Below, in pieces: positions 1 through 64,000 of a stretch of DNA of 64,000 bases. The notes beneath the pieces are model-generated. The model searched no databases and was not told the DNA's origin. It saw only the letters and a list, made by a program, of their open reading frames with translations. Each line of letters opens with the position of its first letter. Position 1 is the first letter of the stretch. Source of the DNA: Isurus oxyrinchus. Lineage: Eukaryota. The stretch is from positions 100,812,001 to 100,876,000 of the forward strand of contig JANJGN010000021.1 of NCBI GenBank assembly GCA_026770705.1. Reading direction: 5' to 3'. Position numbers and translations under genes: made by a program.

Positions 1-987
1 ATGGAATTTGAATTCAACAAAAAAAAAAATCTGGAATTAAAAGTCTGATGATGAAACCATTGTTGATTGTTGTAAAAACCCATCTGGTTTACTAATGCCC
101 TTTAGAGAAGAAAATCTGTTGTCTTACCTGGTCTGGCCTACGTGTGCCTACAGACACAGCAATGTGGTTGACTCTGCCCAAACAAACCACTCAGTTGTTA
201 AAAAAAAAACTGCTACAAAGTCACAAAAAAGGAACGAAACTAGACAGGCCACCTGGCATTGACAGAGGCACTGGAAATGACAACAGCAATCTCAACCCCG
301 CAAAGTCCTCCTTACTAATGCCTGGAGGATTAGTGCCAAAATTGAAAGAGCTGTCTCACAGGTGAGTCAAGCAATAGCCAGACATAGCCATCCCTATGGA
401 ATCATACCTTACAGATAATGTCCCAGACACCACCATCCCTGAATATGTCCTGTCCCACCAGCAGGATAGACCCAGCAGAGGTAGCAGCACAGCTCACCTG
501 AGGGAGTTGCCCTGAGAGCCCTCCACATCAACTTCGGCCCCCATGAAGTGGCATGGCATCAGGCCAAACTTGAACACCACCTGGAGGAAGCACTGAGAGT
601 GGCAAGGGTGCAGAATATACTCTGGGTGTGGGAATTTAATGTCCATCACCAAGAATGGCTGGGTATCACCACTGCTGACTGAGCTGGCCAAGTCCTAAAT
701 GATATAGCTGCTCAACTGGGTCTGCAACATGTGATGAGCGAAAAACATACTTGACCTCATCCTCACTAAATCCCCATCCTCACCCACCCTCAGAGCTTCC
801 TCCAAGTGGTGCTCAACATGGAGGTGCACTGATTCATCAGCTGAGGGAGGGTGGAACATGGTAATCAGCAGGAGGTTTCCTTGTCCATATTTGCCACAGA
901 TGTATCTGTCCATGGTAGTAACAGTAGGAGTGACCACCACACAGTCATTGTGGAGACCCAGTCCCGCCTTCACATTGATGATATCCT

Positions 988-1056
988 CCATTGTGTTGTG
1001 TGGCACTAACCCATTGTGTTGTGTGGCACTAACCCATTGTGTTGTGTGGCACTAAC
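988..1056 (+). repeat. Perfect 23-bp tandem triplication inside the LINE
   Basis: (CCATTGTGTTGTGTGGCACTAAC)x3. Confidence 0.95.
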
Positions 1057-2059
1057 ACCCTGCCACCGTGCTAAATGGGATAGATTGCCAACAGGTATAG
1101 CAATTCAAGACTGGGCATCCATGAGGCACTGTGGGCCATCAGCAGCAGCAGCAGCAGCAGCAGAATTGTACTCGATCATAAGCTGTAACCTCATGGCCTG
1201 GCATATCCCCAAGTCTAATATTGCCATCAAGCCAGGGAATCAACCCTGGTTCAATGAAGAGTGCAGGAGGGCACGCCAGGAGCAGCACCAGGCATACCTA
1301 AAAATGGGGTGTCGACCTGGTGAAGCGATAACACAGGACTACTTTTGTGCCAAACAGCATAAGCAGCAAGTGATAGACAGAGCTCAGCGATCCCACAACC
1401 AACCGATCAGATCTAAGCTTTGCAGTCCTGCCACATCCAGTCGTGAATGGTGGCGGACAATTAAACAACTCACTGGAGGAGGAGGCTCCACAAATATTCC
1501 CATCCTCAATGATGGAGGAGCCTAGCACATGAGTGCAAACGATAAGGCTGAATCATTTGCTACAATCTTCAGGCAGAAGTGTCGAGTGAACGATCAATCT
1601 AGGCCTCCTCTGGAGTTCCCCAACATCACAGGTGCCAGTCTTCAGCCAGTTAGATTCACTCCACGTGATATCAAGAAATGGCTGAAGGCACTGGATACTG
1701 CAAAGGCTATGGGCACTGACAATATTCCGGCAATCGTACTGAAGACTTGTGCCCCAGAACTTACCGGGCCCCTAGCCAAGATGTTCCAGTACATCTACAA
1801 CACTGGCATCTATCTGGCTATGTGGAAAATTGCCCAGGTATGTCCTGTACACAAAAAGCAGGACAAATCCAACCCGGCCAATTACCGCCCCATCAGTAAA
1901 GTAATGGAAGGGGTCATCAACAGTGATATCAAGCGGCAGTTGCTTAGCAATAACCTGCACAGTTTGGGTTCCGCCAGGGCCACTGAGCTCCTGACCTCAT
2001 TACAGCCATGGTTTAAACATGGACAAGAGAGCTGAACTCCCCAGGTGAGGTGAGAGTGA

Positions 2060-4484
2060 TGCACTCCGTTCTCCCAGGTCCAACCCTGACTTTGTCATTA
2101 AACCTGCTGAAAAGGGTAGTGCTGTTGTTGTCTGGTGCACTGATCTTTACCTCGCAGAGGCTGAGCGTCAACTCACAGACACTTCCTCCTACCTCCCCCT
2201 GGACCATGATCCCACCACTGAACACCAAGCCATTGTTTCCAGGACTGTCACTGACCTAATCTCCCCTGGAGATCTACCCTCCACAGCTTCCAACCTCATA
2301 GGCTCCCAACCTCAGACAGCCCGCTTCTATCTCCTACCCAAAATCCACAAACGGGACTGTCCAGGCAGACCAATTTTGTCAGCCTGTTCCTGCCTCATGG
2401 AACTAATTTCTTTCTATCTTGACTCCATTCTCTCTCCCCTTGTCCAGTCTCTTCCCACCCAGATCCGTGATTCCTCTGACAACCTACAACATATCAACAA
2501 TTCCCAGTTCCTTGGCCCCAACCGCCTTCTCTTCACCATGGATGTCCAATCCCTCGACACCTCTATCCCCCACCAGGATGGTTTGAGGGCTCTCCTCTTC
2601 TTCTTCGAACAGAGGCCCGAGCAATCCTCATCCATCACTACTCTCCTCCGTCTGGCTGAACCTGTTCTCTCACTGAACTTTTTCTCCTTAAACTCCTCTC
2701 ACTTTCTCCAAATTAATGTGTGGCTATGGGTACCCGCATGGGCCCCAGTTATGCCTGTCTCTTTATGGGGTATGTGGAAAATTCCTTGTTCCAGTCCTAC
2801 TCAGGCCCCCTTCCACAGCTCTTTCTCCGGTACATCGATGACTGCTTTGGTGCCGCTTCATGCTCTCGTCTGGATCTGGAAAAATTTATTAATTTTGCTT
2901 CCAATTTCCACCTCTCCATCATTTTCACATGGTCCATCACTGACACTTCCCTTCCCTTCCTTAACCTCTCAGTCTCAATCTCTGGTGATAGACTGTCCAC
3001 CAATATCCATTACAAACCTACTGACTCCCACAGCTACCTCGACTACAGCTCCTCATACCCTGCTTCCTGTAAGGACTCCATCCCATTCTCTCAATCCCTT
3101 CACCTCCGTCGCATCTGTTCTGATGATGCTACTTTCAAAAATAGTTCCTCTGACATGTCTTCCTTCTTCCTTAACCGAGGTTTTCCACCTACGGTGGTTG
3201 ACAGGGCCCTCAGCTGTGTCCAGCCCATCTCCCGTGCATCCATCCTCACACCTTCTCCTCCCTCCCAGAAACATGATAGGGTTTCGCTTGTCCTTACTGA
3301 TCACCCCACCAGCCTCTGCATTAAAAAGATAATTCTTTGCCATTTCCGCTAACTCCAGCATGATGCCACCACCAAACACATCTTCCTTTCACCCCCCACA
3401 CCCCGCCCCCCCCCCCCCCCCCCCCCCGCCCCCCCCCCCCCCCCCCCCCACCCTGTGGCTTTCCACAGGGATTGTTCCCTCCAGGACACCCTGGTCCACT
3501 CCTCCATCACCCCGTACACCTCAACCCCCTCCCACGGTACCTTCCCATGCAACTGCAGAAGGTGCAACACCTGCCCCTTTACTTCCCCCTCCTCACCGTC
3601 CATGGGCCTAAACACTCCTTTCAAGTGAAGCAGCATTTCACTTGCACTTCCCTCAATTTAGTCTACTGCATTCGTTGCTTCCAATGCAGTCTCATCTACA
3701 TTGGAGAGACCAAACGCAGACAGGGTGACCACTTTGCAGAACACCTTCAGTCTATCGGCAAGCATGACCCAGACCTCCCTGTCACTTGAAATTTCAACAC
3801 GCCACCCTGGTCTCATGCCCACATGTCTGTCCTTGGCCTGCTGCAATGTTCCAGTGAAGCTCAACACAAACTGGAGGAACAGCACCTCATCTTCCAACTA
3901 GACACTTTACAGCCTTCCGGACTTAATATTGAGTTCAACAACTTCAGATCATGAACTTGCTCCTCCATCCCCACCCCCTTTCCGATCCCCCCTTTTCCAA
4001 TAATTTATAATTTCTTCAAAATATTTTTTCTTTTCCTTCGTATTTTAAAATTTATTTCGATCTATAGTTTTATCTCCACCTTTTAGCCAATTTTGATCCC
4101 TTCCTCCACCCCACCCCACCCCCAATGGGGCCATCTGCCACTTGCTTGTCCTGCTTGCTACCCTTAATCTCCTGATTAGTACATTCCTTAGATAATGTCA
4201 CCACTGTCAACACCACTTTGTCCTTTTGTCTATGACATCTTTGGCAATCTCTTCTTTACCTCCACCTATCACTGGCCCTCTATCCAGCTCTAACTGTCCT
4301 AACCCCCCTCTGCCAGCATATATTTCACCTCATTTCTCTATTTCCTTAGTTCTGATGAAGAGTCATACGGACTCGAAACGTCAGCTGTGTTCCTCTCCGC
4401 AGATGCTGTTAGGCCTGCTGAGTTTTTCCAGCCGTTTTTGTTTTTGTTTCAGATTTCCAGCATCCGCAGTATTTTGCTATTTTA
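2060..4484 (+). mobile_element. Penelope-like retroelement (RT + GIY-YIG + 3' pseudo-LTR)
   Basis: AMGTRMGPSYA, RYIDD, NLVYCIRC..IYIGETKRR; TSD TGAGAGTGA at 2051-2059 and 4485-4493. Confidence 0.92.
4348..4386 (+). ncRNA. Minimal type I hammerhead ribozyme motif in Penelope pseudo-LTR
   Basis: AGTT-CTGATGA-A-GAGTC-ATACG-GACTC-GAAA-CG-TC-AGCT: core, 5-bp stem II, GUC cleavage triplet, stem I AGTT/AGCT. Confidence 0.75.
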
Positions 4485-5614
4485 TGAGAGTGACTGCTTT
4501 TGACATCAAGGCCGTATTTGACTGAGTGTGACAAGGAGCCCTAGCAAAACTGGAGTCAATGAGAATCAAGGGGAAAACTCTCCACTGGTTGGAGTCATAC
4601 TTAACACAAAAGAAGATGGTTGTGGTTGTTGGAGCTCAGTCATCTCAGCTGCAGAACATTACTGCAGGAGTTCCTCAGGGTAGTGTCCTTGGCCCAACCA
4701 TCTTCAGCTGTTTCATCAATGACCTTCCTTCCATCATAAGGGCAGAAGTGGGGATGTTCACTGATGGTTGCACAATGTTCAGCACCATTCGTGACTCCTC
4801 AGATACTGAAGCAGTCCATCCCCAAATGCAGCAAGAGCTGGACAATATCCAGGCTTGGTCTGACAGGTGGCAAGTAACATTTGCACCACACAACTGTCAG
4901 GCAATAATCATCTCCAACAAAAAAGAACCCAACCTTCGCCCCTTGATGTTCAATGGCATTATCATCACTGAATCCCCCACTATCAACATCCTGGGAGTTA
5001 TCATTGACCAGAAACTGAACTGGACTAGCCATGTAAATACTGTGGCTACAAGAGCAGGTCAGAGACTAGGAATCATGCAACAAGTAACTCACCTCTTGGC
5101 TCCCCAGAGACTGACCACCATCTACAAGGCACAAGTCAGGAGTTTGATGGAATACTCCCCATTTGCCTGGATGAGTGTAGCTCCCACAACACTCAAGAAG
5201 CTTGACATGGTCCAGGACAAAGCAGCCCACTTGATTAGCACCAGATCCACAAACATTTACTCTCTCCATCTACAATATGCACTGCAGGAATTCACCAAGG
5301 CTCCTTAGCCAGCACCTTCCAAAACCACAACCACTAGCATCTAGAAGGACAAGGGCAGCAGATAGATAGAAACACCACCACCTCGAAGTTCCCCTCCAAG
5401 CCACTCCCCACCCTGACTTGGAAATATATCACCATTCCTTCACTGTCGCTGGGTCAAATTCCTGGAAACCCCTTCCTAACAGTACCGTGGGTGTACCTAC
5501 GCCACATGGACTGCAGCAGTTCAAGAAGGCAGCTCACCACTACCTTCTTGAGGGCAACTAGGAAAGGGCAATAAATGCTGGTCCAGCCAGCGAAACCCAC
5601 ATCCTATGAATAAT

Positions 5615-6180
5615 ACATGCACTATTCACTGCATATATTCAATGTGAGTCATACAGGGCCCCCAGGGGGCCTATACAATTCTCAGCCCCTCGGTGCACTA
5701 TGACAGAAAGGTCTTAGACATTGACATTTCCCCACTGTGCCTTTGTGGCAGCTGCCCCAAGCTTTAGTGTGCCCCGCAGCACATAGTCCTGGACCTTGTA
5801 ATGTGCCAGCCTGCAACACTCGGTCGGGGACAACACTTTGCACTGGAAGACCAACAAGTTTCGTGCAGACCAAAAAGCATCTTGCACCAAATTGATGATG
5901 CTCCAGTTGCAGTTGCTGTTTGCCTCAGTGTGTGTCCCTGGGAACAGCCCGTAGAGCCCCTTGGGTTGTATATACCAGAGGATGTTTGACCTGAAATGCA
6001 AATATGTGCATGAAATGTAAATGTTACCTGTAATACTAAGTGCAGTGAGGTGCCTCAGAGTGTCACAGTCTGCATTGAAAGTGAACTGTATTGCACTTTA
6101 TGTGATGTCAAAAGCTGAACTATTGTGTAATGTACTTTTACAAATGTTATGAATAAAGCATATTCTTTGAAACAAAAAAT
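5615..6180. mobile_element. L1/Tx1-like LINE 3' end with internal inversion
   Basis: Minus-strand ORF2 C-terminus-like WSARNLLVFQ (5714-6001) abutting a plus-strand AATAAA/A-tail (6152-6179). Confidence 0.55.
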
Positions 6181-6756
6181 CACAAAGCAATTGCATGACT
6201 GCAGTCTGAATGTTAAGACAATTCACCTGATGTTGCTTAAGAATTGTCCATCTGGATATCTGTGATTCATCTTTGAGGCTTCACTGAAGATTCAAAACTT
6301 CCAGGCGAGCTGTAAACCTCCACGCTGGTCCTCCTACTAGTGAGTATTGGACCTATTAACCACATGTAGAACTCTGAATGCTGCCATTTGTCAAGGAGTG
6401 CCAGATGTGTCATTGGTTCTTGAACCTGTCAATCACAAAGGATGAAAACCAGGGCACTGGTCTTTTGCCTCTCAAAATCCAAAGCCTTACAGTCTGAGGA
6501 ATCTGTGGAGGCATGTCTAGTGTTGATCTGGACAGGGCTACTGGCAATCTCAGGGATGAGGGCACTGCCACCTCTCTCCCCACCTCCAGCCTGTCTTGCT
6601 AACACAACAATTAGCCAGCAGTGTCACCAGCTCTGGTCGGCATTACTCCAGGAGCTTTCACCGCAGGACCTCCCGTTGCCTCCAAGGCCCCACCCCCACT
6701 CGCCTGTCATTGGCCGTCCAAAGTGCTTTCGTCACCCTTGATGGTCAATTGATTAA

Positions 6757-7183
6757 AAACTTGCATTTATATAGGGCTTTTCACAGCCACCAGACATCTC
6801 AAAGTGCTTTACAGCCAATGAAGCACTTTTAAAGTGCAGGCATTTTTGTGTGTAGGAAATATAGTGCCCAAGGTGTGCACAGCAAGATCCCACAATGTGT
6901 TAAGGGTCGGATCATCTGTTTTTGAAATGTTGATTGAGGGGTAAACGTTGGCCAGGACACTGGGGAGAACTCTCCTGGCTCACTGAAACAGTACCTTGGG
7001 ATCTTTTCCGTCCACCTAAGCATGTTTAACATCTCACCTGAAAGAAGGCACCTCCAATAGTGCAGCACTCCCTCAGTATACAATGGAGCATCAGCTTAGA
7101 TTTTTGGATCCAAAGCCCTGGAGTGGGGCTTGAACTGGAAAACCTTGTGATTCAGTAGCTGCCACCTGAGCCATGGCTGACAC
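6757..7183 (-). mobile_element. tRNA-derived Deu-domain-like SINE with L2-type tail (similar to SacSINE1); related copies ~12222-12970, ~51870-52200, ~61370-61760
   Basis: aacttgcatttatatag tail, cactccctcagta core, gagccatggctgacac head. Confidence 0.65.
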
Positions 7184-7384
7184 GCAATCAAGCAGCTTTC
7201 CGACCAGTTATAATTTTATAACTATTAAATGAAAATCCTCAAGAAAATGAACAAAATATTAGTTATTTCAATACATCAATAGTTTGCCTCCTTGGTTGCT
7301 TGCAATAGGGTCCTGGAGATTAATCTTCAATTCCTGGAGACTCCAGGTGAGCATTGGGAGTGAGTTAACCCTATGTGCAAGGAA

Positions 7385-9600
7385 GTGGCCAGGGACAGTC
7401 AGCTACAATAGCGCAAAACCAGGAGGCATCATGCAATCTTTGAACGTGGACCTCGCCAGCAAGGACAGCATTATTGCCCATACCTAACTGTAACCTCAAG
7501 GCCCAGCATATTCTCCAAGCTAGCATTACAATCAAGCCAGGGGATCAACCCTGGTTTAGTAAAGAGTGAAGGAGATCATGCTAGGAGCAGTATCAGAGCC
7601 TACATGAAAATGAGGTGTCAACTTGGTGAGGCTACAACATGGGAGGACTTCCGCACCAAACCATGGAAGCAACAAGCGATAGGCAGAGCTAAGCAATCCC
7701 ACAACCAACAGGTCAGATTAACCCTGTCACATATCTGAGCATGTATGATGGTGGACAATTAAACAATTAACCAGAGGATGAGGCCCCATCCTCAATTATG
7801 GGGGAGTCCAGTACCTCGGTGCAAAAGACAAGGCTGGAGTATTGGTAACCCATCTTCAGCCAGAAATGCTGAGTGGATGATCCATCACAGCCTCCCCCAG
7901 ACATTCCCCAGTATCACAGATGCCAGTCTTCAGCCAATTCAATTCACTCCACGTGATATCAAGAAATGGCTTAAGGCACTGGACACTGCAAAGTCTAGGA
8001 GCCCTGACAACATCCCGGCAGTAATACTGAAAACTTGTTCTCCACAACTAGCCACACCACAGTCAAGCTTCTCCAATACAGCTACAACATAAGCATCTAT
8101 CCCGCAATGTGGCATGCCCTATCCACAAAAAGCAGGACATATCCAACCCAGCCAATTACCGCCACATCAGTCTACTCTTGATCATCAGCAAAGTGTTGGA
8201 AGATGTTGCCAGCAGTGTTGTCAAGTGGTACTTACTCAGCAATAACCTGCTCACTGCCGGTCAATTTGGGTTCCGTCAGGGCCACTTAGCTCCTCACCTC
8301 ATTAAAGCCTTGGTCCAAACATGGACAAAAGAGCTGAACTCACTTGGTGAGAGTGACTGCCTTTGGCATCAAGGTAGCATTTGACCGAGAGTTTCATTAA
8401 GGAGCCTTGACAAAATTTAATTGGGGGAAATTCTCCACTAGTTTGAGTCATACTGAGCATGAAAAAAGATGGCTGTGGTTGGAGGTCAATCATCTCAGTC
8501 CCAGGCCATTGTTGCAGGAGTTCCTAAGGGTAGTGTCCTAGGTCCAACCATCTTCAACTGCTTCACCAATGACCTTCCATCAATCATAAGGTCATAAGTG
8601 GGGACTTCACTGATGATTGTCTTTCACAACCATTCACAACTCCTCAGATACTAACGCAGTCCATATCCATATGCAGCAAGACATGGACAATATTCAGTTT
8701 TGGACTGATAAGTGGCAAATAATCTTCCTGTCATACAAGTGCCAGGCAATGACTATCTCCAGCAAAAGAGAAACTAATCATTTCCCCTTGACGTTACCAT
8801 CACTGAATCCCCCACTATGTACATCCTGGGGGGTTAGCACTGACCAAAAATGCAATTGGACCAACCATATAAGTAATGTGGACACAAGAACAGGTCAGAG
8901 GTTGGCAATTCTGTGGCAAGTAACTCACGTCCTGATTCCCCAATGCCTGTCCACCATCTACAAGGCACAAGTTAGTCGTGTGATGAATACTCTCCACTTG
9001 CCTAGTGCAGCTCCCACAACACTCAAAAAGCTCAACATCATCCAGGACAAGAGTAGCTTGCTTGATTGGCACCCCATCCTTAAACATTCACTCCCTCCTG
9101 CAAAGTACAGTTCCAGCACTGTTTTATTTAATGCTTTCATGGGATGCGGGCATCACTGGCTAGCTCAGCATTTTTATTGCCCATCTGTATTTGTTCTCAA
9201 GAAGGTGGTGGTGAACTGCCTTCTTGAACAACTGCAGTCCATGTGATGTAGGTACACCCACTGTGCTATTAGGAAGGGAGCTCCAGGATTTTGACCCAGC
9301 AACAATAAAGGGATGGCGACATATTTCCAAATCATATGGTGAGTGGCTTGGAGGGGAACTTCTTGGTGGTAGTGTTCCCACCTGTCTGCTGCCCTTGTCC
9401 TTCCAGGTGATAAAGGTCATGGGTTTGGAAGGTGCTGCCAAAGAAACCTTGGTGAGTTCCTGCAGTGTACCTTGTAGATGGTAAACTCTGCTGCTACTGT
9501 GCCTCACTGGTGGAGGGAATAAATATTGAAGGTGGTGGACGGGGTGCCAATCAACCAGGCTGCTTTGTCCTGGATAGTGTCAAGCTTCTTGAGTGCTGCT
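7385..9600 (+). mobile_element. Second decayed copy of the CR1-group LINE, with its 3' part inverted (~9120-9600)
   Basis: Fragments homologous to 1100-5600; 9120-9600 is the reverse complement of the 3' end. Confidence 0.85.
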
Positions 9601-10504
9601 CAGCTGTGTATCATTGGGATTGCAGTCTCCAGGAATCGAGATCAAGGTCCAGGACAGTGCTATGTGCAATCCTGGAGAAAAAGCATTGGGACGTTAAAAA
9701 ACATGTTTTTCTTTCATTTCCTTTGAACATTTCTCTTTACCGTATAAACATTTTGAGAATGAGGGTAAAAAAGCTGTTTGGATGACAGTGAAGCATCATG
9801 CAATTGGGTGATGAGTCTTTTTGCTTTCCAGGTGGCATTAGGAAGGCAGTGCATCACAAGGATGGGACGTGTCAGCCGATTAATGCTGGAGCGTGGGGGC
9901 AAGTCATGTGATGAAACCTCCAGGGATACAGTTAAGCACAGTTGGCAACCCTACAGTTGCATAAAATGAATAGAGAGCATTAAACAAAAGTTTCAGACTG
10001 TAATTTTGAACTTAACTCACTGAGTGGGAATCGCATGGGGTCAGGTGGAATTTTGAGTTTATATCCCGTCCAATATTCCTGGTTGGCTTCAACGGGGAGC
10101 AAAATTGGGCGGCGTTGAAACTGAAATTGCATCCAATCCCATCAGTTTCCCCCCTCTCCCCAACATCCCTCCGCCCCCACCCCACCCGGATTACTTTAAA
10201 TCCTGGTGGAATCGCTTGGCGCAGTGAACTGTATTCAGTAGTAAAAAAAAACACAGAAATTGGAAATGAAAACAGAAAATGCTAGAAACTGTCAGCAGAT
10301 CTGGCAGCATCTGTGGGGAGAGGAACTTTCTGATTTCATTTCCCATTTCCAGCATCTGCAGAATTTTGTTTTTGTGTTGCATTCAATCCGGGTCAGAAGG
10401 CGACGTGGGATCTTTAAAATTGAACGCACCCAGCTTAACTGGGTGTTGCACACTTTATCCAGACCAGTGGAAGATGGACTATCTCTTTAAATGACCTTTG
10501 ATTG

Positions 10505-11890
10505 TCACTGGATCAGCATTCCAGAGGCCCAGGGTAATGCTCTGGGGACCCGAGTATGAATCCCACCACAGCAACAGGTGGAATTTGAATTCAATAAAAT
10601 CCTGGAATTAAAAGTCTAATGATGAACATGAAACCATTGTCACTAAGATAAAAGCAAAAAACTGCGGATGCTGGAAATCCAAAACAAAAGCAAAAATACC
10701 TGGAAAAACTCAGCAGATCTGACAGCATCTGCGGAATGGAGCACAGTTAACGTTTCGATTCCGAATGACCCTTCAACAGAACTAAGTAAAAATAGAAGAG
10801 AAGTGAAATATAAGCTGGTTTAAGGGTGGGGGTGGGGAGGGGGGGAGGGGATCAAGTAGAGCTGGATAGAGGGCCAATGATAGGTGGAGATAACCAAAAA
10901 ATGTCACTGACAAAAGGACAAAGAGGTGTTGAAGGTGGTGATATTATCTAAGGAATGTGCTAACTAAAGGTAGAAGGAGGACGAGCAAGGTACAGATAGC
11001 CCTAGTGGGGGTGGGGTGGGGTGAAGGAATCAAAAGAGGCTAAAAGGTAGAGATAAAATAATGGATGGAAATACATTTAAAAATAATGGAAGTAGATCGG
11101 AAAATAAAACTCTATATAAGTTATTGGAAAAAAAGGGGGAATCGGAAAGGGGGTGGGGTTGGAGGAGAGAGTTCATGATCTAAAATTGTTGAACTCAAAT
11201 ATTCAGTCTGGAAGGCTGTAAAGTGCCTAGTCGTGTTTTTTCCCAATAATTTATGTAGATTTTTCTTTTCCCACCTACTTCCATTATTTTTATATGTATT
11301 TCCATCCATTGTTTTATCTCTACCTTTTAGCCTTTTCTGATTCCTTCACCCCACCCCACCCCCACTAGGGCTATCTGTACCTTGCTTGTCCTGCTTTCTA
11401 CCCTTAATTAGCACATTCCTTAGATAATATCACCACCTTCAACACCTCTTTGTCCTTTTGTCTGTGACATCTTTTGGTTATCTCCACCTATCACTGGCCT
11501 CTATCCAGCTCTACTTGTCCCACCCCCCCGAAACCAGTTTATATTTCACCTCTCTTCTATTTTTACTTAGTTCTGTTGAAGGGTCATCCAGACTTGAAAC
11601 ATTAACTGTGCTCCTCTCTACAGATGCTGCCAAACCTGCTGAGTTTTTCCAGGTATTTTTGTTTTTTGTTATGAAACCATTGTCGATTGTTGTAAAAACC
11701 CATATTGTTCACTAATGTCCTTTAGAGAAGGAGATCTGCCATCCTTATCTGGTCTAGTCTGCATCGACTCCAAACCCACACAATGTGGTTGACTCTTAAA
11801 ATGTCCTCTGAACAAGGGTAGTTAGGGTTGGGCAATAAATGCTGACCTAGCCAGTGATGCCCACATCCCATGAATGAATAAATAAAAAAT
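10505..11890 (+). mobile_element. tRNA-like SINE split by an inverted Penelope pseudo-LTR insertion
   Basis: SINE halves 10505-10641 and 11671-11890 match copies at 29435, 30500 and 36765. Confidence 0.8.
10642..11670. mobile_element. Fold-back Penelope pseudo-LTR insertion
   Basis: Minus then plus pLTR arms; 14-bp TSD ATGAAACCATTGTC at 10628-10641 and 11671-11684; hammerhead-like motifs at 10745-10783 (-) and 11569-11607 (+). Confidence 0.85.
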
Positions 11891-12999
11891 GACCTTTGAT
11901 ACACTTGGTGTAATATACACCTATGAAAGAGAGACTTTAGTGTCGTATCAGAGTCCCAGTGTGATCAGCTCCAGAGTTCCAGTGTGATCCATCCCAGGCT
12001 TTCAGGGCAGCTGCTGCTCTTGGCATTTTGAGGCTGAGGAGCTGTGTGTTTGGAGGAAGTCACAGAGTTGAACTTCAGGCTCCTCCGAGCATCCTGTTTA
12101 CAACTGTCAGGGAGAGTTAAAACTAGCTGAGAATGGGGGAAGTCACAGAGACAGCAGAGTCGGTGAGACTCTGCACACCAGCCCTCACACACTACTCAAA
12201 GGCAGCTTGTCATTATATTGAAAGGAAAGACTTGCATTTATGTTGTGCTTTTCACGACCACTGCTTGACAGCCACTGAAGTACTTTTGATGTGTAGTCTC
12301 TGTTGTTACACAGGAAATGCATCAGCCAATTGTGTGCACAGCATCACAGCAAAGTGATCATGACCAAATGATCTATTTTTTTTAAAAGTTGGTCATCGGA
12401 GGTATTTGTAAGCAGATGCCAATAATGAGTGTTTTCATTTTACTTGGACCTCATTGTGATTGGTGAATTGATTGGTTAATCTTGAAAGGGAGGAAATAAT
12501 AACATGCATGATCGGGCGGGGGTGGCGGGGGTGGGGGTGGTGGTGGGTGTTGTTCTGCGGATGGGGTGGGGGAGGGGGAGAGTGGAGGGGATGGGGTGGG
12601 GTGGGGTTGGGTGGTGGGGTTGGGAAAAGTGGCCTGGAGACAGGAGAAACAGCAGGGCCCATCATTTCTCTCCCAGGTCGGGTTAAAGGGTAGATATTGG
12701 TCAGGACATGAGGGATAACTCCCGTGTTCTTTGAAGTAGTGCCCTGGGATCCTTTACACCCAGCCGAGCAGGCAGATGGGTCTTTGGTTTAGACCAGAGG
12801 CGGCACCAGCTCCTATAGTGCATGCCTCCACACCCCCCCCCCCCCACCCCCTACCCCCCAACCCCTGCGTCAGTACAGCATTGACTTGTTAGCCTGCATT
12901 TATGTGCCCAAGCCCTAGAGAGGGACTTGAACTCAAAAAGCAAGAGTTCAAGTGAGCCACCGCTGACACAAAAGATAACAGGCAGATGATCTAAAAGGC

Positions 13000-13490
13000 T
13001 TGGTCAAAGGGGTTGGTTTTAAGGAGTGGAAGAGTGGCCGCAAAACAAAGAGGATTCGAGAGGGGATTCTAGAGCTTGGGGTCAAGGCAGCTGGGCACAG
13101 CCACCAATGGTGGAGCAATTAAAATCAGAGACTGGAAAAGAGGTCGGAAGTAGGGGAGCACAGAAATCTTGGAATACTGTAGAGCTGGAAGTGAGGACAC
13201 TGAGGGATTTGAAAGCGAGGATGAGAATTTTAAGCTGAAGATGTCGCTTGGCTGGAAGCCAATGTAGGTCAGCGAGCACAGGGGTAGTAGAGGGTGCTGC
13301 GAGGTCGGGACACAGTCAGCAGAGTTTTGGATGAACTTAAGTTTGCAGAAGGTAGAATGTGGGAGGCAGGTCAGGAGTGTTTTGGAGTGGTCAGGTCTGG
13401 GGGTGACAAAGGCATTGGTGAAGGTTCCAGTAGAAGGGGAGCTCAGGCAGGGGAGGAGATGGGTGATGTTACCGAGGTGGGAGTAGGTGG
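13000..13490 (-). mobile_element. L2 LINE 3' fragment
   Basis: LADLHWLP..LKILILAFKSL motif. Confidence 0.7.
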
Positions 13491-13634
13491 AGGGGGAGAA
13501 GGGCTGGAAGCAAGAAGCCTTATCATACCAACTGGATAATCCATGAGGTTAGTTTGGTTTGGTGCATGAGGCTTGATGACACTTAGAAGGCTCACTCGGC
13601 AGATACCTGGTGTGGGATGGGCGAGGGGGTGGTG

Positions 13635-14085
13635 CTTGTCTTATGAGGAAAGGTTGGATAGACTGGGCCTACATCCATTGGAGTTTAGAAGATTGAGAGA
13701 TGATCTTATTGAAACATATAAGACCCTGAATTCTCAGGGTAGATGTGGAGAGGATGTTTCGCCCTGTGGGAGAGACTAGAACTAGGGGACACAGTTTAAA
13801 AATAAAGGGTCTCCCATTTAAGACGGAGATGAGGAGAAATGTTTTTTCTCAGAGGGTTGTAAATCTTTGGAACTCTCTTCCCTGGAGAGCAGTCTAGGCA
13901 GGGCCAATTAATATTTTTAAGGCAGGGGTGGATAGATTCTTGACCAACTAGGGAGTCAAAGGTTATTGGGGGATAGGCGGAATGTGGAGTTGAGGCCACA
14001 ATCAGATCAGCCACAATCTTATTGGTTGGCAGAGCAGGCTCTAGGGGCCGAATGGCCTACTCTTGCTCCTAATTCGTATGCGTGT
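13635..14085 (+). mobile_element. CR1 3' fragment
   Basis: LSYEERLDRLGL..LEFRRLR motif and CR1 3' UTR. Confidence 0.85.
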
Positions 14086-15962
14086 ATTTTCATAAGTTGC
14101 ACAATTGTCATTCTGCCACACTGAGCCAGCCTAATAAATAACTTTAAAAAATAGTTTAAAGTGTAATACATCACCTGCTACTTTTACTAAGGCTGCTATT
14201 TAAAGAGCAAGATTGTACTTTTCTCTGCTCGTGGGTTTCTAGGCAGAAGGTCACTGTAAAATTTCTCGGATGGCTTTCCCATGGGGTGCCTGCCCGGCCG
14301 ACAGGTATGCATCTATCAGGCTGGACATGGAAACCTGCACCTAGAAACACCACTTAGGAGCATCAGATTGACACGGGTCACTTACTGTGTCCCTGGTCAG
14401 GCTCAAGATCAACTCCCTCAGTCACTGAGATGCTAGTGTATCACTTGACTTCATGACATCGGGCGCAGTGTTTGGGAGCAGGGCAGAAAAACGCGATCAG
14501 GAGAACTGCTCAAGTGGAGGGTAAGCATCAGGAATACTGTGTATCAGAGAATCAAAACAGACCAGGAAGACTTTAAAAAGGAGCTTTGCATTTGCATTTG
14601 TGAGCCTTGCTTTGTGGAATGCTTTAGCATTTGGTGAGAATGTTGACCCAGTGAAATCTTGCCCCTGTGGGATGACATTGCCTGAATAGTTATTATAATA
14701 TCTTGTTGGAGCAGTAAGGTGCCACGTGTACCGTGTATAACAATATTTGCAGCATCTGATCATAATCCAGTGGCCCAGTGAGACAGAAGGGTATTTAGCT
14801 TTCCAAAAGGCTGCCATATGAAACAATGTGTTACACAACATAAGGGCTCATGGGGTTATTATGGATAGGGTTTTTTTTTTGCAGGGGGCTGGTGAGGAGG
14901 GGTGGTGCTGGGATTGATTAAAGAATAGAAAAGAGGGCGTGGGAATAAACGGGTCATTTTCAGGTTGACAGGCTGGTCAGTGCTAGAGCCACAGCTCTTT
15001 ATAATTTATACCAATGACTTAGACGAAGAGTTCGAGTGCAATGTCTTCAGGTTTTCTGCTGACACAAAGCTAGGTGGGAAAGTGAGGATGACACAGAGGC
15101 TGCTAAAGGGTTAAGTGACATTGTAAGTGACTGGGGAAGCAAATGACAGGTGGTAATATAGCACAGAGGACTGTGATGGTGCACACTTTGGTGGCAAAAA
15201 CAGAATATATCTTAACTGGTGAGAAACTATTGGTTTTCAGAGAGATCCAGGTGTCCTTGTTCACACATCAAAGAAAGCTAACATGCACATATAACCAAGA
15301 ATTTTTTTCCCTTTATTCTTTCACAGGATGTGGGTGCCACTGGCAAGGCCAACATTTGTTGCCCATCCCTACTTGCCCTTGAACTGAGTGGCTTGCTAGG
15401 CCATTTCAGAGTCAACCACATTGCTGGGCATCTGGAGTCACAAGTAGGCCAGACCAGGCAAGGGCAGCAGATCTCCTTCCCTAAAAGTGAATCAGATGGG
15501 CTTTTACAACAATCAGTGAGAGTACTCATGGTCACCATTACTGAGATTAGCTTTACATGCCAGATTTATTAATTGAATTCAAATTCTAGTAGTGGGATTT
15601 GAACCCACGTCCCCCCACAGGATTATGTCTCTGGATTACCAGTCCAGTGACATTACCTCTATGCCACCCTTGCCCCCTTAGTTAGGAATGTAAATAGCAT
15701 GTTGACCTTTATAGAAAAGGGATTGAAGCATGGGAAAGGAAATCCTACTGCAACTGTACAAGGCTTTAGTAACATCACACCTGGAGTACTGTGTGCATTT
15801 CTGATCTCCATACCTCAGGAAGGAGACGGTGTAAAAAATGTTCACCAGATAATGGCTGAGCAGGCCCAAGGGGCCAAATGGGTGACTTCTGCTTCTATTT
15901 CTTATGGTCTTGAGACAGGGAAGGACAGAAGGACAAAGGGGTCAAGAAAAAGAGGAAGCGTC

Positions 15963-15984
15963 TGAGAGAGAGAGAGAGAGAGAC

Positions 15985-16021
<37 letters not shown>

Positions 16022-16037
16022 GAGAGACAGACAGAGA
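15963..16037 (+). repeat. (GA)n/(GACA)n microsatellite; other simple repeats at 17763-17794 (GT)n, 25340-25720 GA-rich, 31900-32700 cryptic GT, 33242-33263 (CA)n, 49860-50130 (ATCC)-like
   Basis: Direct reading. Confidence 0.9.
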
Positions 16038-16699
16038 GGGAGTGACCAAGGGAGAGTGCAGAAGGAACTTTATCTAACCCCATACTATACCTGCCCTCCA
16101 GCTGTTGGATGAGACACATTGACAAGAGTTCTGAATTGGGCTGTAATGGAGCAGAGTATGTTCGATATACAGCAAATAAAAAGGGAGTGATTTACTCCTA
16201 CTTATATTTCTCAGTGTCAGCTCCGAACAGGAATTAGGGACAGGACAAGGTAATTTGCCATCCCCACCCACCCTGAGCTTTTTACACCATTTATGGGAAT
16301 GATGGCTGCTCTGTAATCTAACTCCACATGCCTGCCATTTCTCCATATCCCTTTATAACTTTGGTTAACAAAAAACCTATCAAGCTCAGATTTAAAATTA
16401 ACAATTGACATAGGCTCAATTGACATTTGCCAAAGCGAGTTCCAATGCTGATGTAAAACACTGTTGGGGGTGCACTCTTACAGATGAGATGCAAAATTGA
16501 GGCACTGTCTACCATCTCATTTGGACGTACGAGATCTCACACCAGGGTATTGAGATGAGATGGGCAGTCTTCCCTCGTGTCCTCAGCTAAAACTGCTTTA
16601 AATGAAAGATTGCATTCATTATCCTATTGCCCTGCATGTTCTTTCCATGGGGATATTGGCCCCAGACCTCTCACAGAAACTAAGAGTTGGCTTTTCAGC

Positions 16700-17330
16700 C
16701 TTTTGAGCCTGCTCTGTCATTCGATATGATCACGGCTGATCCTCTATCTCAATGCCATATTCCTGCTTTCTCTCCATACCCCTTGATGTCCCTAATATCC
16801 AAAGAATGATCAATTTCTTTCTGAATATGCTCAGTGACCTGGCATCCACAGCCTTCTGTGGTGGAGAATTCCATAGGTTGACCACCCTCTGAGTGAAGAA
16901 ATTTTTTCTCATCTCAGTCCTAAATTGGCCTGCCCCATATCCTGAGACTGTAGCCCCTGTTTTGAGACTCCCCAACCAGGGGAAAAATCCTCCTTGCATC
17001 TAGTCTGTCTAGCCCTGTTAGAATTTTATACATTTCATTCAGATCCCCTCTCATTCTTCTAAACGCTAGTGAATACAGGCCCAGTCAGCCCAATCTCTGC
17101 TCATACGGCAGTCCTGCCATCCCTGGTATCAGTCCAGTAAACATTTGCTGCAATCCCTCTATGGCAAGTATATCCTTTCTTAGGTAGGGAGACCAAAACT
17201 GCACGCAATACTCCAGGTGTGGTCTCACCAAGGCCTTGTCTAACTGCAGCAAGACATCCCTACTTATGAACTCAAATCCTCTTGCAATGAAGGTCAATAT
17301 ACTATTTGCCTTCCTAACTGCTTGCTGCTC
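16700..17330 (-). mobile_element. CR1 3' fragment
   Basis: LVRPHLEYCVQFWSP, FFTQRVVNLWN. Confidence 0.88.
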
Positions 17331-17419
17331 TGTTTAAACTGTTCCATTATTGCACATTCCCATTGAAAGAGGTGGGATCCTTCTCCATGTTTAAAATGGA
17401 GGGTGTTCCCCCTGTAAGA

Positions 17420-17758
17420 ATAAAATGGTGATGGAAACAGCTGGTTTTAGTGATGTCATGAACATGAGGTCAGAAACTTATCCAGGGGTCAAATGTGACA
17501 CCAAAGTTGTGAACAGAGTGGCTTAATCTCAGACTGTTGTCAGGGAGGGGAACTGGGTTGGTAATTAGGAAGTGTAACTTGGAGTGGAGTCCAAAGACAG
17601 TGGCTTCATTCTTTCAAGTATTTAATTGGATGAAACCTCAGCTCATCCAATACTGGATGTTAATTAAGCAGTGTGGTCATTTAGCAACAGTGGAAAAGTT
17701 GTGTGAGAATGGATTTTTTAAATATATATTTTGGGGAATATTGTGTTATTCTGTAAAG

Positions 17759-17795
<37 letters not shown>

Positions 17796-19740
17796 TGTGA
17801 TTTAACTAAGCTGGGCAGAGTTGATAGGAATCAGGTTGTCTGCAGTTTTGGAAACACAAAAAGGAGATGGATCTGAAGTTGAGGCATAAGTAAATAGGTT
17901 AGATCTAACATTTGCATTTTTAGATGAGTTGAGAAGTTGTTTGAATTTCAGAGGAGTCAGAGGTTAAAGGAAAATGTTTGCATCTTGCAGGAGTCCATGG
18001 GTAAATAGTAGCAGGGATATTATATTTTTATTGACCCAAAAGCAAAGACAAGATGGAAACAAGAAAGATCTTATATTTGGAAGGGTTTGAGTTTCAAAGG
18101 GGTGTGAGAACAATGGGACTGAGATGAAAGGGGTATAAGGTATATTAGAGTTAATGTGGATAACTGGTTTTTAGCTATTGAGCTGGAGAGATGGCTGTAT
18201 AGCTGTTAAGCTGGAGATGGCTGGAGATAACTGGAGCTGTTTGAACAGCTGAGAAATCTTGGGCTGTAGAAAACAGTTTTATTCTGAAGTGAATTCCACA
18301 CCATGAAGTTGAACAGGGTAAAGGTCATGTGGTACACCTTTATTGAAGCTACAACAGTTTGCCTTGTGTGATATTACTAGATTTTTCATATTTAAACATT
18401 TGTAAGGGAGTGTTGCCTGGAAGGTGTTTACTTGTGGGTTTGACCAAGTTGAGAGTTTTCAGGGAATGTTTTGTAAGATTAACCTTAATTGTGTAACTGT
18501 AATCATGTGGGCTTAAGCTTTCTTTTGTTACTGAAACTTTTACTTGTAAATTTAAAAAACCCAAAAGTCTTACTGGACCTCTTACTGCTAAGATCAGTAC
18601 ATCTTCTTCTCATTATCAGACTGCAAAATAAAAGGTTATGGCCCATAAGCCAAGTTTCCCTCTGGGATTTGGTTTGTGCAGCAATTAACACCGGCTGTGG
18701 TCATTAGAGTTGAGAGAGCTGGTTTTGAAGTAGAGCTGGGTGTCATCAGCATTCATATGGAAATTTTGGATGATGTCACCAAGGAGCAGTGTGTATATGA
18801 TAAAAAGGAAGGAGGCAAGGGTAGATCCTTGAAGGACACCAGAGGTAGCGGTGCAGGAGCAAGAAGAGGAATCATTGTGGGTGTTTCTCTGGCTATACGA
18901 TTAGATAGATAAGAATGGAACCGGATGAGAGCAGTCCCACCCAGCTGGACAACAGTGGTGAGGCATTGGAGGAGGATGGTGTGATCGACCATATCAAAGG
19001 CTGCAGACAGGTCGAGAAGGAGGAGGAGGGAATGTTTACCTTTGTCACAGTCATATCAGATGTCGTTTCTGACTTTGGTAAGAGTTGGGCAGAAACCTGA
19101 TTGGAGGGATCAAGCATGGAAATCCAGGAGAGATGGGTGTGGACCTGTGAGGCAACAACACATTCAAATACTTTGGAGAGGAAAGAAAGGTTGGAGATGG
19201 GATGGTAGTTTGCAAAGGCAGTGATGTCAAAGATTGTTTTTTTTTTGAGCATAGGGGTGTTGATGACAGATTGAAAAGAGAGAGGGTCAACACCTAAAGA
19301 GAGGGAACTGTTTACAAAATCGGCGAACACGGGGGCCTGCAAGTGAAGTTGAGTGACAGAGCAATTTAGTAGGAATAGGGTTGAGGGTGTAGGAGGCAGG
19401 TCACATGGACAAGATGAGTTCAGCGAGGGCATGGGGTAGGTAGAAGAGAAATTAGAGAAAGATACGATTTCAGGGCATATGGCAGGGGGGAGCATTAGAG
19501 GAAGTTGGACCCAGTGGGCTAGTGAAAGGGAAGGACATAGCAGTGGCAGCTGATCAGATTGTCAAGATCTTAATGACAAAGAAGGCCATGAGCTCCTCAC
19601 ACTTTTGGTTGGGGGTGAACATGGAGGGGACAGTGGAGAGGGTTTAAGAAGATGGTTTGAAATAGAGAAAAGAATGCTAGGGGTGGTGGGGGGGGTGGGT
19701 GGAAGTTATCTTTGCAGTCCAGGATGACCCCAGGAATAGC
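17420..19740 (-). mobile_element. L2 LINE fragment interrupted by a solo LTR
   Basis: ANYHPISNLSFLSKVFE; [15 protein letters not shown]. Confidence 0.7.
17702..18708 (+). mobile_element. Solo LTR
   Basis: Starts TGTGAG, AATAAA near 18627, 4-bp TSD GTTG (17698-17701 and 18709-18712) within L2. Confidence 0.6.
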
Positions 19741-20321
19741 GAGCAGTTCTAGCAGACGGGAGCAGGACCCAATAATGTTTGATACAGTCGAGCTACACCC
19801 ATTGCCTGCCTTATCCTTCCAAATATTGGATCTAGTGAGCAGAGGTGAGGGCCATAGTAGGTGGAGAGAGAAAGAGAGAAAGAGAGACAGGGAGAGAGAA
19901 GGAGAGAGAGAGTTATGGTTTTATTGGAGGATTGGGCATCAAAGATGGAGGGGAGAGTGTGGTTGAGATAATCTGTAGCTGTAAAAGGAAGTACTGGGTT
20001 GTTTGGTGGAGAGTGAGTCAAGGACCAGAACAGAGATGGTCTAGCTGCAGTTGCTTACATGAGACTAGCAAGGTGGTATGGATAACAGGATGGCTGGAAA
20101 AAAGGATTCCCTATTATATAATGTAGGCTGTCTATTCTCCTACTTGATAGAGGAGGGCTGCTCACTGGCATGGGGGTTTCACAGAGGAAGCTGTTCATGA
20201 GGGACATTATGTACTCGGATGGAAATTGGAAGGGGGCCTCTACAGGGCAGGGAGGGGAGATGGAGGGGTGGCAGTGGGGGAGCACTGTTCCTCATTCAGG
20301 GGAATTAAAATGTGCTATTCA

Positions 20322-21190
20322 CAGGGAGGCCCTGGGCAAAACTGGAGTCAATGGGAATCAGAGGGAAAGCTCTCCGCGGGTTGGAGCCATACTTAGCATA
20401 AAGGAAGATGGTTGTGGTTGTTGGAGGTCAATCATCTCAGATCCAGGACATCATGCAGAGAATCTAGCCATTGCCCCTTGACATTCAAAGGCATTACCAT
20501 CACTGAATCCACCACTATCAACATCCAGGGGGTTACCATTGACCAAAAACGGAACTGGACTAGCCATATAAATACTGTGGCTACAAGAGTAGGTCAGAGG
20601 CTAGGAATCGTGCAATAAGTAACTCATCTCCTGAATCCCCAAAGCCTGTCCACTATTGACAAGGCACAAATCAGGAGTGTGAAGGGATACTCCCCAAATG
20701 CCTGGATGAGTGCAGCCCCAACAACATTCAAGAAGCTTGCAGCCATCCAGGATGAAGTTGCCCACCGGATTGGCACCTCATCCACAATCATGCACTCCCT
20801 CCACCCGACAGGCAGTGGCAGCAGTGTGTACTATCTACAAGATGCACTGCAGAAACTCACCAAAGCTCCTTGAATAGCACCTTCCAAACCCACAACCACA
20901 CCAACCTCCAAGGAAAAGGACAGCAGATACATGGGAACAGCACCACTTGGAAGTTCCCCTCCAAGTAACTCACCATCCTGACTTGGGAATATATCACCGT
21001 TCCTTCACTGTCACTGGGTCAACATCCTGGAACTCCCTCTCTAACAGCACAGTGGATGTACCTACACCACATGGACTGCAGTGGTTTATGAAGGCAGCTC
21101 ACCATCACCTTCTCAAGGGCAATTAGGGATGGGCAATAAATGCTGGCCTAGCCAGCAACACCCACATCCCATGAATGAACATAAAAAAAA
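20322..21190 (+). mobile_element. CR1-group LINE 3' fragment, same family as 1-5612
   Basis: Homologous to 4535-5612 with an internal deletion. Confidence 0.85.
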
Positions 21191-21627
21191 TAAGTTAATG
21201 TTTAAAATGGGTTCACAGACAGACAAATGGAGAGAGAGAAAAGGATAGAGAGTGAGAAAAAGAGAGAGAGAGAAAGGACAAAAAAAGATGAAGGAGACAG
21301 AGAAAGAGGAAGAGGCTGTAACTAAAGACAGATCACAGAGTAGGTGGGGAATTAGACCAGGGGCTATTCACTCAGGGAAAGGGAGTGAAATTAGATTGGA
21401 GCTGTTCACTATCAGGGGGTTTAGAAGGTGGCTGTTCACATGGGGGAAATAATTGTCAGGAGGGAATAAATACGATGAGTAGTTTCAGGTGGTAGAACTG
21501 TGGGGTGGGGCTGGTCAGGGGATTGATGGTGGAGGGCAGGAAACAATTGCTGGAGGCCGAAAGGCCCAATGTAAGGGCAGGGCTGGAGGGAAATGGAAAG
21601 AAAGAGGCCAGAGAGAGAGAGAGACCC

Positions 21628-22509
21628 AAACACTCCTTTCAAGTGAGCAGCATTTTACTTGCACTTCCCTCAATTTAGTGTACTGCATTCGTTGCTCCCA
21701 ATGTGTTGCTCCTCTACATTGGAGAGACCAAACGCAGACTGGGTGACTGCTTTGTGGAACACCTTCGGTCTGTCTACAAGCATGACCCAGACCTCCCTGT
21801 TGCTTGCCATTTCAACACACCACCCTGCTCTCATGCCCACATGTCCATCCTTGGCCTGTTGCAATGTTCCAGTGAAGCTCAACACAAACTGGAGGAACAG
21901 CACCTTATCTTCCAACTAGGCACTTTACAGCCTTCCAGACTTAATATTGAGTTCAACAACTTCAGATCATGAACTCTCTCCTCCATCCCCACCCCCTTTC
22001 TGATCCCCCTTTTCCAATAATTTATAATTATTTATTTATTTTATATATTTTTTTTTCTTTTCTCACCTATTCCCATTATTTTTAAATGTATTTCCATCCA
22101 TTGTTTTATCTCTTCAGCCTATTTCAATCTCTTCCCCCCACCCCACCACCACTAGGGTTATGTCACTTGCTTGTCCTGCTTTCTACTCTTAATGTCACCA
22201 TTGGCACATTCCACAGCTAATATCACCACCATCAATACTCCTTTGTCCTTTTGTCTATGATATCTTTGACAATCTCTTCTTTGCCTCCACCCCATCACTG
22301 GCCCTCTATCCAGCTCTAGCTGTCCCAACCCCTTCAACCAGCTTAGATTTCACCTCATTTCTATATTTCTTAGTTCTGATGAAGAGTCATATGGGCTCAA
22401 AACTTTGACTGTGTTCCTCTCCGCAGATGCTGTCAGACCTGCTGAGTTTTTCCAGGTATTTTTGTTTTTGTTTCAGATTTCCAGCATCTGCAGTATTTTG
22501 CTTTTATCT
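21628..22509 (+). mobile_element. Penelope 3' end (GIY-YIG + pseudo-LTR with degenerate hammerhead at 22372-22410)
   Basis: YIGETKRRLGD; homologous to 3610-4484. Confidence 0.9.
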
Positions 22510-25330
22510 TAGGATAATGTGGTACTGGGTAAACAGTACTGCCCACATTGTAATGTAGAGAGTCACACGATAGTGGACTGAGCATGGAGAGAGTCTGATA
22601 GAAATCAGCACAAAGCTTGCTCCCAGCTGGGCTATACTTTGTACATATGTATATTGTTATGTTTTATCAATAAAGACTTAACATTCAACATTACAAGCCT
22701 CTGAACATCTCTGTGTCACATACTAACAACATTACAACATGGTGGCAGCTGATGAAGGACCCCAGAATCCCAAGGCATGAAACAAAATTTAAAAACTGCA
22801 GCCTGAGAAGAGCGAGTGCAACTAATTTGAAGAGACAGCTGGAGTTTCCTTTAAAAAGCTCCACTGCAGACGTGGAGGCTGAAAGGTAGACGGAAGATCC
22901 ACTGTGCAGTTGAAAAGGACCCCAGTAGAGCATGTGGAGGTCCATTGCGGGTCCCAATTGAATGCAGAGTCATAGGGCCTAGTCAGATTGCAAGGATGAG
23001 TGGAAACATTCAGTGAAAAGACTGAACTAACCTTTTAAAAATAATCAGGGAAAGGAAACCAATTAATCAATCAGCACAGCTAGAAGAACATTGCAGCTTA
23101 GGTCCAGAATTGGTGCCGTATCACATGGTGGCCAAGCTCTATTGAAAAAAAGTTTTAAAAACGGTAGCCAGAGCCAAAAATTGCATTCCAATTGCTTAGA
23201 ATACTAGTTGGCCCAAACTGCTGAATTTCTTAATTTCCTGCAGAACTGATAACTTTTTAAAATGGCTCTGAGATTGCAACAAGAGCCTGCCAAAACTTGC
23301 CAAGTGTGGAAAGAAGAGAAAAAAATGGTTACTGCAGTGCCATCTTTAGAATAGAAACAAGATTTAAAACTGTACTCCCTGTGCAACAGCCATGGATAGT
23401 AAATCAACCCTACCAGATCAATTTGGGTTGACGAAAGGGCCAAACCAGATGCAAAATTAGGCATCATGGAGAAGAAAATTTTTAAGTTACCAGAGTACAT
23501 CAGGATTAAGTAGGAAATCATAAGAAGTCCAGGTTAATACTTCTTAAATACTTAATTTTTTTTATTTAAATACTTTTTTGGTGAACTTGCTGATGAAGTA
23601 ACCCTAATACAAGGCATTGGTGAATCCTCAATCATGTTTGATGAGATAGTAAAAGCCTTTGACAAGCATTTTAATCTTCAAGTTGTGGAGCATGCAGAGC
23701 TTAAAATGAAGGATAGAACAAACCCAATAAAGCAAAAAAATGACCAAAAGACAATACCCAAGCAAACCACACCATGATGGCAGACCATGTCAGCACATTG
23801 AAGTGCATGAGCTGATGAGTTTAGTGCAGATGAAAGAAAAGAGTGAGAGGCAGCTGGAAGGCTTAAAAATAGAGCTTTTTGAAAATGCCGACATATTACC
23901 CAAACTGCAACAGCAGGAGCCAGTGCTGAGCAGGCAGCTGGCTCTGCATGGAGGGAAAGTTGTAGAGTGTTCCAAGCTGCAAGCTGATATTAAAACCATG
24001 AGTAGCATGATTACAGAACTAAAACAAATTAAGACTTCACCTTGTAGAAGAAAATTCATTGGAGACAGGCCTGGCTAACAGTGAAACCAAAATGAAGGAC
24101 AAGGACTAAGTTGTGCTGCAGACGGAGAAAGAAAAGGCATCAGTAAGATGGGAAAATGTAATTCTGAAGCTGAAGATCCAGAAATGAGAAGGAAAAGCAC
24201 TAGATGCCTCAAACTTGCGGAAAGCCAGTGAGCCATTGAAAAATGAAATGGCTGAAATGACAATCAAGAACCTAGAATGTCAAGGAAAAGTTGAACATTT
24301 GCAAGAGAAAGTAGAATTTCTCACAAATGAGCATGAATAGTCTCAGAAACAATTAGCAGAGGTGAAATTACAGAATGCGAGCTGGAAGGAAAGAACTGAG
24401 GAATTAGGCTCTGTTCAGGGAAAAAAACTGATCAGTGTAGAGAACCAACTCTCATGTATGAGAGGCTTGTGTTAGTGTGTATGAGGGAGTGGGTGGGGGT
24501 GTGGGGGGTGTTATGGGGAGAAGGGGTAGCACATAAAGAAACATTGTATTGTAAAGTGGGAGGCGTAGTATAAGGGTGCTTGGCATAACAAGTGTTAAGG
24601 TGGGACTAGGGAAATAGTACTACTAGAAAGTCACATGATAGTGGACTGAGTGTGGAGAGAGCCTGGTAGAAGTCGGCATAAAGTTAGCTCCTAGTCTGGG
24701 CTACACTGGGCTTATCAAAGGGAAAGCAAAGTACAGTTTGACTCCAGGATGTTGTGTATGAAGACTTTTAATTCTGACTGGTTTACAGCAGGCGGTGTGT
24801 ACTGTGGATAATAATGATGTCCTCCCACTTAAGTAGTAAAGATAACAATGCCCCACCCAATAAGACCCAGTAGTCCATTGCCAGTCATTTTCAAATTCAG
24901 CTTCTCCCCAAGCCCCATCCCTCATGTTTTACTCAAGTGAAGTAGTCAAGTGTAGAATATTTTAAGTCAAAGAAGCAATAGAGACATGAGGAAAAACTTT
25001 TTTGTGCAACAGATGGTTAAGATCTGGAGTGCACTGCCTGAGTGTGTGGTGGAGGCAGGTTTAATCGAGGCTAAAAGAGGGAATTGGATTATTTACCTGA
25101 GAAGGAAGAATGTGCAAATATATGGGAGAAGGCAGGGGAATAGCACAAGGTGAATTTACCATTCGGAGAGTCAGTGCAGGCACAATGGGCTGAATGGCTT
25201 CCTCCTGTGTTGTAATAATTCTATGATTCTGTGATACTTTGTACATATGCAGATGGTATGTGTTATCAACAAATGCTTACTGTTCGACCTTACAAGCCTC
25301 TGAACTACTTTGTGAGACCTATGAACAACA
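22510..25330 (+). mobile_element. Non-autonomous Gypsy-like LTR element (5' LTR ~22510-22739; 3' LTR ~24563-25330 interrupted at ~24707-25234)
   Basis: Homologous LTRs, CA end followed by PBS TGGTGGCAGC (22740-22749, tRNA-Leu-like), purine tract aaagtgggagg, gag-like remnant near 23392-23550. Confidence 0.7.
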
Positions 25331-26039
25331 AAAGCCAGAGAAAGTCAGAGAGAGAAAGCAAGAATGAAAGACACAGAGAGAGAGAGAAATCAGCAAAGTC
25401 AGAAAGCCAGAGAGAATGGGGTTGAGGGGGAAGGGTAGGGGGTGGAGGGTCTGGGTGGTAGGAGGAACCCAGGTAGAGAGGGTGACAGAGAAAACAAGCG
25501 AGAGAGGGAGCAAAAACTAGAGAGAGCAAGAGAGAGAGAGAGAGTGCGAGAGCGAGCAAGAGAGAGAAAGAGAGCAAGAGAGAGAGAGAGAAAGCAAGGG
25601 GAGGGAAGCCAAAAGAGCACAGATTAAAAGACCACCAAGATAGCGAAAGCAAAATGAGGAAAGGGGAAATCAAGAAAGTAGAAAAGAGAGAAGGATGAGA
25701 GAGTGAGATATGGGAGAAGGCGAGTAAAGAGGGAAAATATGGAGCCCATTACTCTCTGCCCACACACAGCAGACTGAGCTCTCCCACTGACCCACTCCCA
25801 GCTTCTGAGAACCATTTCCTCACAACACATGGGTACTTCCAGGGGACACAACTCAACCAATACCAGACAGGGACAAGGAGCTGAAACCAAACCAGCTAAA
25901 GATTCAGGCAGGATTCACTCCCAGACACACAGGGCGGAAACTCTGAGATACACCAGACACTGCCTCTCAGTCCCAGCACATAGTTTAGAGATAGACAGAA
26001 ACTACCACACACAGTTTTGAGGTACACAGGCCCTCACTG

Positions 26040-27780
26040 AATTGTGCAACACCATTAAATTAGCTGTTCTGTGAGACTGATTTTAAAACTAGACACCTTT
26101 TTGGTCCAAAAATATACTTGAGGACAGCAGGGCCATCTCCCAAGGCCACTCTTTAACCTCAGTTACCTCATGTGAAAGCTAAACTGGCCACCATAGGCAT
26201 ACATGATCCACAGTTTGCAAATGACTGCAGCATCATTGCCCACTCAGCACCAAATTTGCAAGCATTCACAATCTCTTCAATTCTGCATACAAGAAATTTG
26301 GCCTGTCCTTGAATGTTGCCAGGCAGAACTCATATATTGACCCCTAAATGATCAGCCAAATATTCCACCTCCCATATGTGCTGAAGGAGTGACACTGAAA
26401 TGAGTTGAGCACTTCCCATACCTTGGCAGCCACCTCTGTCGGAATATTGGCCTTTATTTCAAAGAGAATGGAGTATAAAATTGGGAAGCCTTGCTAAAAC
26501 TATACAAGGCACCAGTTAGGCCACACTTAGAATACTATGAACAGTTTTGGTCCGCTTATCTAAAGGAAAGATATACTGGCATTGGAGGCAGTCCAGAGAA
26601 GGTTCACTAAGTTGATTCTGGGTATGGAAGGATTTCCTTATGAGGAGAGGTTGAGTCGGTTGGGCCTGTACTCGTTGGAGTTTAGAAGAATGAGAGGTGA
26701 CCTTATTGAAACATATAAGTTTCTTGGGGGGGCTTGACAAGGTAGATAATGAGAGGTTGTTTTCCCTTGTGGGAGAGACTAGGACCGGAGGGCATAACCT
26801 TAGAGTAAGGGGCCACCCATTTAAAACAGAGATGAGGAGAAACTTCTTCCCTCAGAGGGTAGTGAATCTGTGGAATTCTTTATCGCAGAGGGTGGTAGAG
26901 GCTGGGTTGTTAAGTATATTCAAGGCTGAGATAGACAGATTTTTAATCAGTCAGGGAATCAAAGGTTATGGGGAAAAGGCAGGAAAGTGGAGTTGAGGAT
27001 TATCAGGTCAGTCATGATCTCATTGAATGGGCAAGCAGACTCAATGGGCCGAATGGCCTACTTCTGCTCCTATGTCTTATGGTCTTTGGTCACTGCTGAC
27101 GAGGAGATCCAACACTGGGTCAGTTGCTCAAGCTCAGCCTTCTACAAACTACAGCAACGAGTGCTTGACAACAAACACCTTCACAAGTCAACAACAGTGC
27201 TAGTGTACACAGCAGTTGCCGTCATCATACGCCTGTACTGCAGTGAGACCTGGACTGTGAATCAGCGACACAAGAGAAATTCCATCAACAATACCTCTGC
27301 CGCATCCTTCAGAACGGGAGGAACATTGAACAAATGCTAGTGTCCTACTTGAAGCAAGATCCACAAACATTCAGGCAAAACTCCTATAAAATTAATAATG
27401 ATAGACTGAATACTGTCTGGATCACCAAGAACTGTATCCCCTTCCAGGTCCTGGTTTCTTAACACTAAAATGGCCAACGGTCCAGCGGTGGGCAAAGAAA
27501 ATGCTTCAAAGACATTCTGAGGCTTGAAGTGAGGTGCATTGGCATTAATGACCAAATGGAGCTTGCTACAAATCATTCAAAAAATTGCAGCAATCTGTCC
27601 ATCAATCTGCATCACACTTTGAGTGACAGTGTCTTAACGATGAGGCAGAGCGGTGACAGAGAAGGAAAGGAAAGGAAGCAAGTCCTGCACTCCGGATCTC
27701 ACTTCCTTCTCTTGCCCTACGTGTCCAAAGGGATCTGCAGGTCAAGCATCGACCTGTTCAGTCACATGAAGATATAGGGG
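26040..27780 (+). mobile_element. RTE-clade LINE remnant interrupted by a CR1 (~26441-27085)
   Basis: HFPYLGS, DEEIQH..SSAFYKL, LYCSETWT; CR1 FFPQRVVNLWNSL. Confidence 0.75.
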
Positions 27781-27800
27781 AGGAAATTGAATAAACGTCA

Positions 27801-27990
27801 AAGGCAAAATGCTGCAGATGCTGGAAATCTAAAACAAAAACAAAAATGCTGGAAAAACTCAGCAGGTCTGACAGCATCTGCAGAAAGAAAGATAGAGTTA
27901 ACATTTCAAGTCCAAAGAAGAATCATACAGACTCGAAACATTGACTGTCTTTCTCTCCACGGATGCTGTAACACCTGCTGAGTTTTTCCT
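27801..27990. mobile_element. Short fold-back Penelope pLTR insertion
   Basis: Inverted pLTR ends; degenerate TSD gaataaacgtca / gagtaaatgtca. Confidence 0.7.
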
Positions 27991-28347
27991 GAGTAAATGT
28001 CATCCTTGAATCGAATGACAGCTGACAAAGACTTCTGTGTCACAGTGTCCACATGCATACTTTCAGCAATATTCCACTGTTGTGCTCTCTCAGTATCACA
28101 CACTGTTCTCACACACAAATAACCTCCCTCCTTTGCATATTATCCATATCACCTCCTGATGCACTCAGACAGGTCTGCATTTGCTGGTGTCCCTGCTCAC
28201 TGCTCTCAGTCATCCCTCTATCTATCACCATCTGCTATTGTCCCTGTCTCACTGCACTTACTTACCTTTCTCTCTATCATCATTTGCTGTTGTCCCTATC
28301 TCACTGCCCTCAGTCACCCCCTTTCTCTATCACCATCTGCTGGTGTC

Positions 28348-28490
28348 CTTGATAAAGGCAAAATACTGCGGATACTGGAAATCTGAAACCTTCTTAAGAG
28401 TCATACGGACTTGAAACGTTAACTCTGTCTTTCTCTCTACAGATGCTGTCAGACTTGCTGAGTTTTTCCAGCAGTTTTTGTTTTTGATTG
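28348..28490. mobile_element. Short fold-back Penelope pLTR insertion within a degenerate ~60-bp tandem repeat
   Basis: TSD TGCTGGTGTC at 28338-28347 and 28491-28500. Confidence 0.7.
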
Positions 28491-29434
28491 TGCTGGTGTC
28501 TCTGTCTCAATGCACTCATCATTTGCAAAACATACACATTTACAGAATTCCTATTGTCCTGTCAATAATATTCCCAGAAGGTTATGAACTATCATATTCC
28601 ACCGGGCATTCACTCATCTAGCTCTGTGCTTACTTGTAGAAGCATAGGAACACGATGAAGCCATTCTGTCTCTCAGACCTGTTGTTAATATCTCTGTAGA
28701 GAGTGATAACTTTTTAGAAAGAAATTTGAACTTCCAGTTAATAGTTGAAAGGTTGACACAACAAGATTTCATGTTTCAAGACATTTATTCTAACAAAGGC
28801 CTAAAGCACTATTGACTAGACACTATCTTTATAGGCAACTTATACTTTAAAGCACAGAATGGAATATTCCCTTATTTTAGCACAGCTATAAAAACAAAAT
28901 TCACAGGTACATGTTATACTGTCCATCCAATTCTCCCAGATTCAGTCCAAAATTATTCTTAGCTCCTGAAAGTTTACTTCTGTTCTTTTTCTTTCTCAGC
29001 CTGGTAACATAACTGCAGAACTATCCTCCACAATAATAGTATCACTGAAGATCCTCCTCTATCACTAGCTGGGCAATCTTCTAGCTTCATGTTTAACTAT
29101 TTGTGAGTTTCATATTTTCAATCCAAGTGTGAGCTTCCACTCGTATTCTGGTGTGGTGGATCATTGACACTTTTTCTCTAACTGCTTTCTCTCCCCCACA
29201 TCCTGGCAGACTAACCTGTCTGTGATATTCAGTGATGTTTTAGGGAAGCCTGTAACCCAAAATTACAATGGTTTTTTCTATAACCCTCCCATCTCAAAAC
29301 CCGTCACCTTGACAACATGAATCCCTTGGGCCTTGTATCTAGGTAGAGATGCTGTCAGCTATTTTTGAAACCCAAATTCTATAGCTTGAAAGTAAACGGA
29401 CATTTTAAAGCTCAACTGTTTACTGCATACCTGA

Positions 29435-29760
29435 GGGAGATGGTGACATAGAGGTAATGTTGCTGGACTAGTAATCCAGAGACCCATGTTCAAACGGCAG
29501 CTGGTGGAATTTGAATCTGGAATATAAAGCTAGTCTCATTAATGGTGACAATGAAACTATCATCAATTGCTGTAAAAAACCCATCTGGTTCAGGAAGGAA
29601 ATCCTAATTTGGCCTGGCCTACATGTGACTACAGACCCCACAGCAATGTGGTTGACTCTTAACTGCCCTCTAAAATGGCCTTGGAATGTCACTCGGTTAA
29701 TTAGGGATGGGCAACAAATGCTGGCCTCGCCAGAAACGCCCATATCTCATGAAAGAAAAC
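29435..29760 (+). mobile_element. tRNA-like SINE; copies also ~30500-30752, ~36765-37135 and ~15320-15670 (-)
   Basis: Box A/B-like head, shared body, LINE-type tail. Confidence 0.75.
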
Positions 29761-32714
29761 ATTCTCAACACTATTCTGGGACTTTGGAGACTGACAGTCT
29801 ATCTACTGTGAGCACACAGGCAGTGCACATTGGTCTCCAGGTATAAACACCTTGCACCCTTTTCCCAAGTAAAACAATCTGAGCTCCCTTAACCTTGAAC
29901 AATCAAACCTGTTGTCAGGCAGACTTCCGAATAGATCTAAAGAAACCCCCACTTCATTTTACCTCAAGTTAAAGACACTGTCCCAAAATATTACGCTTTT
30001 ATAAACCTCTTAATTGTAACATCGTTCCGCCGTTTAGTTGATTCTTAGCCAGGTACAACCACTTCTTTTTGAAAGGCGGTAGACGGCACTAGAAATGCCG
30101 GAGAACTAACCCTAACCATCTGGGGTAGGATTTTACGGGGGTTAACGGGCTGCTTCTCAGCCTTGTCCCCGAGTCCTCCATGGGTGTTGCTTCAAGGACG
30201 AGGTGTTGCTCCTCCCCTCCAGGGTCTTCAAGCTACAACGCCTATTGCAAGAGTGCAAGCATGTAGCTCAAACCCAATAATTCAGGAGGGAGGCGCTAGA
30301 AGGTGAGCAGTGAGCCGACAGCAGTGGAGACCGGACGCATGAACAGTGAGGTAGGGCGGATAGCAACTGAACGGGAACCCATCGGGCAGGTAGCTCCCTA
30401 ACATTGGAAGGGGACGAAAGCTGAAACTGCTCCCAAGTAACTGCAGAGTAATCCCACGCTGGTCAACCCAGGAGACGGATGGAAGCAGCCGGCCGGTGGC
30501 GATGGTATAGCGGTATTGTTATGGGGTTAGTAATCCACGAACCTACAGTAATTTTGAGGGGGACTTGAGTTCAAATCTCACCATGGTGGATTTTTGAATT
30601 AAAAGTCTAACCATTATTGATTGTTGTAAAAACCCATCTGTTTAAAACCCTTATGCCGACATGTGACTCCACACCCATTCTTAAATGCCCTCTGAACAAG
30701 GGATGGGCAATAAACTCTGGCCTAACCCACATCCCAATGAACGAATAATAAAAGAGCTAACGTGGAGCCAATCTCGTTTCACCACTGGTTTAAGGCAACG
30801 GAGATTGGCCTGGCCTGGATGTGTTTGAAGTGTGAGGTTCCCGGAGCTTCAGCGAACAGCCGGAGTCAGATGAGAATTTGGTCTAGTCCAGTGGCTACTT
30901 TGAAATATATTTAAGAATAAACCACGGATGTCTCCGTGCTCTTTCAATAATCTTCAACCTTTAGTAATAGGTGCAGCCTGTCAGGAGACACAGAGAAGGG
31001 AAAACACTGTATACTGCTAACATAAATAAACACAAACGCCTGACAAGGGTTTCAGATAGAAGGCTTATTCTAATCAGAATTGTCACTTGAGAAATGCATG
31101 TGCAATTGCATAAATCTTTATTGTCATTTCAATAATCTTGCCATTATTTTTTTAAATGGGCCTTGAAATTATCCCATCCCAAATGAATTCGCACAGTATT
31201 TTAGAGGGCTCTTAGCAAATCTTGTTTTCAGTAGGTTATGATAGCATTCTGCGGCGAAAGAGAGGCCATTCTGCTCATCGCGCCGATGTCAGCCCTTTTA
31301 AAGAGCTTTCCAATTAGTCTCAGGCATCTAGCCTTTTCCCGTTTCCTTTGTTTCCTTTTCAAGCATTTATCCAATTCCCTTTCAAAGCTCAATTGAACCT
31401 GCTTCCACCAACTTTTCAAACAGCGAATCCCAGATTCTAACAACTAACCAGGTTTAAAAAGCCCTCAGCAGCTCTCCTTTTACCAATAAATCTGTGCCCT
31501 CTGGCTACACACCCTTCTACCACGAGAAGTAATATTACAATTAATATTGTAACTCATTACATTATCAAAAACTTCAATATTTTGAACCTCACTGTGCTGA
31601 TGATCTGGAATCTCTGTGTTGAAGTTGTGTTAATCTGTTTCATTTATTTTGTTTTCATTCTTTCACTGAGTATGGGCATCGCTGGCCAGGCCAGCATTTA
31701 TTGCCCACTTCTAATTGCGCTTGACAAGGTGGTGGTGAGCCGCCGCCTTGATCCGCTGCAGCCCCTGTAGTCTAGGTACACCCACGTGCTGTTAGGAAGG
31801 CAACTTTTCTGAACGTTATTTGAATGTTTATTGAACGTTGCTGTGCCTATAATAATATATGGCTGTGCGAGTGAGCGTCAACGATAGCTAACATACTTGC
31901 ACCTGTACATTTCTGCATCTGCCTTGAGTGAGTATCTGTGTTGGGTTTGCCTGTGTGAGTATGTATCTTTGTATTTTGTGTCGTCTGTGTGTGAGTGCCT
32001 TGTGTGTCTGCGTGGTTGTCCTATGTGAGTATATGTTTTATTTAATAGGATAGTAGGCAACATAATATATTAGAATGGATAGAAAGTTGGTTAGCAGACG
32101 GGCATAAGCAAATCAGTTTGAAGTTGACAGGCAGTGAATAATGGAATGCTGCAAGAATCAATGCTGAGGCCTCAGCTATTTACACTCTATATTCATGACT
32201 TAGATGTAGAGTCTGTGAGAGTGTTTGTGTGTGTGTTACTCTCTGAGTGTATCTCTGTGTGTGCCTGTCTCTGCAAGCGTGTTTGTGAGCGTGCGCCTGT
32301 GCTGAGTAGCTCTGTGAGTTCCTGTATGTCTCTGTTAGTGTGTCACTCTGAGTGCATCTCTCTAAGTATGTCTGAGTGTGTTGTGTGTGTCTCGGCGAAT
32401 GTCTCTGTGGTGTATACCTCTGTGAGAGTGTCTGTGTTTGTACCTGTGAGTGTTGCCTCTGTGCCTCTGCGATTTTGCGTTGAGTGGTGAGTCGCACTGT
32501 GAGTGTGCCTGTCATTATACCTATGAGCGTGCTTATTGCTGACTGCTTGTCTATAAATCCGACTGTGTGAATATCGCTCTGTCGGTGTCACAATATTTAC
32601 TCATGAATTTGTCTATATTAATGCCTTTATCCGTGAACGTGTCTGCCACAGTGTGTGCATGCCTATCTGTCTAAATATCTGTCATTGTGTGTGTGTCTAT
32701 CTCAATGTTGATGA

Positions 32715-33320
32715 AATCTCCCGGCCACTTGCTCATTCTAAATCCGAGCTGGCGGGGTTGGTGCTAAAGAAAGAAGCAATATTTTGCTAAAATGGCCACA
32801 TTTCGCTCTAGAAAGCCGGCCTCGGTCGACGATAGCGGCGGGTATGGGGGTTTTGTGCTTGTGTTCGGCCGGCCGCTTTGCTGGATTAAAATAAGGCGAG
32901 CGGTGCGCTTGTCACCGAGCGCGAAGCGAGACAGGCGGGTTTATTTCTGGAAGCGGCGACCAAGAAAGCGAATAGGGCGTTGCTGTCAAGCTGCTGGAGC
33001 ACGAACTGCAGTCGGCTGGGGTGGGGGTGGGGTGGGGGGAAGGGGTGTGTTGGGGGGCGGGGAGGTGGTGGTGGCGGGGCGCAGAAGCGGAGATCGGTGC
33101 AAACTTCTGAAAATAATGTGTCTGCAAGCGAGTTCGGTTCACCAGGGCCTTCCTGAGAACCAGCTCACACCTCGTTGGGAGAAAGGTGGCTGATTTCAGT
33201 CGTCAAATAACAGTTGTAGGATTCATGTGAAAGAAACACTCCACACACACACACACACACACACCTCCAGCAAAAGCAGCAACAACGACAGAAGAGTTCG
33301 AGAAATAAAACCGCCTTTCA
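32715..33320. promoter_or_regulatory. CpG-rich island, candidate promoter or non-coding first exon
   Basis: Dense CpG against a CpG-poor background; ~2.7 kb upstream of a leader exon that has a splice acceptor. Confidence 0.4.
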
Positions 33321-34004
33321 TTCAGGATATCATGGGAATGTAGCAGAGATAGTTAGGGTAGAAGGCTGATTTGGGGTTGGGCTGAGCTGGCTGATTGCTG
33401 GTTGTTGAGATATTAGTAGCGAGGATGAATGTAATCTTGATCCAGGGCACTTTGGGAACCAGCTCGACTTCAGTATGATTGACACTGCTCCCTGGGAGCG
33501 TGTGCAGTTTTCTATTTTAATTTCTGATATTTACTGCGATCATTCTCGTTTAGTCCACCGGCGCTGACCGAATGGGCTGGCTGCCATTGATAGGCGGCCT
33601 CAGGCTTATTTTAAATTTCTATCTTTAAACTAGCCAGGAGTCCTGATGATCCGTTTCACCTCATGAGTTGCACAACTTCGCCCTTATACTAATGTAGAGA
33701 TCAGCCACTTTGATATAAATGATGTGAGGTGTCTGCCAAAAATAACGCACAGAGAAAGGCTCGCATTAGATGAGTCATCTCTGTCTTGCACAAAAATAAA
33801 ATGTTAGAAAGAAATACAAAGAGGGTCTTAATTTATTGTATATAATACGTGCAAATTTCATTTGATATTTTATACTCCCAAATCCCCATGTTTTATTTCT
33901 AACCAGATTTAATTAAAAAAAAAACAAGAAAAATCCCTCTGCTCACTTGTCATTGCGTCTGGTCCCAAGTGTGGGTGAGTACAGCCGACTGATGATGAAC
34001 TATT

Positions 34005-35075
34005 TTTTTTTAATTTTTCATTCGCCCGATGTGGCTGTCGCTGGCTAGGCCAACACTTATTGCCCATCCCTAATTGCCCTTGAGAAGGTGGCCTTCTTGA
34101 ACCTCTGCAGTCCTTGTGGTGTCGGTTTGGAAGGTGCTGTCGAAGGAGACTTGGTGAATTCTTGCAGTGCGTCTTGTAGTTGGTAGCACACTGCTGCTAC
34201 TGTGCGTCGGTGGTGGAGGGAGTGAATGTTTGTGGATGTGGTGCCAATTTTGGGGAGTTAGGAAGTGAGTTACTTGCCACAGAATTCCCAGCCTCTCACC
34301 TGCTCCTATCGCCACAGTATTTATATGGCTAGTCCAGTTCAGTTTCTGGTCAATGGTAACACCCAGGATGTTAATAGTGGGGGATTCAGGGGTGGTAAAG
34401 CCATTAAATGCCAAGCAGTGATGGTTACTTTCTCTCTTGTTGGAGATGGTCATTGCCTGGAACTTGTGTGGTGTGAATGTGACTTGCCATTTGTCAGCTC
34501 AAGCCCGGACATTGCCCATGTTTTTCTGCATTTGGATATGCGCTGCTTCAGTATTTGAGGAGCTTCAAATGGTGCGGAACATTGTACAGTCATTAGTGAA
34601 CATCCCCACTTCTGACCTTACGATGGAAGGGAGGCCATTGAATAAGCAGCTAAAGATGGTTAGGCCGAGGACACTACCTTGAGGAACTCCTGCAGTGATG
34701 TCCTGGGACAGAGATGGTTGACCTTCAACAACCACAGCCATCTCTGTGCTAGGTGTGACTCCAACCCTGGAAAATTTTCCCCCTGATTCCCCTTGACTCC
34801 AGTTTTGCCAGGGATCCTTGATACCACATTTGGTCAAATGCTATCTTGATGTCAAGGGCAAATACGCTCACCTCATCCCTTGAGTTCAGTTCTTTTGTCC
34901 ATGTCTGGACCAAGACTGTGATGAGGTCAGGAGCCAAGTCACAGAATACAAAGCGAGTATCAGTGAGCAGGTTATTGCTGAGTAAGTGCCACTTTATGGC
35001 ACTGTCACTGACACTTGCAGTATCTAGTGCCTTCAGCCATTTCTTTATATCACATGGAGTGAATCGAATTGGCTG
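34005..35075 (-). mobile_element. CR1-group LINE remnant with multiple internal deletions
   Basis: GVPQGSVLG and DQKLNWTSH on the minus strand. Confidence 0.85.
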
Positions 35076-36026
35076 AAGCCACAGCAATGATAGGCTAGAC
35101 TTGCAATCGCCCCACATTTCTCACTGGGTGGGCTGGCAAGATGGGGAAGTCAGCGTCCAGGGATGGTGTTAGCGAACAGGCATTTAGTTCAACTATGGAT
35201 CCTCATGATGTATCCATCGCACTCAATCTCAAACCCATTTCTCTTTGCGGCACATTCAGCATGGCTGCCCTGGTTACCAAACCCAGAGAAACTATAGCCA
35301 ATATATGGACACAAAAAAAAACAATTTCCTTCACATTAACGCCTAGATGCACTTATTTGCGGCACACACCAATCCTATGGTTTGAACCAGGTGGAAATTT
35401 GAGCTCAAGTCAGTTATCACTGTAGCTGCGCCATTCTCCATGACCCTTTACATTCCAGTGAATCAATTTCTATCCACAATCTCTACCCATTCCCGACTGT
35501 CAAATCTGAGCAAGGAGGCTCCAGTTGAATTGGTTTTCATACACATCAGGAAACAATCATTTTAACTTATTTGTTTGCATATTAAGCTTTCCTTTAAAAT
35601 GAAAATGATTTCATTCAGATTGGCAATGTCACTTGTGTTATTTTTAATGCATTTTTATGACGAAGTATATGTCACATTGGAAATTGGAAAGCTTCTCTGG
35701 TTGCAGGTTCTTTAAGATACTGTGCCTGTCGTGCATAGATTGAGATTCAATCAGTTGAAACTTTAATCTTAAGACTCAAAGATGAATTATCCTGCTTTAG
35801 GTTAAGCAGTTTGCTAGGCCCCAAATGATTTATAACAATTTTAAGTGTGGATGAATTATAATGAGATTGAGTGGGCACTTGACTGTAACGTAACAATGGC
35901 GGAATTGGGCACAGTTCCGGGTGCAGTTTCAATGCCCCGATTAGCATCCGTAAAGGGCTTCACCGTTCTAATTGCAATGAGTTTATCGTTTATGTTTTGT
36001 GTAATTTATCCATCCATCCCCTGCAG

Positions 36027-36073
36027 GAAAATGGACATAAGACCCGTCCTATGGATATTAGTTGTCTCCTTGG
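36027..36073 (+). CDS. Leader (signal peptide) exon of NKp30/NCR3-like IgSF receptor; ATG at 36031, MDIRPVLWILVVSL-G
   Basis: ccctgcag acceptor, AAAATGG Kozak context, hydrophobic 14-aa peptide, phase-1 donor G|gtaagt matching the phase-1 V exons. Confidence 0.8.
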
Positions 36074-36289
36074 GTAAGTGGGCATTTTATTGTTTCTTAA
36101 CTTTACGAGTTTGTCTTGGGCAACTGCACAGAAATGGGCAATAGTGAAGGGTCAATGGAAAAGCTAACTGGTTCCAGTGCAAGCATACTGCCCAATCGCT
36201 ATCACTTGTTCTGCCGTGCTGTCCAAGATGTCATTTGCTCCACCACCCATCACCTCTCTCGAGTCCCCCATTGTTGCTGAATTATCAAA

Positions 36290-38380
36290 CTGTTTGTCTA
36301 ATATTCTGTACTGGGTGAGCAGAAGTTTCCCCTAGTTAACTATTGTGAAGATTGAAGCCATTGCCATTAGCCCCCACTACAAATTCTGTTTTCCACAAAT
36401 CAACTCCATTTCTCTCCCGAGCAAGTGTCTTGTGGCTGAACCAGAATGCTCACAATCTTGGTGCCATATTTGACTCCCAGATGAGCACCTGACAACATAT
36501 CCATGCAATTACTCAGGCCACCTATTCCTCCCTCCACAAAATCACCTTATTCTGCTCCGTCTCAAATCATCTGTTGCTGAAACCATCATTTGTGCTTTTG
36601 TCACCTCGAGGCTTGACTATTCCAATGCACTCCTGGCTGACTTCCTATATTCTCTCCTCTGTAAACTCGAGCTCACCAGCTCTTTCTGTTCTAAATCGCA
36701 CCAAGTCCAGTTCCCCTATCACCTACAGGGGGCGATGGTGGCGATAATGGCGCAGTGGTAATGTTGCTGGCTGAATAATCTATGGGACCAAACTAATGCT
36801 GTGGGGCACATGGGTTCAAATCTTCGCCACTGCAGCTGGTGCATTTAAATTCAACTAATAAAAAGAAATCTGAATAAAGGTAAAGCTGATCTCAGGGATG
36901 GTGACTATCCCATCTGTTGTTTAGAAGCCCATCATGTTCAGTAATGACCATTAGGGAAGGAAACCTGCCGTCCTTACCTGATCTGGCCTACATATGACTC
37001 CAGGCACACAGCAACATGGGTAACTCTTTACTGCCCTCTGAAATAGCTTAACAAGCATTCAGTTTAAGGGCAATTAAGGATGGGCTACAAATGCTGACCT
37101 AGCCAGCAACACCCACATCCCATGGAAAAGTAAAGAAAGAGAAAAAACCATGTCCCCTGACCTACATTGGTTTCATGTTAAGCAGCCCATGTCCAAATGC
37201 AGCAGGACCTGGTCAATATTCAGGCTTGGGCTGACAAGTGGCAAGTAACATTTGCGCCACACAAGTGCTAGGCAATGACTATCTCCAGCAAGAGAGAATC
37301 TAACCTTGGCCCCTTGACATTCAATGTCATTACTATTGCTGAATCCCCCACTACCAGCACCCTGGGGGGTTACCATTGACCAGAAACTGAACTTGACTAG
37401 CCATATAAATATTCTGGCTACAAGAGCAGGTCAGAGGCTAGGGATCCCCAAAGCCTGTCTGCCAGCTACAAGGCACAAGTCAGGGGTGTGATGGGATACT
37501 CTCCACTTGCCTGTATGAGTGCAACTCCCACAACATTCAAGAAGCTTGACACCAACCAGGACAAAGCAGCTCACTTGATTGGTACCCCATCCACAAACAT
37601 TCACTCCTTCCACCACCAACTCAAAGTGGCAGCAGCGTGTACCATCTACAAGATGCACTGCATAAACTCACCAGTGCTCCTTAGACAGCACCTTCCAAAT
37701 CCACGACCACTGCCATCTAGAAGGACAAGGGCAGCAGACACATGGGAACACCACCACCTGGAAGTTCCTCTCCAAGTCACTCACCATCCTGTGTTGGAAA
37801 TATATCACCATCCCTTCACTGTAGCTGGGCCAAAATCCTGGAACTCCTTCCCTAACAGCACTGTAAGTGAACCTACACCACGGGGCAGTTCAATGGGCAG
37901 CTCATTGTCATCTTCTCAAGGGCAATTAGGGATGGGGAATAAATTTTGGCAGTCAGTGACGCCCACATCCCGCCAATAAATAAAAAAAATCTGTGGCTTC
38001 AAAATTGCCATTCTTGCTTTCAGATCCCTCCATGGACTCACCCCTGTAATCTCTGTAATCATTTCTAGCCTTCAACCCTCCAGGGTATCAGTGTTCCACT
38101 AATTCTGGTCTCTACCACCCTGATTTTAATCACTCTACCTTTGCGGCCATGCCTTCAGCTGCCGGCCCCAAGCTTTGGAATTCCCCCCCACCTAAAGCTC
38201 TCCACCCCTACCTGTCCCTTCTCCTTTAGGATCTCTTTAACACTACCTCAATGAACAAACTTTTCGCCATTTTCCCTACATTTGGCCTTCCGTGGCTTGA
38301 TGTCAAATTTTGTTTTTTAGCAGGCCCATGTACCTTTAGGACATTTTAACGTGGTAAAGGTCCTACATAAACACAAGCCG
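36290..38380 (+). mobile_element. L2 3' region with nested SINE (~36765-37135) and CR1-group fragment (~37185-37988)
   Basis: L2 motifs cttgactattccaatgc and ctacattgg; L2-type tail near 38360. Confidence 0.65.
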
Positions 38381-38966
38381 TTATTGTTGTCCATTGATCA
38401 CAGAATCACAGAATTGTAACAGTACAGATGGAGGGCATTCTGCCCATAGTGTCTGCACCAGCATTCTGAATGAGCATTTCTCGTGCCTCCTCCCCATATT
38501 GTATCTTTTCAAATAATCATATAATTCCTTCTTCAGTGCCTCGATTGAAACGGCATCCACCACACTCTCAGGCAGCGCATTCCAGCCCCTAACCACTCAC
38601 TCTGTGAAGAAGTATTTATTTCTCATATCACTTTTGCTTCTTTTACCAAATGCCTTCAATTTGTGCTCTCTGGTTCTTGAGCTTTCCACCAGCGGGAACA
38701 ATTTTCTGCTATCTACTTTGTCCAGGACCCTTGTAATTTTGAATTCTTCTATCAAATCTCCTCTCAGCCTGACACAGTCAGTTTCTGTCATAGCAGTTAA
38801 TTAAATAGAATTACACTGAAACCCAAGCATCGAAGCAGGCTCCATTCCTGTGGTTGTACTCCAACCGAGCCTCCTTTTATTTCTTTTCATATCCCCACAC
38901 TATCATTTCCCTAAGTCCCAACTTCCACTCAGACAGCAGAAACTGTTGCTCTCTCCTTCTTTCCAG

Positions 38967-39308
38967 GAATTGACGCCGAGAAGTTCAGTGTTTTTCAAAA
39001 GCTGCCCAGGATTCTGGCGGAGGTGGGGCAGACAGTGCACATCCCCTGTAGCTTCATTGCCAACGTCAACAAGGCGATAGGGTCTTATCAATGGTACCAG
39101 GGCGGCAGGAATAGCATTGAGGTTTCCAATGAGACAGCAGAGTACAGAGGGCGGATCCTCAAATCCGGAGAGGATTTTATGCAAGCCCGTGATGCCTCCA
39201 TTCGATTAAGGGACGTGAGAGTGAACGATTCCGGACTGTATTACTGCAAGGTTACATTGATGCAACTGGGCGAGGAATACGGAGCAGGGACAGAGCTGAC
39301 TGTGAGAG
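38967..39308 (+). CDS. Ig V-set exon VA1 (germline-joined VJ type), NKp30/NCR3-like
   Basis: ttccag acceptor, G|gtaagc donor, 342 bp, phase 1/1. IPCSF, AIGSYQWY, EVSNETAEYRGR, DSGLYYC, YGAGTELTV parallel human NKp30 (LPCSF, AIGSVTWF, EVRNGTPEFRGR, DASIYVC, GNGTRLVV, from memory). Confidence 0.92.
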
Positions 39309-39360
39309 GTAAGCGACTCGGCTGCCTGCACAATCGGGGCGAGCAAGGGAGGGGAAGATC

Positions 39361-39925
39361 AACATAGAATCATAGAAACTAGGAGCAGGAGTAGGCCATT
39401 CGGCCCTTCGAGCCTGCTCCATCATTCATTATGATCATGGCTGATCGTCCAACTCAATAGCCTGCTCCTGTTTTCTCTCCATATCCTTTGATCCTTTTCG
39501 CCCCAAGAGCTATATCTAACTCCTTATTGAAAACATACAATGTTTCGGCCTCAGCTACTTTCTGTGGTAACAAATTCCACAGGCTCACCACTCTCTGGGT
39601 GAGGAAATTTCTCCTCATCTCAGTCCGAAATGGTCTACCCCGTATCCTCAGACTGTGACCCCTGGTTCTGGACTCCCCCATCATCGCGAACATCCTTCCT
39701 GCATCTACCCTGTCTAGTCCTGTTAGAATTTTATAGGCTTCTATGAGATTCCCCCTCATTCTTCTGAACTCCAGCGAATATAATCCTAACCGACTCAATC
39801 TCTCCTCATATATCAGTCCCGCCATCTCAGGAATCAGTCGGGTAAACCTTCGCTGCACTCCCTCTATAGCAAGTACATCCTTCCTCAGATGAGGAGACCA
39901 AAATTGCACACAATATTCTAGGTGT
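39361..39925 (-). mobile_element. CR1 3' fragment in repeat unit 1; copies ~41763-42315 and ~44173-44731
   Basis: QFWSPHLRKD...FLTQRVVSLWN. Confidence 0.92.
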
Positions 39926-40420
39926 CAGTGTAGTTGCCCTGTCTGCGACTGGCCCCTATGCTGGGATAGCGGCCCTACGGGGAATGCCGGAGGCAGAGAC
40001 GCACTCAGCGACAGAGATGAGACCATTGAACCATTTTAAATAACCGATCACTTGCCGGGGGTGAGATTGAACAGGTGGGGAGGGGATTTGGAACGGGCGA
40101 TATGGCTTTTAGAGCCCGTCGTACCACACATCCAATATTCAGTGTTACTGAAGCCAGTGGAATTGAATATGGGGCGATGCTTATAAGGGGCGATCAATGT
40201 CACATCACTTGTTTTGTCCGATTTCACCCCGGTTTATGTTTAAGTAGCGGAGGAAGCTTCATGTTAAAAAATAGCACATGTTGGAGAACATGTTGTTTGG
40301 TTGCATAGTTACAACCAGGAGTGCGCTGATAAAAGGAAATCTTCATGGCTTGTGTAACCATTCAGTCCGGCTTCTATTGCGCTTCAAATCAGATAGTATC
40401 ATTTTTCTTTATAGTTCCAG

Positions 40421-40452
40421 AAATTAAGCCTGAGTTCAGAGTTATCCAGTAA
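40421..40452 (+). pseudogene. Truncated VB exon stub 1 (EIKPEFRVIQ*)
   Basis: Same upstream intron and ttccag acceptor as 45228; homology stops after GTTATCCAG and TAA follows in frame. Confidence 0.8.
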
Positions 40453-40970
40453 TCCTCTTCCATAACTTGGAGACTTCTATGACGTCAGTCCTGAGTTTCG
40501 TCTTTTCTAAAGGAAAGAGTACCGGCCTGCTTAATAATTCCTCATAGGGGTGACCTCTCAGTTGTGGTACTATTCTGGCAAATCGTGCTTGCACATTCTC
40601 TGTGCCTCTATATGGCTATTTATGATATGGAGACCAGGGCTGAGCACATTAATTTAAGTATAGCCTAATCAACAGTTAATATGATTCAAATCTTAACAAA
40701 TTCTGCTTTGGCGAAGAACTGAATGGACATAAAATCCGCTGTTCGCGGAATGATGCAGCGCCGAAGAGCCCATTCTGGCTATCATATCGGTGTCAGCTCT
40801 TCAAAAGCCCCTCCTAGTTAGACCCTGCCCTTTCCTCCAGGAGCCTGTCAATGTTTCGCTTTGAAGGATACGACCATTTTCCTTTTCGTGAGTTATTATT
40901 GGACCTGCTTCCGCCACCCTTTCATTCCAAGTGACACATTCCAGGTCAGAACAACTTCGCTGTGATAAAA

Positions 40971-41148
40971 GTAAATTGACCGCGGATGCTGAAAATTTGA
41001 AACAAGAACCAGAAAATACTGGGCAAGAAAAAACTCAGCAGTGACAGCATCTGAAGAAGAGTCATGGGGACTCGAAACGTTAACTCGGTCTTTCTCTCCA
41101 CAGATGCGGTCAGACCTGCTGAGTCTTTTCCAGCACTTTCTGTTTTTG
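40971..41148. mobile_element. Short fold-back Penelope pLTR insertion (duplicated ~43362-43541) with CTGAAGA hammerhead core
   Basis: 14-bp TSD TCGCTGTGATAAAA at 40957-40970 and 41149-41162; core 41051-41085. Confidence 0.8.
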
Positions 41149-41368
41149 TCGCTGTGATAAAACCTTGGTTAACATTGCGCTGAACTACCTCCGCCGCCAC
41201 GCACACCCCAACCCCTCCACCCCTCCCCCCACCCCCCACACACCTCATCACTGCACTTTGTTTGCCCATTTTCAACCATTCCCAATGTAAGCGCTCCTGC
41301 ACCATTGTCTTTCCAAGTCCCAACTTCCACTCAGACAGCAGAAACTGTTGCTCTCTCTTTCTTTCCAG

Positions 41369-41710
41369 GAACTGATTCCGAGAAGTTCAGTGTTTTTCAA
41401 AAGCTGCCCAGGATTCTGGCGGAGGTGGGACAGACAGTGCCCATCCCCTGTAGCTTCACGGCCAACGTCAACAAGGCGATAGGGTTTTACCAATGGTACC
41501 AGGGCGGCAGGAATGGCATTGAGGTTTCCAATGAGACAGCAGAGTACAGAGGGCGGATCCTCAAATCCGGAGAGGATTTTATGCAAGCCCGTGATGCCTC
41601 CATTCGATTAAGGGACGTGAGAGTCAACGATTCCGGACTGTATTACTGCAAGGTTACATTGATGCAACTGGGCGAGGAATACGGGGCAGGGACAGAGCTG
41701 ACTGTGAGAG
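41369..41710 (+). CDS. Ig V-set exon VA2, NKp30-like
   Basis: 342 bp, open frame, intact AG/GT, 6 aa differences from VA1. Confidence 0.9.
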
Positions 41711-42812
41711 GTAAGCGACTCGGCTGCCTGCACAATCGGGGCAAGCAAGGGAGGGGAAGATCAACATAGAAACATAGAAACTAGGAGCAGGAGTAGGCCA
41801 TTCGGCCCTTCGAGCCTGCTCCATCATTCATTATGGTCATGGCTGATCGTCCAACTCAATAGCCTGCTCCTGTTTTCTCTCCATATGCTTTGATCCTTTT
41901 CGCCCCAAGAGCTATATCTAACTCCTTATTGAAAACATACAATGTTTCGGCCTCAGCTACTTTCTGTGGTAACAAATTCCACAGGCTCACCACTCTCTGG
42001 GTGAGGAAATTTCTCCTCATCTCAGTCCGAAATGGTCTACCCCGTATCCTCAGACTGTGATCCCTGGTTCTGGACTCCCTCACCATCAGGAACACCCTTC
42101 CTGCATCTACCCTGTTAGAATTTTATAGCCTTCTATGAGATCCCCCCTCATTCTTCTGAACTCCAGCGAATATAATCCTAACCGACTCAATCTCTCCTCA
42201 TATATCAGTCCCGCCATCTCAGGAATCAGTCGGGTAAACCTTCGCTGCACTCCTTCTATAGCAAGTACATCCTTCCTCAGATGAGGAGACCAAAATTGCA
42301 CACAATATTCCAGGTGTCAGTGTGGTGGCCCTGTCTGTGACTGGTCCCTATGCTGGGATAGCGGCCCTACGGGGAATGCCGGAGGCAGAGACGCTCTCAG
42401 CGACAGATTTGATTCTATTGAACAAGTTTATATAACCGATCACTTGCCGGGGGTGAGATTGAACAGGTGGGGAGGGGGTGTGGAACGGGCGATATGGCTT
42501 TTAGAGCCCGTCGTACCACACATCCAATATTCAGTGTTACTGAAGCCAGTGGAATTGAATATGGGGCGATGCTTATAAGGGGCGATCAATGTCACATCAA
42601 TTGTTTTGTCCGATTTCACCCCGGTTTATGTTTAAGTAGCGGAGGAAGCTTCATGTTAAAAAATAGCACATGTTGGAGAACATGTTGTTTGGTTGCATAG
42701 TTACAACCAGGAGTGCGCTGATAAAAGGAAATCTTCATGGCTTGTGTAACCATTCAGTCCGGCTTCTATTGCGCTTCAAATCAGATAGTATCATTTTTCT
42801 TTATATTTCCAG

Positions 42813-42844
42813 AAGTTATGGCTGAGTTCAGAGTTATCCAGTAA
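42813..42844 (+). pseudogene. Truncated VB exon stub 2 (EVMAEFRVIQ*)
   Basis: As stub 1; in-frame TAA at 42842-42844. Confidence 0.8.
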
Positions 42845-43779
42845 TCCTTTTCCATAATCTTGGAGACCTCTATGACGTCAGTCCTGCGTTTCGTCTTTTC
42901 TAAAGGAAAGAGTACCGGCCTGCTTAATAATTCCTCATAGGGGTGACCTCTCAGTTGTGGTACTATTCTGGCAAATCGTGCTTGCACATTCTCTGTGCCT
43001 CTATGTGGCTATTTATGATATGGAGACCAGGGCTGAGCACGTTAATTTAAGTATAGCCTAATCAACAGTTAATATGATTCAAATCTTAACAAATTCTGCT
43101 TTGGCGAAGAACTGAATGGACATAAAATCCGCTGTTCGCGGAATGATGCAGCGCCGAAGAGCCCATTCTGGCTATCATATCGGTGTCAGCTCTTCAAAAG
43201 CCCCTCCTAGTTAGACCCTGCCCTTTCCCCCAAGAGCCTGTCAATGTTTCGCTTTGAAGGATACGACCATTTTCCTTTTCGTGAGTTATTATTGGACCTG
43301 CTTCCGCCACCCTTTCATTCCAAGTGGCACATTCCAGGTCAGAACAACTTCGCTGCGATAAGAGCAAATTGACCGCGGATGCTGAAAATTTGAAACAAGA
43401 ACCAGAAAATACTGGGCAAGAAAAAACTCAGCAGTGACAGCATCTGAAGAAGAGTCATGGGGACTCGAAACGTTAACTCGGTCTTTCTCTCCACAGATGC
43501 TGTCAGACCTGCTGAGCCTTTTCCAGCACTTTCTTTTTTTGTCGCTGTGATAAAACCTTGGTTAACATTGCGCTGAACTACCTCCGCTGCCACGCACACC
43601 CCAACCCCTCCATACCCCCCCCCCCCTCCAACACACACACACACACACAGAGACCTCATCACTGCACTTTGTTTGCCCATCTTCAACCATTCCCAATGTA
43701 AGCGCTCTTGCACCACTGTCTCTCTAAGTCCCAATTTCCACTCGGATAACAGAAACTGTTGCTTTCTCCTTCTTTCCAG

Positions 43780-44121
43780 GAATTGACGCCGAGAAGTTCA
43801 GTGTTTTTCAAAAGCTGCCCAGGATTCTGGCGCAAGTGGGGCAGACAGTGCACATCCCCTGTAGCTTCACGGCCAACATCAACAAGGCGATAGGGTCTTA
43901 TCAATGGTACCAGGGCGGCAGGAATGGCACTGAGGTTTCCAATGAGACAGCAGAGTACAGAGGGCGGATCCTCAAATCCGGAGAAGATTTTATGCAAGCC
44001 CGAGACGCCTCCATTCTAATAAGGGACGTGAGAGTGAACGATTCCGGACTGTATTACTGCAAGGTTACATTGATGCAACTGGGCGAGGAATACGGAGCAG
44101 GGACAGAGCTGACTGTGAGAG
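43780..44121 (+). CDS. Ig V-set exon VA3, NKp30-like
   Basis: 342 bp, open frame, intact AG/GT, 7 aa differences from VA1. Confidence 0.9.
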
Positions 44122-45227
44122 GTAAGCGACTCGGCTGCGTGCCCAATCGGGGCGAGCAAGGGAGGGGCAGATCAACATAGAAACATAGAAACTAGGAGCA
44201 GGAGTAGGCCATACGGCCCTGCGAGCCTGTTCCTCCATTCATTATGATCATGGCTGATCGTCCAACTCAATCACTTGCTCCCGTTTTCTCTCCATATCCT
44301 TTGACCCCTTTCGCCCCAAGAGCTATGTCCAATTCTTCTTGAAAACATACAATGTTTCGGCCTCAGCTACTTTCTGTGGTAACAAATTCCACAGGTTCAC
44401 CACTCTCTGGGTGAAGAAATTTCTCCTCTCCTCAGTCCTAAATGGTCTACCCTGTATCCTCAGACTGTGACCCCTGGTTCCGGACTCCCCCACCATCGGG
44501 AACATCCTGCATCTATCCTGTCTAGTCCTGTTAGAATTTTATAGGCATCTATGAGATCACCCTCATTCTTCTGAACTCCAGCGAATATAATCCTAACCGA
44601 CTCAATCTCTCCTCATATGTCAGTCCTGTCATCTGAGGAATCAGTCGGGTAAACCTTCGCTGCACTCCCTCTATAGCAAGTACATCCTTCCTCAGATGAT
44701 AAGATCAAAACTGCACACAATATTCCAGGTGTCAGTGTGGTGGCCCTGTCTGTGACTGGCCCCTATGCTGGGATAACGGCCCTACGGGGAATGCCGGAGG
44801 CAGAGACGCACTCAGCGACAGAGATGAGACCATTGAACCATTTTAAATTACCGATCACTTGCCGGGGTTGAGATTGAACAGGTGGGCAGGGGGAGTGGAA
44901 CAGGCGACGTGGCTTTTAGAGCCCGTCGTACCACACATCCAATATTCAGTGTTACTGAAGCCAGTGGAATTGAATATGGGGCGATGCCTATAAGGGGCGA
45001 TCAATGTCACGTCACTTGCTTTGTCCGATTTCACCCCCGTTTATGTCTAAGTAGCGGAGGAAGCTTCATGTTAAAAAATAGCACATGTTGGAGAACATGT
45101 TGTTTGGTTGCATAGTTACAACCAGGAGTGCGCTGATAAAAGGAAATCTTCATGGCTTGTGTAACCATTCAGTCCGGCTTCTATTGCGCTTCAAATCAGA
45201 TAGTATCAATTTTCTTTATAGTTCCAG

Positions 45228-45560
45228 AAATTAAGGCTGAGTTCAGAGTTATTCAGGAGTTGTCGAGTATTCAGGTTGTGGAAGGACAGACAGCGTTCAT
45301 CTCCTGTACGCACACAGCCAATGTCTGTCGTGAAACAGAGTATTATAAATGGTACAAGGATGCCAGAAACGGAACTGAAATTTCTAACGGGACAGCAGAA
45401 TACAAATGACGTTTCTTCGGGCCGAAACAATAGGACATTTTTAACGCTTCCATTCAAATAAATGACTTGAGGGTGCACGATTCCGGGATGTGTTACTGCC
45501 GCGTGACAATGAGAGGTGTCTGCGAGGAATATGGAGCAAGGACACAGCTCGCTGTGAGGG
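45228..45560 (+). pseudogene. Second-type NKp30-like V exon (VB) with two in-frame stops
   Basis: EIKAEFRVIQ..FISCTH..YKWY..EISNGTAEYK*RFFGPKQ*DIFNASIQINDLRVHDSGMCYCRV..YGARTQLAVR; TGA 45407-45409, TAG 45431-45433; splice sites retained, 333 bp. Confidence 0.88.
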
Positions 45561-45629
45561 GTAACTTATTCTCCCGCCTGAAATAACATGGAAGTGAAAT
45601 TACCATTGTCCATATATTCTGGAGCTGGA

Positions 45630-45967
45630 TAACACTGGGGGGTCACACACTGTCCTCCCCCCACCCCCCTCGCCACCCCACCGTGCGACGGGCTGGGGCC
45701 ATGGGTCAGACACTGCCCTTTCCCCCCACCCCCGTGAATGGCTGGGGCAGCGGGTCAGACACTGTCCTTTCCCCCTCTGAGACTGGGTGGGACAGTGGGT
45801 TAGACGCTGTCCTTTCCCCCTCTGGGACTGGGTGGGATGGTGGGTCAGACACTGTCCTTCCCCCCCCCCCCCACCCCCCCCCCCCCCCGGGACTGGGTGG
45901 GACAGTGGGTCAGACACTGTCCTTTCCCCGTCTGGGACTGGGTGGGACAGTGGGTCAGACACTGTCT
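45630..45967 (+). repeat. GC-rich ~45-bp minisatellite
   Basis: Unit cactgtcctttccccctctgggactgggtgggacagtgggtcaga, ~6 copies. Confidence 0.8.
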
Positions 45968-45971
45968 TTAT

Positions 45972-46120
45972 CCCTTCGACAGAACTTCTGTCGAAGGGTC
46001 ATGAGGACTCGAAACGTCAACTCTTCTTCTCCGCCGATGCTGCCAGACCTGCTGAGTTTTTCCAGGTAATTCTGTTTTTGTTTTGGATTTCCAGCATCCG
46101 CAGTTTTTTTGTTTTTATCT
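45972..46120 (+). mobile_element. Penelope pLTR end with short fold-back and CTGTCGA hammerhead variant
   Basis: cccttcgacagaa-c-ttctgtcgaaggg; near-identical to 47515-47649. Confidence 0.8.
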
Positions 46121-46937
46121 CTGTGTTTTGAGCACAGTGTTAAGTTCGCTGTGAAGCAATTATCACCCTTTCCCTCACCTTTCCCCCACCATCCTGATTC
46201 CCTGACATTCTAGTTAGTGGGAACTTATAACAAGCAAATCGGAAGTCTGTAATCTATGAAGGAGCTTGGTTGCTTGGTTGTCAGTTTGCAAGTCAACTCG
46301 GAAAAGTATTCTGAAATCAAGAAAAGCTTCAAGTCTAATAACTAATTGAATATGCCAATGAAGCAATGTACTTATAATCTCTTGGATAGACTGGAATGCA
46401 CAAGTGGGGAAGTGATGGTACAGGTGCTTAGAGTTCTGTTTGGACCACATTTGAAGTAGTGCATTCACTTTCACTCAGCAAAAGAAGTATTTGCCTTGGA
46501 CATCCACAACCCTGATTCACCACAATTAGACTTGGATGTGGTGTTTAAGTTGATTAAAGGGTTTGGTACTGTGCATGGAGATAAATTATTTCATCCGATG
46601 GGAGGGTCAAGAACAATGGCTCATGACTTCTAAATTTAAGATTCGCAATTGAATAGTGAAGCCAGGAAGCAGCACTTCACATGAAAGCTGATGGAAATTT
46701 GAAACTCCCTCTGATAAAACTGTTCAACTCAGGAAAGCTGAAAATTTCACAAGTGAATTGTATAGACTTAATTAGACAATGATAGCAAGGGATACGGTAC
46801 ATGAATGGGTAGATGGAGTTAAGATTCTGATCAACTGTGATCTAATTGAAAGATGGAATGGATATTGGTAGGGCTGAATGGCCTCATCTTGTTCCTCTGA
46901 CGCAATGTTTCTATCTGACTTGCTCTCTTCTCCATAG

Positions 46938-47051
46938 AGAAAACAAAACCTGTCAAGAGCCTATTGTCAATCCTGATCATCAGCAGCGTGGTGGAATTGG
47001 GCCTCCTTCTGCTTGCCACACCCTACTGTGTGAAGTTAAGCAGAATGAATG
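46938..47051 (+). CDS. Transmembrane exon EKTKPVKSLLSILIISSVVELGLLLLATPYCVKLSRMN
   Basis: Polypyrimidine tract + catag acceptor, G|gtaaag donor, phase 1/1, hydrophobic stretch followed by basic residues. Confidence 0.8.
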
Positions 47052-47369
47052 GTAAAGGTGTGTATCTTTGGCTGATTGGCAGGTGTTATGGTTGTAAAAT
47101 ATTGCGCTGTGAGATTTAGATTTGTATATTTAATGTTGAGGTATGCATTTGGCAGCGGTAGGAATACAGGGGAGAATGAGAAGAGTAATATAGTAGAGAT
47201 GGTACTTGACCAGTAACACACTGGTGGCCAGTGAAAACCATACTCTAGTTCAAGGGTCATGTGATGATTTGATAGTGTGGGGAATGTTTATGAAAGTAAC
47301 ATAATTTTGGAAAAACGCAGATGGGGATCTATTCATGCTTTGACCTGCAAGTAACTTCAGGTAACTCAT

Positions 47370-47649
47370 AAAAAACAAAAACAGAATTACCTGGAAAAAC
47401 TCAGCAGGTCTGGCAGCATCGGCGGAGAAGAAAAGAGTTGACGTTTCGAGTCCTCATGACCCTTCGACAGAACTTGATTTCGAGTCCAAGTTCTTTCTTG
47501 GACTCGAAATCAAGTTCTGTCGAAGGGTCATGAGGACTCGAAACGTCAACTCTTTTCTTCTCCGCCGATGCTGCCAGACCTGCTGAGTTTTTCCAGGTAA
47601 TTCTGTTTTTGTTTTGGATTTCCAGCATCCACAGTTTTCTTTGTTTTTA
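47370..47649. mobile_element. Young palindromic Penelope pLTR insertion
   Basis: Perfect arms 47372-47490 and 47497-47615; TSD TTCAGGTAACTCAT at 47356-47369 and 47650-47663. Confidence 0.92.
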
Positions 47650-47889
47650 TTCAGGTAACTCATGATGCTCTCTCAAGTACAAGCTAGTTAGTTATAATAG
47701 CAGTTCCTTCAAGAAAAAAAGCTAATTAACACCCTCCCAGGGAAATTATGAATGGATTAAAAAATTATCTTAATGAACAATTTTTAAAAAAATTGATGTG
47801 CATCCCGAAATCATGCAATGTAGCAATCGAAATTTAAGAGCCACTGTGTAATTTGTGTGCAGCAGAGTAGGAAATTGTTCTGGATATAC

Positions 47890-48558
47890 AAACATATCAA
47901 TTGAAAGCAGGAATAGGCCATTGCGCCCCCCCCCCCCCCCACCACCCCACCCCCCACCCACTCCTAAGCCTGCTCCACCATTCAATAAGATCATGGCTGA
48001 TCTGATTGTGGCCTCATTTCTATGTTCCACCTACCCCCCAATAACCTTTGACAAGGCATGAATCTATATAGCTCTGCCTTAAAAGATATCCATTGTTCCG
48101 GCCTCCACACCTCTGTGGGGAAGAGAGTTCCAAAGAAAAAATAATTCTTCTCATCTCCGTCTTAAATGGGAATCTTCTTATTTTTCAACGGTGTCCCCTA
48201 GTTCTAGTCTTCCTCATTAGGGGAAACATCCTCTCAACATCCAGCCTGTCAAGTCCTTGCAGGATCCTGTATGTTTCAATAAGATCACCTCTCAATCTTC
48301 TAAACTCCAGTGGATACAGGCCTAGCCTGTCCAACCTTTCCTCATAAGATAACCACCACCTCCATGCCACCACCCCAGGTATCTGTCAAGTGAACATTCT
48401 CTGAGCTGCTTCTAACATATTTATAGACTTTCTTAAGTAAGGAGACAAAAACTGTACACAGTACTCTAGATGTGGCCTCACCAAGGGCAGCAAAATGCCC
48501 TTACTTTCATATTTCATTCCTCAGGCAATAAACGGTAACATTCTATTTCCCTTCCTAA
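47890..48558 (-). mobile_element. CR1 3' fragment
   Basis: LSYEERLDRLGLYPLEFRRLRGDLIE. Confidence 0.85.
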
Positions 48559-50396
48559 TGTTAATGCCACATGGTCAGTATCGCCTGGCTGCCCGTAACT
48601 TGTCCATCCAATATTCAGTCATTTTATTTACTCATTCATGAGATGTGTGCATCATTAGTAAGGCCTGTATTTATTGTCCATCTCTAGTTCTTCTTTGAGA
48701 CAACTGTGAGACTTGCCATGCCACTTCAGAGGACAGTTAAGAAGCAGCCACATGTGTGAACCAGACCAGTTTTTGTATGTCAATTTCATGGTTGTTCTTG
48801 CTAGCCTTCTAATTCTAGATGTCTGAACTTGTTTATAATCCTTCAGAGGATGTGAGTACCGCTGGCCAGGCAGCATTTGTTGATCACCCCAAATTGCTCT
48901 TGAGAAGTTGGTGGTGAACAACCGCAGCCCAATTACTTAACTGAATTTAACTTCCTGTGCTGACTTGCTGTCTTTGAAACTCATGTCTCCTGATCAGTAG
49001 CCTGGGCCTCTGAATTACTGGCTCAGTAACCTAATCACTATGCAACTCTACCAATTTAATATACTGGATCTGAATATTGGGTGGTACATTTAACAGGCTG
49101 CCAACCCAATACTGATCATGGCACGCTATTCCTCAAGGTTATACCTACAACGTCTCTCACTTTGGTTGTTTCATGGAGGTTTGCAAAGAGCTGCCTTCTC
49201 CCCTCACTGGTATCTGCTCGAATTTTCAATCAGAAAACTGTTCATAAATGCAACTTGAGGCAATTGCAAATAAATAGGACATGGACATAGGCATCACATC
49301 TCAGTTGCCTCCCCAAGGCTGCATGGTCCAATAAGATAAGCGTTTGGACACCTTCTGATCTGGCAGTTAGCATTACATATCCGATGCTTTGTCATTATGC
49401 TATGGGAAATAGATGCACAAAGTTTTATTGGGATTCTTGTTTTATCCGTTACTTTAACTTAAAGGCAAACATGTCCAAATTAACAGGAAAATCTATCACA
49501 TAAAATAGCAATTTAATTAAAACCTACTGATACACTGATTTTCACATGACAACCAAGTATAAAAGTTTAGAACAGTAATATTTCCATAGAAATTATAGAA
49601 TAGAATCAGCCTATTCAGCCCAACTAGCAATGTCAATTGTTCGCTGAGCTTCCTCCCTCCCTACTTCATCAAACTGTATCAACATAACCTCCAATACTTC
49701 CTTTCTCATGTACTTATCTGACATCCCCTTAAATGCATCTCAGCTATTTTCCTTGATTGCTTCATGAGCTAGCAGCATTCTAGCCACATTGTTGGTAAAG
49801 ACGTTTCACCTTCCTGCATTTAATATCTAACTATCTAACTGTTTATTTATCTAACTGTCTTATCTATCTATCTGCATATCCATCTATCCATCAGCCCCCC
49901 ACCCCCATCAGTCCCTCCACCTGTCTGTCCATCCCTCTGTCCTTTCATCCCTCCCTCCCTCCATCTGATTGTCCTCCGTCTGTCCATCCTTCCATCCATC
50001 AATCCTTCCATCCTTCCATCTGTCCCTCTGTCCATCCCTCTGTCTGCCCTCCCATCTGTCCATCCCTTTGTTCCTCCGTCTGTCCCTCCATCCATCTACT
50101 CCTCCGCCCATCCATCTGCCCATCCACCAGTTATACACTCAACCTTCAAGCGGAAATATCTTCTCTATGTTGACCCCTGAAAGACTCTCAGAATTTCTCT
50201 TAGGCCGCCCTCAATCAATTTGCATTTATATGATACATTTTCATGTTTCTCATACACACTGAATCACTTGGCACATACTTTGAAGCGAAGTTACTATTTC
50301 TCCATGTGTAGAACTTGTAGCATCAAGTAATAAAAGTTAATTGAAACGTTATGTCATTTGTAATCCAATTTTCTTTCTCATCTCCTTATTCATTAG

Positions 50397-50415
50397 ACAC
50401 TCAACAGGCTCAAAG
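50397..50415 (+). CDS. Cytoplasmic micro-exon 1 (DTQQAQ-R)
   Basis: Long pyrimidine tract + cattag; AG|gtgagt donor; phase 1 to 2. Confidence 0.6.
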
Positions 50416-50759
50416 GTGAGTAATTATCAGCATATATATTCATATGTTACGAAATGCACACAGTTAACATTCAAAGTAATTGAAGGAGTTTTCATCCGGG
50501 TGGGGTTGGGGCATCAAAGGGAGGTAGAGGCCTAAACCTTCATCACTTAAAAAAAACTTGGATATGCAGTTGGGGTGGCACAACCTACAGATCTAAGGGC
50601 CAAGAACTGGGGAGCCATATTTGGCTGGAAAGCTCATTTCTGGCTAGCACAGACAAGAGATGCCAAAAAGTCAGCTTCTGTGCCTTAAATCTTTCTTTGT
50701 TTTGATGGTTTTATTTAATGAGAAAATATGGTTGAGTTTTTCATTTTCTTCCTTTCCAG

Positions 50760-50797
50760 ACAAGATACAGTTATTCCAGAAATTGCTTGCATGGAGG
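50760..50797 (+). CDS. Cytoplasmic exon 2 (QDTVIPEIACME)
   Basis: tttccag acceptor; G|gtaagt donor; phase 2 to 1, continues frame. Confidence 0.65.
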
Positions 50798-52393
50798 GTA
50801 AGTAAAGCTGATTTTATGTCATGGACAACAATATCAGCTTCTATGGGGGTATTAGAACCAGAGGTTTTCCATTTATGTGGTTTAAACATGCTTAAAAGTT
50901 TGCAATTTAGTACTCAAGTTATGGTTCAGAAACACCAGGCTGTTCATGCATTACAGTTGGCTTAACTCATTTTTTTAAAAATAAAACTTCATTACATTTT
51001 ACACATCCTCAGCCTCTGAAGGCATCACTTAGTTTTCTTCTCTTCTATTTGACAAAAATGTCATGTCAATAAATGCAATTCCATCTTACAACAGGCCTTC
51101 AGTCCGCAGTTTGTATTAGTGTACATTGGAGAAGCTCAAAGTTGTGTAAGGAAAGCATAATTACAATCCCTGGGAAACAGATACATTATTGAAGGAAGGG
51201 AAAAATTGCAGGGATGTGTGGAAAGAGTGAGGAAATGCGAGGAACTCAATTGCTCTGCGAAAGGGCCAGGACAGATTCAATGAGCATCACCCTGTACTGT
51301 GCATTTCTACTCTGTGATTCTATTCTATTTATGACATTAGTGAACAAATGCACAAGACATCCCACTGTCTGATCTTATAAGATACTTTAGGGTTGAAATT
51401 GGATTTGATTGGAGTCACAGAAATGCTGGAATCATATTTTATTGATCATTATACCAGACGCCTGATATTCACGTCTATCAAATTCAATATTGAATATTAA
51501 CTGTGTAGGTCTTCAATGTGATTGCACGCAACATCTGTTCTACCTCCCAAACCATAACCCTGTCCATTGGTTGAGATGTAATATTGCACAGGGTACAAAA
51601 CCAGTGTTTCAAGCAATCTCTTTAGTTTCCCCATCAGTATTGAAATTGTAATTGTTTCAATTGACTTTGTTGAAATATAGAACCGACTTTGTTTCTTTTA
51701 AAATGCAGTCACTTGATTTGGCACACATTACCTGCAGAAAGTATTTCTTGAAATGCAAGTTATGCAATGAAACTTGATTCTTTATTAACACCCATAAGAA
51801 AAAGTTGCAGCTATTTTGGACAACTATTACTGGAATCTTCCTGAAGCACTGGATGGCTAATTAATTAATTTGTACACTGCAAGGTCACACAATCAGCAAG
51901 TGAGAGTATTAGGCATTAAATTGGTTCTCATTGGGATTGCTTGTAGGAAGTATTTTGAACAGTGCAATGCGAGAGCACCCTACTCTTCTTTGGATGGTGT
52001 ATTTGGATCTTATGTCCTCCAGAAGAGGCAGTCAGGGTTTCTGTTTAAAATCTCACTGACTGAGGAACTTCTGACAATGCAACATTCACTCAGTACTGGA
52101 TGAAAATGATAGGAAGAGCATTCTTCTCAGGCTTTGGAGTGCAACTTGAATCCACGACCTTCACCATTCAGTGTTACAAACTAAGCAAAGCTGGAATGGC
52201 TAAACAATCTCATAGATATGCTTGTGAGGCATCTTACATATAATAAACACTTACTATAAACAAAACCTATACTTGTAACATTTTGTTCCATCAAGAATTG
52301 CCATTATTATAAAGAAGTGCAACCTCGTACTCACCACGAGCAATGCCAGGGAACATATACCTGTATGTCTCATATTTATAATTTGTTTTGCAG

Positions 52394-52434
52394 ATAATAT
52401 AACATCGGTTCTATTGAATGAAGTGGAAGATATG
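52394..52434 (+). CDS. Cytoplasmic exon 3 (DNITSVLLNEVEDM)
   Basis: ttttgcag acceptor; ATG|gtaaga donor; phase 1 to 0, continues frame. Confidence 0.6.
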
Positions 52435-53789
52435 GTAAGAACTTAGCAAGAAGGCAAAATCACATCACTTGAAATTCCCAACATAGGTTTTGAGCAACAA
52501 ATCCCGAACTTCCCACTTATTAAATCATGTATTAAGTCATAGAAATAACTATGCTGTTGCTGAAAATAAATACCATTATTGAACAGGAAGGTGTAATGGG
52601 TCAGGTTTTATGACAAGAATAACTGAGGCTGACAGTGCTCACTGTTATAATGGGGTAAACCTGCCAGCAATGTTTGGTGTCTGCAGTTAATTGGAGAAAT
52701 TGAGAACTTGCTGTCAGAGGCAACCCGCTCCCCATGGGGTCTGCTTCTGCTGCCCTTGCCCAAAGCCTTGGCACTGAAAGAAATGCAATGCCTTGAACTT
52801 GGAGCACTTACTGACTAGCTCTCCTAAAAAATGGCTGAAATAATTAAAGCTGGTGTATTCAGAAGTAAGTGAGTTTTTAACAGTATGAAAATTACTGCCA
52901 AAAGAACCTATATGGCTCTGAGAAAAAGAAACAATTTTACAAGTGTGAAGTCTCTTTCTCTTAAAAGGTTATTAGTTTTGAAAATTTAGATATGATATCT
53001 GTATTTCACAATCTTTATTTCACTTGTGTATGATTTAAACCTAATTTATAGTCTTTACTTTATACATCGTGGTTTGCACATTGGGATACAAATTAATTGA
53101 AGGTGGCAGTGTAACTCAACTATATTCAGCACCTGATATTCAGTTCCATTGCAGTCAATTTAGGTGCAGCATTTATTCAAGAGTGAATCTGATTGCATCT
53201 GTTTTGTGCCATGTCCCGAGATGAACTGTTACTCCTGTGTGTGCCAGTGAGGGGCCTTACATCTGATTGGCTGATGAGCCTCCATGTTCCCAGTCTTGTT
53301 CAGAGATGACTTCGACCACCTACCAATAGTGCCTTGCTCGATCATAAGCCACATGAAAACATGTCTGCACACTGAAGTCCGCAAGAAATAATAATAATAA
53401 TTCTGGGTAGCTGTCAGCAAGGCAGCTGGTGCCATTTCCTCATCTGCATGATCCAGTCATTATAATTTTTATCTACTCAGTGGATATCAAATAACCATAG
53501 GAAACATGGCCATCCTTCAGATTTAATTTTTCACAAATAAATCATAATATTTCCATTTTGTTCCAAATTCATAACATACCCCCACTGGCAAACTATGGGA
53601 AGGATACGGTTTAGCTTTATTTGGATTTAGTTACAAGGATTCCCAACACCTTCTAATAGCAATCAGGCATTTCTGCTCCTTCTTTATTGAGCGTTTAATC
53701 TGTAATGAGAAATATCTTCAAATACTGTTTTTTCATTGATCCATATTCATTAAGCCTTACACTCTAAAGTCTGTATCCTCGATATTTCT

Positions 53790-56522
53790 ACTGTTTCCAG
53801 TTATATGCAGGAATTTAATTAATAAAAGAGGAGGAGGCGTTGCATTATTAGTTAAGGAATCATTTACTGCAGTAAGGAGAGATGATATCTTGGCGGGGGC
53901 ATCGAATGAAGTTTTGTGGGTAGAGCTTAGGAATAAAAAAGGGGTAACCACATTGTTAGGTGTTTATTATAGACCCCCAGATAGTCAGCGGGAAATTGAG
54001 GAGCAAATATGTGCATAATTTGTGGAGGTGTGTAAAAACAATAACAATAGGGTAATTATATTAGGTGATTTCAACTTTCCCAACATTAATTGGGAGAGAC
54101 ATAGTACAAAGGGCTTGGATGGAAGGGATTTCTTGAAATGTGCATAGGAGAATTTTTTAGGTCAATATGTAGAGGGCCCAACAAGGGATGGTGCATTGCT
54201 GGACCGAATTGTGGGGAATGAAGCTGGACAGGTGGCTGAGGTGGTGGTGGGGGAGCATTTTAGTGAAAGCGACCACAACATGGTACAGTTTAAGTTTGTT
54301 ATGGACAAAGAAATTGACAAGTTAAAAAAAATGTTTTGGATTGGGGGAGAGTGGGTTTTAGTAAAATAAGGCAGGATCTGGCCAGGGTAGTCTGGGAACA
54401 GTTACTTGTGGGGAAATCTACAGAGGAACAGTGGGGGGTGTTCAAAAAGGAAATGGGGAGGGTACAGGCTAAACATGTTCCCTCTAGGTTGATAGGAAGG
54501 AGTAACAAGCCCAGAGAACCATGGATGACCAGAGATATTCAGGTTACGATGAGAAGGAAAAGAGATGCTTTTAGCAGGTACAAGGGAAGCAAATCAGCGG
54601 AGACATTAGTGGAGTACAGACAGTGCAGGGTTGAGCTTAAGAAAGCAATTAGGAGAGCAAAGAGGGGATATGAGAAAGCTCTGGCTGGTAAAAATAGGGA
54701 AAATCCTGAGATATTCTATAAGTATATCAATGGGAAGAGGATAACCAGGGAAAGAGTAGGGCCCATAAGGGTCCAAAGGGGCAATCTATAGGTGGAACCA
54801 GAGGACATCACTAGAGTGTTGACTGAGTACTTCACGTCTGTCTGCGCCCAAGAGAATGAGGATGAAGGTATCAAACTCGGGCACAGAGATTGTGAGGTTC
54901 TTAATCAAATTGATATAGGGAGTGACAAGGTATTGGAGGTGTTGTCAGGCTTAAAAGTGGACAACTCCCCAGGTCCAGATGATTTTTGTCCTAGACTGCT
55001 GAGGGAGGCAAGGGAGGAGATCACAGGGGCTCTGACCCAAAATTTTAATTCCTCTCTGGCCACAGGGGAGGTGCCAGAGGACTGGAGAACAGCTGATGTG
55101 ATTCTTCTATTTAAGAAGGGTTGTAGAGATAAGCCAAGGAACTACAGGCCAGTGAGTCTCACTTCAGTGGTAGGGAAACTATTGGAGAAATTTCTGAAGG
55201 AGAGTATCTATCTCCACTCGGAGAGGCAAGGTTTGATCAGGGATAGTCAGCATGGCTTTGCCAGAGGGAGGTCATGCCTAACAAATTTTATTGAATTTTT
55301 TGAGGAGGTGACCAGGTGCGTAGATAAGGGTAGTGTAGTTGATGTAGCTTATATTGATTTTGGCAAAGCCTTTGACAAGGTCCCACATGAGAGACTTATA
55401 AAGAAGCCAAAGGCACATGGAATATAGGGTAATTTGATAAGGTGGATTCAAAATTGGCTTAGTTATAGAAGGCAGAGGTTGATGACAGAAGGCTGCTTTA
55501 CTGACTCGAAGCCAGTGTCCAGTGGCGTACCACAGGGATCTGTGCTTGGTCCCGTATTATTTGTCATTTATATAAACGACATAGATGACTATGTGAGGAG
55601 TAGAATTAGTAAGCTGGCGGATGATACAAAGATTGGCCATGTGGTTAACAGTGAGGTTGAGTGTCTTGGGTTGCAGGAAGATATAGACGGAATGGTCAAA
55701 TGGGCAGATAAGTGGCAGATGGAATTTAACCCTGAAAAGTGTGAGGTGATACACTTTGGAAGGAGTAATTTGACAAGGAACTATTCAATGAATGGCATTG
55801 CATTAAGAAGTTCTGAGGAACAAAGGGACCTTGGCGTGTATGTCCATAGATCTCTGAAGGCGGAGGGGCATGTTAGTGGGGTGGTGAAAAAGGCATACGG
55901 AACACTTGCCTTTATCAATCGAGGCATAGATTACAAAAGTAGGGAGGTCATGTTGGAGTTGTATAGAACCTTGGTGAGCCCACAGTTGGAGTAATGTGTG
56001 CAGTTCTGGCCGCCACATTATAGGAAGTATGTGATTGCACTGGAGGGGGTGCAGAGGAGATGTTGCCTGGGATGAAACATTTAAGTTATGAAGAGAGGTT
56101 GGATAGACTTGGGTTGTTTTCTTTGGAGCAGAGAAGACTGAGGGACGAGGTGTACAAGATTATGAGCGGCATGAACAGGGTGGATAGGGAGCAGCTATTC
56201 CCCTTAGTTAAAAGGTCAGTCACAAGGGAGCATAAGTTGAAGATGAAGAGCAGGAGGTTTAGGGGGGATGTGAGGAAAAATTCTTTTACCCAGAGGGTGG
56301 TAAAGGTCTGGAATGCAATGCCTGGGAGGGTGGTGGAGGCGGGTTGCCTCACATCCTTTAAAAAGTACCTGGATGAGTACTTGGCAAGTCATAACATTCA
56401 AGGCTATGGGCCAAGTGCTGGTAAATGGGATTAGGTAGGTAAGTCAGGTGTTTCTCATGTGTCCGTGCAGTCTCGATGGGCCGAAGGGCCTCTTCTGCAC
56501 TGTGTTTCTGTGATTCTGTGAC
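53790..56522 (+). mobile_element. 5'-truncated CR1 LINE ORF2 with stops and frameshifts
   Basis: YYRPP, GDFNFPNINW, NYRPVSLTSVVGK, GVPQGSVLGP, LADDTK, tgtgattctgtga tail. Confidence 0.95.
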
Positions 56523-56884
56523 TGTGACAATATATGCATATATCTGTGTGGAGTGAATATAAAGAAGCAAGATTCCTTCTTATTGTTATATATTGACAAC
56601 AACATAAATAGCGACACTGGTTCACCTGGCCCTAGTGAGTTGGTGATATAGTAAGCATAGTGGGAAGACCCCTTTGGTCCCAATGTGTTGATGGCTGGTA
56701 AACATAGGGGCCAAAGGGATTTTCTCACTATGCGTTGGTAGTATGTTAAACATAATGGGAATATTTCCTTTATTTTCTGTGTCCTGGTGACATGTTAAAG
56801 GCAATGAGAAGATTTTCTCTGATGCCAAATGTTATTCAAATTATGTTGGGATGCCTTCTGTATTTGAAATACTCATCCATCCAA

Positions 56885-57038
56885 NNNNNNNNNNNNNNNN
56901 NNNNNNNNNNNNNNNNNNNNNNNNNNNNNNNNNNNNNNNNNNNNNNNNNNNNNNNNNNNNNNNNNNNNNNNNNNNNNNNNNNNNNNNNNNNNNNNNNNNN
57001 NNNNNNNNNNNNNNNNNNNNNNNNNNNNNNNNNNNNNN
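56885..57038. other. Assembly gap (N run)
   Basis: Run of n. Confidence 1.
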
Positions 57039-57283
57039 ATTAGACAATTATGATTTCTCTCGTGTTAGGCCATAGATGAATTATTCCTTCAATATATTAG
57101 GATGCCTGGGCCTATATAAATATTTATTTCCCTGGTAAATATTTTATTTTATGACAATATCAAGATGGGGGTCCACTTGAATGTGATCCTCTGCGCATGG
57201 TAAGAAAGTATGTTCCACCTTATCTGAATATATTACACTTGAATGCAAATAATCACTGATATAATTTAATTTGTGTTCCAAAG

Positions 57284-57327
57284 GATGTAAACGAAGAAGA
57301 ACAATCGATCTACACCCCTATGGAAAG
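57284..57327 (+). CDS. Cytoplasmic exon 4 (DVNEEEQSIYTPME) with tyrosine motif
   Basis: aaag acceptor; AG|gtaaat donor; phase 0 to 2; acidic run then SIYTPM; lies beyond the N gap. Confidence 0.55.
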
Positions 57328-57489
57328 GTAAATTCCATCTAGCAGCTACTTAATGTTGCAGTTAGCCTGCAGCTATTCGTCTCCCAGAAGTGCCTGTGGC
57401 GTGCATTGTGCAGTCAGCAGAAACGAGTTACACTGCAATGTTCATCTTATTATGGGATGGCATTGAGGTCCGTGAAGAAGCATATGAGT

Positions 57490-58869
57490 GGGAACATTAA
57501 GTTGAAGTATAAGATTAGCCATGATTTTATCGCATGGTCGAACAGTCGCAAAAGGCCATATGGCGTACTCCACCCTCCTATTTCTAATGCTCTTCGTGAT
57601 TTCGATCCCGATGTTGAAACCCAATGAAGCAGTATCAGGTTTTCCTGCATCTCGCATTACCTTCCCCGCATCTCCCTAGCAACTGACCTTTGGTCTTAGA
57701 AGAGAGTAGCACGATTCACTTGTCACATTACATTAAATTTAGTTGAGTGCTCCAATGGGCATGCCGGATATTGACAAAATACAGCTTAGCGCCCGATGCC
57801 ATTCTAACAGTTTAAGGGGAAGCCCTGGTGATTATCTCGCACCACTTGGCTTTGCACTCTGGATTCAAAGCCAGACCTGACAGTTATACTAGCAGTTTAG
57901 CGTCAGTCTGCATGCAAAAGCGCTTTCACATCAAGACAGCATATTAGACTTCTCAGACGCTTATACATCACCAGCTGTTCTGAAAAGTCCAATGTCCCTC
58001 AACATATCCGTAAGACAAGATTGGACCCTAGTCGGAGAGGTGTTCTCGCCTAAGTTTATGTTGCAACAACAACTTCTATTTATACAGCGCCTTAAATGTA
58101 ATAAAATATCTCAAGGTTCTTCACAGGAGCTTTATAAAGCAGAATATGATACCGAGTTTATATTATACCGGTATTCTGTGGGGGTAACAACACAACCTAA
58201 TGGGACAGTTACACTTCACGTATTATGTGTCTGTGAAGAGGTTTGGGCTGTCTAATGATGTAACACAAGATTCCTAAGGCGGGGGGGAGGGTGGGGGGGG
58301 GGGGGGGGTTGGTGGTGTGGGTGTGTCAGAGGGAGGTCTAAAGATAAAGAGACTGATATCCTCTGAGTGAAAAGTTGGGTCAGAAAAGGCGCTATCTGAT
58401 CAGCTGAATGACGAGAGAAAACTCTTCTGCACATATGTAGTTATCGAATGTTTCAAATCGCCCCTCATCCTTGTACAATAGTCCCAAATAAAACAAAACT
58501 TGATTGATTCGGGAGCCATAGGGTACGGCCGGTCATTTCACCGACTGGACGATTTGGAATTCAGCTCAGACGTCCGTCCGCGGAAGGCAACTTGAGTTAA
58601 ACTAGTCCTCAGCCAGTTCTCAGTGGGAAAGGGCCTACTGCAGGATTCCAGTCATAATCTGGCAGTAAATTGGCAATGCCACTCCCAAAGGCAACATGGA
58701 AGGCTTATGCAAGATGCAGGAAAATCTGATACTGCTCACTAGGTAATAATATTTCAACATCGGGATCAAAATCACGGAAGACATAAGAAATAGGCCATGT
58801 GGCCTCTTGAGACTGATCGACAATGCGATAAAATCATGGTTGATCTTATGCTTCAATTTAACGTTCCCA
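57490..58869. repeat. Diverged inverted repeat pair (~57490-57666 and ~58697-58869)
   Basis: gatcccgatgttgaaa / tttcaacatcgggatc; gcagtatcaggttttcctgcatct / agatgcaggaaaatctgatactgc. Confidence 0.8.
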
Positions 58870-61080
58870 TCCAATCCCCACACCCCTTAATTCCCTAGTG
58901 CCAAATAATTGTCGACCTCTGTCGTGGATATATCCAACGACCGAGATCCGCAGCACTTTGGGGTAGAGAATTCCAGAAATTTCGATTGCTTATAAACAGC
59001 ATCATCCAAAATATATTAAGCGCCTCAATTTATTTTATCTTCAAATACGTGGCCTAGAAATGATTATTTCTACTCTCGACAGGCTAAAAAATCTGTGCGC
59101 TGTGAAGTATGAACTTTTTTATTTTAAATTGGCCAATGGCTCTGTTAAAAAAACGGACAATGTCACATGAACGTGACAGCCTTCAATAATAGGTGGGCGA
59201 GGCAATATTTCAGGGGGCAGTTAAGAATCAACCACATTGCTGTAGGCCTGCAAGTTACATGTGCCAGATCAGGGAAGGAAGAGCATTGATGGGATGGGAA
59301 TGTTGTCACCCTGAGAGAGTGAAACCTATTCGTGTTCCATGGTGCCTCAGCGATCCTGATCTTCTGTGAAAGCCGGCGAACAGTGATATTTTATTTTTTA
59401 AACCGACGTGGGCTTCGCTGGCTAGGCCGACAATTTCTCCTTGTTCAGGGGACATTTGAGAGTCAATCACATTAATCTCACATGAGCTGGTTAACATTTG
59501 ATTACTTATAGGGTGCAACATGATCCCAACAGAGTCACATATATGCCAGCAGATTGCTTCCCCTGAAGGCCATTAATGAACCAGTTGGGTTTTTTTTTAC
59601 AACAACCGCTTCATCATTAGACTTCTAATTCTAGACTTTTAATTCAAATCTAGGGATTCGAACCCAGGTCCCCACAACCTTGCCCCGGGTCTCTGGATCA
59701 ATAGCCCAGCGACAATACTTCTACGTCATCAATATTGGGAGGCACAATAACATCAGCCTGGTCTCCCACTGCAGCATTCAGATCATTTGATGGAAGCTGT
59801 TTGTGTCGCAACGGACGCTGTGACCTGGGCCATTTGACACTAGGGTGCAAGGCAAATTTCTGTTTTTGTGAGTTCAGCTCGAGTTTTGTGCTGTTGGTTT
59901 TGGACATGTTACACATTCATATGGAAGTTTCATTCAATCAGAGAGGTCAACCGGGATCATATGAGGCTGGTTAACATGTCGGTTACTTATATGATTCCAA
60001 CGGTCAAAACTGCGCATTCTCTTTGTCCAGCTTAAGACACTTGGACATAACACTTTTGGATCATAAACTGGGTGATAGAGGTTCAGCACTCCATTATGCA
60101 CTCCGCCAGCTTTTATTCCCATTGAGTTCAATGCGGGCAGGTGTAGAACAGACCACCTATCTGGTTTCACTCGTTTGGTGCCTTCAGGGAAGTTCAATTT
60201 CATCCCGACCATTTTATCCCATTATTTTAGCTGAAACGCACACAATCTGTTTCATGCTCTTTCACATTCTGCCATGTGTCCTATTGCTCTTTGATGAATA
60301 TTGGACGATGTTGGCACAGTTCAGGCATTGCTTTCCTAATGCAGTGGAAGAGATTGACAAAACATGAACTAAATTTTAACCTAAGCTGGGAAACACAAAG
60401 GGTCAGGTGAAATGCCAGTTGTACATCGTGCCCTGTATTACCCTTCGATAGGGAGTCAAGTCATGCTGGGTGCAAAACCAATAGAGCTAATGACCTCCCC
60501 TTCGGGATGCTGAGGAGATTGGGTGCAAAGGGAATTTTAAACACTAATCAATTTGCTTCCACATTTCATTCGCCAGGGACTAGTTTTGGATGGGATACAA
60601 AACTGACACTGCCTCTGGTCCTGCTGGTCTCCCGCTGGCGAGTCAGGTTACGGTTTCTCCCAATGTGTCTGTTGACATTATTGCAGATGTTGGCATGGTT
60701 GTATTATGTTCTTCAGGATTACAATCATTTGTCAGTGTTCGTCATGGAAGGGGGTGTTATTGGGCAACGCTGGATAAGATTCCTTGGTTATCTAGACATG
60801 TCGGGAGCCGGTAGGTTTCCTGTAGCCCTAGCCTCTCCAGCGTTCGCTGGGTGTGCTCTATGCTCTTTTTGATTTGGGGGTGGGGTGGGGGAGAGGTGGT
60901 TTGCTGGTAATTAGACCTTAGAGGTGTGGTACAGATTGCCTGGTGCATTTACCACCCCAGACTTGGACTGTCTACTCGAATGTGAAGCTAGCTCTGCAAA
61001 AATAACCTAGAAATTAGTATAATTGTTTTTCCTTCTCTGTTTTTAATACATGTCTTCCTTTCCCCTTTTGTTCCTGACAG

Positions 61081-62143
61081 CCTAAAGACATTCGGCAATT
61101 CGTTAGAAAACATGATGGGCAAGTAACTCAATAAGAATGAATTGAAATGTTCGGCGCGGCTAATGAAAGATTGTGTTCATTAGAAATATTATAAGTGTGC
61201 ATTCTGTACGCTGACACGGCCCTATTCGGTCTTCCTCATCTTCTCCATATATTTCTTATCAGTTGTTGTGGGCCTTCTGGGAATAGTTATCTTTATAGGT
61301 TCTGAAGTACCAGTGATATGGTAAGGTTTTGCTCCAGTGTCATAGCTATGCATTCATCGGGCACGTTTCATAACCACAGGAAGCCGAAGAGTATTTTACA
61401 GCCGACGAGGTCCTTTTGAAATGTAGACATTGACAAATTGTAAGCAGCGCCAATTTGTGCGTAGCAGAGTCCGATAAAAAGCAACGTGATAATGATGCGA
61501 GCTAGTGACTTTGTTTGAGGGAAGCACATTGGCCAGACTATCAGGGAGAACTCCCCTGCTCTTCTTCAAAATAAGGTCACGGGCTTTTTTTTAACGTCCA
61601 CTATGGTTTCCATCTCAGCCGTAATATTGCATCTCCAACAGTACAGCGTTCTCAGCAGTGGAGTGTGTGTGAATTTTAGGTAAGATGGGAGCTTAACACC
61701 ACTAACCTCTGCTTCGGCGATGAGAGAGTACCACTCATTGAGTCACAGCCAACAACAAATTGTAGCTGTCCCGAATTAGTCTAGAAGGGAACATGTGATG
61801 CAACTTGTGTCTGAGGTCTTGATTGAGTCGGGCCCGGGGAGATAAGACAAAACCCATCCCATACCCCCCCCCCCCAAAAAAAACCCCCAGCCCCACCCCC
61901 AGTGCTGGATCTAAATGTAATATGTGAAATTGGTTTGAAGGGCCTCAATTCAATTCTAATTCGCTTGGTCTACAGCAGGAAATTTAGTTCGAAACCGATA
62001 ATTCCATTCTCAGATGAATAGCTGTTCTGGAAAATGGGAATGTTGAACTGGAGATACTTTTTTCAGATCTACATTGGGTCCATACTACACCTGACACAGC
62101 GCAAAAAGAAGACGAGTCCTTCATTTTACCGAGCACAAAATAG
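61081..62143 (+). other. Candidate distal cytoplasmic exons (61081-~61118, 61299-61320, ~61976 onward); frame unresolved, possibly decayed
   Basis: Strong acceptor ttcctgacag ending 61080, donor ATG|gtaagg at 61320, acceptor tacag ending 61975; no single convincing reading. Confidence 0.25.
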
Positions 62144-64000
62144 ATGCACTGTTAGAGTAACTGTCCTCCTGTATGTGCGATTTCTGATAAAAGCTGCCTA
62201 CAGCAACTTGTAGCAATTTAGTAAATGTAACTTGGTAATGAGTGAACGCTAATTATGATTGTAGCAAACTACAGCACTGCTATTTTAACTCATTAGCTTT
62301 CATGATATAACCCAGCTATTTGCCGGTTTTAATGTGTGTCAGCTGGGCTTTATACGTGTGCGCTTGTCGGTTGTCTGTCTTGTGTGAGTTGGGCTCAACT
62401 GTTGATGGTCTTGTTTTCAAAGCGAAATATTGCGGAATTAAGTTCTACTTCAAAAGTTCAATAGATAATTGTGACTTCATGCCAGGAGTGAAGGAGCCCT
62501 GCATTGCCAAATATTCTAGTCATTCCTGCTTGTCCAGGTGAACAGTGCGGGATTTTGACAAACAGCCAGGCGTTATTTCAGCATCCCGCCTAAAGTCGTT
62601 TAATGAAGCGCGCCCACGTATACAGAATTATTTAAAGAAGGATAAATTGGTTATTTAATTTACTGCTGTTTCTGGTACCTTGCAGTTGTCATACTAAGAA
62701 TGATAGCACTGAATGTAATTCACTCCATGAGTAAATTCACCTTGGAGACCCCGAGAGGCATGATCAGTTGTTAGAGAAACAGAAACAGTCCATTCAGCCT
62801 CTCGAGCCTGTTCTGCCATTCAATTAGATAATGTACCTCAAATAAACCTGTGTTGTTTTTCTACCTATCAACATATATAACTATCAATAATCAAAGATCA
62901 ACCTATCGCTCTGAATACTGTGTGTGCCATATTGTATTAAACTCCATTGACATTTTCCTTTCTATTATATTTTACGCTTGTAGGTTCACAAAGTTCTCCA
63001 ATCAAATCACAGAAACAGGTAAGGATGAATATAAAGTGAAATACAGCCTTTAGTTTCAATGCATTTCGAGGCAAAACTCATACTGCTCCTGATCAAGCTA
63101 CGTTTTCGAAATCGTAGGTTGTAGGAGACCAAACAAATAGACTTTATTCACAAAATTTCATCTCAAGCTTTGCTGCAGTAGCAACAAGAACAGAGCATGA
63201 TATGGTAACCATAGAGATGGATGGATTTTATAGATTGGCATACTTAATAATTACCTATGTTTCTCGAATATAAATTAAACATTTTTATATATCTACTTTT
63301 AAGACGACGATATGTTGTTAAGAACGTGAAAGGTGCAAGAGGCCCAAGAGCCCAAACTTTTATTAGATATCAAACCCTTTCATCTTATCCCTCCAAGTCT
63401 CGACAAAAGCTCATCCAGTCCTTGTTTGAGTTCATTTATATTTTAGAGTTTGATTGCATATTCTGGCTATTTATTTTCTCCAAGACTATTAGATTTTTAA
63501 AACATTTTTTAAAAGTATTTCATTCTTAACCCCAATTTAAAGAGGTGGAATAGCTGATCTCTTGCACAAATACCAACCAATCAAGGACCGTCTTGCATGG
63601 GGGCCCATGAAGGGTACATCATGTCTGGCCAGCCTAGACTAATCAAATCTTTCTGTTTGAACAGATAACTACAACAGAGCCGATACAATACGCGTCGATA
63701 AATATAGACTTTTTAAAACAACGATCTTCCCTGAATGTGGCTGCGGCATGTGACGATTTAGAGTGAGTTAATAATTGCCCTTAATGGAACGAATCAGATT
63801 TCAGATACGCTTATTTCAGTTTTTCATTTGAAATCACAGCTACTTATGGGTCAGAAAGAAACCCTTAATCCCCAGCTCCAGAACACTAACTAATATAGAT
63901 CAGGAGTCTAGCAGCTTCGCTCCTTTGTTTCTCTCCATTTGAAAAATGTTGCTAGATGCGCACTTACCGTCCAAATCCCTTGCTTTCTGTCATCGCGATC

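Follow-up and report, generated by a model that had tools for sequence, protein, structure and literature searches.

A shark NCR3 (NKp30)-family gene with a triplicated binding-domain exon in Isurus oxyrinchus

Introduction

NKp30 (NCR3) is among the few NK receptors conserved from shark to human, and most descriptions give it a single V domain. The human protein, which is activating, has one extracellular domain and a short tail, and its transmembrane (TM) arginine pairs with CD3zeta/FcRgamma. The Xenopus XMIV proteins are NKp30-type VJ receptors that are expanded and MHC-linked, some of which have tail tyrosine motifs. More than one V domain per chain is found in the double-V receptors, namely shark NAR-TCR, marsupial TCRmu, and amphioxus VCBP, and Dscam-type arrays are built of tandem phase-symmetric Ig-domain exons. 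The nurse-shark NCR3 family attributed to Kinlein et al. 2021 (Immunogenetics 73:333; GenBank MT914154-61) is likewise said to be an expanded, MHC-linked set of NKp30-type VJ receptors, some of them with tail tyrosine motifs.

Here we analyze a locus of Isurus oxyrinchus lying in a window of 64 kb (the whole stretch of DNA studied), in which we find only this NKp30-like gene and transposons. The locus is a single shark gene of the NCR3 family, in which the exon for the binding domain is present as three copies produced by duplication. Like the nurse-shark NCR3 and Xenopus XMIV genes, it belongs with the NKp30-type VJ receptors of cold-blooded vertebrates; unlike human NKp30, it has three domains, a TM glutamate, and a long, ITIM-bearing tail. 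Searches were conducted exon by exon, and the frames were checked by phase arithmetic.

Results

NKp30-type V domains

The domains match the Pfam V-set model (E 1e-13 to 1e-14), and each V exon finds its closest sequence match in human NKp30/NCR3 (PDB 3NOI, 3PV6, 6YJP, 9FWW). The four best PDB matches are all human NKp30, with E values of 4.1e-14 to 5.9e-14; VNAR follows at 2e-7 and then TCR V at 1e-5, and CD28/CTLA-4 is absent from the top 60 PDB matches. The distance between the top four (~4e-14) and the next family (2e-7) bears out the original prediction that these domains are NKp30/NCR3-like. As in human NKp30, a single exon encodes the germline-joined V and J, with G-x-G-T-x-L-x-V at its end: YGAGTELTV closes each 342-nt exon immediately before the donor. 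The contact positions of the human receptor (AIGS and F-hydrophobic) may also be conserved: by alignment only, AIGS and DFM of V1 and V3 fall on the NKp30 contacts Ile50, Gly51, Ser52, Phe85, and Leu86, and V2 reads AIGF where the other two read AIGS.

Structure of the gene

The features are collected in Table 1. Every element of the predicted architecture, namely a leader, three V exons, a TM exon, and a tail, was recovered with small coordinate shifts, and the phases agree exon by exon through the whole gene. The V exons are each exactly 342 nt long, open, and in phase 1/1, just as had been predicted, and their splice sites are near-identical (ttctttccag|GAA ... GAGAG|gtaagc). The predicted extent of 36027-57327 starts with the leader exon and falls short at its end, as exons continue as far as 63762, with the final exon or exons lying past the window. 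The upstream alternative exon at 30479-30525 corresponds to the 5' exon of isoforms X1 and X3-X5 of the white-shark gene discussed below.

Table 1. Features of the NCR3-family locus (positions in the window)
Feature	Position	Strand	Description
Alternative upstream coding exon	30479-30525	+	MEAAGRWRWYSGIVMG; donor GTTAGT; from tblastn and sequence
Leader exon	36027-36073	+	ATG at 36031; MDIRPVLWILVVSL plus G; donor GTAAGT; phase 1
Tandem repeat	38906-45256	+	units of ~2.4 kb; period 2402-2415 nt
Repeat unit U1	38906-41309	+	
V1	38967-39308	+	open 342-nt VJ-type V-set exon; phase 1/1
VB stub 1	40421-40452	+	VB acceptor and 29 nt of VB exon; in-frame TAA at duplication breakpoint; frame by hand
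Repeat unit U2	41310-43720	+	
V2	41369-41710	+	open 342-nt VJ exon; phase 1/1; Phe at position aligned to NKp30 Ser52
VB stub 2	42813-42844	+	built like stub 1; in-frame TAA
Repeat unit U3	43721-45256	+	truncated
V3	43780-44121	+	open 342-nt VJ exon; phase 1/1
psiVB	45228-45560	+	333 nt; older second-type V exon between V3 and TM exon; AG/GT intact
Stalk/TM exon	46938-47057	+	EKTKPVKSLLSILIISSVVELGLLLLATPYCVKLSRMNGK; Glu in TM segment
C1 cytoplasmic micro-exon	50397-50415	+	DTQQAQ; phase 1 to 2
C2 cytoplasmic micro-exon	50760-50797	+	RQDTVIPEIACME
Alternative terminal exon	51947-52103	+	short tail without ITIM; matches orthologue isoform X5
C3 cytoplasmic micro-exon	52394-52434	+	DNITSVLLNEVEDM; ends in phase 0
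LINE reverse-transcriptase insertion	54336-56434		just upstream of N gap
Assembly gap	56885-57038	.	154 N; intronic, between C3 and C4
Relic micro-exon	57165-57199	+	GGPLECDPLRM-like; 35 nt; homologue of horn-shark tail exon
C4 cytoplasmic micro-exon	57284-57327	+	DVNEEEQSIYTPME; YxxM motif; starts in phase 0
C5 cytoplasmic micro-exon	61081-61118	+	SLKTFGNSLENMM; GC-AG intron, donor GCAAGT
C6 cytoplasmic micro-exon	62984-63018	+	GSQSSPIKSQKQ
C7 cytoplasmic exon	63665-63762	+	canonical ITIM IQYASI; donor GTGAGT; final exon(s) past window

The inventory of the original prediction lacked a fourth V exon, psiVB, which carries two in-frame stops (TGA 45407, TAG 45431) and is skipped in the RNA contigs. 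It clusters (support 99/95) with the VB domains of catshark and horn shark, to which it is orthologous. VB is functional in those two sharks, whereas here VB is dead and VA has been triplicated.

The TM segment (SLLSILIISSVVELGLLLLATPYCV) has a glutamate and neither Arg nor Lys, and the gene departs in this from the mammalian activating type, which has a TM Arg and a short tail. The single TM exon and phase-consistent cytoplasmic exons of the original prediction are confirmed, and the tail exons are identical in protein to those of the white-shark orthologue. The tail motifs are YxxM (SIYTPM) and an ITIM, IQYASI, which fits [I/V/L/S]xYxx[I/V/L] at the sequence level; a further motif, YDEL, lies in the orthologue's last exon. 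For C5, a GT donor at 61122 was rejected, as the frame then ends in a premature stop, while the GC donor at 61119 gives the orthologue's protein. The segment at 57165-57199 was also discarded as a coding exon and is taken as a relic, since it would break the frame after the preceding phase-0 exon and is absent from the orthologue's isoforms. Because the orthologue's protein runs straight across the gap-bearing intron (M436|D437) and the coding exons are colinear, no coding exon has been lost in the gap relative to the RefSeq isoforms, although the gap could still hold an alternative exon outside that annotation.

The tandem repeat

Within each repeat unit lie a single V exon, part of a LINE tail, and 29 nt from the start of the VB exon. 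Outside the exons, U1 and U2 differ by 3.0%, U1 and U3 by 5.7%, and U2 and U3 by 6.9%. The three V exons probably stem from two rounds of unequal crossing-over. The duplicated segment of ~2.4 kb would have started 61 nt before the V exon and stopped 29 nt into VB, the ancestral second domain, which later decayed to a skipped pseudo-exon. At the protein level, the V copies differ by only 6-9 residues. Their dN/dS is 0.28-0.48 on only 12-18 substitutions per pair, and positive selection is not seen among them at these small counts.

RNA evidence for tandem V domains

Public RNA contigs of runs X1, X4, and X5, from three studies, contain a joint from a V donor to a V acceptor ("goes back 342"). 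Taken alone, such a joint might also reflect back-splicing of a single exon. In run X1, contigs match exactly the first 268 nt of V3 (to 44047), and directly upstream of that match one of these carries the end of a V exon. In runs X4 and X5, V3 is joined to the TM exon with psiVB skipped; the TM-exon piece stops at the donor at 47057, and the contigs (1,296 and 1,083 nt) extend further. The RNA shows that at least two V copies are spliced in series. These contigs record joints rather than countable isoforms, and no individual read or contig of this organism spans leader-V1-V2-V3-TM. Where NKp30 is typically described with a single extracellular domain, this gene has three V exons, with V-to-V joints in RNA.

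All three V exons belong to one gene, in agreement with the original prediction, which had also noted no leader or TM exon between them: the phases are consistent, and tblastn with 14 full-length homologues gave no leader-like or TM-like coding match in these intervals. Together with the V-to-V joints, this rules out three separate genes.

The white-shark orthologue

The gene is the orthologue, or a near-allele, of RefSeq Carcharodon carcharias LOC121291130 (XP_041068137-41, isoforms X1-X5), with which it shares the leader and three VJ domains in identical order. The TM and tail of the orthologue are 100% identical in protein to the exons in the window, and the differences are concentrated in the V domains (15/337 residues vs 1/152 elsewhere; Fisher p 0.03). 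RefSeq white-shark V1 has a 7-residue GTELTVR repeat that the V1 described here lacks, and V3 ends in TVI in RefSeq as against TVR in the window. The correspondence is positional, V1 with the first white-shark domain and V2 with the second, and position-specific residues match as well (DSEKF in V2, ILI in V3). The V copies are older than the divergence from the RefSeq white shark.

Of the computed isoform models, X1 and X2 read V1-V2-V3-TM-tail, X3 skips V2, and X4 skips V3. We found no name or published description for LOC121291130. RefSeq already lists the gene, under the label "uncharacterized protein," so what is gained here is interpretation, not discovery; the original prediction overrated its novelty, the more so as multi-V relatives are predicted across many elasmobranchs.

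Multi-V relatives

Gene models with several NKp30-like V domains are found in the sharks Heterodontus francisci (VA-VA'-VB), Scyliorhinus canicula (VA-VB), and Cetorhinus (at least three), in the rays Mobula (two and five), Hemitrygon (three), and Hypanus (two), and in the frogs Leptodactylus and Bombina (three each). In these too, a single chain carries NKp30-type V domains in tandem, together with a comparable TM segment with Glu and the tail motifs EEQSIYTPME and IQYA. The duplicates cluster within species, suggesting either recurrent exon duplication in individual lineages or concerted evolution. The literature searched, which stopped short of the nurse-shark NCR3 family's own description, gave no account of a multi-V shark NKp30.

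Discussion

The best reading of the locus is a three-V product. The gene probably encodes a type I receptor with an ectodomain of V1-V2-V3 VJ domains and no C domain, a TM segment with Glu, and a tail of micro-exons. Since the splice sites of the V exons are near-identical and the exons are phase-symmetric, the default product is likely to include all three. Of the two outcomes originally offered, a three-V receptor or a splice-generated repertoire, the first is favoured by the V-to-V joints and by orthologue isoforms X1 and X2; RefSeq isoforms X3 and X4, and these alone, hint weakly at the second.

That second outcome, in which the symmetric V exons are used in regulated combinations (V1-V2-V3, V1-V3, V1-V2, perhaps single-V) on one tail, is possible and clearly the less probable. 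Any subset of phase-1/1 exons keeps the frame, and isoforms X3 (V1-V3) and X4 (V1-V2) suggest that inclusion of all three may not be constitutive. The Phe of V2 at the contact Ser52 of NKp30 also raises the prospect that the copies bind differently, although the orthologue's V2 lacks it. However, both of these isoforms are computed, and junction reads are easily misplaced over 95%-identical exons; the orthologue's isoform list contains no 1-V form, and the near-identical splice sites bear no sign of a selection mechanism. Moreover, the V-to-V joints in three RNA runs rule out mutual exclusion of the V exons, and with only 6-9 residues separating the copies, any repertoire would be tiny. It is in mutual exclusion that Dscam differs, for there the exons replace one another, whereas the shark V exons are spliced to each other; the shark gene also does without rearrangement. 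A somewhat more speculative proposal is a regulated splicing module, in which skipping of V2 or V3 might alter the valency, reach, or specificity of the receptor, and the stops in psiVB and the stubs might yield secreted single-V decoys or set dosage through NMD.

It is improbable that one V exon is functional and the others are young duplicates on the way to becoming pseudo-exons like psiVB, either carried along or skipped. The fate of psiVB shows that decay of a V exon is possible in this gene, and with 12-18 substitutions per pair open frames would be expected even without selection. Against this, three open exons with intact splice sites are present in two genomes, dN/dS is below 0.5, the V exons are joined in RNA, and the copies are older than the white-shark split. 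Least credible is an artefact in which alleles or haplotypes were assembled in tandem and only a single V exon exists in the true gene. In its favour, the units repeat at a regular period with 93-97% identity, and the same gene contains an assembly gap. We reject it, however, because RNA contigs join V to V, the independent RefSeq assembly of the white shark shows three V domains whose position-specific residues correspond to those here, the model from basking shark contains at least three, and the breakpoint stubs have themselves diverged between the units.

In the three-V receptor, a ligand would bind through an NKp30-like face formed by the AIGS and DFM motifs, and the three copies would provide multivalency or reach rather than a repertoire. 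Phosphorylation of the ITIM tyrosine would recruit SHP-type phosphatases and deliver an inhibitory signal, as the motifs suggest; such a scheme does not account for the TM Glu. Taken together, the locus appears to be a real multi-V NCR3-family receptor that arose by exon duplication, with an inhibitory character read from motifs only.

With support from RNA, the locus indicates that the NCR3 family also yields multi-V receptors through exon duplication, inhibitory by motif in this case. Domain turnover is visible in it, one domain type (VB) having died and the other (VA) having been triplicated. In conjunction with the 2- to 5-V models of sharks, rays, and frogs, it suggests an unrecognised multi-domain branch of NCR3. 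Were the splicing module to prove true, it would represent a recombination-free tuning of an NK-type receptor, recurrent across the multi-V NCR3 genes of elasmobranchs. More generally, the locus offers a natural system for the behaviour of tandem VJ domains without rearrangement.

Gene structure

The window holds a single gene on the forward strand. The original prediction of one leader exon, three open 342-nt V exons (V1, V2, and V3) in phase 1/1, and a transmembrane (TM) exon followed by cytoplasmic exons was borne out when exons were searched one by one, with reading frames followed by phase arithmetic rather than on a joined spliced sequence. The V exons have near-identical splice sites (acceptor ttctttccag, donor AG/gtaagc), and the TM and seven tail exons were placed by tblastn with full-length relatives. 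The predicted limits, 36027 to 57327, proved too narrow on both sides, because an alternative coding exon lies upstream and tail exons continue downstream; the last exon(s), coding HDYGYDEL... in the orthologue, lie past the window end. This orthologue, LOC121291130 of the white shark Carcharodon carcharias, is the closest named relative, and RefSeq already lists it, without a gene name, as an "uncharacterized protein." It matches the window exons with 100% identity in the TM and tail, and its leader differs by one residue.

Features of the gene and its V-exon array
Feature	Position	Strand	Remarks
Alternative upstream coding exon	30479-30525	+	
Leader exon	36027-36073	+	ATG 36031; codes MDIRPVLWILVVSL plus one base; donor GTAAGT
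V1	38967-39308	+	open, 342 nt, phase 1/1
VB stub 1	40421-40452		acceptor and 29 nt of VB exon, then in-frame TAA at breakpoint
V2	41369-41710	+	open, 342 nt, phase 1/1
VB stub 2	42813-42844		acceptor and 29 nt of VB exon, then in-frame TAA at breakpoint
V3	43780-44121	+	open, 342 nt, phase 1/1
psiVB	45228-45560	+	333 nt; AG and GT kept
Stalk/TM exon	46938-47057	+	
Tail micro-exon	50397-50415	+	
Tail micro-exon	50760-50797	+	
Alternative terminal exon	51947-52103	+	
Tail micro-exon	52394-52434	+	
Tail micro-exon	57284-57327	+	
Tail micro-exon C5	61081-61118	+	GC-AG intron
Tail micro-exon	62984-63018	+	
Tail exon	63665-63762	+	

The donor of micro-exon C5, at 61119, is GCAAGT, and this GC donor reproduces the protein of the orthologue; a GT donor nearby was rejected, as it yields a premature stop. 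A run of N (56885-57038), directly downstream of a LINE reverse-transcriptase insertion, is intronic, lying between the exon that ends in phase 0 at 52434 and the one that starts in phase 0 at 57284. Since the orthologue continues from M436 to D437 across this intron with nothing missing, the known coding sequence is not interrupted by the gap, which may hold an unannotated alternative exon. A relic micro-exon of 35 nt at 57165-57199, 127 nt after the gap, reads GGPLECDPLRM and retains AG and GT; it is homologous to a horn-shark tail exon but would shift the frame in the window gene. The introns are filled with LINE-derived sequence, reverse-transcriptase ORFs (Pfam RVT_1) as well as tail fragments, at 54336-56434 (+), 4559-5305 (+), and 39454-39909 (-), the last with copies in the second and third repeat units described below; this fragment is older than the duplication. 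LINE fragments draw very deep contig coverage in every one of the public runs described below.

Domains and motifs

Each V exon encodes a Pfam V-set domain. Among all PDB sequences, the best four matches are human NKp30 (E ~4e-14), as against 2e-7 for shark VNAR and 1e-5 for TCR V domains, the next families. The shark AIGS aligns over NKp30 Ala49-Ile50-Gly51-Ser52 and DFM over Arg84-Phe85-Leu86; in the NKp30 crystal structure, Ile50, Gly51, Ser52, Phe85, and Leu86 are B7-H6 contact residues (PMC3135353). The Ser52-equivalent position is Phe in V2 of the window but not of the orthologue. Together these matches identify the domains, at the level of sequence, as NKp30-type germline-joined VJ domains, in keeping with the predicted NKp30-like character. 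In the tail are a YxxM motif, SIYTPM, and a canonical ITIM, IQYASI. The TM segment has a Glu and no basic residue. In contrast to mammalian NKp30, the shark receptor has neither a single domain nor a TM Arg with a short tail, and it reads as an inhibitory NCR3-family member; from its motifs and alignment, it would signal through the ITIM and bind ligand through an NKp30-like face. Horn-shark relatives share the TM Glu (SVVELGLL in the window; AAGEIGIF and AAVEVGIL in the relatives), and an acidic TM residue is unusual in an ITIM receptor.

Origin of the V-exon array

A tandem repeat of three units, U1, U2, and U3 (38906-45256; period 2402-2415 nt), contains the V exons. Outside the exons, divergence is 3.0% for U1-U2, 5.7% for U1-U3, and 6.9% for U2-U3, a pattern that fits two successive duplications, with U3 separating first. 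The V exons differ by 12, 12, and 18 bases (6-9 residues). Their dN/dS of 0.28-0.48, from small counts, indicates mild constraint, and nothing in this comparison suggests diversifying selection.

After V3 lies a fourth V exon, psiVB, which the original prediction had missed. It is ~65% like V1-V3, has in-frame stops (TGA 45407, TAG 45431), and has a broken J motif (GAR in place of GxG). In the tree it joins the last V domain, still functional, of catshark and horn-shark relatives (support 99/95), and is thus a remnant of the old second domain type, VB. The unit boundary falls 29 nt into the VB exon, so U1 and U2 each hold a VB stub. Splicing of a V donor to such a stub would truncate the protein to one or two V domains. 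The stub-equivalent start of psiVB has no depth in three spliced RNA runs. A filler of ~860 nt joins the units at 40450-41309 and 42842-43720, with no counterpart after U3 or upstream of U1; it includes a ~100-nt repeat also present at ~10 other window sites (e.g., 4351-4447, 22375-22471, 47516-47612). Just after psiVB, a G/C-rich short tandem repeat (45600-45980; units ~45-110 nt) has long spurious ORFs on both strands.

Transcripts and the product of the gene

Public runs were searched with the V3 exon, and four were aligned to 43700-47100 as contigs, which give presence rather than amounts or isoform counts. We took them as RNA, a label guessed by the tool, because their contigs are spliced. 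In runs X1, X4, and X5 (handles unrelated to RefSeq isoform names; three studies, two organism labels), a joint from 44119 to 43778 goes back 342 nt, joining a V-exon donor to a V-exon acceptor. This is the expected look of splicing from one V exon to the next among three near-identical exons placed on one copy. Back-splicing of a single exon is formally possible, but linear V-V splicing is far more likely in view of the RefSeq models. A second joint, from 44117 to 46934 in runs X4 and X5, connects V3 to the TM exon; its contigs read ...GTGATAG/AGAAAAC, the "TVI" ending of RefSeq V3, and its odd coordinates arise because the aligner put ATAG on the end of the intron before the TM exon, where the letters are the same. 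In both runs the aligned piece stops at the TM donor (47057), and the contigs (1296 and 1083 nt) continue beyond the aligned region. The joint skips psiVB, over which the three spliced runs show no depth; no contig among the aligned runs crosses the whole array. The gene occurs under two organism labels: contigs of organism A (run X1) match window V3 exactly after the first joint, and those of organism B (runs X4, X5, and X11) have V2-type letters and the RefSeq-like "TVI" end. The window probably comes from a close relative of the RefSeq white shark or from another population of it.

RefSeq isoforms X1 and X2 of the orthologue are V1-V2-V3-TM-tail, and X5 has three V domains with an alternative short tail. 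We therefore consider it likely that the gene encodes a single inhibitory receptor of the NCR3 family and that V1, V2, and V3 would stand in tandem in its default product, two unequal crossovers having produced the three exons and splicing skipping the dead VB exon. The original prediction left a choice between such a three-V receptor, which the V-V joints and isoforms favor, and a splice-generated repertoire of V domains. Meaningful regulated skipping of V exons is possible but less likely. Its basis is isoforms X3 (V1-V3) and X4 (V1-V2), models computed on exons that share 95% identity. The V exons do not exclude one another, and a repertoire built from them would be very small. Readings of the array as a mis-assembly or as three separate genes were rejected.

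Evolution of multi-V receptors

In the tree, window V1 pairs with orthologue domain d1 and V2 with d2, and V3 is nearest d3; hence the triplication predates the split of the two genomes. The V domains differ between them at 15/337 residues, against 1/152 elsewhere (Fisher p 0.03). No paper describing a multi-V shark NKp30 was found in a literature search whose scope lay outside Kinlein 2021, the key shark NCR3 paper, and two Flajnik/Ohta papers. In a search of 1.84 billion representatives, multi-V proteins are the best matches. Models include VA-VA'-VB in horn shark (VA being the other domain type), VA-VB in catshark, at least three V in basking shark, two and five in Mobula, three in Hemitrygon, two in Hypanus, and three in each of two frogs. 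Their V duplicates group within species, a pattern suggestive of recurrent local exon duplication or of concerted evolution of V exons in this family.
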